Part shown: piece by piece, positions 1-64,000 of the stretch
Layout: each line of letters starts with the position of its first letter
Numbering within the stretch: position 1 is the stretch's first letter
Source of the DNA: Amoebophrya sp. A120
Lineage: Eukaryota; Protista; Dinoflagellata
Assembly: GCA_905178155.1 (NCBI GenBank)
Contig: CAJINV010000004.1
Coordinates: 1,302,881 to 1,366,880 of the forward strand
Length of the DNA stretch: 64,000 nucleotides
Reading direction: 5' to 3'
The notes under the pieces: generated by a model
What the model was told of the DNA's origin: nothing
The model's input: only the letters and a program-made list of their open reading frames with translations
Database searches by the model: none
Translations under genes and position numbers: made by a program

Positions 1-560
1 TCGTGGTCTAGGCCGGCTGCGATTTCACGTTGGACAAACCTATTTAGCAAAGTTCTCCGGTCCACTTTGACCTCGATGATTTTCCCCTCTGGGAAAAACG
101 TCTGGAAAAGATCAACCGTCCAGTTCCGCCAGATGTGGTAGGAAAAGATGACCTTTTTTGACGACTCTGGCATACTTTCTTGAATTATTTGCTCTTTCAG
201 CTTCGAAAACACCGCACGGAAGAAGGGCTCCATAACCGCGCGAACTTCCTCGTCGTGTCTTTTAACTTCTGCGATTATACGCGCATCCTTTTCGTCATTG
301 TCTCCCTCTCCAGGAGCAAACGTTCCCCGCATCTTCGAAATCACTTTGCCGCTCGCTGCTTTCATCCATGAGTTTAGCTCAGGATCGCTGTCGACGAACT
401 CGTCGCCGTCGATAAACTGCCAGTTGCTGCTGCTGTACTTCTCCGCGATGTAGCGGCCTAGAGACGTTTTGCCCGCGGCGTTTTCCCCGGTAAGGTAGAC
501 TATCTCGAGATCTTGCCGCGGCTCCTCATGTGCATGAAGATTCATCTGGGTGTCTTCCAT
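1..560 (-). CDS. P-loop small-molecule kinase (gluconate/shikimate kinase-like); 3' end runs off the window
   Basis: Hand translation from ATG at 560: MEDTQ...IVYLTGENAAGKTSLGRYIAEK...WQFIDGDEF. Walker A (GxxxxGKT) followed by a DGDxF motif. Frame open to position 1; not in the ORF track. Confidence 0.75.
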   Translation of the reverse strand, partial: MEDTQMNLHAHEEPRQDLEIVYLTGENAAGKTSLGRYIAEKYSSSNWQFIDGDEFVDSDPELNSWMKAASGKVISKMRGTFAPGEGDNDEKDARIIAEVKRHDEEVRAVMEPFFRAVFSKLKEQIIQESMPESSKKVIFSYHIWRNWTVDLFQTFFPEGKIIEVKVDRRTLLNRFVQREIAAGLDH

Positions 561-1029
561 ATTATCGGTTGTAGTGTCGGATAGTGGGCGGAGGGATTTG
601 GCGCTCAGGCCATCTGTTTGGAGCAGTGACTCTGGTGCTGGCGGGGTAGACATTTTGGCACCAGGTATGGTAGGTGGGACATGGAAGAAAAGCGTAGCTG
701 CGAAAATGTGGTAAGGTGCGAAACCTCCAGCTGAGGGAAGTTGGAATCGGCAAACAACTGTCTGGATCATTACTTCGTGTCATGTACTAGCCAGAATGAT
801 GCGCGATTGCGCTGCTATAACCATGTGCGAGCTAGTGCACCACTCTCACTGATCGAATACTAATTTCCAAGGTTCCTTCTTGTTAACTCTGAAAACCACT
901 TGCATTTCATTTGATTCGACCACGCACAACGTGCCCAACATGGAATTCTGGAGTAATTTGTAAACACAGAACAACCACGAAAGCAAGGATACTTGCCTCA
1001 ACTTAGTGCCACATGTGCTCTAACTTCCA

Positions 1030-2515
1030 CGCCCCTCGCGCTCGCAGTCTTCGCCGGTAGTACAAGAAAACGGGAAGAAGCTGCAAACGGTGCCAGGCAC
1101 ACGTCAGGCACGAGGGCAATCCGCCTGGTTGCTCCGCCCTGGGGCAATCTATCTCGCAGCGGAGCCGGCAACACCAACAAGCGCCGGCCAACGCGCCAGT
1201 GTGCGGCCGCAGCCTGGCGCGCCTGCTCGGGCTGCGGTCGGGGTGTGGCTTCTGCGCGCAGGGGCACCCTCCTGCCCCGCGGGGCAGACTCACAACTGAA
1301 GCCACGCGCGCGCAGCGGGCGCGGCCGCCCCTTGAGCCTGTTGAGTCTCCGACCGAACCGCCCGCGCGAGACCGGCCTGCCCTCCGCCCAAGGAGCGGCG
1401 GCGGCGATGGCGGCGGCGCCGGCCTTCCGCGGCGCTACCTGCTTGGCTGCGTGGGAGAATCATCCGCCTCGGTCTGCTGGCTCGCCGGGGGGCAGCTACG
1501 TAATTTTGGTAGGCAGTTCTGAGGGAGCTGGCCCCGCTCGGCAGTGGCGGCCTACCTTGAAGGGCCTTCGGCGTGCCTGCCCGCCTGGGACGAAAGTCCG
1601 GGGCGGGCCGGCCATACTAGCCCCCGGGCTTCGGCGCGGCACTGTGCCGCAGAACCGCTTGCGGAGCCAAGTCCGCAAGGGCTGCGCCGTGTCCAACAGG
1701 TGCTGTCTGCGGTCGCGTTCCGGCTTGCGTCGAACAGGGGCCCACTCCGCAGCGCCTTTGCTGCGCGCCCCGGGCCCTCCACGACCAACGCCGCTCGAAG
1801 CTTCGGCACCAGGGCCCGGACCACCTCCGTGGCCCCAAGGCCCTGCCTCCGGCCGCGTCCCCTCGATGTACGAGAGCGCGCGGCCCAAGCAGCCCCAAGG
1901 GAATGAAGCAGGCCCCGGCCGGCGCCGTTATCGCACGCGACGCGCCCCGGGTGCCCCCAAGAACTTTCCAGCGGGGAGCACGCGGGAAGCGTACGGGCAG
2001 CGGAACCGCGGGCCGCCGGGGTCCGCGTTTTGCATACCGGCGGAGGCGCCCCCGTAGGCCCGTCGCCGCTGCCCGCTGGGGGTCGGTCCGGGGCGGGCTC
2101 GGCGGGGCCTATTGGGGGCCGGATTTCTCGGGCGGCCTGCCTCGCCAATCCAGTTGCCACCCCCCTGCTGTTGCCGATTGCCCATCCCTCCGTCCCGCCT
2201 TTAATTGCGGCCGAAACAAAGCCCGCGCATTCGGGGGCCCGGAAGGGTCCGGAGGCCTTTACCCGGGCCCGGGCTTGGTGGGTTTCGGCCCCTCTCAGGG
2301 CCGCGCCACCTGCGCAGGCGCCGAGACTTTTGCGGCTGCGGCCTGGTCGCGCTCTCGCCCTTCTTCCGCGCCGGCCGCCCTGTGTGGCCTCCGCTGCGGG
2401 CCTCCTTCGGGCCCGCGCACAAAAACGCCCCGCCCGCCGCCAGCGGTGGCGGCCCCGGCGCCGGCCGCGCCGGCGCGGGCATTGCTTGCGCAGCCGCAGC
2501 CCGTCGGGCAACTTT
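1030..2515. other. Very GC-rich island, probably a decayed transposable element
   Basis: Abrupt compositional shift; all six frames give Arg/Gly/Pro/Ala-rich shadow ORFs. Boundaries approximate. Confidence 0.45.
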
Positions 2516-2819
2516 CTCCCGTAACTGAAAAAATATCTGCCGCGAGCGGGCTCTTAGTCGGCATATCGACGTCGCCCACGATACTCACTCTCCGCAAGCG
2601 CATGCTAGTATCTGCGCACGAGCTAACCAGAGACAATCGAACACAGCAAAGCTGCAGACCGAGTTGCTGTCTTACGCAATCGGTATCTATTAACTCCAAA
2701 GGGGTTGTAAGTTTTACTTCCACGGCGGCGAGTCGCAAGTGTTCATCTGCTCAGTTGCCTTATGGAACCAGAATCAAAACGCTGCGCCTAGGCTTCATTC
2801 AGGCGTGCAACTTCATCAA

Positions 2820-5800
2820 TCAATCTTCCAGATCTAAACTCCCTGAAAAGACCCTCCTGCGCTTCGCGCCTAAACTTGGGTGCCAATTCCCTTCGGAAAA
2901 GTCTTGTGCTCGCACAACTTCTCTTTCTCCGTTCGCATTGATCCGGGCCACAAACTCTGGGGGCGGCTGCTTTGGCTTCGAGTTCAAGGAAGTAGTCGGC
3001 CCAGCTTTCATCTGAGAATGGTTCCTGGCCTGTTCTCCGCGGTGTGTATTTTTCTCCGCATGCAGGCTCCTTTGCTGCGCAGCTAGCTGCGGCGCCACCA
3101 AGCCCGTCGCGAAATGAGCTTGCTGTCCGGCTGCGAAACCTATTGTCTTCGTCTTCTGTTTTGCCGGCAGGAAAATGCTCCCGTCATTGATCTTCTCGAC
3201 AAACCAAGCAGTGGAGCCCCGCGCATTCAAACTATCACTCAACTGCGCCTCTTCCCGCTTCGTTTGCTGCATCAGCTCGTGTTTCTTCGCCTCCGCTTCA
3301 CGTTTTTTTTTCCGTACATCCTCCCGTTTTTCATAGCTCTCCTGCACCACATCGAGACCCTTCTCTGGCGACACCTCACCCCCGAACAGCTCGAGCTCGT
3401 CCTCGTCTAGTCTACGGCGAGCTGTTTTTGTGTAGCTGCCGTTTTGATGACAGAGCGGGTGCTTTAAAGTCAGTGACGCACTAGCTTTTGTCTTGGTTTT
3501 GTTTTGAGGTCCCCCCAACAGCGACAGCAACGAGGAGCAGGGCGGTTTTCCCTTCTCGTTCTTGTTCTCCTGCCGTGTGGAATGATCACTGCTCGAGGAA
3601 ATCGCAGACGCACCGTGGGGCAGTTTTGCAGTAGAAGATCCAGTCGTCTCCTCTCCCACGGTGCTCTTCGTGGATTTCGGGTTTGCAAGAACCAAAGACG
3701 TCATCAGCAGACCTTGTTTGACTCTGCCATCAACTCGATTTGCAGCTGCCGCTGCAGTTCCTTCAGTACGCTTTTGAAGAACGCCCGGCAGTTCTTGCAC
3801 GACCTTCTTCGCGTTCGATTCCTTTTCCTTACCAGACGAAAAAAGCACCACATCCAAGAATCGCTTCACCAAGTGATCCTGTATCAAATGAGCGTCATCT
3901 GTTGCAAGACCTCGAGATCCTGCTGGACCACAGCCCATGGCGTCGCAAGAATCCACTTGTGGCACGGGTGTGTCTTGGCTGTCGGATCTCGATCTCCCAA
4001 CAGCACAACTCCTCGCCTGGGAAGTAGTAGTTGTAAACTCTTCGATGAACTTCAAGAGAGAAAATGACCGCACTTTCTTCATCTTCTCACAAAGCTCGGC
4101 CACGCGCTGGCGGTATTCCAACTGCGTCTGCTTCTGTAATTCACCGGCGTTCCTCTGCTGCGTCGCGGTAGAAGTGTTGCTGGCCGGCCGCAAAGAACCC
4201 TTCCCGGCTTTACCACTTTTGTCGTTCGTTGTACTAATTCGGAGCACGAGTAAATCGCGGTAGATCTGCTCCTCCAAAGCAGTTGCGATTGCTGAGAGAT
4301 CCATAGTGCCGCTTTTCGTTGCACTCGTGGCGACTCTGTCGCTAGTCGTCGCCGTCGTACTTGAGGATGGTGTAGAAGCAGCCACCTTCTTCAGCTGCGC
4401 AAGAAGCTTTGTCCCGACCAGGAGCACGCGACTTCTTAGCTCGTCCTGGACTGGGCCACCCTCGGCGCCGCTAACTCCTTCCTCCCGCCCGGCAGCGCAA
4501 CTAGGTGCTGTCGGAGCTGGGTCTCGTGTATTTGACACGTCTTTCGGGACATGCAATCCTCCATCTTCTTCCGCAGCAGACGTCGCGTTTATCCAAATGC
4601 TCCGATCCACCATGAGCAGGTCTTTATCCACTACCGCACGCTCCCGGCTCTCGCTCTGTCCCGTTGCATGATGCTCCGCTTCGCAAGTTTCCTGCCGTGA
4701 GGAAAAAGTTTTCTCCTCACCGTTGCCGTTGTCATCTTCGCGTGCCGGTGCTCTCCCCGCGGCTTTGTTCAGCCACATCCACATCGAGACGAAGTCATCG
4801 GCTTCTCGCTTGTCTGCTGCACCAGCAGTTCGTTCGGTCTGCGAACTCGGGCCCACGTCGTCGGGACTGCCGTCGCAATCCTCGATTACATTTGCAAGAA
4901 ATTCGGGTTCTTGGGCAGCTTGTTTATTTTCCGCCGGCGGCGCAGCAACGTCTACACGCCCGGATCCGGCAAGCACAGTAGCGGCAGTGTCTGCTCCAGT
5001 GTCCACAGCGGGGTCAGACGCGGCTTTAACCTTTGCAGAACCGAGACGAGCCTCTTCCGCGCCAGCTCCGATTTTTGCTTCCCCTTGCGCAGAAGTAGGA
5101 AGCGAGGAAGTCATGGCGGCAACGTGTTGCAGAACGGTTTCCAAGGTTTCACAATACCAATCCGCAGCAGCAGCACGCGGCGCAGAGGTTGAAACTCCAG
5201 GAACGGCTTTTGCTCCACTACTGGGCGTCCGTCCTGTGGTGCGAACTTCTTCCGTTTCTCTACTGCCCCCCAAGTCGACGAGAAACTGAGACCAGATTGC
5301 GACGGGAAAATTGTCCCGCAACCGCTCCAGAATGGCCGCCACATCGTTCAGAAGGATGGTGTCCGTTGCAGGAGTAGACTGGTTCGACAAAGAAGTAGCG
5401 CTCTGCTCCAGCGGAACCAGATCCTCCTGCTCCACGAGAGTCCTACTTAAGTCCCGCAGCCCGTGCTGCAGCTCCTGAAACCGCTGCTGATACTCCTTCC
5501 ACAGACCTTCAAGCGTTTGCAGAACGGCCTTCTGTCCGATCTGCGACCGAAGGATTGAGGAAGCTGCATCATTTTGTCCAGGTCGGGTTTGACTTTTATT
5601 ACCGAACCCCCCAAGGGTACTACCCAGTGCAGTGCCACTGCTTCCGCAGCTGCCTGCGGTGAAGAGAGAAGCCTGCCTGGCCTGCTGCAAAAGATCGTAA
5701 TTCTGGATTTCCGTGTGGAACTCAGAGCGCTCGTATCTGGGAAAAAACCGGTGGCTGGTGCTCGCGGAAACGGGGTTCTCGGTGAACGCGGGTTGCTTCT

Positions 5801-5912
5801 GCGAGTGGAAGTTAGCGTGACTTCCGACTGGGTCCACCTTGGGTTGCACTTTACCGCCGTAGCTCGCGGGCGGAATGGCGCACTTGGCTGAAGAAGAAGA
5901 TGCAGTTGGCAT
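2820..5912 (-). CDS. Large low-complexity hypothetical protein, possibly with a TFIIS-central-like helical segment
   Basis: Uninterrupted ORF of about 1030 codons from ATG 5912 (MPTASSSS). The ORF-track start at 5990 lies inside the 734-bp repeat. IATALEEQIY...YRQRVAELCEKMK weakly resembles TFIIS-M. Confidence 0.7.
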   Translation of the reverse strand: MPTASSSSAKCAIPPASYGGKVQPKVDPVGSHANFHSQKQPAFTENPVSASTSHRFFPRYERSEFHTEIQNYDLLQQARQASLFTAGSCGSSGTALGSTLGGFGNKSQTRPGQNDAASSILRSQIGQKAVLQTLEGLWKEYQQRFQELQHGLRDLSRTLVEQEDLVPLEQSATSLSNQSTPATDTILLNDVAAILERLRDNFPVAIWSQFLVDLGGSRETEEVRTTGRTPSSGAKAVPGVSTSAPRAAAADWYCETLETVLQHVAAMTSSLPTSAQGEAKIGAGAEEARLGSAKVKAASDPAVDTGADTAATVLAGSGRVDVAAPPAENKQAAQEPEFLANVIEDCDGSPDDVGPSSQTERTAGAADKREADDFVSMWMWLNKAAGRAPAREDDNGNGEEKTFSSRQETCEAEHHATGQSESRERAVVDKDLLMVDRSIWINATSAAEEDGGLHVPKDVSNTRDPAPTAPSCAAGREEGVSGAEGGPVQDELRSRVLLVGTKLLAQLKKVAASTPSSSTTATTSDRVATSATKSGTMDLSAIATALEEQIYRDLLVLRISTTNDKSGKAGKGSLRPASNTSTATQQRNAGELQKQTQLEYRQRVAELCEKMKKVRSFSLLKFIEEFTTTTSQARSCAVGRSRSDSQDTPVPQVDSCDAMGCGPAGSRGLATDDAHLIQDHLVKRFLDVVLFSSGKEKESNAKKVVQELPGVLQKRTEGTAAAAANRVDGRVKQGLLMTSLVLANPKSTKSTVGEETTGSSTAKLPHGASAISSSSDHSTRQENKNEKGKPPCSSLLSLLGGPQNKTKTKASASLTLKHPLCHQNGSYTKTARRRLDEDELELFGGEVSPEKGLDVVQESYEKREDVRKKKREAEAKKHELMQQTKREEAQLSDSLNARGSTAWFVEKINDGSIFLPAKQKTKTIGFAAGQQAHFATGLVAPQLAAQQRSLHAEKNTHRGEQARNHSQMKAGPTTSLNSKPKQPPPEFVARINANGEREVVRAQDFSEGNWHPSLGAKRRRVFSGSLDLED

Positions 5913-5929
5913 GGTGTGAGTGTTGTATC

Positions 5930-6663
5930 TTACCAAATATAGCCGCCGGGGCGGGGGTAGTGAGGTCGTGGGCGTTTTTTTGCCGACCATAGCCTTGGCC
6001 GCGGCTTTGCTTTTTATGGGCTCGCCATACCACCGTGAGTAACGTTATGCCGCACGGTATGGCGGCCACTTGGGGAACGTCGCAAATTTTGGCACATTTC
6101 CAAAATTCCTTTCCGAAAGCCAGCCCCGATGCTATGGGGCCGATCCGGGTGCCACGGGGGGCGCCCAAAAAGCGAAGAAAAACCGGGCCCATAGCATGCG
6201 GATTGGCTTTGTGCATCTGGCGCACTTTTTTTTTTTCGCGTTTTTATTTTTCACGCCGGCGCTTTTTGCAAAGCTTCCCAGGCTCTAAAACCGCCGAAAG
6301 GGCGGCCGCTTTCGCGGCCGCCCAAAATGCTCCGAAATCGCCGCCGTGCCGTGCTGTTTCGCTGTTCTGATCTTGGGCGCGTTTTTTGCGCGCCCCTTTT
6401 TGGGCGCCCCAGACCGCCAGAAACTAAGGCGGTGGGCGCCTCAGAAGGGCGCCCCTTTTGCTGGCTTCTCTGCGTCGTTTTACCAAGCGGCGACCGATGG
6501 AATCCGCTGGCGATTCGGTGCCGACACAGCCAAAGCCGCTTGATAATTGAAATTTTTTTTTGTCAAAAAACGCTTCCGACCGCTTGAAAACTGCCGGTCG
6601 TTTTTCACGGTAGGTGTCAAGAAAACTCCCTGGTTAGAACCGTTCGGTGACCTCACTACATAT
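5930..6663. mobile_element. 734-bp non-autonomous element, copy 1 (Helentron/Helitron2-like architecture)
   Basis: Highly similar to 12771-13504. Asymmetric subterminal inverted repeat GTAGTGAGGTC/GACCTCACTAC, GC hairpin CCGCCGGGGCGG near the left end, no clear TSD. Confidence 0.75.
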
Positions 6664-7079
6664 CAATACGAAAAGCAAGACTTTTTCCGTGATATTTACA
6701 AAAGATCGACACAGAGTTCTCCGCACTATTCTACCCATGCACTGTGCCTATTCTGTCTGTAAGTCGTACTACGGCAACTTTCACCGTAGATTTTCATCGC
6801 AATGTGGAGATGAGAAGCCAGTTCTCCGTATGTAAGTCTTGTCGGGCGGCAAATCCAATTTCTTGTTCCTCACAGAACAGAGCGACCACAGCAACACGAA
6901 AAGCTTTGCTCTCATCAAGAACTCGTCTAAGCCCGCGACTTTGCAAATCCTCTCGCCGCAGCCCTTCTCCCCGAACATCACCAAATCGATCCAACGAAAG
7001 AAGTGGCCGCCCTCTTGTAGCGAGACGAAAATCCGTGAACCGGCAGCCCGAGAGAAACCATGCGCAGATTGCATATAAG

Positions 7080-8335
7080 TGAAGCGCGCGCGGCACATCT
7101 GCAAGGCCGCCTACGCGAGCGTCGCGAGCAACTGGCGGCGGCGCCAGGAATTGCCTCCGCGCGCGGCCGGCCCGCTTGCTTCCCGGCCCTGCGCCCGCGG
7201 CAGTTCGTCCCGCCCCAATTCACGGGGCGGGGGCCCACAACATAGACCGCGGGCGCGCCCCGCGATCTGGCTCCCCGGCCATACCAAATGGAGGGCCCAT
7301 GCCGAGCCCCGAGGGCCCGCAAGCTCCAAGCCTGCCCGGGGCGCCGCTCTCGGTGGGCCGAACTGGGGCCGGGAGGCGAAGGAGCCCGGGCGGCTTCACG
7401 CGCACCGCCGCCATGGTTTCTGGTCGCCCCTGCCGGCCCAAAAAAGCGCCCGGCGCGGGCCCAAAAAGGGCGCGGCAGCTAATGCGGGGCCGCGAAGCAA
7501 ACAAAGCGCCCCAAACAAGCGCACCAGGCGCGGCGGCAACAGCGAAAAGGGTGCGGGCCGTGGCTCCCTCCGCTTGCGGGCCTCCGGCACTCATGCCGGG
7601 CGTATTGTGGACGTTTTGGGCAGGCGGCTGCTGGCGCGCCCGCCTCAGCACTGCGCCCAGACGCGGCACGCCTTCGGCGGCATATACTGCCGGGACTGGC
7701 GCGGGCGCATGAAATGAATCGCGCGAGATGGCGGCGCAGGCCTCTCGCGCTTTGCACGCGGGCCGGCGGCCGCCGGGGAACGGCCGCGCTGGACCTTCGG
7801 CCCCCTTGTCATGGGTGGGCCCCGTTTGGTTTTGGGGCACGCGACGCGCGCGGGCGGGCCAGCTTCGCTGGCACGCTTTCAAGGCCCTGCGCCGGGCGCC
7901 GCGCTCCCGGCCCGTCCGCGCCGCCCGCCTGGCCCAGGGGAGCCAATTTCCGCGGCGGCCGCCGCGCGCCGCCACGCTTCCCAGAGCTGGGCCAACAGCC
8001 GAGAGCAAACAACACCAGCCCAGCAATCAGCGCACGCCCAGGGGTACTTCAGCGCCTATGGCTGTGTAGCCCCCGCCATATAGCCCCCGGGCCCCGCCGC
8101 TAGCCAGGCCGGCAGGGGGGAGTTTCCCGCCAGCTGCAACGAGGCACGCTTTTACCCGGCGCGAAACATCTGCTGCGTGTAGCGGCTGTAGGCGCGAAAC
8201 TCATATGCAGCCTGTCCCTCCCACTGAAAACCCTCGCCAAATCTCTGGCCCGTCGACCAATTGCTCGAGCAGGCCGGCTGCTCGAACTGGTCCGCCGGTC
8301 CGGCTACCAGAGACATTTCAAAAAGCCGCGCCATG
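7080..8335. other. Second very GC-rich island, probably a decayed transposable element
   Basis: Same compositional anomaly as 1030-2515; no recognisable protein. Boundaries approximate. Confidence 0.4.
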
Positions 8336-8719
8336 ATGGTCTATCTCTCTCATCACCTCCATTGCATCATAGCGTCTAAGTAGTGTGAAGCGAATTATAT
8401 ATAGCAAATTGAAGCTGAACACCAAGATGTCAACATAATCACACGGTGCGGTCCGGTCCGGAATTTTCCAAGTAGCCGGCCCTGTGCATGATCCTGACTA
8501 AAATTCTCAACTCTTCTTTCTGCGCAGCAAAGCATTCAAAGACTAAAAATGTACAACAATCTATTCCAATCCACAAAACCTCCAACCCCCTACTTCCAAG
8601 ATGATCGAAATCTTGTCGATTTTCGATCATTTTACAATGTAATTTATGGCATGATCCAAAACAACTTCTTCTCGACCCGCAGTAGAAAGACCCTGCCTCC
8701 TCCTCCACTACGATCTATC

Positions 8720-10462
8720 TCAGTTGTAGCTTCTCTCCTCCACGGACTGCTCCCCCTTGTCCCCGATCTTCCAAATCCTGCACGTGTTGTCCTTACTACC
8801 GGTAATAATTGTATCGCCGTCGTAGTTGAATGCGCAAGAGAAAATCTCGTCGGTGTGGCCCTCGAGAATCTGCAGGCACTCGCCACTTTCGATGGACCAA
8901 ACGCGACAGGTCCGGTCGCTCGCAGCGGTGATCGCCTTCGCACCGGAGGGAGAGAATTGAACCTACAATGGGATTGTTGAGAACTTGCATATCTGTATTC
9001 GTAGACGGAGTTGCATTTTCACGTTTTGCATGCAGACAAGAAACACAAAACTCGAACAAATTTGTTTTTCCTATACCTTTGATATTTCTCCCTCGTGTCC
9101 GATTAGGATTGAGATGCAAGTCCCCGTCATGACGTTATAAATCCGGGCCGTTGCGTCAGCTGAAGCGGAGGCTAATCGGTTTCCTGTCATGTTGAAGCAG
9201 ACGTCAAGCACCTCGTCGGAGTGGCCCTTCAGCGTCTCGATGCACTCGCCAGAATGGGTGTCCCAAAGCTTGCACGACCGGTCAATGGAGCCCGTCACGC
9301 AGTAGTCACCTTAGAGGAACATTGATGCTTTTTAGCTTTGTATAATGAATTACAGCTTTTTTTTCCATTTCAAAACGCATGATACCAATAAATTCGAAGT
9401 CTGTACAAACAGCGTACTAAAAGTATTCTCACCTGTAAAGTCGAACTGCGTGGACGATATTTCCCCGAGGTGTCCTGCCAAGGTGTGGATGCATTGCCCC
9501 GTGGCGGAGTCCCATATCTTCGCCGTGTTGTCGAAACTGCCGGTGAGGAGTCGGTCCCCGTCGGTGTTGAAGTTTAAGCTCACAATCTCCGCGGAGTGGC
9601 CTTCCAAACTGCTCACCAAGACACCCGTTTCTACGTCCCAGAGTTTTGCCGTGTTGTCCATGGAGCCCGTCGCAACGAGGGTGCCCTGCGGGTTGAACAC
9701 CACACAGACAATCTCCGTCTGGTGACCTAGAACGGATTTAATATTGGAGGTGCTCGTGCTCGATAAACAAAAACTTCTACTGGTCTTTAAGAACAGCATA
9801 ACAGTTTATTTCACTATCTACGATCTTAGATATGTACTAAATCGAACGCATCACCCTGGATCTGACCTCCACCGACGAAAAACAAAGTAGACTTCTACAC
9901 ATAAAATCGAAAACTGCTATCAAAAAATACCTTTTAGCGTATGCAGCAATTTCCCGCTCCCGGCGTCCCAGATTTTTGCTGATTTGTCAAAGGACCCGGT
10001 GACTACTTTATCCCCGAAGGGGTTGTTAAATGCGATGGCGTAGACCACGTTTTTGTGTCCGTCCAAAACACACTGCTCGCTCCCGGTGGCCGTGTCCCAT
10101 ATTCTGCAGGTTCGGTCGTAGCTGCCTGTGATAAATTTCGACCCGGATTTGTTGAACGCGCAGTTGGTCAGCGGGAGGATGTGTGCTCGGAGCACTTTGT
10201 ACAAACTAAACCGGCTGTCGCCTTCCTTGTCCTGCTGCAGTTTTTCTATCAGTTTCAGAATCAACTTCTTCAGCAACCCCCGCTTCGACTCGGTAATGAG
10301 CGGCTCTTCGCTGATAATCTGAGAAATCAGTACATCGACGTCCGTTTCGGGAGTGAGGTTCAGCAAGTCAATCGATTTCGTTTCCACTTCCCCGCTTTTC
10401 CTCACGAATTCTAACACCACACCGGAGGGGTAGTAGCGGAGCAGGAACCGCTTTAGCTTCAT
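8720..10462 (-). CDS. DAW1: Dynein assembly factor with WD repeats (ODA16/WDR69)
   Basis: [14 protein letters not shown]...KSIDLLNL and [17 protein letters not shown], then WD40 repeats. Exons 10462-9931, 9726-9433, 9309-9077, 8962-8720, joined in frame by GT-AG introns. Confidence 0.95.
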
Positions 10463-11471
10463 TTGCAGGTCTTCTTGAATTGATTCTTGTTCCGCGGCGA
10501 GGGTTTGTTGCGTTTTTACGTTATTTCTGTAGGTACTTCTGTTGCTGCAGGTAGGAGGACGACGGGTGCGCGTCAAAACATGGAGCCAAGGCACTTCTGA
10601 GGATGCAGCTGCAGGTACGGTTTCGTGTTCGCCACGTCGGGCAAATTAGTACGACAACGTCGGCCTTGTTCCGTCGTTGTGCAGAAATTTTTGCACTTTT
10701 CCAGCGAAATCACCGAAGACCACGGGAGACGTTGGAAAATCAAAATAGTATTGCGTCTATTCTTTCAATAAAAACTTACCTGCAAAACATCCTCTGAAAG
10801 ACTACATGAGAAATAAAGAAGCCCTCGTCAAAATTGTGAATACAATGGAAAGACCGCGCAGCTTCCCGGCGGGCGCTGCTGTTGTAAAATAGGAGGCTGC
10901 TTACTACTGTGTGCAATTTGCTTCTGTCTGTCAGCCCGCACGCTCTTCTGCTCCCCACATGTAGTACTTTCACTTTCTACAACTCCTCTGAAACAAAATA
11001 AGACCCACTCGCCGCTCGGTAACCCGCTCTCAGTGACGAAAATCATGTACAACACAAACAATCATATACGGAAAGCGATTAAACGGAGAAAACGACAACG
11101 CACACGCAGTGCTCACGAAACAATCAAAGCACAATGGATACGGACAGCTCTGGAATAATGCTGATAATCACGAGAATTGATTCTACTTCGTAGCATAATG
11201 TACGCAAGACCAAAAACGAAAGCCTGTGAGTTTTGCAGACCCATCAGCCATAGAGGCATTTTATTTGCAAAATCAATGAAGCCGCATAACTTTCACTGCG
11301 AAACAAAAAAGTCAGCAAGAGCAAAGAGCCTTTGCTTGTATTTGCTATTCTAATCTACTGTACGTTTAGAGTGGTAGTGACATCACAGCTCACACAACAA
11401 CTATCGTATCCGTATAATCGTTGCAAGTGCTACAACTACGGCACCCTGGAAAATAAACAATCGATTCCCTT

Positions 11472-14295
11472 TCAACCTCCCTCCGTTGGCGGGTCCGGCG
11501 ACAGGATGCTGTCGTGCGTCCGTGCGGTCCAGGGGGAATACGGCGTGGAGGGTGAGGCGTCCATGAGGTTCACGCATCATAGTGAAAAAAGCTTCCACCC
11601 CATATCGGAAACGGAAGATGCGCGAATTTGTGATGCTGTATTTGAGTACACAAATCGACTTGTATTGCTAGAAGGCCAAGAGACGAAGCTGCAGCATAAA
11701 TTGCAGGTAATCTGTCATGCGGTTTCCCACTTCCAGTTGCCTCCTGTCATCCTGGAGCTGCAAGGCTCTCCCACGCTAGGCAGCACTACAGTCCGCATCT
11801 TTTGCCTTCTAGCATCACAAAGCTGATTTGTGACCACAAATCTGCATCACAGATTTCCGTTTTGACATGGGGAGGGGGCATTTTTCATTGTGATATCACG
11901 AAAACCGGATTCTGCTCAAGCTGCCGGATACGGCCGAGCAACATGCGCGCGGCAGTTCCCCGGTTCTGCTGTTGCTGTCCTTGCGCGACTGCAGCTACCC
12001 CCGCGGCGACGAAGGGCGCAAACGCGGCGCCGCTGACGTGGTCCGGATTATTCTCGTCGTAGGGTCCGGTCAGGATATCTGGCAAAACCAGCGCGTTGCG
12101 CCTCCTCCGCAGATCAACCTCCTGCACCGACGGATCTTGCGACATGACCGCCTGGCTCGTGAGCGGTGACATCAAGGGGTCGCGCTGCTGCTGTCCCCCC
12201 CGCATCGCTGTCCGGCCCGACCGCAGCGGAGACATCGCGTCCACCTCGGAGGCGGACCACTCCCGGGCGGTGCCGAGGGGGGACTGCTCCAGCCGGAAAA
12301 TCATGGTGTCTAACAGGCGGTGCATCGTGGTCACCACCCACTCGTCCCCGCTAACATCCGGAAACCGCGGCGCACCGGAGAGCAGCAGCGGTTCGCCGCG
12401 GCGGAGTCTCTGCAAATACTCCGGGACAACTTGTACGGGTCGTGACGTGGTCGTGTAAATGGTGTTGTCTGTACTATTTTCGCCGTGCTCAGAAGATGCG
12501 GTCCCCTGTTCTCCGTCTCCCGAAACGACACTTCCTTCCTGACTGAACAGCGTGTCGGTACTAGACTTTAACTTCACCTTTACCTTCAATTTCAGATCCG
12601 TGGTCTGTCGGCACATCGGACAGGGGTACTGCACGGTCGCCAGTTCGACCTCTTCCGAGCCAGCATCCTGGTCGCTTGCATCGGCACACGGTGAGTGGTC
12701 AGAGGAAGTGGCTGGCACGTCTGCTGTGGCAGGTCCTGCTCTTGCAGCGCCAGTCGTTGAGGAGGCAGGATTACCAAATATAGCCGCCGGGGCGGAGGTA
12801 GTGAGGTCGTGGGCGTTTTCTTGCCGGCCGTCGCTTTGGCCGCGGCTGTGCTTTTCCTGGGTTCGCCATGCCGTCGCGAGTAACGTTAGGCCGCACGGTA
12901 TGGTGGCCGCTTCATAAACGTCGCAAATTTTGGCAAATTCCCGATATTCCCTTCCGAAAGCCAGCCCCCATGCTATGGGGCCGATCCGGGTGCCACGGGG
13001 GGCGCCCAAAAAGCGAAGGGAAATCGGGCCCGTAGCATGCGGGTTGGCTTTGCGCGTCTGGCGCGCTTTTGCTTTTTTGCGTTTTTATTTTTCGCGCCGG
13101 CGCTTTTTGCAAAGCTTCCCAGGCTCTGAAACAGGCGAAAACTCGGCCGCTTTCGCGGCCGCCCAAAATGCTCCGAAATCGCGGCCGTGCCGTGCTGTTT
13201 CGCTGTTCTGATTTTGGGCGCGTTTTTTTCGCGCCCCTTTTTGGGCGCCCCAAACCGCCAGAAACTAAGGCGGTGGGCGCCTCAGAAGGGCGCCCCTTTT
13301 GCTGGCTTGTCTGCGTCGTTTTACCCAGCGGCGATCGATAGAATCCGCTGGCGATTCGGTGCCGACACAGCCAAAGCCGCTTGATAATTGAAAATTTTTT
13401 ATGCTCAAAAACACTTTCGCCCGCTTGAAAACTGCCGGTCGTTTTTCACGGTAGGTGTCAAAAAAACTCCCTGGTTAGAACCGTTCGGTGACCTCACTAC
13501 ATATAATTGGTCGAGCTACTACTGCCTCCTTCCTCCACGCACGCGCCGGCAACACTTGGCGCAGTATCTACTTCTTCTAAAATGGTTGCGGTGACACCTC
13601 CACCGGTCGGGTAAGAGGAACAAAGAACTTTTGGGAGTTCAATATCGACCAGCTCCAACTCCTTCGGCAACAACTTCCGCAGATGCAGCGCCACGCAGGC
13701 CAGGTGGAAACACGAGTGTCCGCGCGATAGACACAGCTTCTTCTCCTCTTTGTTGTCTGTCCCGAGAGGACTGCAAAATTTTTTCCCGGTCTGCTGTCGA
13801 AAGCTCCAAGCCCGGCGGGCCATTCAACGGCTCCAGGCACAGACAGCAATCCCTGGTGGTCGCTGGTGCAGCTCCGAGGTTGGCACCTTGTTCCCCTTCT
13901 GGTAGCGCGGACGCGATACGCAGAGCCGAATTGTGCGCAGCTATGGGCGGAGGTACAATGGCTTCGTCGGAGTGAGGATCGGTGGCATAATCGCCCTTCT
14001 CGGCACCTTTTCCTTCCTCAGCCTCGTCTACGTTTGACGTCGTTCCAATCGCCGCGGATCTGATCCGTAGCTGTACCGCGGAAGCGCGAAAGATAAGACA
14101 GATCTGCAACAGAGAGAAAGAGAAGGCCAACAGTGTTAGAACCGGACGAGGACGACCTCGAATCAATGTGTCACGCATCTTCACAATTGTGCGGCTACTA
14201 TACATCATGTTGAAATAACGGCCTCTCTCAATGATCGACAACAAGATTGTGAAGACAGTACATCCCGCGTCTGCGGTTGTAAACAGCTGAATCAA
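11472..14295 (-). CDS. Membrane-anchored degenerate RING-finger protein; interrupted and possibly pseudogenised
   Basis: Hydrophobic N-terminus, CCLC, then GHSCFHLAC in another frame, then CPMCR after the 734-bp element. The last exon is recovered by removing introner 11575-11895 (...PVFVNLMDASP...EGG*). Apparent frameshift near 13770. Confidence 0.5.
11575..11895. mobile_element. Introner, TIR family B
   Basis: IR ATCA(T/C)A(G/A)TGAAAAA..CCCCAT(A/G)TC..AACGGAA; direct repeat TCACG at 11570-11574 and 11896-11900; removal restores the frame. Confidence 0.85.
12771..13504. mobile_element. 734-bp non-autonomous element, copy 2, inserted in the RING gene
   Basis: Same length and termini (TTACCAAATATAGCCGCC...GACCTCACTACATAT) as 5930-6663; the flanks differ. 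Confidence 0.75.
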
Positions 14296-14487
14296 TCAAG
14301 GAGGACCAAAGTCAATGTCGTGGCGCCTAGTTGCGAAAATCGTCCGTGAAAATGATCACCAAAGGTCGAGGTCTTGATGTTTCTTTATTGTTTCACATCA
14401 CAACAAAAAACGCGATCTTCTCGGGAAAAGCATAGAACACTTGGTTCACATTGTACAACTACAGTTTCGCAATATAGTACGGTATCC

Positions 14488-17412
14488 TCACAAAAAACCG
14501 TCGGCCTGTTCAGCCAACATGTCAGCATGATCTTCCATATCGCGCGCTTGGTCGCGCGTCTGCGACTTCAGTGCCTCCCGAAGATGTTGCCGGTGGTAGG
14601 GGTCGCGAAAGGAGTTCCTCCTCCTGTGTAGCGTTGCTCTCATATCATGCCATCTTCTAGTCGTGCGGCCCTCCTCCCGGCGGTCGTGAACAACTTGTTC
14701 TGTAAATGCCGTAGTACCACCTTCCTGTCGCTCCGGTTCATCCTCCAGTGCTGCAGCCCGGCGCGCGGCGCGGCGATTCAGGGTGCGGATTAAGCGTAAA
14801 ATCCTCACCATTCGTTCCTGACCGTGTTGGACAAAAAAGTCCACCATCTCCGCAGTGGGTAACCGAGGCGGAGGATGACGACCCTGGTCGCAATGGTTCT
14901 TCCTGGTCGTCATGTGGCGTCGCCTGCTGCTATGCCTCCTTGTTCTTTTAACGTACGTGTCGTCCTCACCACAAGAGGACGAAGCTGCCTTCAGTCTATT
15001 GTACAATTCCAGCATCTCTTTCAAGAGATTCCACGGGTCTACCACGAAAGCAAACACAAGTTTGGCGTCCGTCAATTCCAAAAGCGGCTTTTTATCGAAA
15101 AACGGGGTAGCTGCTCTAGTTGTCTTTATTTCCACACGATCATCGTGAGCTGCTTGCGGATGCTGCGCCAAAAAACTGGCGGAGGGGAGCTTGAGATCGT
15201 TTTGTTCATCTTCTATTGTGCTGGAAGACGCTGGCACTAGCGGAAAAATATCAAACGCGGCCGTCGGAAGGTGTCCCTCTTCCTGCGTTTTTATCCAGGG
15301 AAAGGTTGTGTCGGTTGGCTCAAACAGCTGCAGCTCTGGTGGTCGTGCAGCAGAAACAGTAGTACCGCTGGAAGTTGTTCCGTCTATGGCCTCGCAATTG
15401 GCCGTAGAAGTCGGAAACGGAATCATCATCTGACTCTGGTTCTGGAGGCCGGTAAAAATATCATAGCAGCACGAACTCGTGCTTCTTTCCGCTTGTTGCT
15501 CTTCGAACAGCCCCGCATTCCACACTTCCTCGACCGCATGCTTCGCGGAAATTCGAAACTGCATGCTTCCGGCGAGCTCTGCGTAGAGGCGAGGGATAAT
15601 TGACGAGACAGTAGCTCTTCTTGTTCTTCTGCTCGACAGAGCAGTCTGAGCCTTCCTCATCACCCCGTCATTTTTCGCTTGTCTCAGGTAAAAAATTTCC
15701 TTCAGAAACTTCCGGAATAAACGTAGGCGGTAGGAGTAAGTGGTATAATCTCTATTGTCTTCTTGGTCGAACCGGGATTCGTGCCAGAACTGTTTCACCT
15801 CTGCGTCCAGCTTGGCTCTCACATTCGCAACTTCCTGCGCGTTGTCCGGATTCGCGAAGCGGTCGAGCTCTAGATCGGTGTCTAGCTCGTGGTCTTATGG
15901 ATTGCAAATATGTCTGGGTCTGGAGGAAACTTGTAATGCTAATAGAAGTGAATGATAGACGCACTGCAATGCGCAGCTATGCATGACAAATTTTTTGGCT
16001 GCCATGTCTTACGTATTCCGCATGGCAAACTGCGTTTTTGCATGACAGGTAAGAGGCCTTTTTCGTGCCTATGCATCACAGATTCTCGAGTCATGCCAGA
16101 CAGGCATGAAAAACTTGCATTCTTGCAGACCCAGACATTTTTGCATTTGATAGGTCTTCGTCGTGATCAAATGTCGCGGCGGCAAATACGTCCAGGTGAT
16201 CGGCCAATTGAAGAATGGAGTCCGCCGTACTGACACTGGAGAAACAGTCTTCTTGTTCCCCTTCCCGGTCTTCAAAGCCGACTCGGAAAGCTCCGGGTCG
16301 CCTTGGATTGTTTACTCGCCCAGGCGGGTTGTTGTAAAGCCGTTGTTCATGGTCCCGGGCATGATCTCCACTGTCAACTTCATGGTCCGAAGAACTGCTG
16401 CTATACGTCGACTCGGAGTTGTAAAAAGAAAAACCTAGACTAGGCGAGAAATTATAAGTGGCATCTAGTTCTTGTTCTTCGCCACCTGCTGCTCCCAAGT
16501 CGGACGTAGAAGTTATGCCACTAATTGCTTGATGCACCCCTTCTGCGCCGTCGAGGAGATCAACATCCTCCGGACCGTTGCGAGTGGTCGAGGATCTACT
16601 TCCAGTCGCACGCCCGGGGTTATTATCAAATGCAAAAGTGTCTGGCTCTGGGTCTGTGATGCTAAAAATGAATGGTAGACGCACTGCAATACGCAGCTAT
16701 GCATGACGAATTTTTTGACTGCCATGTCTTACGTATTCCGCATGGCAAACTGCGTTTTTGCATGACAGGTAAGAGGGCCTTTTCGTGCCTATGCAACACA
16801 GATTCTCGAGTCATGCCAGACAAGCATGACAAACTTGCATTTTTCCAGACCCAGACATTTTTACAGTTGATAGTTATAATTTCCTTGATCAGAAAGCATA
16901 GAATCGTCACGATTGTCTTCAACAACGGTGTTCTCTTCTGTGCGTCGAGTTTGAATAGTACCAGGAGGACCGTTTTTCTTGTGGTCTACTCCAGCGGCTC
17001 CTGCACTTGGAGGTGGAGGACCAGAGCTTTGGATGCTCGTCTCCCGGCATTGGTGAATATGCTGTCTCGAGAATGGAGCTGTTCTTTCTTTATAGTGTTT
17101 CGTCTCAACTGGAGCTCCTGCAGAAACCTCTTCGCAGGTGGACGGGACTTCTACAGAACTGCCATTAGAAGTAGACCCACCAGGCGCGAAGGAGCAATCC
17201 TCCGCATCAACCTGCTCTCCGCGAAATATGGGCCGCAGCGCGTGGACACGAACTCCCGCCGCACCGGAAGATGATGAAATGAAGACGCCGGGTATAATCA
17301 TCAAGCAAGATGACACCAGTCTAGTTCCTCGGGAAGAAAATAAACCAAACCACCGCGGACCACCACCGGGGTTCGTCTTCGCGACTTGTGCACGACCCTC
17401 TAGTACCCTCAT
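14488..17412 (-). CDS. Hypothetical protein interrupted by two introners
   Basis: ORFs 16861-17412, 16091-16684 and 14488-15822 fuse in frame (DQGNYN|PGRA; FDHDED|HELD) when each element plus one 5-bp repeat is removed. Confidence 0.75.
15896..16152. mobile_element. Introner, TIR family A
   Basis: TIR TAT....TGCAAA.ATGTCTGGGTCTG; direct repeat GGTCT on both sides. Confidence 0.92.
16624..16872. mobile_element. Introner, TIR family A (close copy of 15896-16152)
   Basis: Same TIR and near-identical interior; direct repeat GTTAT. Confidence 0.92.
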
Positions 17413-18227
17413 ACGTATAATTTTTGTTGTTGTTAGAGTATATAGAAAAACACGTACAAACTTTTTACACCATCAATATCAAAAAGGGTGCAATTTTTAT
17501 TCTTAGTCGGTGGTGGGAAAAATACTGATTCAGGAAACGTTTTATTAGGTGGCGGAAAAGAAAACTAGTGACAATGTTACACAGAGGCAAAATGAACAAA
17601 GCGAGCAGGAAACAAGAAGTCCAAGGTAGGGCAATAGATGAAACCAAAATTAGTCAAAGGGTGGCAATTATTCAGAAAACTGGCACGGTTGCAACTCGCT
17701 GTGCCTATGAAGCTTGATCACATGATTTAACTACTTTCACACAAAATATTAGACAGAAATTCACAAATACACGCGCGCGCTCGCTGAAACAAGAGGAAAA
17801 AGGCTTTCGCCTTTGTTCGCGCGGGAGAAGTGCAGTGGGTCCACATCGATATAATCGCAACTACCACCTACCGGCGCACAGCACTACAGTGGAGAAAGTT
17901 CAGATCATCGCGCAATTTTAGACCGCCGGGTTTTCGATCCAGGCATGCGATCTGATCAAGTCATGATCTTGTCCAACATCATCAACAATCCATGGCTTTG
18001 GCTGAACTTTCGTCTAATAGCAACACCTTGAGCAGACCGAAGTAGTCCTGAAATCCCAACGCAAATCAAATCACCCCCGAACAAGAAGAATCCCTACATA
18101 GAATACGAAAAATCATTACCGAAATGCTGGAGGGGTACAACTTATGCTAACATGCTAACATGCGATCACAACTCATCAATCCTGCGCGTCAACAAACTAC
18201 TACATTAAAAAACTTCACCCTTTAATA

Positions 18228-21200
18228 TCAAAGTATCGTCAACTGATGCCCGTTTGACGCGCACAGCTTATTTTTCCGTACTAACTCCTGTAATCGCTCC
18301 ACGTAAAGCGAATGCCAGTAATCCACCACTTCTCTTTTCACCCTTCCATTCCCGTCTTTTGCCAACGTCGCCGGGTCCGGTAGACGAATGGGTTCCCCGA
18401 TCGCGATCTTCAGCCTTTCCACGGGGTTCGGCGCAGGGAAAAAGGAGCTGAAAAAACCAGCCGTCGGGATTTGTTTTCGAGCGAGAAAGCTGTTCAGCGT
18501 CGGAAAGTAGGTTTTGAAGGGGGAGAGTTGGTAGTAGCAGCCCTTGTAGGGAGAGACTGGATTGCTGCTGGAGATTTCAACATCCGGATCTTGTTTATGC
18601 CACGCAACTATGGTCCACCCTTGAACTTGATGGCTACTACAAACTTGTCTGGCATAAGCACAAGAAGCAATTGGACAAGAGCGAAGCTGACACGACAACT
18701 TCGACTTTACTTAGGGTGTATATATACGCCTATAATTCCCAGCCTAGAGCCACGTTCTTGATTTCGCGTGAAACAACAATGAGTGTCCACCACGGGACGG
18801 CGGGTAACATAGTTGCATTTATGCACCTCCATATGGTAAGCTTTTGTCCCAAACCTCGCCGTCGCAGTAGACCGGCACAATTTCCAACCCCGATTCCAGT
18901 GCCAGTTTTATGATTCTTTTCCGCTTCTTGAAGTAAATTTCGCTACTGTTCAGCCCGATCTCCTCAAATCCCCCCGGCAGGATCGCGATCGGCTTCAATA
19001 AGTCGCTAGCTCCGTCGACCTTCTTTATCCTTTCCCGTTCCCGGAAAAACTTACTGCTCGCGGGCTGGACGTCGAGCCCGGCGAACCGGGGCAGCAGCGA
19101 AATCACCGGCCCGCCGAATTTCGTCAAGAAGGGTGCGACTAATAACGAGAGGGAGCTGCTGCTCCCCTGCTCGACTTTCTGCAGCTCCAAGTGGGCTTTA
19201 AAGACGAGAAATCCGACGCACAGACAGCCGTGGGGGTGTATCAAGTAGAGACGGTTGGACTTATTTTTCGGATTTAATTTATCGCGCTCCTGGTGATCTT
19301 CTTCTTCGTAATCATCTTCCTCAAAATGATCCTGGTTGTCCGATGTTGTCGTTCTTCCGATCAGGAGGCTTTTCGGCATGGTGATTTCCACCTTCGGGAA
19401 CCAATTCAGCAACTTCCGCCACATGAATTCCCGCATCGGGTAGATGATATTCTTCTTCCAAACCGACTGACTCGCCGTCGGCAGGTGGTGGTAGATCTGC
19501 AGCAGGACCGGCCCGGCTCCGTGGTAGAGAAGATTTTTCGCAAAGGAGACCAAAACCGCGGTTAATTCGGGCGAATACGAACCCCCTTCGGGGTCGAGTT
19601 CTAGCACTTCGGTGGGACGGGTGGGGGGGATATCGAGCATGTCCGTTTGCCGGGTAGTTAGAAGAGATGAAGAAGATCCGGCACTTGATGTCGAAGATGT
19701 TGCCCCTTTCCGCAAAACAGTGTGCGTGATGAGCCAACGGAGGAGATCTTTCACGGAATTCACCCAACTGCTCCCACTTCTGGTTGTCCCGCCGGCAGCA
19801 CTTTCCATCCCTTCGTTGTACCCGAAAAGCGTTTCCACTAACTCCCGCAACAGCAGTTGCAAGACCGCGCCGGAGAGCTCAAAGAACAGGTAGAAGGGCA
19901 CCAGAGACGCGAGTAGCCAGCCCCCGATCACGACCCACCACTACGGGAGTGCACAACTCCCCCTCCCCCTCATTTGTCATGCAAAATACCCAATCCACCC
20001 TTTGCCTCTTGGCACTGTTTGCATGACAATCTCTGGTAGCCCCAATAGCACTATACTCCAGTGCAAATCTGTTATGCAAAACCGGCACTCTTGCTGATGC
20101 TTGTACTGCCGTTCATGCTACACAAATGAGGGGGAGGGGGAGTTGTGCACTGTTATAACCACACGACCACGGACAGAAACCGCTGGTCACCCTGGTACTC
20201 GTAGTGGAGGAGGGTCGTCGTGTTTTTGCGATTTATTTTCGCTTCGTTCCGATCGTCCTATCAATCTGAACCAACCACCCGACACGCTCGATGGCGTGAA
20301 CGGAGGAGAGAGGGCAAGGGCGTCTCGGTCCCTCACCGTAGAGACAGCCTGCAGGGATGCCTCAAGGCCCCTCCCAAGATGTGTCCTCTGTCACCACGAA
20401 TACCACGTGGGCACGAGGAAACAGCGCACCGGGTGGGTGGGTGGGATCGAAAGAAAAAATCAACCTTGGCACGACCCCCGCCTCACTTGCGGCTCCAGTC
20501 GTGCCACCTTGCATTAGCTTACCAGGGATCTGCTAGCCCTTTCCTTAGGAGTCTCGTCCTTTCCGTCACTTACTCGAAAATGATGCACCGAGGTGCATCC
20601 GTATTTCGCTTCGTTCCTATCGTCCTATCAATCTGAACCAACCGAAGCCACCATGGACTGCCCAGAACCCCGTCCGCGAAAAGAATAGTGACGCGCTCCC
20701 CTTACCCACCGAAACCAAAAATGGGAAAAGAGAAAGCGAAAGCGCCACTTCCTGCATAGTGCAACACCGCGCCGACCACTGCTGCGAAAAGATTCGGCGG
20801 GCGCCGGGAGCGGCCTTCGTAGCCCGCCCCAGACCGACATGCAGGCATCCCCGGGAAACCCGCCCTCGAGTGCTTTAGAAGTGGCGTGGCCGCCTGCCAG
20901 CTTCCTTATTCTGTAACTGTAGCCAACCTGCTATCCCCCTCTTGAAACGTGGATGGCGCACCCCAAAGGGAGCAAGCCACACATAGTGACAGCCTCTATC
21001 AATGATGAGCATCAGCACCCATTCCGAGTCCGAGTGAGGGCTCGGAAGCTTCCTTCCGTGCACTGATCCAGCGAGCACCAAGCCTACAGTGCGGTCGGCT
21101 GGTTGTCAAACCCAGGCTGATCCTATCTCCTGCCTACGTGAGGCACCTGAACAAAGAAGTTCCCGAGTTGAAGCTACCCCTTCGACTTGCATTTGGCCCG

Positions 21201-22493
21201 AATGCCCAACACGGAGACGAAGCTAGTATGAGTGAAGGGAAACCCTTATTGCATAGCCCGAGCGAACAGAGCCACCCACACGTTAGTTGCGCCGTCCATC
21301 GGACACAACTTCCGAGAGAAAGGTGGCGGGGGGTCGGTAACCGCCTCTAGATCAGACCCCGAGCCCAACCTCAGCCACCTGCATGAGGCGCAGTCACCCT
21401 GGTACTCGTAGTGGAGGAGGGTCGTCGTGTTTATTTTGCGATCATTTATGTTCGCCCCCGCGTCCTCGTGTTTTCGGCCGCGGCGCTCCTGCTCTGTATC
21501 AACTACGCCTTCGGTGGAGGATGAGGACACAATGGTTTCTCGCCTTTTATACCCCACTGGATGTTGGTCATCGTCCGCGTCCTCCCCTTCCTCGTCATCC
21601 CCATCCGAAATTTCCGTGATCGACAGGGACGCGACTTTACTAACCGTCCGGGTGGGAAGCTGAACATTCTCCGGCTCATGGGCAAACAGCGTTGTTGATT
21701 TCCGAGAAACGAAAACGGAGTCGGAAGGACCACTGCGGGTTCTTCGGAGGAACTGCTTCTTAGCGGTAGAGGTCTCTGGCGGGGTGGAGGATGGCGGTGA
21801 TGAGTAGTCTGTCCTCTTGTCATAAAGATCTTCTCCTGGTTTGCTGCTCTTCTCTTCACAGCACACAAACCGCGACCCGTTAGGGGTCCGCCCGTTCCAC
21901 GAGGTCCTTTTTGAGCGGCAGCTAGGTCGTGGTCCTCGTGGGGACGAAATAGAGGAAAAACTTCTAGCTTGACGACACCAATCATTAAAGTGCCGTCGGG
22001 AGCACGAGCAGGCGGGCACAACTTCAAGCTCTTTCTTGCTTCGACCCCGGCTTGTTTTCTGGAGGTTGAAATAGTACCCGGCGTAGGGCTGGAACTGCCA
22101 AGACGACCAGTTCCAGTAAACCAACTTGGCACAGCGCTCGCGCAGGGAGTCTCCTCGTGTCGGGCCTCGTCCCCCTCGACCATCTTTCTTCGTTTCAAGC
22201 AGATACAGCCCAACGCAGGCCAAGACCGCAGTGAGCGAGGTAACTTTATTCGGTTTACAAGAATTTCGAGCACGACCTCCGCAATGGACCAGGTGGTCCA
22301 ATGTAGTTGACCGAGTACAAGCGCGACCAAGTGATCTTGGTTGATGTGAACAAAGTTTGATATTAGAAGTACCAATCGGAAATGACCGAAATAACCGAAG
22401 ACTTGGAAGGAAATCAGAAAAACCAAAATCTGATGTTGTGCGACACTTCACATAATTCCTGCGATAATTCCTACTTAGGAAAATGCGCAACAT
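18228..22493 (-). CDS. Diacylglycerol/monoacylglycerol acyltransferase (DGAT2/MOGAT family) with a long N-terminal extension
   Basis: HPHG, PGGFEE, KRKRIIKLALESGLEIVPVYCDGE and IGEPI motifs. GT-AG intron 18854-18543, introner 19942-20157 (SVVVW|WVVIGG) and a 1.2-kb insert. The 5' part (21393-22493) is less certain. Confidence 0.8.
19942..20157. mobile_element. Introner, TIR family E
   Basis: IR AGTGCACAACTCCCCCTCCCCCTCATTTGT at both ends; direct repeat ACCAC; removal restores the frame. Confidence 0.9.
20186..21455. mobile_element. About 1.2-kb insertion flanked by a duplication of host coding sequence
   Basis: 40 identical nt at 20186-20225 and 21393-21432, extending imperfectly to about 60 nt. 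Internal 39-nt repeat at 20238-20276 and 20605-20643. Confidence 0.7.
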
Positions 22494-24642
22494 AGTTGTT
22501 TCGTAGACCACGTCGTACTAAAGAGTGCATAATTCTCCTGCTAGCTTTCCAGACAACAAAGGCTGTTGCTACTTCTAGGTTCTATCTGAAATAATTCCAA
22601 TGTTTTTACGATGAAAATTTTCACGACCTATTTCCCGCAGCGGGCTACTTTTCAGACGACACAAAACCACGCAAAGACGACCACGGCCGAATGAAAAAAC
22701 ACAAAGCAACTCGCTGGAACACGATAATTCCGACCTTTCCCCCGCCGGCCGCTTTACGCTTTACCCCCGGGTCGTGAGTGGAAAATTTCCGACCGCTCTT
22801 CAAAGATGACGTCACACCAGTCGAATGTAGCAGCTCATATATTGAATAAAGACAACCTGGGAGGACGTTTACTTGCTCGCGCGCAGCAAAAAAGTTGTTC
22901 CGTTGTCAAATTATTCACATTTGTATTTCTTGACGAGGTGCTGGATGACATATATTCTGCAAAGTAGTGCAAAAGCATATAATATTCAACTGTGCTGTAA
23001 ATTCGTGCACACTTGTAGTGAAATGCAGCTGAATTCTCAAATCTTCCATGTAGCACCCGGTGTTGACACTACCTTTTTACACAAAAGCTTACTAAGAGAA
23101 GTACAACAATAAGCATAGCAAAGTAAACTAATCTAAAACTTAATAAAAATAAAATATGGAAAGCACACCTAGATCGCTGGTTATTTCGTTTTTCAAGAGC
23201 GGAAGGAAGTAGCATGGGGAACCTAAAGAGGGCGAAGTTGAAGGGCGAGCAAGTGTTCGTTTGTAAGCATTCTTGTGGTCAGCTCAGAGCAAGCGTCTAC
23301 TAGTTCTCACGACCAGGCGCGGCCGTTGGACCTGCTCTTGCTTGACCATATAATAAGTATCATTCCACGTTGTTCTCGTGATCATTCAGACAGGAAATAA
23401 CGAATTGGGTAACTTTTGAAACTTGCATAGGACGAGGACATGATTTTTGTTAAATTTGGTTTTTAAGTAGACTACTCATCGTCGCACTAGACTAGGTGTT
23501 ACACTGCAAAAAATTTTGGATTACTTGCATTTCGCTTCCACCCTACTTTTCGCGGGGACGAGGCAGGGCAGAAGCTGCAAACGCGGACTACTGTTGTCTT
23601 CACCTGCTTGCTTTTCATGCAAGCGTTTTGTTTCTCGTAGTTCTAGTTCTACTAGTTCCGTGGTCCACCTAGAAGGCTTATTTCTACGTCGGCATACTAG
23701 GATGAGGTCTTGTCAAGGAGTTCGTTTTATAGGAGCTACCGCGAAAATTTTCGAAATGTACAGGGAAGATTGATTCTTGTATACAAGGCATTTGAGTCGG
23801 TTCATTTACCAGTCTGATTCATGCAGAAGTTGTCGTATTCTGAGAAGATGCCATCAAAATGAATATGAAAATGTTAACTATCCATTTTAGTCTTGCACAT
23901 TTACTAAACCATTTCTGCTCTATTTCGCAAGAATCATGTGCGCTGCAGTTTCATTCCGCCAATGATATTTTTTGACTTCTTTTGCGCTTCGATAGGTAAA
24001 ACTGCTCGAAACCGCAAGAGCTCGTGCAACATAACGGTTTCATTCCAAGCAGAGCCTCATCACAACTGTGTATGATTAAAGACCGGTCTTCATTCATCAC
24101 TTTGTTTTGCAAAAAAACAAAGACCATGATCTAGCCCAGCATAGAAATTATTTCGAAACAATTCCACAAGATGTTCTTGCCACAATACTTTGCTCGTACG
24201 CATCTCAACAAAAAAGAAAGCTCATCGCACATCCTTCGACGGTGCCGACGTGATGAACTAGTTCACGCACGCCGCATATTGTAACCTAGTTCTTCAAATA
24301 AAGTAACATCTTCGAGGGGATGATAGTTCTTCCGAAGCTCGCATGTAGTTCTTGGGTGGACTAGTATGCTTCTGAGTTTTGTTCATCTTCTACCGCAGCG
24401 GTGACATTTATTTTGGCACTTAGAAATTGCGTTCTTGACAACTTACTACTCTCGTAGTCGTGCTTGTGTTGATATTCCTTTACTATGCTTAGCAACTACC
24501 TCGTGCGCGGTTGATGAAAAACATGTCGTCTGCCGGGGAACAGAAAGACGGTTTTCAAAAACTACTACGGATCGTCGTCGTCGTGTACTTTGCCCACTGA
24601 GCAGCAGTACTACTTTTTTTCAATTTCATTTCAGTACCTTAC

Positions 24643-27600
24643 TTATTGCGGAGTGTTTAGCGCCGCGGCCTTCATAGAAGGGATACACAAAGCTGGCAGT
24701 CCTCCGAGGACCTTGATAGCCGGCCGGCTGTTGTCGGCCTCGATGGAGACCCAGGAGGAAAGCGCAATGTAGGTGGTCCACAAGAACACGAACAGAAGGC
24801 TGACGCCGTACTTGAGTCCCGCCGGGCCGCCGAACTCCCCACCCACCGCTTTTCTTCGGTACAGGAGCGCGCCGATCGCGATCAAAGCGCCGACGGTGTA
24901 GATCATGACGGAATAACCCAGCTCCTCACCGTAGTGCACGAGACCGCCATCTGGGTTATCTTTCATGATTTGAAGCCCGGACTTCACGGTCGCAATCTTC
25001 TGCATCCATTCACACGTAACACCTGAGGGGGTAGAGATTTTTATTTTTTCACATCAAGATCTAGATCAGTCACACAGAAAACTACTGAATGAAGTGTATT
25101 AGGACATGGCAAACAAAATTATTCCTTTTACGGATCTTCACCCGAATGAAGATTGATACAACGAAGAAGTGCAAAACAACTGTAAGAAGCAGCTACTTCT
25201 GTCAACTAAAAAAATGATAAACAAAAAAAAATCCTTAGGATTTTTACCCTCGATTGACCAATAAATCGCCCCCATTGTCCACGGGACACCCAGCCCGACG
25301 AAGACGTTCACTGCGTTGCTTCCCGTCACGTTGGTTACCGACGAATCTGCGTACTCATCCTGCAGCGCCGCCGTTCGGGAGGCGAAGGTATCGGGCAAGG
25401 AAGTTCCCAGCGCAACCAGGGTGATGGCGGTGACCATATCGGGAATGTCCAGTGTGCACCCGACCATCTCGGCCACGTCGGCTATTATCGCGGTCTGGAA
25501 GCAGATAATCCCGAGAGCGGCGTAGAACACCGCCCACCCGTTTCCGTACGACGGTGGCGGGGCGCACGCGCAAAGCAGGTTCCAGGGAATGGAAAACACG
25601 TGCAGGACCATTTCGCCCCACGACGCTTCCGCCTGCTCCTCCTTGCTGCCGCCGCCTGTGATGAAGATGTAGTTGAAAGGATTTGGTTCGATAATCGCGA
25701 ATAATTATGTGCTGGATCCGATTTCTACTGTGCACTTTTTTTCATCATGCGATGTGGTACCTAGAAGACGAACTTCTTCGGACAACTCTTTGCTGCAATA
25801 GTGCAACTCATGTACTACGATGTTGTGCTCAAGGAACAAAAATCAAATTATTTTCGATAAATAGTAGTTGTACAGTAGCACGCCGACACAAATTGCTGTC
25901 CCCATGAGGTTGTCCCTGCGAACATGCTATCAAATGCAAAAATGTCTGGGTCTGGGAGTTTGCGAGATTTGTCATGCTAGTCTGGCATGACTCTAAACTC
26001 TGTATTGCGTAGCCGCGAACAGCTCATATAATCTGTCATGCAAAAACGCAGTTTCTCATGCGGAGTACGCAACTCAGAACCACGGAAAAACTTGTCAACA
26101 TGCTTGGCAGCGCATTACAGTCTGCTCACTATTCCCTTTATTGCATCACAAGTTTCCAGACCCAGACATATTTGCAATGCATACATGCGGTCGTAAGTTC
26201 CACTTAGCCTCGACTTCGCCTTCAAGAGCATGTCCGTTTTTTCGCCCTCCGCAGCGAAAACGAAGGACAGAAAGCCTGATGGTGTTGGAAATGGGATTTA
26301 TTTTTGAAAATACCAACATCTTCTGCATGCTGCTGAAATGAACGCAATAAAGCGTTTCGGTACAGTAAACAGATATTGCAGCCTTTCGCTGCAAGAACAC
26401 GCAGATTTTTTTTTATCAATCGACGTGCTAGTGGTCTAAGCAATAAGTATTTATTACCCGACAACAAAAAAAAAATCCGAAAAACAATAATCAGTAGTAC
26501 ATGCATCCTCGCCGCCGTCGGTATCCGGGTTGAACGGTCCGTCGGTGAGCGAGAGACGGAATTCCAATTTGTCCCTTACGCGTGTGGCCGTGGGTCGGAG
26601 ATTTACCGTGATCGTTTTTTCGATTTCCTGGTCCTCAAAGACCAAATCGTCTTCCTCGATGGGGTCAAAGTCCACGGCTTCCTTCGCGCTGCCCTCTTCC
26701 GTTTTCACCTTGCACTTCAGCTCCCCGTTGCCGCCCTTCCTTCGCACCACTTTCGCCTCGATCGATTGGGCGCCATGGGGAATCTTGATTTCCTCGGCTT
26801 CAAATTGCAGCACCCCCGGGAAGTCATCGTCAATGATGGTCACGTGGAGGGTGGGACCGCTGTTTTAATAATATCATTAATTTAGGGTAGTTCTTGTATT
26901 TTCACTATGTTGCTCTCGCGGTTCTTTCTGTTTCATCGACTACATGCGACGTCTGATGTTGAACAATCACGGCACCACGACTTTTCAATTCCTTTGGAAC
27001 AGGAACATAATATCTACCAACCAAATTTAAAAAACGAAAACCAATATCTTTTATTGATAGTACAAGACTTCACAGGTGCCCGCTTCTGGGAAGATGTCAA
27101 TGTAGAAGTCCATGTCGGGTTCCACTATATCGTCGTCAACAATCTGCTATCAACTGCAAAAATGTCTGGGTCTGAAAGAGTCGGGGCTTGTCATGCACAT
27201 TCTGCATGCACATTCTGCATGGCCCGTGAGGTCTGTGATGCTGGTGCTGGCATCACGGATTTTTTGCGAGCTTCTTGATGCTAATTACGCATGAGAAATG
27301 CCCTCTCTGCGTGCCAAGAGCTGACTCCTCTTGCTGCTCATGCAACACAGACTTTTTTAGAATCCGCAGACAGCATTACAAGTTCCACTCTTCCAGACCC
27401 AGACATATTTGCAATCCATATCTGCACGGAGACATACTGTGTTTCCTCGTTGGTGGAGGGGGAAAATTCTAGCTTCCCGCTCGTCGCGACGTATTCCGTT
27501 TTGTCTTTCCCCGTGCCATCGCGCGTTTCGTAGTGGAGCACAGCCTGATAGTAGTTTTTAGGGTCATAGCTTTCTTGATGCAGAGGTAGTTCTTGTTGAC

Positions 27601-29746
27601 CTCCAACTTGAATAAAGTAGGCTTCTAGGTCTACTGTCAACAACTACATGGACCGAAAACATACGCACCAAAACGTGTTCGTGTAGTGATGATGGTATTG
27701 AAAATTACAGGAGGTAGAGGAGCTACAACAACCTAGTACCGGTGCTGTGTTCGTAAAGCAACTGATGAAAAAGAAAAAAGCACAAAAATATCCCTTCTTA
27801 TTATCAATACCGTTTTTGTCGAGGAAAAGCATTTGACTGGGATTTGCACCGTCCCGGCGCATTCGAGGCAGACAAAGTGGTTGTCCGGCACGTCCCAAAA
27901 GACGTGCGGCACGTTTGTTGCGGCACTGTCTTTGGAACTTGGATTGCCCTCGCTGGTCGCGGACCCACGCTTCATGCCCTTCACGGCTTCCTGTCGGTAG
28001 GTCGCCCGTGTTTTCTTGGGTCGCAACTCCTTTTCCAGCAGCTTCAAAATCGTATCCTCAGGAAGTTCCTTGCCTGAAAAAAGTTTATTTCGATGCCGTG
28101 TTTTTCTTTTTCGTATTCTATCAGTTCATTATAGCTAAAATTCTGTAGTTTTTGCAGCCACTAAGAAGAGATTGACCATTTGTGCTGCCCGTAGTTCCGT
28201 CTTCCTCTTTGAAAAGCAAACATGCGGTACTGTCGGATCAAGAATAATTTTTGCCCTTCTTCTAACAAACACCAGAGCCAGCCACGCCGTATAAAATCTC
28301 TATCAAAATACCAAATTTCGCCCGCAGATTTTCGGCATACTCTGCGATTTCGTCTTCGCTCATACCGCTGTAGGTGACTTTCTCCGTGACCACCTCGTCG
28401 CGGGAGCTGGAAAACATGCCCTTGTCGGCCATGTAGCAAATCTGCACGAGGCCGGGGAACATGAGAAAGGTGACCACGCCCTCCCAGATGTCCACGATGT
28501 TCGGCGTGACGATTTGGAGCACAAAGTAGAGCCAGAGGTAGGCAAAAATGGCGAAAAACGCGGTGATGCCGAAGACCGTCATGTCCTTGATCATCCGCAC
28601 TTCGTGCGACCCAATCACGGAAATGCAGAGCCCGATGATCAGAAACAAGTTGAAGGACGCGGACCCGACGATGGTGTTCGCACCGAGGTCACCCGTGAAG
28701 AAGTCCTTACCTATAGGGAATGATCATGGTAATGATTTTTTCAGAATTTTTTCTTGCATATTCTATTGCGATGATAGCCAATAGAAACTTTCTTTGTCAT
28801 GCAGTTTTAATATCAGTGCAAGTACGGCAAGCACGGGCTATCATTATGCATATACAGTATGTTCGAAAAAAAGAAAAGAAATATCTCTATACTGACGAGC
28901 TCGATAATCGACAGCAAAATTTCTGGCGTGCTGGATCCGAAGGCCATTAAGGTCAGGTTCGCCACCGTGTCGTTCCAAACCTATCAAATGTAAAAATGTC
29001 TGGGTCTGGGAACTTGTGATGCTGGGTAGCGTCTCATGATGAGGCTACAAATGCTGGCTCAGCATGACAAGTTTCTGAGCTCCTAGGTGTTGCCTATTCT
29101 GCATGACAAACTGCGCTTCTGCATCACAGAAAAACGCAGCTCTTGGGTAACGTGCATGACAGATTTAACAGTCATGCCAGACAAGCATGACAAACATGCA
29201 TTCTTCCAGACCCAGACATATTTGCAATCCATAAAACCGTGACCGTGACCATTCTTGCGGGGTCGGTCGGGTGCCTCACCCGCTTCTTCTGACTGGTAAT
29301 TTTTTCAATGCCGGACATAAACGTATCCGAGGAGATCGCGACCCCCAGAAAGAGCCACCCGAGGAAGAAGATGTAGAGCACCGCCCGGAGGGCGTCATCC
29401 GTCTCGTGCTCATCGTCGCTGAAGGGAAGGAAGACACCTGATATGATATAGCGTTTTATTGTTTATTTTTCCAAGGTGGAAGTGGAACCCCAACGACCTC
29501 CCTGTACATTATGCGAGACTGGCATTAATGCGAGAGCAGTACCCAGGCATCAAGATCAACATCTTATTCTACTTGAGTTACTTATTAAATTTCACACGTG
29601 GTCTTCTACCAGGGCGTCAAAACCTCCAACTTTTGTCTGTATCATTCTAGTTCTACGAAAATAAATCGTATTAAATCTATACCTTCAGTCCCACCCTCCT
29701 TGCAGATCCTGGGCTGCTTGGTGATGGTTTGCGTAAGCGTCGCCAT
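24643..29746 (-). CDS. Na+/Ca2+ exchanger (NCX/SLC8 family) with Calx-beta domains
   Basis: Alpha-1 VWNDTVANLTLMAFGSSTPEILL and TIVGSASFN; alpha-2 VALGTSLPDTFAS...NVTGSNAVNVFVGLG; Calx-beta VTIIDDDFPG. Three introners plus GT-AG introns. Confidence 0.95.
25928..26183. mobile_element. Introner, TIR family A (interior inverted relative to 15896)
   Basis: Direct repeat CATGC; join gives TYDRM|FAGTTSWGQQF. Confidence 0.92.
27148..27420. mobile_element. Introner, TIR family A
   Basis: Direct repeat TCTGC; join gives YVSVQ|IVDDDIVEPD (Calx-beta). Confidence 0.92.
28982..29233. mobile_element. Introner, TIR family A
   Basis: Direct repeat AAACC; join gives the conserved VTV|WNDTVANLTLMA. Confidence 0.95.
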
Positions 29747-32168
29747 GTTGTGGTAGTTTTGTTTTTTACAAGAACATAATGGTCAAATGAATCAGCCCGC
29801 AACCAATTGTATAGCTCCGGGTGCCCACAACTCGTCCGGTAGAAGGCACACCAGCTAGAGTGATAATTTTTTATGAAGGTTCTTGTTGTGTGGTGAAAAT
29901 TTCAAGGTAAAAATTGGTTCGCGAAGACGTTGAAAGCTACCGGGACACAAATCCTTCAGAACGCTCTTCGTAGTCGTGTTAAGCTTTGCGATAGTTGTAA
30001 ACGCAGCCCTCGAGGGATGGAAGCCGGAGCCCAGATGAGCTTAAAAATCGTAGTTTGTGGATGAAATCTTGGTGGGTCGTGTTATGATTTCGTCGTAGAG
30101 GTGAGTTCTTCACTACGAAAAAAACAAGCTGTAGTGTTTCGCACAAGAAGAAGAATTGACGTCAGTACAACGAGTTTTTTAATATTAACCTCACACGGGT
30201 AGTTATAATTTTTGCTCGTAAATTATAGTACTTCAACGTCTGCAAACAACTCAAGCGATTTCAATAGCGCAGAGGACGAAGAGCCCGATGAAAATCCCTG
30301 CGATCTGCTCGAAACGACTGCACTCAGGTGGACGTTGTACTACGAGAGGGCAGCTTGCGGCCTTTTTACACGGTTGGTGACTGAGTACGTATGTAGTTTC
30401 GTTTCTCAGGACGAGATAAAAATATTCAGTACGAAAAGATGCAGATACAGAAAAGACGGCGGTGAATTCCGTTAGTATGACGGGTTCTTCTTGTAGTAGA
30501 GTACAACGAGGTGGTTATGCGACAAAGCAAATACTTACGTTCTTGGAGTGGCTGCTCATGGATTTTTCGAAAAGACGATTCTATTTCCTCACTTTCCGCA
30601 GTTCTTTCCCCATAATTCTTGACGAATCAAGCGAGTACGAAGAACCGATGTGATCATATTCTCTCACTTGTTTCACAGGCTCAGCACCGAGCTAGTAAGT
30701 CGACTCTTGCAATTGTCGCTCCTCAACCGATGGGACTCTCAACATCCTGCTTGTGCTTGTCACGGGAGATACTTTATATTTCCTTGTCAAAACTCACCTC
30801 AACCGAGAAATTTTGAGACCGACAAAGTCACGACACAACGATGCCACAAGAGCAAGATAGGAAAACGGAGATGAAACAATTTTCTCACAGCCAAAAGCTG
30901 TTTAGGTCCGTCCCTACAGAAGTAGGACCGCACAGCGCCGCAGCAGTGGCGTCCGTCCATGTGGCAGTTGCATCGAGGTTTTTCATTCAAAGGAAAGCGC
31001 GAAACATTCCATAGAGTGGACTAGTAGTCGATGCCAGCAGGAAGTTCTTTTTCAAGTGCTAGCAGTAGCAAGCGAGCGCAGAGGCAAGCATTTCAATAAA
31101 GAAACAAAAATATCCAAATAAACCAGTGTTGGCGCGCGTAAGTATCGGAAAAGATACTTAGATGAGCAGTATATCGCCCTGCGCGGGTTTTTAAAATGTT
31201 TTAATTGCAGAGTCAAGATAGAAAATTCAATAAATTTGTCAAATTAGGTCACCGAAAAAAAGCGGCGCCAAGCTCATCGGGGCACCACGATTAGTATGTG
31301 CATTTTTTTTCTCCTGTGCAATAGGAATAGCATTCGTCGGTAATACTTCTCTTGCTTCGGCAGTGCTCCTCCCCTGCGATAGAAAAACTCAGGAAGGTGG
31401 GAGAAAAGCTAGGAAGGGTTTTATTCTGGTGCGATACAAATTTAGGATTCGCGAGACACGGCTTACAACTCGAAAAAAGAGTGGTGAAAAGTTCGCGAGA
31501 AAAGGAAAGAAATAAGCAGTTTGTTTGTAGTCGTTTATTTCTGTTCTGTTACAACTTTTGGAATAGTAGTATAGAGGCTTGGTTTTGTAGTCGATTCATC
31601 TGGTTGTATCTTCTGGATTCAATCATCGCATCACTGCAAGTTAACAATTATAACACTGCTGTTGTGCTTTGCCGTAATAAAGTTCATTGCAAAAGGAATT
31701 CAAGTTCAGGGGGTTCCAAATCGGAAGCGCAAAAATCATGAGGTAAAAACAAACCCATGACTCTCACTGTGGATCAAGGCGAATGGAAAACGAGATGTAG
31801 GAGTGAGTTTCAATCATTCATCTTTGAGTTGTCATCTAAGGAGCGACAACTTTGTTAAGCGTCCTTAATATTAGTACTAGAGCAGTTCTTTCTTGGAAGC
31901 TATTGCTAGCAGTGTCGTAAATATGCCTCTTGTAGTGGGACGTCAAGAGCCATAAAAATCTTATAGCACCGGGCCGAAAATGATAAAAGCATTTCTCGAA
32001 ACATAAATTCTACAAAAAAAGTTCGCTATATCATCAGGGTTTATCATTATTTTCTGACCTCCAATTGAAAAGAAACCATTTCTACTTCGATCCCATACCG
32101 ACTAGTAATCGACGATGAAGACCCACAGCACGACACTCTACTTCTCCGATCCTCTGCATATTGTTCTA

Positions 32169-35100
32169 TCAGCGGCTGATTCCCCGCTGGCGGTAGCCCG
32201 CCGCGAGTCCCGGTCGGGAGAAGTAGTGTCGGTTGTTCGGGTGCAAGCGCGGGTTGTCATTGGACAGGAGACCGTGCACGTGCCAGTGCGGCTCGCCAAA
32301 CCCCTCGGACCGGCTGCGGTCCATCTGGTTGGACTTCTTCTTCCGCATGTAGGGATTGCTGGTGGAGGTCCCCTGCTGTCCATGCGTATCCCACGAAAAA
32401 AGTGTACTACACAGTGACACACAACTTCTGAGTATGCTCCTGGAACCTATCAACAACTCTTGTTGTTGCGCGCAGAGTAGATCACAAGGAAAAACACGTA
32501 CGAAACGAGGCCTGCAAGGAGCATTTTGTGCATGACAAGTGTCTTGCTGGTCCTGCAACATCATCACAATGGGTACTAGCTGTAGCACTTTTTTTTTTGC
32601 GATATGCGGTGGTCGGGGGCGTGGTCACCAGCACGGAACGGGAATCCTCAAAACGCGAAATGTCCTGATAAGTCATATGGAGTTTCAACACACTATACTT
32701 TTTTTGATGCCATATGCTATGTAGCCTGAAATAGGATCATGCAGAGAAACTCCTATCGTTCAAGCAGAGAAAGCACAAAAAAAAAATTCACGCAGCTCCG
32801 CATGACAAAGATATACTCTGTATACCGTCTGTCCCCCGCCCAGCGTGCTGTCGTCCTCCGGACTGGAGCTGGAAGAGTCTCCGGCGGGTATAGGGGTGAA
32901 AACAACTTGTAGAAGGAGGTCGGAAATTTGTATTGCGTGTCTCTCCATTTTCACATCAGAGATTTCTACCGTGTATGCATGACAAATTGAAATTTTCCGA
33001 CTTTCAGCTACTTTTTTTCATCCACATAAGTGTGGTTGTCACGGTGAAGGATCCCTCCATTGGCAGCGCCTTGTCCAATATGGATGTGTCAGGTTTGAAA
33101 TCGACAAAGTTGAAATAACTTGTAATGCATAAAATGGATGCCAGTTGGAGCCCAGTTTCCAAGTGGCGCATGACAAGTTTTGGTGGTGCCTAAATCCAGT
33201 TTGTAATGCTGTTTGGGTAAGGAAGACGCGTTTTGTCCTGCTACTTTGCAGCTCTATTTCTACCCCTCAACAGGCTTGCAATCTGCCTCCCTTGCCTACT
33301 CTGCAAGGCAGGCACTTTGTGGGCTGCATTTTATGCATGACAAAGTATTTCAACTTTGACGATTTCAAACCTGACACTTCCATATCCAAACTACGGCTGT
33401 TATGAAAGTGAGGAAAAACAAACCGCCTCATCCTGTAAGTGGCTGCTGCGAAGTTGCAATAAACAAGCGACCGAGGGTCGGCTTGCTCTTCTTTTCTTCT
33501 AGTTCTACAGATCTAGACCATGACCAGTTTATTTTTTGCATGATACTTACACAACTAGGAGCTTCATCACGACCCTGACCCTCATGCGTCGAATTTTAAA
33601 ATGAGAAGTTATAATATCGAACTACTGGAAAGGCCTGGATGTAGGTCTCGTTCGCAGATAGCAAATCAGACGATTTAGAAGTCTATTTTCCTCGCATATG
33701 TGCGCCGCGGCACATACGGATTCGCCTTTGGTGCGTACTGGGACGTGTACCTATGGTTTGGTTTTGTCACGGTTCTTTGTGATGCAGAAAAAACAACTAC
33801 CCAACTTGTGTTTTTGTATTTTTGCATCCTGCTCACTTCTACAGATGAATAATTTCATTTTTGTAATACTCACCTGGAGTCGTCTCCTTGGAACCATTCC
33901 TTCGAGTAACGGGTCGGTAACGCACCGAAATACACTCGGGTGTTCGGGTCGCGGAAAACGTTCAGGCGCGACTCCGGGCGCGTCGCGAACGACATGTCCC
34001 ACGACGGCTTCTTCTTGCCCCGCGGCTTGAGGATGCTCAAGGAACGCGAGGAGTTCTTGCTATGGAAGCGTCAGAATCGAAATCGTCAAAGTTGTCATGC
34101 AGAAAATGCAACCCACAAAATGCCTGTCTTGCAGAGTAGGCAAGACAGGCAGACTGTGAGCCTGAAAAAAGAAATAGAGCTGCTAAAGTAGCATGACAAA
34201 AGGCGTCCCCCTTACCCAAACAGCAACACAAACTGGATTCCGGCTCTACCCGAATTTGTCATGCGCGGCTTGGAAATTGGGCTTCCAACTGGTATCGATT
34301 TTATGCATCACAAACTATTTCAACTGTGACGATTTCAATCCTGACACCCCCATACTTGCCCTGCTGACTGTAGGTGCTGGTGTTCTCGGCCAGTTTGCTC
34401 TGCATATGCATTGCAAATATAATGTCTGGGGCTGGAGGATGCCACGCTGTTTTCGCATGACACAGAAGGTCTTGCATGGTAGCCCTAGCATCACAGATTT
34501 CGAGAAGGTGAAGGTCCTGCAATACCTAATCCGCATGACAAATCCCGCGCTTCCTTTGGTGACAAGAAGTGGGCATCTTTTGCTGCCTCTGCATGAGAGA
34601 TTTCTGTGTGTTGTGAAATGCGCAACACAACTTCACATCCTTCGAGACCTAGACATTTTTGCATTTGATACTGCAGCGCTCGGTACAACGGAGACTCGGA
34701 ACCTTTCGATATTATTTTCACTTTTCAAAAGTTTCGACTCGATTTTTTGTGATGCGCAGTCAGGAGCCGACATCGAAGAAGTTGTAGAGAGCTAAGTACT
34801 TCTTACACCCGTCAGTCTGTGGTCTTTGCCAACTACATGCGAACGATGCAAACTCAAACATCAAGAAATGATCCTATCCCGAGAATAAAGTCCTGCTGAA
34901 GACTTTGTTTAAAGAAGACGGCTTCATCGTCCAGCAGTACAGAAAATTAATTGTACCTTGATTCATGATGGAACTGGAAGAACCGCCTTCCGCCTTGAAA
35001 TAGCTGGAGTTGGGCGCGAAAATGGAGGTGGCTTCGCCGCGGGGGGTCCAGTCCCGGGCCGGGCTGGGCAGCTCGCGTACCCGGTACGAAGTCTCCAGAT

Positions 35101-36468
35101 AAGTATGGACGCGGAAGGCAAATTGATGTAAATACGTCATCTACTAGAACTACATCACTGTCCCCTAAATCTTAGCTTGTCGTTGTATAATTAGCTTTCT
35201 CATGTCTAGCGCATCTTCTGTCGAACGACCTTGTAAACTTTCGCCTCTGGTGGCTGCTGTGGAAAGATGAACAAGAACTACAACTAACTACGAGATGACC
35301 CTCTAGTTCGCTACAAAAGGTACTGCACGAACAAAACCAGTACCTCCAAAAGACACACTTATCTAAATCATTCCCCTTCCATACCCCGGCCTGCTGAAGT
35401 AGTGGCGGCAGTTATCAAAAGGAAACATCCCCCCTCCCCATATCAAAACGAAGTTTCTGATGCTGGATTTGCGTACACAGATCCGACTTGTCTTGCAGTA
35501 AGGCACTGCGGCCAGATCCGCAGCCTAGGTAGGAGCGTTTGGGTCTAGTTGTTCAGCATTGCAAACGGCTACCCTCTAGGACCAGCAGCATGACAAATCG
35601 CTTCCGCAATTGGTCGGATGCCTCTGCACTTGTCTTCTTGAAAGACAAACCTGATTTGTGGTCACAAATCAGCAACACAAATTTTCGGAAACATACCTTT
35701 TCAATATGGGGAGGGGGGACTTTTCCTGTCAATAGCAGTTCGGATTCAGATTTCTGTTGTCGGAGTTCGCCATTTGCCCAAACACGTGCCATATCAAATG
35801 TAAAAGTGTCTGGGTCTGGGATATTCCGAGATTTGTCATGCAGTTTTTCCAAGCTCCCCCACGTCTGGAATGCAGGGCCTAGCATCACAGGTTCTGCAGG
35901 TCCTTGGTGATGTGTATTCTGCATGAGAAATGCCCTCTCAGCATGGCCAGAAGTGGGCACCTTTTGCACGTTATGCATCACAGAGCTTTGTAGAATCCGC
36001 AACAAGCATCACAAGTTCGAATCCTTCCAGACCCAGACTACATATTTGCATTTGATATGCCACCGGCCGTCCCAGGACCTGTGGAGGTAAAGATTCGAAG
36101 ATCAGGGACAACTTACTAGCAAGCACAACAAATTATACAAGACCATGACCTTCACAAAAATCCATGAAACATATGTTCTTCTCCCATCAATTTTCTATTT
36201 TCTACATCTCTGCGTGCTGTCGGGATTTGGGGCGGCTCGTCTTCGCTTGCAGGTGCTCGTCTACCGAGAAATGCCGGGTCGAGCGGCGCTTCTCCGAGAA
36301 GCGTACACCGGTCTTGTCTTGGTAGTCGATTCCGGTTTTGTGCCGCGCCGCTATCGCGGGGTCAAAGTAGTCGCGCTCCTTCAGACTGCGGCCCTGGCCG
36401 TTGCGATCCGAGTACCCGAGCGACGCGTGGCTCTCGTCCCAGTCGTTTTTATTGTAGAACGACGGCAT
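32169..36468 (-). CDS. Hypothetical protein with four W-x-N-x-R-x-YF repeats, fragmented by 7 introners and several canonical introns
   Basis: In-frame joins give WDGRWHVFGQMANSDNRNLNPNC|RHYFSRPG, YRALQ|SKLAENTSTYSQQGK|NSSRSL and RSL|DKALPMEG, among others. One junction (35384-35140) is unresolved. Confidence 0.7.
32387..32604. mobile_element. Introner with diverged direct repeats
   Basis: IR TATC.CA..AAAAAAGTG; flanks ATGCG/TGCGG; element+5 removal restores the frame (PPTT(A/H)GQQGTSTSNPY). Confidence 0.75.
32889..33028. mobile_element. Degenerate introner
   Basis: Residual IR TAT..GG.TGAAAA and GTCGGAAA(A)TTT; flanks no longer match, but element+5 removal is in frame; contains GCATGACAAA. 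Confidence 0.6.
33079..33384. mobile_element. Introner, TIR family C (about 55-bp IR)
   Basis: IR TATGGA.GTGTCAGGTTTGAAATCG.CAAAGTTGAAATA; direct repeat TCCAA. Confidence 0.9.
34061..34354. mobile_element. Introner, TIR family C (opposite orientation to 33079)
   Basis: Direct repeat CTTGC; the interior is reverse-complement-similar to 33079-33384. Confidence 0.9.
34405..34670. mobile_element. Introner, TIR family A
   Basis: Direct repeat CTGCA; in-frame join. Confidence 0.88.
35413..35734. mobile_element. Introner, TIR family B
   Basis: IR TAT..A.AGGAAA..TCCCCCCTCCCCATAT; direct repeat GCAGT. Confidence 0.9.
35792..36057. mobile_element. Introner, TIR family A
   Basis: Direct repeat TGCCA; join gives DGRW|HVFGQ. 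Confidence 0.9.
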
Positions 36469-37311
36469 GCTGATCCTTGACGAAAACGGTCGGCTTCGTT
36501 CTTATTCGCTTCGCCCGTCCAGCACGTGCGTAGATGAAGTAGAGAGCGCGCGAGGACGCGACGAATGATTTACTCACCCGACGACAGACGACACGCCACA
36601 GGGGTTCTTTTCTCCGAGGTTCTTGTTTTTTCAAATCGCTCAGATCTACTGCTCCGCTTCCTATGGTTGTTGTTCCCTTTTCATGTTACAACAGCTACGG
36701 AAAAAATCCTTATCCGCCTGATCCTTTTTTAATATCTCCGTTTTGCTTATCGCTCTTCTTGCATGTGGCGAAACCACGCCAAGAACCTTCGGCAAGTTTG
36801 AGCAACATTGACATCTTTTCACGACTCGTCAAAAATTTTTGCAGCAGCACTCTCAGAGTAGTCAAAGAGAAACTGCTCGCTGATTTCCAACGACTCTCTC
36901 GATGTGAAAGCGTTTTTAACTGCGCTGTTTTTCATTTTTTTTCTCTCCTTCGAAAAAAAAAAAAGACGACCCCATAGAAGAACAGCTGCAGCGTCAGGTG
37001 GACCGCGAGCATCTCGCTTCAAACGGGAAGAAAGACCCAGCAACGGCACTTTTTTTTTTTCTCGAGAGCAGAACAGTTAGATAGATTGATTCTTTTATCT
37101 TTTTAAAATTACCATGGGACGTCGTACGCTGTTTGTACTTCTTCTACAGATATTGTACACGAAGATTTCTCTTGCCTAAATTATTGGTAAATCCTATATT
37201 GTAAAAAAATTGTGCGAAATAAACCTTCTAAATGCGAAAATAAAGTACTGATGCAAGAAAATTTCTATCTGACTCGGCCGCCGACAACTTCGACGACCTT
37301 TCTCGCTATTG

Positions 37312-40300
37312 TCAGTCGTCGTCGCCGCGCCTATTTTTCTTTCCTTTCGATGACTTTTGGTCTTTCGCGAGCTTTTCGCGGGAAAAGCCCCTTTGCACCT
37401 TATCACTTTCCTTATTCTTATCCCCACCTCCCCCGGACCGCTTGTTAATGTCCCGGGACGCGACGAGGGCGGCAAAGCCGCTCGGGCGCATCGAGGCCCG
37501 GTTGGCCTGGAACTCGGCGCGCGCGGCGTCGGCGAGCATGGAGCCCCGTGGCTGGGTGAAGGGCGTGACTGGCACGTCGGCGTCGGCTCCGGATGCGGTG
37601 AACACGTTGACGATCGCGTGCTTCCCGTACTTGCTGCGGTTGCGCGGGATCGGGTTGTTAATTGGCTTGTCGTCGGGGTCTACATCCTTCTCGCGGTGCT
37701 GCGCCAACAGTATGCAAGAAAAAAACTGTGTAAGTGTAAGTCTGCGATGCAGAAAATGCAAAACAGTTACGCTTGTCATGCTCCACATGCATGGTGGGCT
37801 CGCTTCCTCCGTGTTTTCCCGTCCTATCTGCGCATGACAAGGTTTTCCTGTCATGGCAGACAAACTTGTCATGCTGTTTTCCCAAGAGACCTACACTAAC
37901 ACAGTTTTTTCCTTCGATAAACAGCCCCGCGGACCTACTGGAAGAGGACTTGTTTTTGTCTTTCTTCTTGCTCATGCTGGAGCTCGCCTTCGACTTCGAA
38001 GGAGTATCCTCCTTATCCTTCTTCTTCTTCCGTCGGTCTTCCGAGCTACTGCTGGAACTCCGCTTGCCGCCCTTAGTCATCGCCTGAATCTGCTTCACGC
38101 GCTGATTCAGCTTTTCGCGCTCCTGTTTGTCCCGCTCCGCCTTTTCCTTCGCCCGGTCTTTCTCGCGTCGATCCCGATCGCGGGAGCTAGCCTTATCTTT
38201 TCCCTTACTCCTATTCCTGCCGTCGCTACTGCTGCTACTCGAGGAGCTAGTGACTTGTTTCTTCTTCCGGTTGTCCTTGTTTTCCTTGGACCGTTTGCTC
38301 GCGTCTGTGTCTTTCTCTTTGTCTTTCTTTTTATCCTTCTTGTCCTTGTCGTCGTCGTCGCACGTGCAGAAGACCCCAAGAACCGCGATCAAAACTCCCA
38401 CGGTGATGATGCCCAGCGAGGCGAACAAGAGGCCGTTGTTGCTTCCTTCTTCGTCGCCGCTGCCGTCCTCCGTTTCAGAATTCTATCACGCAGAAAACCA
38501 CACCCATAGTACCAGAGAGAAAAGGTATACTAATATATTTGTGTTGCTATTGAGTTGGGATTGGCACCACGGCAAGTAGCCCTGTAACAAAGCGGAGGTA
38601 CTTAGCACAGGAGAGGTGGCTTTCTGTCACATCGACACAGTGCCATTTCTAATTATCAAACGGTCTAGCGACACTATGGAGCACCAATAGCGAAAAAGAA
38701 CTTTGCCATAATATCAATGCTGAACAGACCACCTTGATGTGCGTGTGAATTGTCATTGTGAACTGCACCTAAAAACCGCAAGACAAATTTGATGCTTTTC
38801 TCCTGGCAATTATTTGGGTTTTACTTTTCTGTGGGATATCGTCTTGTTGCCTTCATCCCCCTCCGCGCTCCCACCACTGTCCCCGGTCGACCCGTCGCCA
38901 CCGGTTTCCCCCTGTGCCGCTGGTGTAGGAGTCGTGGGTCCGGCGTCACCTTCCCCACCCGCGGCGTCCGTGCTTGAGGACGGCGCAGGCGCGGGTGTGG
39001 TACTCCCCGCGTCACCCGCATCCGTGCTGTTGGCGCCGGTCGATGTTGCATCTCCGCTGCTTCCGTCCCCGCCTCCGGGCCCCCCGAGGGACAGTTCTGT
39101 AAACTCCTCCGCGTAGTCTAGACCTGCGTACAGGAAGTGGCCCTCCCACAGCCCGTGCCCCTCCGGGTTGTCCCCCGGAATCACGTAGCCCTTCGGCTGC
39201 TGCCACGAGTCCATCACGCCCGTGACCCCCTTTGACGTGCGCACGCTGCCGTCCGTGTGGCGCACGGGCTCTGCCCGGTCCATGTAGAGCAGCGCCCTAC
39301 ATCCGTTCTTCCGGTGCTCGTGGTAAGCGAAAGCGGTCTCGGCTGCGTTGTGCGGGGCCGAGTTTTCACCCGCGCTTTCACCCGGTTCTACCTTTCCGTA
39401 CACGACAAACAGTTGGGCCTTATACAGCAGATCGTCGGCATTCCCGTCGTATAGCATCACGAGCTTGCAATACTCCTGGAGCCGGTTATAGATGTTGTGC
39501 AGCTCGATCAGGCCTTCAAGATTGTCTGCAGCCAATTCTTTGTCATCTGCCGTGCTGGGAATGCACGTGGATCGCCAACTCGTGGCCTCCGGGTCCTCCC
39601 CCGCGAGCAGGCCCGGATACGCGGGCTTCGTAAAATACATAATGCCACCCCCGTCCGGCGACTGCAGGTCGAGTCGCATCGCTTGTTTCATTGTATCGTA
39701 GGCTGCAGCATTGTTGCTGGCTGTTTCGCACACCGCGCCACTCGTAAACCACTTTCCACCTCCCGGGAGCTCTGCGTCCTTAGCCACGTCCCGTGGGAAG
39801 ACGCGCGGCCGCACGCCCGCAGATGTGCAATCGTTCACCGAAGACGTCATGCACACGCCCGCGAGGTAGCCCTGAATGCGCGCTGCCAGCTCCTCGTGCG
39901 ACAACCACCCGGGCAGCGTCTTGCAACTGGTCTGCGTAATGTTGTACACCAGCGCGTAGTCGTACTCGGGGTTACCCTGGTCCCCCATTGGCTCGAGCCA
40001 TGGGTAGTGGAACATCTGGTCCTCTCCATATGAGGGATCGGGTTTCGCAGCCGTGGCATACATTATGGCGCCGTTTGTCCCGTCATTAGCAACGTCCTTC
40101 CCGTTCGCCCACATAGTACGCCCGAAATCCATCTGCACGCAGCGGAGCACAATGTTCACCAGCGCGGCCTCGGTGATTACGCGGGGCGCCGCGCTTATGG
40201 CAGTTGTCGCCGTGGACAACAGGCTACAATCTCGTTCACAAATTTGGTCACTGCCATCAAACCACGAATCGGCCACGTGTTCTCCGTATTGGGTGACGAG

Positions 40301-42718
40301 CAGCTGCCACCGGCCCAGCAGCGTTGTTCCCTGATGATCATAACCAATCGCATCGTCCGGAGCCCCGTACATCTTGCTCCACTCCCTTCCTACTCCATTG
40401 GGATAAAACACCGAACGCAAGCCGTCATCGTTGCACTGATACGCTTTTCCGCCGTCCCCGTGTGGGGGCGACTTGTGCAGGGAGCTCGCCGCGAGCATGG
40501 AATTGAACGAAAGCGTCGAGCACAACGTTTGCCCGTACTGCTGAATTATGGCCGCCACCGCCTCATTCGACACGTCGAGTTCGTTATTACCTTGAGGCGC
40601 TTGAAAGTAACGCGTCAGCAGCCCCGTCGGCTGTCCCTGGACCGTCTTCGCCGCTGGATTTGAAAACAAGTGCTCCCAGGTCATGTGACGCGGCAGCGTG
40701 TCCCCGAACAACTGCTGAAAGTCGATCGAACCACCATCTTCAACGGACAACCACGAGGCCACCTCGTGGTTTGATGCTGCTCTTCTTCCCCCCAAGTGCT
40801 GGTTGTGTCGCTCCACCACTGAGAGACTCTGGTGCAGCTCTGCTATTTTTCCGGCTGTTCTATTTGTCGACGTGAAAGTGTTGTTCTTAGGTATTTTCAA
40901 CATCACCCCATTTCTGCTGGTTCCCATTTCGAAGACTGAATCCTTTTGAGGGTCTTGACCTTGAGGATGGCCGAGAAACCTATAATTTTTGTGTCTCCTA
41001 CTCTCCGCTTGTTTCTCCACTACCGATATTACGCTTGCAGGACGGCGTGATGCTAGTATTCCAGCAACATATCCGCCTTCTCCTGGGCGCTGCACAAGGT
41101 CGACTGAAGATACACCTTCATCTACTGCCTCTGACATGAAGGGCACCGCTGCACGACTAGCATCTTCAGGTTGATCCCCTGGAACGAGTAGTGGAGCCTG
41201 TTCATCAACATCCTCGTGGCCCTGGTGCAGTTGCTTTGCTATCGCTCGTGTTGTCCCGTGCGGTTTTCTTTCCGGCGGTCTTTTTGGTGGAACAAGAGCA
41301 GGAGGTCGTAGAGCTTGTCCTCCTGCTTGTTCCACCTTTATTTCTGGCCGTAGTACACTTCGTCGAGTAGTTCTTGTTCTTTTCACTTCCAGCACAGCAG
41401 AAGCAGAAGAAGAAGTGCCGTCGGGTGGTCCTTCTCCCTCCGACGGCCCAGGCACGACGAACCGCTGCATCGTAGAAATAACATCTCCCTGCTGTAGTTC
41501 TTCTTGCCCTATATTAGAAGTAGTACCCCGCGCCGGCCGCTGTCGGTCGTGCGTGAGGTGAGCAGACGTTGAGATGAACTCAGTCGTACTTCCGGGGGGC
41601 TGCAGGTCGTGTTGATGTTCTACTACCTCCTGCTGTGACGGAGGATGAGCATCATGTTGGCTCGTCCGTGGATAAAACTTTCCATCTGGCGGCTCCGGCG
41701 CCACGCTGCCCGGTGGAGGGGGCTCTCCAGGTAGTTGTACTGGTGGTATTTTACCACTTGTCGGACTACTATTTCTCCTACTCTCAAGAACAGCGGAAGA
41801 CGTAGCTGTACTAGACCTTCTTGCTGCGAGGGCAGTGGACGTCGTCGAACTTGTGGCCAACATCGAAGATGAAGGACCACTAGCGTGGTCTTTGTTGTCC
41901 AGCTTTGTTGACGATATTTTGTCATGCTGCTGCTGGTCGTGGTCCACACTGATGTTGTAGTTGTCCGCGTGGTCTACCTTCTTCCTCATAATCGACGCAG
42001 TCCTTTTCCCGAGTATTTTGTTCTCCCGGCCTTTTTTCCTCCGCCCCACCGTTCGGAACTCGAGACCAGAGACGAGAACTCCCTTGAATACGGGGTGTGG
42101 AGGGTGACCTTGTTCAACTAGACTCGGGTCGTGATGTTCTCGTAGCACGAAGAACAACGGCAATAGGAGAACTGCGACAAGCTCGGAAACACGAGAGCAC
42201 CTTCCAGAGGTGAAGAACCTCGTGGAACAAGGTGTGAACCTCGTGGAAGGTGTTCTAGAAGTAGTTGCGGAACAGCTTCTAAGCAGGCGGAGCAGCATAG
42301 CGGCGAGAGTGGGAAATGAAACCCACCAACCACACTGCAAGGCTTTTCTACTATCGTTCTCTACTGCGAGGCCACGCTCGAGGTGTGGTGCTGGAGGAGA
42401 GGCTTGTTGTGACTTCGATGAAGGCCTCGATGTCCTCGCTGCCTGCTGCGACGTGTTCCTGCAACCCGCAACTTTTATTCTCCTGCAAGTTGTAGAACTC
42501 GGAGCCCTTGCCCTTCTTCTCGTATGTGGACGCCTGTAGCTTTCCTTCCAGCGCCTTCTCTCCTGCAGCTCCTCGCTTCTAGCGAGAAGACCGTTGCTTC
42601 TATCGCCAGGCCTCTGCATCATCTCGCAGGAGCAGCTACTTCGTCCCATCAGGCCAGATGGTGTCGCAGTTCTTCGCCGTGCTTTTTCTCGCAAAACAAT
42701 TTTTGGAACTTCTAACAT
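37312..42718 (-). CDS. Large predicted single-pass membrane/surface protein: Cys-containing ectodomain, G/S/T/P/A linker, TM helix, K/D/R/S-rich tail
   Basis: The 1302-aa ORF joins in frame to LLFASLGIITVGVLIAVLGVFC via introner 38484-38838, then to the last exon via introner 37711-37919. True start uncertain. Confidence 0.75.
37711..37919. mobile_element. Introner, TIR family F
   Basis: IR TAT..AAG.AAAAAACTGTGT.AGTGTA.GTCT; direct repeat AACAG; join gives SAGL|LAQHREK. Confidence 0.9.
38484..38838. mobile_element. Degenerate introner
   Basis: Short IR TATC.C.CAGAAAA; flanks AATTC/TCGTC share only 2 nt; element+5 removal is in frame. Confidence 0.6.
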
Positions 42719-44120
42719 CGGCTGTTCCGCGCGGCTGAACTTTACAGGAGGGCTGCGGCTGGCACGACAGCGGGCTGCGATACTACTTTTTCTTGTGAAA
42801 TTATATCACGTTAAGTCGCGTTTGCAGATCCTGATCGGCCACAATAATAGCAGAGGAGTAAATGTTTCATTTTCATTTTGGGATAAGATTTAATTTTTCT
42901 AAAAATGATGATTGAAGGGGGATAATGCTAATGCTTGTGAAAAGTGGTTGTAAATTCGTCGTGCCTTAATTTCATCAATCCGGAGGCCCACGACCATAGC
43001 TATGGTTGGTGTAAAAATTATTGTCGCATGCCGTTAGAAATAACGCTGACACGAGCCCCATAGTGGCCGGATTATTTTGTTGTAAAGGCTTCATGTGGTG
43101 GGGTTAATTTACAAACATACTACAGGGTTAATTTCTGACGCACGACAATGCTATGGGGTTCATTTTGTCGGCTAGTGTAGTTGTGTTTCATGATGTCATG
43201 GGGGGTGACTAGATAGCTGGGGAAGGGGGCGAGCATAAAGCCCTGCGATTTTTTTGGCGAGGAAAATTGGAAAGGGCATACATAAGTAGTCGGCAGTTGT
43301 AGAATCACAAGCTAGCAAAAGAAATGCACGAGCTACAACGGAGAGTTACGAAGTGGTGGTGTGAACGAAAGCGATGAGGCTGCACGAAAAGTCCGAGTTG
43401 CAGTTCTGAAACGAACAGACGCAATGACCGATAGAAATTCTACTGTTGGACGCGAAAAATGAGACAAAAAACCACGACAAAGGCGAAGCATTCCACAGGC
43501 AGAAATTTTTCACCGACGAAAACCACGCACGAGCGAAACCGACACTTGTTCCTCTTGTACGATGACAACGAGCAAAATCAAAGCGAACTACCGACAGAGT
43601 TGCTCTACTTTCTGCAGCTCAAGTGTACAACCGAGTTTCTGACTCATGTCGACAACGCAGCAACAGAGACAGCAATAGCACGAGAACGAAGCACGAATTG
43701 TACGCCTTTGAATTCGTTCTGGGTCTTTGAGATTCGATGCTGAGTTAAAAAAACGAACAACCTAGTCAACATCTTGCTGCAAGTCATAGCAAGAGGTTTT
43801 GCCTTCAATTTTTTTCGCGGAGTTTGAACTGCTCTAATCTCGATGGCGCGCGAAGATCACGTAGAAATAATTCTGAAACAAACCACAGGCACAGACGCAG
43901 TTGAGTTGTGCTTGTGCCTCTTGTCGTGCATTATGTTCGTTGCTTGCCTTTTCGAAGTACTCGCGTGACGAAGATCATTATGCACGACGGACATCTATTT
44001 CTACCTTCCGCATACAGCATAAACTCTTCTCCAAGCTTCTTTGCGAGAAGCTGCTCAGCGAGATCCTTTCTCGAAGATCAAAATTCCTGTTCGTGGCAGC
44101 GGAAATTCATCTTGTAGCAA

Positions 44121-47100
44121 TCACAGATCCAGACAGAACAACTCGCACAGGTTCCTCCCCCGGTTTTCGAAGGCGCTCACCCGGTAGGAATCCCCGACGA
44201 GCGAATTCTGTCCACTGCCGCCGCCCGCTTCCATGGTCCTCTCAGCCAGTTTCGCCGTCTGCTGCTCCACAATGTTCTTCACGAACGGCAGCATGTGGCG
44301 GATTTGCTTCTGCTGCTTCTGCTTCTTCTGCATGAACTTCTGCAACGTGAGCAAATCTTCCCGGTCGATCGGGCTGAAGTACGCAAACTCAATGAACTTC
44401 GCGTCCAGCAACAGCTCCAGCATTTTGGCGCTCTTCTCGATCGAGGGAATAGTGCCCAGAAAGTGCCGCACACTGCCCGTGGCCGTCACTGCTGGGACCA
44501 TGTCGATTTTATTTTCGCCGGCGCTTTTGTTTTTTTCATCTTGAAGATGTTCCTCGTTGGAAGTTGTACTGGATCCCGGCGCGGCCCCTTCGGCTCCTCC
44601 TGCTGCTGCAGCTCCTTGTTGTGCACGAGAAGAGGTAATACTATTGCCAGAAGTACAACCAACAACGCCACTCCCGCCCACTTTCTTGGGCACAAGCAAG
44701 AGCTCGTGGTATTTCAGGTAACTGATCAGCGTTTTCAGCCACACTTTCGCGACCTCCGCGGAGAGCTGCGTTCGCAGGCTTTGGATCAAATTGTCGGCGT
44801 TATAGACGTAGGTTTCCACGAATTTTGGAAACAACTTTTTGTTTTTCAACACGATTTCCACAGCTTTTCTCTCCGCGATTCGGCGGCTCCCCTTGTTGAA
44901 GAGATTTTTCGTGAGCAAAAGGACTTCCTGCTCCGTGGTCAACTTCCTCCGCTTTTTCAACTCTGGGTTAACATCGGCGGGTCGTCGCGCCTGTGATAGT
45001 CATTTCCAAGAATCGGATATTGAAAATTTCGACGTAATCAATGCACGCATATACTGACTTAGATTTTGATTTTTCAACACCTCAGAATAGAGAAAAGGCC
45101 CGAACAACAACTTTCGAAACTATGAAAAAACAACTCTCTAGTACCTCCGCTGCTCCACCCTCCGAACAAGACACTGGTCTTTTCATCCCCGAAGTAGCTC
45201 CTGCAGAAGAACTCCCCGTCGCCCGTCCAATCAGCGCGCTGAGCAACCCGCAGCTCTGCAGAGAAGGCACTGCGGAGGTCGTGGCGTGTAAGGCGGACAA
45301 AGAGGACGAGCCGTCGACGTTGGCAACCAGTTGGAAGAGTCGTCGACTTGTAGTTGTTGTTGTGGCCGAAGAGGATGATAACGCGTCTTCAGCGAGCAGA
45401 AGGATGCAGTCTGCAGAGTGCATCACCGCGGTAAAGTTCATCTTGTTCGATGAATCAAGAATGCTGCTGCTGCTGCGCCACATGCACAGCCCCTGTACCG
45501 CGGGGTTGCGGACGCAGATTTCGACTGGGAGGTGGTGCTGAGGATGTTCGTCCACGACCTGCAGATCTACATCCTGACTGGGAGGTCGTGGGCTGCTCGT
45601 TGTTGTCGACGTAGGAACAGCTGCTGTTTCGACGACTCCGTTTGAGGACGCAATGATCTCCACAAGCAAGTTTTGAGAAGCAGCTGCTTGTTCTGGTGTC
45701 GCTGCTCTCAATAAAGACTTGTTGTTCACAGCGAACGGGGCGAAGAGGACCTTTCTGCTTGAACCTGTTGCTTCTGCACTCTCAGAAACCGTCAGTTGCT
45801 GCACCGAGATCATCTTTCTTGGTGTCACGCTGGCGTGACGCAGACCTTGCGTCGTCCTTGCACTGGAATTCGTACTGCAGCTCGAGTCGGCCCGCACTAA
45901 ATACGCTGGCCTCGTCGTCGTCGTCGTTTTTCTGTCCGCAGCTATGATCTTTTTCATAGCTGTCTTGTCTGCAGTTGTTCCGCTCTTTCCGTCTTTCTCG
46001 TTTGATATTCCGTTTACTAATGATCTCCTCTGCTCGTCCTCTGCTGCGGCAAAGCACAAAGAACCCCGAGAAGTACCAGCTCCTGCACAAGTAGAACTAC
46101 CGCCTAAACGACTGTGTTCCTGGAACAGCAGCTCGGAAGTGCTGCAGTTTTCCGGCAGGCGTTTCTCCTCCAGCAACACCGCTTTTCCAGTCGAAAAGTC
46201 CACGGAAACACAAAAAGCGGTGTGGCGGGCGACCGTGAGAATTGTCGCTGTAGTGGACAAGGAGCCTAGTCCACTTGTGGTAGAAGCATTCTCGTCCTCC
46301 GCATAGTTGTAATTCAGTGTAGAGAGGAACAGCCTGGTGGAAGATACTAATTCATCGCTGCTCTCTTGCTCCTGCTGTTCAACATCCGCTTCTATGGAGC
46401 CCTCGCCCCACATCAGCTCCCGCAGGCAGCACTTCCTGCAGGCGGCGGTGGGAAGATTATCGTCACCGCCTGAACTCGCAAGAACGTCATCCGCACGCAT
46501 AAGACTGCCGCTGGAAGTCGTGGTGGAAACGATGTCCTCACTAGAAGGAGTGGACGTCGTCGTCGAGAAGTAGACCACGGAATTCAAATCGTACAGGTTG
46601 AAATCTTGCGTCAGAAGTAAACTGCCATCCATCGCCGCGAAGGTTCCCGTTAAAGCCGTCCTTTTCACCTCGAGCACTTGGGAAAAGTTGCTGCGAAGCA
46701 GGAGGTGGACCACGGTCCGGGCATTTTCCAGGAGGTGCAGCTGTTTTTTGTTTATTTCGAAGTGGTTTTTTTTGAAGTCAACAGCCGATTTTTATGGACA
46801 GAGTGCGACTTGTTTTAGGCCGTGAAGCACGCATGCATCAAAACGGGTAAAACAAAGATTAAAAGCCCAAAAAGTTGTAGCAGGCAGCGCAGAAAGGAAT
46901 CGTCCAGACACAATTTCAATTATATCAAACTCTACTATACAAAAGTTTACCTGAATCCCGGCTTTTTTCGACTGGTTCACTGGCGAGCAGTACAGAATGC
47001 GTTGACACGGCTGCAAATACGGCAGTGTAGTAATGCCGAGATGTTGACCACTTCCGGCTGCCTGTCCTCCACTCTGGCGCACGACACCAGCAGCTTCCTT

Positions 47101-47271
47101 TGCGTCGAAAAACACCAGTTTCTGGTCCGCATACCAGACAAATTTTGTGGTTGACGTCCCCGCCAACACCGCATAGGAGCCTGCTGCTGCTGGGAGGGGC
47201 ACGGCTTGTTCTCCCGCGTCGGCGTTGCCCTCAGCAGAGTTGCTGACAATTAGCTCGCGGAGGGTAAACAT
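44121..47271 (-). CDS. Probable single spliced gene; C-terminus resembles NOL11/Utp8-type SSU processome proteins
   Basis: Three consecutive minus-strand ORFs (46792-47271, 45082-46713, 44121-44960) with plausible intervening introns. IPSIEKSAKMLELLLDAKF resembles the P..e....l.lllDA.F motif I associate with NOL11/Utp8. Confidence 0.5.
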
Positions 47272-49044
47272 GGTGGAGAATTAATATTCTTTCAACGACT
47301 ACTAGGGAAAGCGATGCCAACGTGGTCCTTTGAATTTCGAAGTGTCGATTCTCGTTAATTTCTAGCGCAACGCCGACGGTATGGACGAGAAGTACAAGAG
47401 CGCGCGTTTGTGCAGAAGTAAAAATAAATGTGTACCGTGTATTTCCTCGATAAGCGAATCAATACTGCCTAGTTCCGTGCAACAACATCATGACTTCTCA
47501 CTGCAGAAGAGGGGAAAATGTAAGCAAAACCTTCAAGCTAGTAGATTTCAGGGAACGCCAACAAATGGATCGACTTCTTCTTCTTGAAACATTTGCATAC
47601 TGCAACTACCCGGAGCCAACAGTAATTCTTACAATTTAGAATTCTTCCGCGAGGAAATGTAGTATTCCTCTTCTAATTCAACACAGATCTGCCAAACATA
47701 GACTCCTTCTCTTTTCACAGTTCTGGAAGGGTATAAATTATGTTGCCTCTGCAACTCGATCTGTCATTGGATCTTTCTCTTTGATCATTGCAGTTCGCGA
47801 GTACTTCTGATCTATCATGATGCGCCGCACCAAAGCTGCTGCTTCTCCAATTTATTATTTGTGCACGGATCAACATTTTTTCTGGATCGCTTTTGCATAT
47901 GCATCCGATCCCCATCAGAGTGAAGGAAGCGCAGCACTGGAAAAATCATCTTTCAGAACAGGGAGGACCTACTATGATTTGCTACACGCTCGTTTGCGTT
48001 TCCATGTAGTGTGGAGGATCATGTGTACAACTACCGTAGTTCGAAAATAATCCCATGACATGCACTGTGCATCTGTTGGGGGACAACGGAAGGTGGTGGT
48101 CCAACAATTTTGCACAAGGCTTGTACTACTTCTAGAGGTGGGGACAGGCGGCTCTGGATAAAACCGACCTAGGGGACAGGCACAGGTGCTTCTAGGAGTA
48201 TAATTATGCAACAAGTTCTGCAAAAAAAGATTTGCGGAGGTTGCGAGGTAGGGTAGACGGTTTTTGTAAATTGCTATGGTACTACAGCTACGTCGACGAA
48301 AAAGACAAATTTGCAGTTTCGTAAACTCCAAACTTCATACACAGAAGGGCGCTCTCCTATCTTCCGTGCACGATGTTCGGAAGTTGCTGAAACTGAGGAA
48401 AATTAATGTCATGCCGATGTCTTCACGTTGCGATTAGGACCACAGGGATACTAGCATGTCGCCCTCTTCTTGTTCATATGTGCAGGAGTATGCAGCGGCG
48501 TCGCCTCTGCAACGATTCACATCAGGCATTCTTGTTGTACCTATAGCTACAAAAATTTTATCGAGCGAAACGTGAGAAGGGGCAAAACTTCCACGCGACG
48601 AACGATCGTGTTTCTGGAGCAATAGAGGTCGAGTGTAGTGCATCGATTTTTGTTGTGTGGCAACTATTTCGGGCGGTGGTACTTCTGGATAGAACTGTTA
48701 GTGTAAGAATTGAAGTGTACAAGAAAGAAGAAAAATTTGTGTTAGAATTATAGGAAAACAGAATGACATTGTGAAATTGAAATTGGACAAATAAAATGTA
48801 CAGGTTTATTGTTACTCGAAGGATATTGTGACTTTATCATATACTTTGTTCTGCTACCGTAAAAAACGTATATTCTCTTCCTCGCAGAAAAATTTTGTCT
48901 GATTTGCAAATTGGTAAAAATGGTTTTCTCGCTGCTTAATATAAATAATTTCCCGGATGTTGAATATTACTGATTGTGACAAGTCCTGCTCGTGACAAGC
49001 ACCAATCACTGTAACAATCCTTCTAAGCTATGCTTACCCCCTGC

Positions 49045-51093
49045 TCACGCAGCAGCCTCCTCAACGGCAGCAGCGGCCTCTTCCGTGGCAGCCGGAGCGG
49101 CCTCTTCCGTGGCAGCCGGAGCAGCTTCCTCCTCTACCGCAGCCGGTGCTTCCTCCGCAGCAGCCGGGGTCTCTTCAGCCGCGGCCGGTGCCTCTTCCGC
49201 AGCAGCCGGGGTCTCCTCAGCAGCCGGGGCAGCAGCTTCCTCCGCAGCGGCCGGCGCCTCTTCCGCAGCAGCTGGGGTCTCCTCCGCGGCAGCTGGGGTC
49301 TCCTCCGCCACAACCGGGGCAGCTTCCTCAGCAGCAGCCGGGGCAGCTTCCTCAACAGCAGCCGGGGCAGCTTCCTCAGCAGCAGCCGGTGCTTCCTCCG
49401 CAGCAGCTGGGGTCTCTTCCGCAGCAGCCGGGGCTTCCTCAGCAGCAGCCGGGGCAGCTTCCTCCGCAGCAGCTGGGGTCTCTTCCGCAGCAGCCGGTGT
49501 TTCTTCCGCAGCCGCCGGTGCTTCCTCCGCAGCAGCCGGTGCTTCCTCAGCAGCAGCCGGTGTTTCCTCAGCAGCAGCCGGTGCTTCTTCCGCAGCAGCC
49601 GGTGTTTCCTCAGCAGCAGCCGGTGCTTCTTCCGCAGCAGCCGGGGCAGCAGCTTCCTCCGCAGCAGCCGGTGTTGTTTCCTCGGCAGCAGCTGGGGCCT
49701 CCTCCGCAGCAGCTGGCGTCTCCTCCTCGGCAGCAGCCGGGGCAGCAACTTCCTCCGCCGCCGCCGGCGCAGCTTCCTCGACCGCAGCGGCCGGAGCAGC
49801 TTCTTCCGCCGCAGCCGGGGTTTCCGTGGTTTCCTCCGCGACCGGGGCCTCTTCCTCAACCGCAGCCGGCGCAGCTGGCGCCTCCACGGCCGCCGGAGCT
49901 GCGACTTCCTCGTCCACAACCGCCTTTGGCGAGGTCTCGTCGGCCTTGGTCGATGGGGTGGCATCCGCCTCCTTGGTGCTGGCCAAGCCGCTATCCTATG
50001 CCAAAACATCCCCACCCCATAGTCAAGATGGGCAATCTGCTAGACAAATCAGCCAGCTCTGATTGCTGCACATGACAAGTTTGGGCCTTGTAGCATCGTG
50101 CTATTTAGGGAGTCCAGCAGCATCACAGGTAGAGCACATCATGCTGGTTAGAGCATCACAGATTCCAACACACGACTAGAAAATGCTTCTCATGGGGCTC
50201 CGCAGGAGAAACATTTTAAGCAAGCAGATTTGCATGACAACCCTGGGGTGGGGACGTTTTTACACAGGATAGACGCGCTTCACGCCCCGCTGATCCTCGA
50301 TGTACTGCACCATGTAGCCCAACGCGTCCTCCGGCCTGTTTAGATTGTAGTTGTCAAACTCATTACACAGCTACAAGAACCCTATGCACAAGACAGAACG
50401 CAAACGCAAGACCCGACCTTGCTGCTTCCTATCTAGGGACGACCACGTTGTGGTTTTGCTGCAAAAAAACACCACAGTGAAGCAAAAACAACAAATTTTC
50501 GATGAACATTTATAGACAAGAAATATTTATCTCCTACTGTTTCTCCAGCAGGCCGCGGATCATGCTCTGCAGGGTCGCCTGCACACTGTGCTCATCCAGG
50601 TACTTGGTGGCCTTCAAGGTGACCTCGTGGCGCGACTGGCGCTTCTTGGATTGCGGGGAGTCCTCCGGGTACACGCACTTGCACTTCAGCTGCATACCGT
50701 TCACGTTAATCTCCTCAATGTGCTCGGCGTCATTCTTCAGCTTGTACCTGTTTTGTGATTGCAACTTTCGAACAATAATTACACATTTTACTACAATCAA
50801 ATGGTGCACGCACCGCATGACAAAGTTCTACTACTCACGCCGGCATCATACTTGCTTCGCAGCACGACAGAACTTTTCACTTTATGTAAGTTGAGTGACG
50901 AAAAATGATACATTCCGACGCTGGCGCCGCCCAGGTACTGGAAGAGGTCGACCTTCATCGTGGCATGCTGACTGTTGGAGAAGTGGAAGGTCTCGTCCTG
51001 TTTGTAGGGCCCTTGCCTCCGGGTCTCCCCAATACGGATGGAGACGTAGGTCTTCTCCGGGAGGTTTCCCGCATCGCAAACAACGATATCCAT
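49045..51093 (-). CDS. Protein with a C2-like N-terminus, an RIIa/Dpy-30-like dimerisation motif and an acidic PAAAEE-repeat tail
   Basis: Exons 51093-50912, 50747-50538 and 50335-50272 (GT-AG), then an introner, then the last exon to 49045. YLDEHSVQATLQSMIRGLLEKQPEDALGYMVQYI motif. Confidence 0.8.
49048..49905 (-). repeat. Coding tandem repeat (21-27 bp units; PAAAEE(A/T))
   Basis: Repeated GCAGCAGCCGG(T/G)G.TTCCTC units. Confidence 0.95.
49992..50271. mobile_element. Introner, TIR family D
   Basis: IR TATCCT.TG..AAAAC.TCCCCACCCCA; flanks GCCGC/GACGC (4/5); in-frame join. Confidence 0.88.
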
Positions 51094-52225
51094 TTTTTTT
51101 GTTGGTTTGATTGTTGTGAAACAAAACCACTTCTAGTCCTCCCGAATAAACTCGGAAAAAAAAAGAGTCTGCTTGGGTGTGATTTTTGTTTTACTTTATC
51201 TAGGAAGTTTCTGCGGGTTGTTCTTTTGTTGTATCCGAAGACACGACGACTTTCTACACGCTAAAAAGAAGATTCTCTGCGAGGAGAAATCTTCCAAGTG
51301 GCGAATGCAATCTGAGTCTGTGATTTTCGGGTTTTTTTGAAGATTGTAAGCTATTTCGATGAATCTTCCCCGATTCATCGAAATTACGAGGAGAAATTAC
51401 GAGGAGAACGACCACTAAAAAACGACCCCCGTGCATTCGAACGAAACGAAGGCTCTGTTCCTCCGTAAATTGTACGTACGTCGACGAAGCGAGAAAAAAA
51501 ACGCAAGGCTTCTTCACGTAGGTGCACGAATTGATAATTTCTCTTTTCGGGGTTGGACGTTTGAACTCGAAGATGGAGGACCTTAGCCCTACATCTCATA
51601 AATGACTTATACTCATCTGGTGCACGAGACGAAAGCAATCAGAAAAAAAGAACCGATCTCTAAAATGGCAAAGATGTTGTCACTCAGGGATTTTTACGAG
51701 TAGTGTCCACCGTAGCCAAAAAAACACTAGCTGGGCAAGAGCCCGGAAGAACAATTCCTGGCAAGGCTCGAAAACAGAGCCCCTGGAACTACATCCGAGA
51801 ACCCCCGCTCATGATCTGAAGTCAGATCCAGCACGCGGGTGGTTAGTAAGTTGCTTTGATGTGAGACTTCTTCTGGATTTCCTTCGTTAGTGAGACGAGG
51901 CCAAACGAACAAAAGTCGCGCACAGATGGATACTGGGTAGTAGAAGTTTTACGGCTTGATTTGTACAATGATTTTACAGTGAGTACACGTACAGATCGGA
52001 AGAATACAAGTAGAGGGACGACATTAATACAGCATTACGACAAATACAAATGAGTACTTTGTACAATGTAGTGGTGATTTCCTTAGACTTCTTGCCATAC
52101 ATTCATACAAATTTCATACAATCGGGTCAAGCGCCGCAGCGCTCTACGATCTAACTTTCGAAGTAGCTTCTATAGCACGCCGATGACACTTTCGAAGTAG
52201 CGACTACGAAACAATAAAAACAATT

Positions 52226-54219
52226 TTAATTCAACGGCAGCAGCCCGGTCGTGGTCTGCGTCACCGTACCGGTAGACCCCTTCTCCACATTACTGGAACT
52301 GCTGCTCCCTACGGGCAACTTCCCCAAGACAGGCCCCGCCGCATTTCTCCTGTGTAAAAACGTCCCCGCCATAGATTTCCTGTCATGCAAATACGCATGC
52401 TCAGGATGTTTTTCTTCCAGCTCTCCGTGTTGAGACGGTTTCTGATTTTCTAGTCGCGTTTTGGAGTTTATTATACCCGAAGTAGCTTAATGTGCCTTAG
52501 TGATGCGGCCAAGCGAGCCCAACCATGCTGATTTTCAACTAAACTACAGAGTTGTTCCAAATTTGATCATGTCATGAGACAGTCCTAAAGCTTCTTGATT
52601 TGATGTCTAGCGGCATCATCATCTTCAGGACTATGGGGAGCAGGAGGTGGGGACGTTTTTACTGAGAATAGTGTTGCTCAACACCTCGTCGCACTCCTCG
52701 TCCTCGTCCTTCTCAAATCGCAACAAGCTCGTGACCGCCTGTCGACAAATCGGACACCGTTCGCACTGGTGTCGCATGATTCCCGCGCAGTAGGTGCAGA
52801 AGGCCATGTGGCGGCAGGGCAGGACGAGCGTGTCCCGCGGCTCACACATGCAGATGATGCACTCGGTGTTACCTTCGTCGTAATCAGCGGCCGAGGCCAC
52901 GTTGGGTCCCGTGGCAGCCTCCTCAGCCGCGTCGTGGTTCTTCACACCGTAGACCTCCTGCATGTCCCAGCAGTCAGCTTTCTCGATATCAGGGGGAAGG
53001 TCGTTCCTGTAGATCGGGATGGATGAAAATGATATCGGTGCAGCAACAAAATTCTTCACAATCACATAATTACGCAGTTTCACCATTGAGAAAATGAACG
53101 CTTTGTTTTCATCCTTGCGAAACCAGACTCTTTTTCATCTTGCGAAGACGAGGACGAGAAAAACCTTCTTGATACGTGTTCTCTAGGTCCGGTGCGTACT
53201 GCAAAGCCTGCTTGTCCAGGTCCACCTTGAAGTTGCCCGACCCCGCGTCTTTCCAAATCTTGATTTCCGACCGTTGCCCGTTGATGACCGAGGCCTGCTT
53301 GCAGAGACTCAGGTCCCGCCGTAGAGCGACAACGAAACGAATCCCGTCTGTTGTGACTCTTTCTGCCGCGCCGAGGGAAGTGCGGAACTACAGAACATTT
53401 AATGATAGAAGGTTCGACAAGGACAAGAAAGTCTGTCATGCGTATAAAAGTTCCGCATGGGTGTTGTCACACATCGAATCATAGAAAAATACGTACGTCA
53501 CTTGCAACTTCTTCTTACCGTTTGCTTCAGCCCTCGTTTTCTCTTTTCTTCTATTGCGGGAAAGGGAAACTTTTCCTCGCTGTCCTTTGCCACTTTCAGT
53601 GACAATACCACGGGGCAGGACGCATCAAACCCGATCTCTAGCCAGAGGATCCCCTCCTCGTTACTTACCTTTAACAACGCCCTCCGCAGATGCAACGGCG
53701 ACTGTATCAGCTTCGTCTGCTTTAGGTCCGGCGGGTGCAGGGGCCGCCACATCCGCGCCTGGCTCGCATTGGCCCCGGGAAACCCGCCCTCGAAGCCCGT
53801 GGCGTCGCGGTCAAACGCGTTGGGCATCAGCGCCTGGCTCTCGTAGCGTCCGTTGCGCTATGCTCTGCAAAAATAGACGAGGCGAGCCGATGTAAATGGA
53901 AAAATGTACAACGGTGTAGGAATTCCTTGTTTCAAAAGTGCCATACATACTAGAAGTTTTGCATAACAGACGTGAAAATACACTTCTTCCGTCGCAGTCG
54001 GAGCAGTCCCCCGTCGCTAGTATCTGCGGCTGGATACAATCGACATGCAGAAAATGAAAGTGTGTGTAATGCAAAAAATGAAAATTCTAAATTATCGGTA
54101 GTCTATGCTACTTTTGCATTGCATATGCGCAGCACAAACGTATTCGTGACTACCGGCGGCGGCGGCGGTGCGCCGGGGCCCCGCGGTTGCGAGTAGTCGC
54201 TGCCGTACCCGTTGCCCAT
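52226..54219 (-). CDS. MGRN1/RNF157/LOG2-like RING E3 ubiquitin ligase
   Basis: N-terminal MGN; DMQEVYGV...ECIICMCEPRDTLVLPCRHMAFCTYCAGIMRHQCERCPICRQ; several GT-AG introns plus one introner. Confidence 0.88.
52346..52670. mobile_element. Introner, TIR family D, diverged
   Basis: IR GTAAAAACGTCCCC.CC; flanks GCATT/GTGTT (3/5); element+5 removal gives an in-frame last exon ending at TAA 52226. Confidence 0.8.
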
Positions 54220-56110
54220 TCTTGACTCCGACTTTTTTTTCGTTTCCTTTTAAAAAAATGCACTACTGATAAATGGAGTTCTATCACGAGCCGAACCACA
54301 ACATAGAATGATCATACCGAAGATGCAAGAACGCTACTGATCTTTACGCGTTTTAGGCACAAGTACTAGAGTAGCTCTCAAGTGTTTCATGACGTTAAAA
54401 ATCAACTAGGTGGTTTCCAGGTGCATTCGCAATTTAACAATTGCAGTTGAAGTACTTTTATTCCCACCACCAGTACCCGAACGACGATAGCCTAGCTGCT
54501 TCGAGTTCGCGGGCGCGACGACCACGTTGTTCCCATGGGCTGCAGTAAAAATGGCGCGCCTTGTTCTCCGCCGGTGGAAAGGCGGGGCAGAGGCTTGTGC
54601 TTTGTTGCGAGCGGCAGCGAGCTGAGCACTTGTAAGTTGGCGCGGAGGGCAGCAGTGCGACAATTTTTACTTTCAAAAAGTGAGTAGATCCGCTAGAGCA
54701 GTCGAAGTTCAAATCACGAAACGACACACGATTGCCGAGGCCTCCTCGACGAGAAAACGAGAATAGCGACCGCGACCATTTCGATCGACCTTTATCCCAA
54801 AACTGACTGAATAGAGAATGTACTTCGTGAACGACGAGACGATTTGATTCCAGCCGTGACAACTTTTCTTTTGCACAATACGAAAGGCAAGAGTTCTTCT
54901 TGATGTTGTGCGAGGAACACGTATGAAAACAATGCTGCTCGTGCGCGGGTCCTATATTAATTTGCGACGCTTGTACGATGCGCGCCTTGCCTCCTGACGA
55001 TGTTTGATTTTTTCAAGGAAGTGATCAAAAGTAGGAAATACGTGCTGTAAAATATGGGTCTATTTACAATGAAAGGCAACTGATGTTGTTAAAATCTGGC
55101 AATAGAGACAAGGTAATATCCGCCTGGTCGTCGTGTCGTCGTCCAGTGAATTCACTATAACAATCTTCACTTATGTAGTTGACCTTCGAAGAGGAATAAA
55201 TCCAGTGAAAATCTACCTCCACTTCGAAGGGCTCAATTTCGTCTCGAATTTTCTTTGAGGGCAGGGTGGATAATACGAAAAGTACGAAATCAACCACGTG
55301 GACCACAGGGTAAGCACAGCACTGAAACTCCGTGCCGGAAGTGCCGCAAACGTGAGCAGTTTGATGCGTTGTAGAAAAACTACAGAGGTAAACTTGTGAA
55401 AAAAAATCGTGGCCGTCTGAGTGCACGCCGGCTGTCTTTTCAAAAAAAGCCCGAACATGAAGAAAGAGGCTTCATTGAAAAGTGCAAGCGCAGAGACGCC
55501 AGTCACAGGATTTTTTATAGTCGCAGAACAAAAATGCTCGATGATCTACGAAATAAACCATAGTACCTTGCTCAAGTAAATTCTATCGCTATAATCGCCT
55601 ACTAATCGCAAAAATCACACTGCACATACCACTTTACAGATAATTCCTGTACAGAGTTTCTCTCTTGGAATTTTGCCTACTCCGCTCGCGGCGTTGAGTG
55701 CAAAAAAAAACTTCCACTGTGGACCACGTTATTTTTCGGGATAACTATTTGTTGTTGTTCTGTGTGCAGCTAGGCCGATGAGGTACACAATAAATCCGCT
55801 CTGCAAAGCCTTGTGACGAGAAAACAAGGCGAGAAAAGCATCACAAAAGATAAAGAACATATAGCTGTCACTGACCAGCGTAGTGGCTGTGGCTCTAGAA
55901 GCAACACAGAATTTATATATGAGTAGAGTGGGTGGTGAAATAATAGTAACAGATTGTCGCAGCGGCTCCTCCTGTACCAGTACAACCTGCCTGTTCGTTA
56001 CAGTCTCGTGTAGCAAAGTGGAACGAGGTACTACTAGGTCCTCTTTCGTATCGACTGACAGGCTGGCGCTGGGACAATATTAAAAGAAGGTGCCATACAT
56101 AAGCTTAATG

Positions 56111-57327
56111 TCAGACCTTCACGTTGTTGACGTACGAGCAAGTTCCCGCGGACGCCGACCTGTTGCCACCGCTGTTACAAGAACCGCTTTCCACGTCGTC
56201 GCAGTTACTATTTTCCGTGTAGGACCAGGAGTGTTGTTTCGGGGTGTTTGTTCCGCCCCCGGCGCCATAGAGCCGGTCTTTGGTGGCGTAGTAGCGGGAC
56301 AGTTGAAAGTACCACAGAAACGCGGACACGGCGGACACCATACCGATAAAGCTCGTGATCACAACGGTCCAGTAAGCGGCGGTCCGCTCCCGGTGCGAGT
56401 CTCCCGTCACCGGGTCAGTAACGGACTCGTACCTATAATTTCGTGAAGATTGATCGACTCAGCTAAGAAAAATTATATCTTGCATGTGTACTAGCAAGGG
56501 GGTGCTGCGTGGTTATCTGCATCTTCACAAGTTTTCAATAAAGCAGTAACCTCGTTTGTACCTGGGCGATACGTCCCACCCGATAACGTAGCAGAGCGCC
56601 TGCGTGTTCTCGATGAGAATCATGATCATCCCGAAGGCCAGCAGTTTGCAGGGTCCCGCGAAACGATTCGGCAGGTTCGGGGTGGCGGGAGTGCCCTGGG
56701 TGGTGTTTTTTTTTTAGATATAGAATTGTCATGGATTAATATTTCATACGATCGGCGGAGACCTCCACAATGATGAATTTACGGCCGCCCGAGGACCATG
56801 CATGATGCCTCGACCTCTTCCATAGCAGCGGTCTTCGTCTTCACTAAAAGCAAAAGTACCTTGCTCCACATCCACTGGATGAGATTGGTATACACCGTGA
56901 TGTTCAGCGCCCAGGTGACGACGCTCGAGGTTCGCGTCAGGTGGTTGAAGGTGGCCCGCTCCAGGTCGATGAATTTCGTGTTGGAACCGTTGATGGGGTG
57001 GTCGTGGTACCCAAAACAGGGGTTGGTCACGTTGGCAAAAAAGTTCAGCAGGAAGTTGATCCCCCCAATGGCCAAGATCGGCCAGCATCAGCCCAGCATC
57101 AGGATCGGGATGGTGATAAAGATCGACCAGCACATCCCCAGCTGCTCCGTGCGCGTGTTGGCCGCCAGCAGGCTGCCATTCTGGCCGGCCGTCGTAGTGC
57201 CGGGTTTGGCCAGGTACACGTGCGACCCGTTCCCGCGCAGCAAGCCCTTGTTCTGCTTCGTCAAAAGCAAAGGCTCGTTTTGGTTCCGCTCCGGCGCAGC
57301 GCCGGAAGGCTGTGGCGGCTGCGCCAT
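56111..57327 (-). CDS. Multi-pass membrane protein containing an in-frame TGA
   Basis: Exons about 57327-56860, 56695-56563 and 56432-56111 join in frame by GT-AG; four hydrophobic segments; TGA at 57088-57090. Confidence 0.65.
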
Positions 57328-58248
57328 GTTGATGGTGGGTTTAGTACAAGATGAAATGTGTAGTAGTTCTTGGGGAGTTTGATGAAAATGTATAACAAAA
57401 TTTATTTTGGCAATAAAAGATTAGTGGAGAAGTGAAAAATTACACTTAGTTTATTTCACAAATAAAAGTGCAGAAAAAAGAGCCACCGTAGCTACGAGTG
57501 TGAAGAAGCATGGGGTACTACTTGTTAAGAGTTTTATTTGTTGCGAAGATTTTATTTTCCTCTCCTATCAAAACCAGGAAAGCTATTTCCATAGCGAGCT
57601 ACGACGGAGCACCAGAGCATAGGCTCCTGAAAAGGAGTCGGGTACGCACGAAGATCCGAAGCGATGAACGATCTTTTTCAAGCACGAAACCTCCATCCAA
57701 CCGTACCGAACTTGTTCTAGCTTGCCGCGCAATCGTAGTACAGGACCCGACGATTACCTATGATTGAACGAAGGACGAGTAATTCTCTGCGAAACCGAAA
57801 AATCTTTAAAAGCGCACGACCGAAATCATAGCAATCGCGACAGTACGGATACCGATGCTTGCATAAGAGTTTGATACAAGTAAGTAAACACCGATAGTGA
57901 TAGTACGTGCTGTTTTCATTTCACATCCAGAAGCTGGAGGCGATGCTGGAAATGATCTCGCAGACAGCGCCTCTGCCTCCGCGACTGTCTCCCTTCGAAA
58001 TGATGCCTGGCGCAAAAAATTTCACGACGAACTGCAGCTTTGTATCATAAGTGCTGTTTGTTTCCATAGGGCAGTCCACTATGGTTGACTGACGATCCAG
58101 CCTTTGTCAGCACTTCTTTGAAGCTGAACGAAGTTCTATTTTAAGAGGAGGTCCTTCGAAATCTAATACTATCTTCTGACAACAAGCGTGCCTACTAGTG
58201 TATAGAGTAACTCATCGCAGTACAGTAGTACTATCGCAGGTCGTTTGT

Positions 58249-61080
58249 TCACCCCACCAGGAGCTTCGGCATCAGCGGTGAACCCATCGCGGACGCGCCG
58301 GCGTACGTTTTGCTGGTTACCTATCGCGAGGAAACATTCCCCCTTCCCATACCCAAAAGGCGACGTCTCGCGCATGATTTGCGTACTACACGACAAACTC
58401 GAAGTGGTTTCCTAGGCGCGGCAAAGAAGAGACCGACTCCTCGTCGTGCAATGCAAAATTGGTTCCTGCCATACTGAACAGTCAACCCTTGGGTGTTTAT
58501 TTCCATCCCTGAGAGCAATCAATGGACTTAGCCTCTGTTGCCTGGTGCTTCTGACATAACAGCTTGATTCATGTAACGGCGCAAGAATTCGTGCTACACA
58601 GAAGATCTCGGTTTGAGTATGGAAAACAGGGAGAAGTAGATTTCCAATTTTGATATCACCTTCGCGTACCGCGCGAACAAGTCCTCGGTTGGCAGGGCGA
58701 CGACGAGACTCTTCTTTTTGTCCGGATTTGCCATGTCCTCCGAAATCACGCCGTTTTGGTCGCTGCCGCGGTACCGCGCCTGCGGGTGCGCGACGGACAC
58801 GACGATGTCCCCGCCCCGCTTCTTGTCCAGCAGCCCGTCGTGCACTGCCGCAGCGCAGATCGGGGTTTTCTCCGCGTAGATCCCGGTTCCGAACACCCCG
58901 CTCGTCCCATCCCCACTGCTCTTGTTCCCCGCGGGGCCGCCACACCCGGGCGGGCAGTGTGCCAGGACCGTGGTGCCCGGCGGTCCTTGGCTTAATTTCG
59001 TGGTGGGTAGCGTGGACGAGCACTCCAGATCCAGGCGGACAAAGGGCGCGGGGTCGGGTTTGGGCGCCTGCTCCTTCGCGGCCTTACCGGACGGGTCGCC
59101 GCCGTACCCGACGCACTTCAGAACCAGGTTGTTCGCGGGGGAGGGCTGTTTGTCCGCGGGCATGAACTCCGTCCGCACCAGTTTGAAGGAGCACTGGGAG
59201 ATGTCCTGCTCGCTCCCCAAGCACTGCAGCTGCGAGATCCCCGGCCCCCGAGATCCGCAGTAGGACTTCGCGCCGCCCTCGAACTGGTCGCAGGGGGTCG
59301 CGGGGTAATTCAGGTCGATGCCGCCGTACCCCATGGACCGGCACGCGGTCGCCGCCGTGCCATCGCTGTACTGCTCCCGATTCACCGGTCGCCACTGCCC
59401 CGCCCGCCACATCTCCAGGCGGCCCACCCCGTCCGCCGTCGGTTGGCCCGCGTCGTCGATCAACCGCAACTTCCCGTCCTCGATGTCCCACGGGTAATTC
59501 TTGTTGCTGCACCACACGACACTGTCGTGTTTGTGCGTCCGGCACTCCTCATCGGGTTCCAACCGCGTGCAAGACTGTAAAGACGTTTCCTCCCCGTTAC
59601 ACACCAGGTTCTTCGCGGCGACGACGGATCCCCGCGGGCCGCAGAGCGCCCCGCAACGCGCAGTCGGAATCTTCCAGCCCTTATCAAATGTAAAAATGTC
59701 TGGGTCTGGAAGAATGCAAGTTTGTCATGCTTGTCTGGCATGACTCCTAAATCTGTCATGCACATTCCCAAAGAGCCCCACTTTTCTGTCATGCAGAAAC
59801 GTAGTGTGTCATGCAGAATAGGCAACACCTAGAAGCTCAGAGACTTGTCATGCTGAGCCAGCAATTGTCGCCTCCTCATGATACGCCACACAGCATCACA
59901 AGTTTCCAGACCCAGACATTTTTACATTTGATAGCCCTTCCGGTACCCCAGTTCCCGGCAGATGTGCTGCGCCGTGTGGTGGTTCAAACCGCAGATGTAT
60001 CAAATGCAAATATGTCTGGGTCTGGTGTCATGCACATTTTGCATGACTCCTGATGTCTGTGATGCATGCACTAGCATCCCAGATTTTGTGAGGGCTTCCT
60101 GATCCTGATGCCTATATCGCATGAGAAATGCCCTCTCGCCCTGACAAAAACTGGACCTCGGTTCCTGGTCATGCAATACAGATTTTTGTAGAATTCAGAC
60201 GCAGCATCACAAGTTACATCCTTCCAGACCCAGACATATTTGCAATTCGTAAGATGCTGCCCCAGCCCTTGTCCGTCCGCAGTTCCGGGCGCCCCATGGC
60301 GGAGAGGTACCCGTCTTCCCCCACGATGCGGACGTTGGAGGAAATCTGGTCGATGGTGTCGACGGCGTACGTTTTGTAGCTGTCCGACACAATGTTCGCT
60401 CCGGCTTCCACCCCGACGTAGTTGCCCGCGAGACTGCTCCCCTCGTAACTCATCTGCGGGGGGCCTTTGGTAACAACGAGCGCGCCGCCTTGCACCGGCA
60501 TGACGCCATCGGCGATCGCGGACGAGCAGACCGCGGACTCGTTTGGGTGGACGGAGAGCCCGATCACCCGCGCCGCCTGGTCCTTCTGGCAGTGCGCCGG
60601 GCACACCACGCGGGCCATGTTCCGGTCGAATTGCAAGTCGTGCCCGGTGCTGCTGCAGCTAATCGGGCGGGTTGGTAAAAACCCGGTCCGGTCGATGTAG
60701 GAGGCCGGTTCCGCCGGGGCGGAGTCCGTGTGGGCGAAGGAGGTCGTGATCGCATTGCGTTGCTTCACTTGTTGTAGTTCTTGTGGATGAACAGAGGAAC
60801 AAGAAGAAGCCCAATCTCGAACTGGTTTTGCGTCGAAAATTCTGGACAACAGATTAGAAAAAAAACCCTGATGATTCATTTTACTTTCGTCAGGGTCTAC
60901 TACTTCGAAATTCGTCCTCTGGTGGTCCCGCCCGATAGAAGAAGTTCTACTCCACCGTGGCAGACCAGCACGATCCTGGAAGTAAAATGACGTCGGATTG
61001 GCGTAGTTCAAGGCGCCGTGAAACCCTTCCGGGTCGTCGGGCACAGGACCGGCAGAAAACAAATACGTTAACAGTCCCAT
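58249..61080 (-). CDS. LCCL-SRCR-SRCR-LCCL multidomain protein (apicomplexan CCp3/LAP1/PSLAP-like)
   Basis: LCCL (CPAHC...SAVCSSAIADG; CPPGC...VFGTGIYAEKTPICAAAVHDG) and SRCR (GRPE...WGSIC...ICRELG; GRLEMWRAGQW...ACRSMG) motifs; three introners. 5' end uncertain. Confidence 0.85.
58322..58655. mobile_element. Degenerate family-B introner with GT-AG-compatible boundaries
   Basis: IR TATC...GGAAA...CCC...CCATAC.CAAA; flanks TTACC/TCACC; intron 58659-58321 reads GT...AG and equals element+5. Confidence 0.75.
59682..59933. mobile_element. Introner, TIR family A (inverted close relative of 28982)
   Basis: Direct repeat GCCCT; join gives LGYRKG|WKIP. Confidence 0.92.
59998..60251. mobile_element. 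Introner, TIR family A
   Basis: Direct repeat AGATG; join gives the SRCR motif GWGSI|CG. Confidence 0.92.
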
Positions 61081-63452
61081 GTTCTACTATTTGGCTGGAA
61101 GATGCGTGTAGTATCTATCAATTTTCCATCGTACTACTTATTCTATTCAGTAGCGAGGACCACTAAAAATTAGTCAAGCAAAAAGTTTCCACACCCACCG
61201 TAAGTTCAAGTGTCCTAATTTATGCTTTTTAGTTGCTACTACTTCAACAAAGTGAACTTGTTGCGCAAAATAACGACCTTCCCTAGCACACGATCTGCAG
61301 CGTCATCTCTGACCACGACGCTGTCGCACACGATATCGACACCAACGACTGCGTATTCATGATTATAATAGCCGCGAACAAGCGAATGGTAATATTCAAT
61401 CGAAATCAAGACCAGCTGTTGTTACCTCCCTCCTCTTTCTGTTCCTGAAAACGAATAAATGCTAGCAGACGATCGAGTCGAAACGACGAGAATACTGAAA
61501 GCGATACGACAACGAGTGGGTGTCGCAGAAGACAAGCGCAGAGGACCTGCTGGCCATCGTGTTGTAAAACGTTCTTGCAGAGGACACTTCGTGGAATCAT
61601 CCATTCCAGGAGCTGCACTTCTTGTCTGGCTTCTTTATCGACGAGGACTCCAGCTTGTTATGCCCTTGTTGTCGTTCTTGCTCATCTACGCAATGACTTC
61701 TCCGTCCTGTGGCTCATTGCATCGGTTGTAGTAGATTTATTCAGGTCCACAACGAGCCATTCCCAAACTGTCATATCTTCATTCCAGCGAATTTTACGTA
61801 CAAGCCGTCAACAGTTACAGTAGTAGGTGAACTAGTTATCGGTGCGAATAGTAAAAAATCACGGCTCAGACGATCCTTGTTAAAGAAAAAATTTGAAAAA
61901 ATCGCAAAATGTACCTAGATAATACAGTTTTCGTCGTCGTGATACTTATTTTTAAAGGTCGACATCCAGTCTACTGGAAGGAGTCTTATCAAATGATCTT
62001 GCACAAGGAATCTTTAGTATCTGAGCCTTTTCTTTGGGCACATCATTTTCCACTCCCAAGAACCTACCTGCGCACCAGGCAGAGGTAGTTCTTTTGACAT
62101 CTGCTTCATCCGTTTTCCATATCTGCCTTTTGCGGGGGAAACAAACTGCAAAAGATTCAGAAAGGAAGCTCGCAGCACTTACGAGGTTGTGATAAAAAAA
62201 ATGCTCTGCTCTGCGAATAGTGTACTAGTGACAGGCGAGATAACTTCATCTGCATCGTCTGCGCTGGGGGGGCTAGCAAGCGTAATTCTATTTTCAAGAC
62301 GCTTGTTCGAGCAGGGGGATTTTGCATATGCATAGACTGCGTCAGGTTGAAGACGGAGTTGTCATTATTATTTTGTTCCAGGCACAAAAACCTAGTGACG
62401 ATGGAAAAATCTCGACCGCGATGAGGAGCCGCGCAAGACTTTTTACGCAAAGCGCAAGATTTATGCAGAGCAAATTCTTTTCTATAATTTTAATTTGAAA
62501 AAAAGAATTTAGTTATGCTCCCGCATTTGCCCGATAGCGCAAACGAGGGTCAACAACGTACTTAGTCTCATTCAGAAAGACAGTCGGCACAATACCATGC
62601 CACCATAATATGCAGTTTGCTATTTGATATTGAATCTATGCTCGGGACGCCAGTTGTTTTTCTTTTTGCGTAGTACTCGTCTACGTCTACCTTACCCACC
62701 CTACTGTAGAGCTCCCTTGCGAGTAGTAGGAAAATCTCAGATGAAAATTGAAGCCTGTGCAGATGCGTTGCTTTCTGTGGTTGGTCATGCGCCGCCTCAC
62801 TCCCGAGGAGTTGAAATAGCAGCACGTCAACACAAGAAATGTGTAACAGAGTAAGTAGATGAGTCAGGGCGGGACTACTTCTATTATATATTTCTGTCCA
62901 CCCGCTGATATTGCGACAACGTTCTTGAGGCCGCTCACGACCGGCGCGACACGGTTCTTTTCGATAGTTACTTAGCCGAGAAGAGAATTGGTGCAGGTTT
63001 TTATCCTTTCTCTCTTCTAGAAGTCATATTCTGTTTCGTCTGCTATGTAGGGTCTAGGGGAACATCGTCTTGTGGTTTGCTCTAATTTATTTTATCCACA
63101 TGAACAACTTGCATAGCAACCGTGAACAGTAAGATGCTCTGCCCATAAGTAGCCTAGAAAGTCGTGTGAGTCAAAATTTGTCGTACTCTACTGCATAGGC
63201 ACGGCGTCGACGATAGGTAGATGATTAGATTTTACACAACTACACCTCCCTGCACATCATCGATCCCCTGGCTCAACAACTATTGTATCTTTAATCCAAA
63301 ATGACAAATCGAAACACCCACTGTTTTTATCTCCCGAATCTAAACTTTTTGTCAATATCAGAATCAGCATCACGCAGCCATGCATAAGATAGCTCGGACG
63401 ACCACGCTCTTCATTCTTCTTCTTACTTACTACGCACCAGCGCGTCAGGCGG

Positions 63453-64000
63453 TCAGGCTATCCACAGTAAATTTCCCGTACACGTACAAATGCCGTCTCT
63501 GCATGACAAAACTTGCCTTCAATCCTAGTCTAGCATGACAAGTTGGACACTGCAAGTTAGCGAAATTTGTCATGCATTTTGTACATGTACGGGAAATTTA
63601 CATTGCATACAGGCGAAAGGGATGCTATTGAAGTACGGATGGCGCAGACACTGCTTGGCACTGAGTCTCTGCATCGGGTTATCCTGAGTAAAAATGTCCC
63701 CACACCAGAGTTGTCATGCAAATCTGCATGCCAAAAAAGTTTCTCATGCGGACCCCCACGAGAAGCATTTTCTACTCTTATTTTGGAGTTTGTGATGCTA
63801 CAATCAGCATGATTTGCCAAATCTGTGATGCTGCTGAACTAGCGAAACAGAATCACACTATGAGGGCAAACTTGTCATGCGAAACAGCGAAAGCTGGTTG
63901 ATTTGTCTAGCAGATTTCCCATCTTGACTCTGGTGTGGGTACGTTTTTACTCAGGATACGGGTCATATTTCATGATGTCTTCGATCAGATCGCAGGCCTG
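63453..64000 (-). CDS. 3' part of a CMGC (CDK/MAK-like) protein kinase; 5' part outside the window
   Basis: After removing introner 63680-63958: ACDLIEDIMKYDP|MQRLSAKQCLRHPYF (kinase subdomain XI). Confidence 0.85.
63459..63609. mobile_element. Short introner, TIR family G
   Basis: IR GTAAATTTCCCGTACA.GTACAAA; direct repeat CAGGC. Confidence 0.9.
63680..63958. mobile_element. Introner, TIR family D
   Basis: IR TATCCTGAGTAAAAA.GT.CCCACACCAGAGT; direct repeat CGGGT. Confidence 0.93.

What the first reader, a model, noticed from the sequence alone, without database searches (positions are those of the whole stretch)
11570..63963. Genome-invading MITE-like introns that follow a strict 'TAT...ATA element + 5 nt' excision rule
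Seen: 23 elements of 140-355 bp sit in coding exons. They have inverted-repeat ends, nearly all TAT...ATA, and a site-specific 5-bp direct repeat (perfect in 17: e.g. GGTCT, GTTAT, CATGC, TCTGC, AAACC, GCCCT, AGATG). Removing the element plus 5 nt rebuilds conserved motifs exactly (NCX VWNDTVANL, SRCR WGSIC, kinase YDPMQR). Most have no GT-AG option at those boundaries. Known: IR/DR-bearing non-canonical introners have been reported in Amoebophrya, but to my knowledge their splicing chemistry and mobilising enzyme are unresolved. Inference: a DNA transposase making 5-bp TSDs, paired with an RNA excision machinery that reads the terminal stem rather than splice dinucleotides.
Basis: partly seen in the sequence, partly recalled or inferred. 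Interest (0 to 1): 0.85.

Follow-up and report, generated by a model that had tools for sequence, protein, structure and literature searches.

The report
Amoebophrya jumping introns, fixed cut register
These are the already published transposon-like introns of the parasite Amoebophrya A120: the DNA keeps them, the RNA drops each one plus five bases, and the cuts likely sit at a fixed distance from the element's ends rather than at the usual GT and AG letters.

Summary
Real, and largely published. Window proteins match Amoebophrya sp. A120 at 100%. Farhat et al. 2021 described its introner elements with TAT+7+AAA inverted repeats and 3-5-nt direct repeats. I find 26 elements of 140-355 bp, 18 with perfect 5-nt repeats. 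RNA contigs skip 6 of 6 tested as element+5 nt; 14 more fit by exact contig length or annotated protein. DNA contigs keep them.

What may be new is the register, which the paper calls variable or unknown. Five imperfect repeats jointly allow only a cut 1 nt before TAT and 4 nt after ATA; one same-length GT-AG option is not used. In 356 oriented elements from a second assembly there is no G+1 or AG preference, but the T that would be +2 never varies at the 5' end (0 versus 8 changes, p=0.008), and N-TAT matches this genome's GTAY donors. Best reading: a U1-less spliceosome reading +2 to +4, with the terminal stem placing the acceptor. This only partly supports 'stem, not dinucleotides'. No transposase was found. 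Two look-ups showed no earlier scan note of these elements.

The parts
11575..11895 (-). Introner element, DR TCACG 5/5; the end that would be 3' in a minus-strand transcript has CAT instead of TAT
   Evidence: not RNA-tested; strand call weak
15896..16152 (-). Introner element, main TATCAAATG..GTCTGGGTCTG family, DR GGTCT 5/5
   Evidence: not RNA-tested
16624..16872 (-). Introner element, main family (88% to 15896), DR GTTAT 5/5
   Evidence: not RNA-tested
19942..20157 (-). Introner element in a DAGAT-like gene, DR ACCAC 5/5
   Evidence: not RNA-tested
25928..26183 (-). Introner element in the NCX gene, DR CATGC 5/5
   Evidence: model with L+5 has the length of the 4668-nt RNA contig and reads as annotated protein P0001
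27148..27420 (-). Introner element in NCX, DR TCTGC 5/5
28982..29233 (-). Introner element in NCX, DR AAACC 5/5; has a GT-AG option that cannot be told apart
32387..32604 (-). Element with decayed DR (upstream CCGCA, downstream CGCAT); RNA piece ends at 32382, giving cut 4
   Evidence: table 8
32889..33028 (-). Decayed 140-bp element, DR 1/5
   Evidence: length sum
33079..33384 (-). Introner element, DR TCCAA 5/5
   Evidence: length sum
33401..33698 (-). Decayed element, stem lost, ends in AG in the inferred register
34061..34354 (-). Introner element (81% to 33079, opposite orientation), DR CTTGC 5/5
34405..34670 (-). Introner element, DR CTGCA 5/5
35104..35383 (-). Decayed element, DR 1/5, starts GT in the inferred register
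35413..35734 (-). Introner element, DR GCAGT 5/5
35792..36057 (-). Introner element, DR TGCCA 5/5
37711..37919 (-). Introner element, DR AACAG 5/5
   Evidence: L+5 join, not L+4 or L+6, matches annotated protein P0121
38484..38838 (-). Decayed 355-bp element, DR 2/5; annotated protein allows cut 3 or 4 only
49992..50271 (-). Element, DR 4/5; RNA keeps the upstream copy (cut 4 or later)
   Evidence: joint 49985-50271, 3 runs
52346..52670 (-). Element in a RING-finger gene, DR 3/5; cut 4 or 5
   Evidence: joint 52340-52671, 2 runs
53859..54125 (-). Element, DR TGCGC 5/5
   Evidence: joint 53853-54126, 1 run
58322..58655 (-). Element in the LCCL/SRCR gene, DR 4/5; cut 4 or 5; GT-AG option 58321-58659 not used
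   Evidence: joint 58316-58656, 3 runs
59682..59933 (-). Element, 30-nt perfect TIR, DR GCCCT 5/5
   Evidence: joint 59675-59933, 3 runs
59998..60251 (-). Element, DR AGATG 5/5; 5' end TAC
   Evidence: joint 59992-60252, 2 runs
63459..63609 (-). Element at the stop codon of a kinase-like gene, DR CAGGC 5/5
   Evidence: not RNA-tested
63680..63958 (-). Element in a kinase-like gene, DR CGGGT 5/5
   Evidence: not RNA-tested
22888..30154 (-). Host gene: Na/Ca exchanger transcript, 8 GT-AG introns plus 3 elements, 834 aa
30963..36724 (-). Host gene of no known family, 4 GT-AG introns plus 9 elements, 410-codon open frame

Best explanation
These are Amoebophrya A120 introner elements: non-coding inserts with inverted-repeat ends and a 5-base duplication that stay in the DNA and are dropped from the RNA as element plus 5 bases, likely by a relaxed spliceosome cutting 1 base before the TAT and 4 bases after the ATA. 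Shown: anatomy, 5-nt duplication, retention in DNA, exact removal from RNA, no G+1 or AG preference. Inferred: (1) an unidentified DDE transposase or integrase inserts them with a 5-bp staggered cut, in either orientation; (2) one register holds for all, exon-N1N2N3N4 | N5-TAT...ATA-N1N2N3N4 | N5-exon; (3) the TIR supplies U+2, A+3, U+4 of a donor like the host's GTAY, read by U6/U5 without U1; (4) the terminal stem, or a protein on the 3' TIR, sets the acceptor by distance; (5) the subterminal TGTSATGC repeats are transposase-binding sites. Because both ends carry the same signal, an insertion at any sequence and in either orientation would leave the protein unchanged.
For: Host: 100% identity to proteins named Amoebophrya sp. 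A120. RNA: 6 of 6 joints equal L+5; two gene models with all 12 of their elements at L+5 give exactly 2662 and 4668 nt (against 23); the NCX model reads as P0001 and has no gap against the A25 orthologue at the three sites. DNA: contigs at depth 42-43 span 32387, 32889, 35104 and 38484 without a gap. Register: 49992, 52346 and 58322 allow cut 4-5 within the DR, 32387 gives 4, 38484 gives 3-4. TIR base 1 is T in 356 of 356 at the transcript 5' end and 348 of 356 at the 3' end (p=0.008); six other TIR positions tested show no significant asymmetry. 17 of 18 canonical donors here have A+3 and 12 of 18 a pyrimidine at +4. In Table S4 of PMC7789003 all 9 predominant A120 pairs and all 9 A25 pairs have T at +2; that paper finds nearly all spliceosomal proteins and U2, U4, U5, U6 but no U1 in A120. 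An asymmetric family lies 18 sense and 16 antisense.
Against: No lariat, branch point or excised RNA was seen, so spliceosome involvement is inferred. The single register rests on 5 sites and on assuming one rule; only 32387 and 38484 exclude cut 5, the first from a piece end whose partner piece was not displayed, the second from an annotated protein. With only locally confident strand calls the asymmetry is 0 versus 4 of 301, too few to be significant. G+1 and the final AG are catalytic-core contacts in studied spliceosomes (recalled), yet neither is enriched (93 of 282 and 25 of 282, background level), not even in weak-stem elements. A codon-usage test of which DR copy is exonic was uninformative. 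Table S4 may reflect aligner tie-breaking. No strand-biased branch motif was found. RNA runs X1, X2, X4 are one study, labelled RNA by guess, and may be the data behind the annotation. The source paper calls splice positions variable and argued against general transposase mobilisation in A120.
Confidence: 0.6

Rival explanations
1. A non-spliceosomal, structure-guided endonuclease and ligase (RNase III-like or tRNA-splicing-like) cuts beside the terminal stem with a 1-nt/4-nt stagger and joins the exons, as proposed for euglenid and diplonemid non-canonical introns.
For: No G+1 or AG preference; a same-length GT-AG option is ignored at 58322; in-register end pairing is predicted at 0.5 or more over TIR positions 11-25 in 23 of 26 elements; both orientations work; U1 not detected; the options are discussed in PMC12621601.
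Against: The one-sided invariance of T and the match of N-TAT/N-TAC to host GTAY donors are what a spliceosome would impose, though a nuclease could prefer U. Three weak-stem elements (33401, 35104, 58322) are still removed at L+5; two of them have one canonical end.
Confidence: 0.25
2. The elements leave as element+5 nt, but the cut floats within the direct repeat or lies flush with the TIR (cut 5), so there is no single N|TAT register.
For: Three of five informative sites allow cut 5; perfect repeats hide the cut; the source paper reports variable positions.
Against: 32387 and 38484 exclude cut 5; all five keep the upstream copy through N3 or N4; no TA-NN pair is among the predominant A120 pairs in Table S4.
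Confidence: 0.12
3. Programmed or somatic DNA excision, as with ciliate internal eliminated sequences, or an assembly artefact.
For: TA-like ends and loss of one repeat copy resemble precise DNA excision.
Against: DNA contigs run through four elements and into the ends of others at even depth, while RNA contigs skip elements and canonical introns alike; the same families occur in a second assembly. Contigs drop rare variants, so a minor excised DNA fraction is not excluded.
Confidence: 0.03

Closest known systems
Introner elements of Amoebophrya sp. A120 (Farhat et al. 2021, PMC7789003)
   Same: Same strain; IRs start TAT, 7 free bases, then AAA; DRs of 3-5 nt (5 bp in legend S19); repeated families; RNA-supported non-canonical introns; no internal transposase.
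   Different: The text read calls splice sites variable or unknown relative to the hairpin and sees no dinucleotide signature. Here the duplication is strictly 5 nt, the register appears fixed and T+2 appears required. Figures 3, 4 and S19-S25 could not be seen and may show part of this.
A120 family 38, integrase-like TIR introner (Gozashti et al. 2025, PMC12130899)
   Same: Same genome, TIRs, intron-forming; offers an integrase-like candidate enzyme.
   Different: It has ORFs with Copia/Gypsy homology; none of the elements examined here does. Whether it shares TAT ends and 5-bp TSDs was not checked (its supplement was not read).
Ginger2/Tdd DNA transposons (Bao et al. 2010, PMC2836005)
   Same: TIRs; TDD-4 and TDD-5 make 5-bp TSDs; integrase-type enzyme.
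   Different: Ginger ends are TGTNR; here they are TAT. No transposase found.
Fritillaria borealis non-canonical introns (PMC13326754; PMC11282704)
   Same: MITE-derived, TIR and TSD, removed by an adapted U2 spliceosome.
   Different: They have preferred pairs (AG-AC, AG-AT) and keep U1; here +1, -2 and -1 are free and U1 was not detected.
Euglenid and diplonemid non-conventional introns (PMC12621601; PMC11282704)
   Same: End-pairing introns with TSD-like repeats and unknown excision route.
   Different: Different motifs (CAG/CTG), circular excised RNA in Euglena, unrelated lineage.

Membership tests
Amoebophrya A120 introner elements | Host genome is A120 | tested here: met
   100% identity to two proteins named A120
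Amoebophrya A120 introner elements | IR starts TAT + 7 nt + AAA | tested here: met
   definition
Amoebophrya A120 introner elements | 3-5-nt direct repeat at the borders | tested here: met
   5 nt; 18 of 26 perfect in the window, 251 of 324 elsewhere
Amoebophrya A120 introner elements | Removed from RNA with non-GT-AG ends | tested here: met
   6 of 6 joints
Amoebophrya A120 introner elements | Repeated families | tested here: met
   18 of 26 have near-full-length relatives in 152 other loci, best 81-98% identical
MITE (non-autonomous TIR DNA transposon) | Short, TIR, TSD, no coding capacity, many copies | tested here: met
MITE (non-autonomous TIR DNA transposon) | Cognate autonomous element with the same ends | tested here: inconclusive
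   none in 600 kb of overlapping loci; 98 of 104 long ORFs scanned, no transposase or integrase family; whole genome not available
MITE (non-autonomous TIR DNA transposon) | Empty sites in sister strains | tested here: inconclusive
   no orthologous DNA obtained; A25 NCX protein is colinear at three sites; unnamed relative P0122 appears to carry the 38484 element
Ginger/Tdd transposons | TGT...ACA termini | tested here: not met
   TAT at 683 of 842 ends; definition
Ginger/Tdd transposons | 4-5-bp TSD | tested here: met
U2 spliceosomal intron | G+1 and terminal AG | tested here: not met
U2 spliceosomal intron | U+2, A+3 donor core | tested here: met
   in the inferred register: T 356 of 356, A 354 of 356
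U2 spliceosomal intron | Branch point and lariat | not testable with these tools
   only contigs were available for this strain; motif strand test negative
Euglenid-type non-conventional intron | Circular excised RNA, spliceosome-independent | not testable with these tools
   needs raw or RNase R-treated reads
Ciliate-type DNA-eliminated sequence | Absent from the bulk of genomic DNA | tested here: not met
   table 8

The most novel reading that the evidence does not exclude
Tens of thousands of A120 introns leave by a route that ignores the first and both last intron bases and measures 1 nt and 4 nt from a transposon's terminal stem. At its boldest this is not the spliceosome but a dedicated nuclease-ligase matched to the 5-bp footprint of an unknown TAT-end transposase, which makes any exonic insertion silent.
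Probability: 0.25. Interest if true: 0.85.

Novelty: already known. Interest (0 to 1): 0.42.

Why it matters
How Amoebophrya removes about 65% of its introns without GT-AG and without a detected U1 is an open question in the papers read. A fixed N|TAT...ATA-NNNN| register would turn 'no clear signature' into a precise substrate: it says which base should carry the branch, which positions to mutate, and how to correct gene models at DR-ambiguous junctions. It would also explain why the elements can invade exons at any sequence and in either orientation without cost. The element class itself is not new.

Tried and rejected
No whole genome was held. One search mixed a DNA run with RNA runs, and repeat contigs crowded true joints out of the table; only pieces and lengths were usable. 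The 2026 raw-read run X12 laid 24 reads, and estuary runs X5 and X6 gave no junction-spanning contig, so there is no support from a second study. A 4-nt duplication at 32387 looked possible but was rejected by the piece end and length sum. TGTSATG/CATSACA as a branch point: rejected for now, no sense-strand bias outside elements (153 versus 123, p=0.08). Drift toward G+1 or AG in weak-stem elements: not seen. Canonical introns as decayed elements with ATA at -7: 1 of 18 (read). Codon-usage test of the exonic DR copy: uninformative. Viral contigs: 32 matches to a 16-nt TIR core, none with the TIR's outer bases, taken as chance. Searches for the annotated 410-aa protein, which would test the 32889 junction, failed. 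Seven long TIR-bounded stretches (457-1148 bp): six carry unrelated or low-complexity filler, one is three short elements in a row; longest open frame 151 codons. First NCX models failed until one intron was re-placed. Earlier-findings look-ups gave one note on another genome that did not bear on this.
Full report
Observation. An unbiased scan for inverted ends with flanking repeats, a gapped scan and a profile scan gave 22 elements. A relaxed scan added 32889-33028 and 38484-38838, and gene modelling added 33401-33698 and 35104-35383. That makes 26 elements of 140-355 bp; 18 have a perfect 5-nt direct repeat and 8 a partly or fully decayed one. Ends read TAT, seven looser bases, then AAA. A stricter detector found 15 of the 22 and none in three shuffled windows. 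The host genes lie on the minus strand (weak calls for 11575 and 16624); Pfam confirms Na_Ca_ex, LCCL, SRCR, RING and DAGAT exons.

Identity. An NCX exon and a 607-residue stretch of a second gene are 100% identical to proteins named Amoebophrya sp. A120. Farhat et al. 2021 (PMC7789003; I read the abstract, sections 10, 11, 12, 16, 25, 32, search passages, supplement legends and supplement part 3; no figures) describe 29,850 repeated introns in A120 whose IRs start with TAT, seven less conserved bases and at least three A, with DRs of 3-5 nt; legend S19 shows 5-bp DRs. The window's elements are these.

DNA or RNA. Run X8 covers introns and intergenic DNA at depth about 42-55. Its contigs span 32387, 32889, 35104 and 38484 without gaps and run from unique flanks into the ends of other elements. 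In one search three runs of one study, labelled RNA by guess, join five GT-AG introns and all six elements in 49930-60400; the skips are 285, 330, 272, 339, 257 and 259 nt, each element length plus 5 (15 of 16 joint rows were shown). For two further genes only contig pieces were visible. A model with nine elements at L+5 and three GT-AG introns left 127 nt unexplained, which is exactly a GT-AG intron whose edge fits the next piece start; the model is 2662 nt like the contig and holds a 410-codon frame. The canonical introns were chosen by eye and two decayed elements were found during this modelling, so this is a sum check. The NCX model is 4668 nt like its contig and reads as the annotated 834-aa protein, with no gap against the A25 orthologue at the three sites. 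The annotated protein P0121 fits L+5 at 37711 and 38484. So 20 of 26 elements have RNA-level or annotation-level support and 6 were not tested. These data may share one origin with the published annotation.

Larger sample. With termini left free, 421 candidates had TAT at 683 of 842 ends; of 324 TAT..ATA elements 251 have a perfect 5-nt repeat and 46 a 4/5 match, against 1 for 4 nt and 0 for 6 nt. A stricter set of 391 was oriented by a codon model: 356 were called and 35 left out; neighbouring confident calls agreed in 180 of 189. L+5 gave the best codon score in 247 of 351, L+4 in 48, L+6 in 56. Target 5-mers are unspecific (229 distinct in 282; GC 0.57 as in flanks). An asymmetric family lies 18 times sense and 16 times antisense.

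Where the cuts fall. Number the repeat N1-N5 in transcript direction and let 'cut' be the number of upstream bases kept. Perfect repeats hide it. At 49992, 52346 and 58322 the RNA keeps the upstream copy, allowing cut 4 or 5 within the repeat; at 58322 this excludes a same-length GT-AG intron. At 32387 the RNA piece ends at 32382, which under the tool's leftmost placement fits only cut 4 (the partner piece was not displayed). At 38484 the annotated protein allows cut 3 or 4. If one rule holds it is cut 4: the intron is N5-TAT...ATA-N1N2N3N4. In that register +1 is free (G in 93 of 282, flanks 27-35%) and the last two bases are free (AG in 25 of 282, background 8.3%); only 15 of 282 have a GT-AG option in any register. 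The first TIR base, which would be +2, is T in 356 of 356 at the 5' end but 348 of 356 at the 3' end (p=0.008); with locally confident strands only it is 0 versus 4 of 301. At +4 the 5' end tolerates C (8) and G (2). The 18 canonical donors modelled here have A+3 in 17 and a pyrimidine at +4 in 12. Table S4 of the paper lists nine predominant A120 pairs, all with T second (GT, CT, AT, TT), and nine A25 pairs, all TT, while the text says no clear signature was seen and that positions relative to the hairpin are variable or unknown. Aligner tie-breaking could produce that table, so it is consistent evidence, not independent. [quoted passage not shown]

Mechanism. I favour a relaxed spliceosome (0.6 overall; about 0.97 for identity and L+5 removal, 0.75 for the register). 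The TIR presents U+2, A+3, U+4 like a host donor; the spliceosomal proteins and U2, U4, U5, U6 are present and U1 was not detected. U6 pairing with U+4 is favoured when U6 m6A is low (PMC13326754, abstract and Discussion part 1), and a U1-less spliceosome is reported for Cyanidioschyzon (search listing only). The acceptor cannot be read as AG; end pairing is predicted at 0.5 or more in 23 of 26 elements and could act as a ruler. Against this, loss of G+1 and AG is hard for known spliceosomes (recalled), no branch motif was found, and weak-stem elements show no drift to canonical ends, although two decayed window elements have one canonical end each. The nuclease-ligase rival (PMC12621601, abstract and Discussion) stays open at 0.25.

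Mobility. TIRs, a strict 5-bp duplication, both orientations and a shared subterminal motif point to DNA transposition. TGTSATG/CATSACA occurs in 325 of 356 elements, peaks 30-50 nt from each end in mirror orientation, at 9.7 per kb inside against 1.1 outside; it is also in the window's canonical introns (8 in 3427 nt, shuffled mean 0.86, maximum 5 in 2000) and rare in long exons (1 in 15,320 nt). No transposase was found in 98 of 104 long ORFs or in seven long TIR-bounded stretches. Gozashti et al. 2025 (passages) report an integrase-like TIR family in A120 that lacks Ginger ends; Ginger ends are TGT and TDD elements make 5-bp TSDs (passages). An integrase-type enzyme with TAT ends is my guess; it is untested.

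Novelty. Five literature searches and passages of two reviews (PMC11282704, PMC11453091), PMC9860276 and PMC12005148 showed no statement of a fixed register or a +2 requirement for these introns; subscription journals and figures are outside what I could see. Verdict: already known elements in their type genome, with a testable refinement of the splice rule. Interest 0.42.

Noticed in passing
window canonical introns, e.g. 28711-28892, 32665-32825, 33751-33873, 34703-34956, 50748-50911, 53388-53518: The elements' subterminal motif TGTSATG/CATSACA is about ten-fold enriched in ordinary GT-AG introns (8 in 3427 nt; shuffled mean 0.86), suggesting that many are old elements or share a bound protein.
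   Followed up: partly
window 20186-21432: A 40-nt exact direct repeat 1207 nt apart (20186, 21393) and a second 40-nt repeat (20237, 20604) upstream of the DAGAT-like gene; DNA depth is raised at 20151-20801. Possibly another kind of insertion or a partial duplication; the neighbouring 423-codon frame has no Pfam match.
   Followed up: partly
window 5930-6419 and 12771-13260: Two copies, 6841 nt apart, of a GC-rich segment (88% over 300 nt) in front of long minus-strand frames without Pfam match; the first 11.5 kb of the window holds no detected element.
   Followed up: no
window 63459-63609: The element sits on the last codon of a kinase-like gene; the TGA stop exists only after removal.
   Followed up: no
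window 38484-38838; protein P0122: An unnamed relative, 87% identical over the region searched, reads into the same element at the same site, so this insertion appears to predate their split.
   Followed up: partly
L058:6001-6972, L067:4779-5926, L040:3862-4492, L039:571-1051, L058:10903-11398, L021:6314-6770: Long elements (457-1148 bp) with intact ends and 4-5/5 repeats carrying unrelated or low-complexity filler; two lie in a locus with RNA polymerase Rpb1 exons.
   Followed up: partly
window 49045-49995: Long Ala/Glu/Pro tandem coding repeat in the exon after element 49992.
   Followed up: no
imperfect repeats in L002-L142: At N5 the upstream copy is a purine and the downstream a pyrimidine in 8 cases and the reverse in 3 of 17 mismatches; a possible weak preference for a purine at intron +1.
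   Followed up: partly
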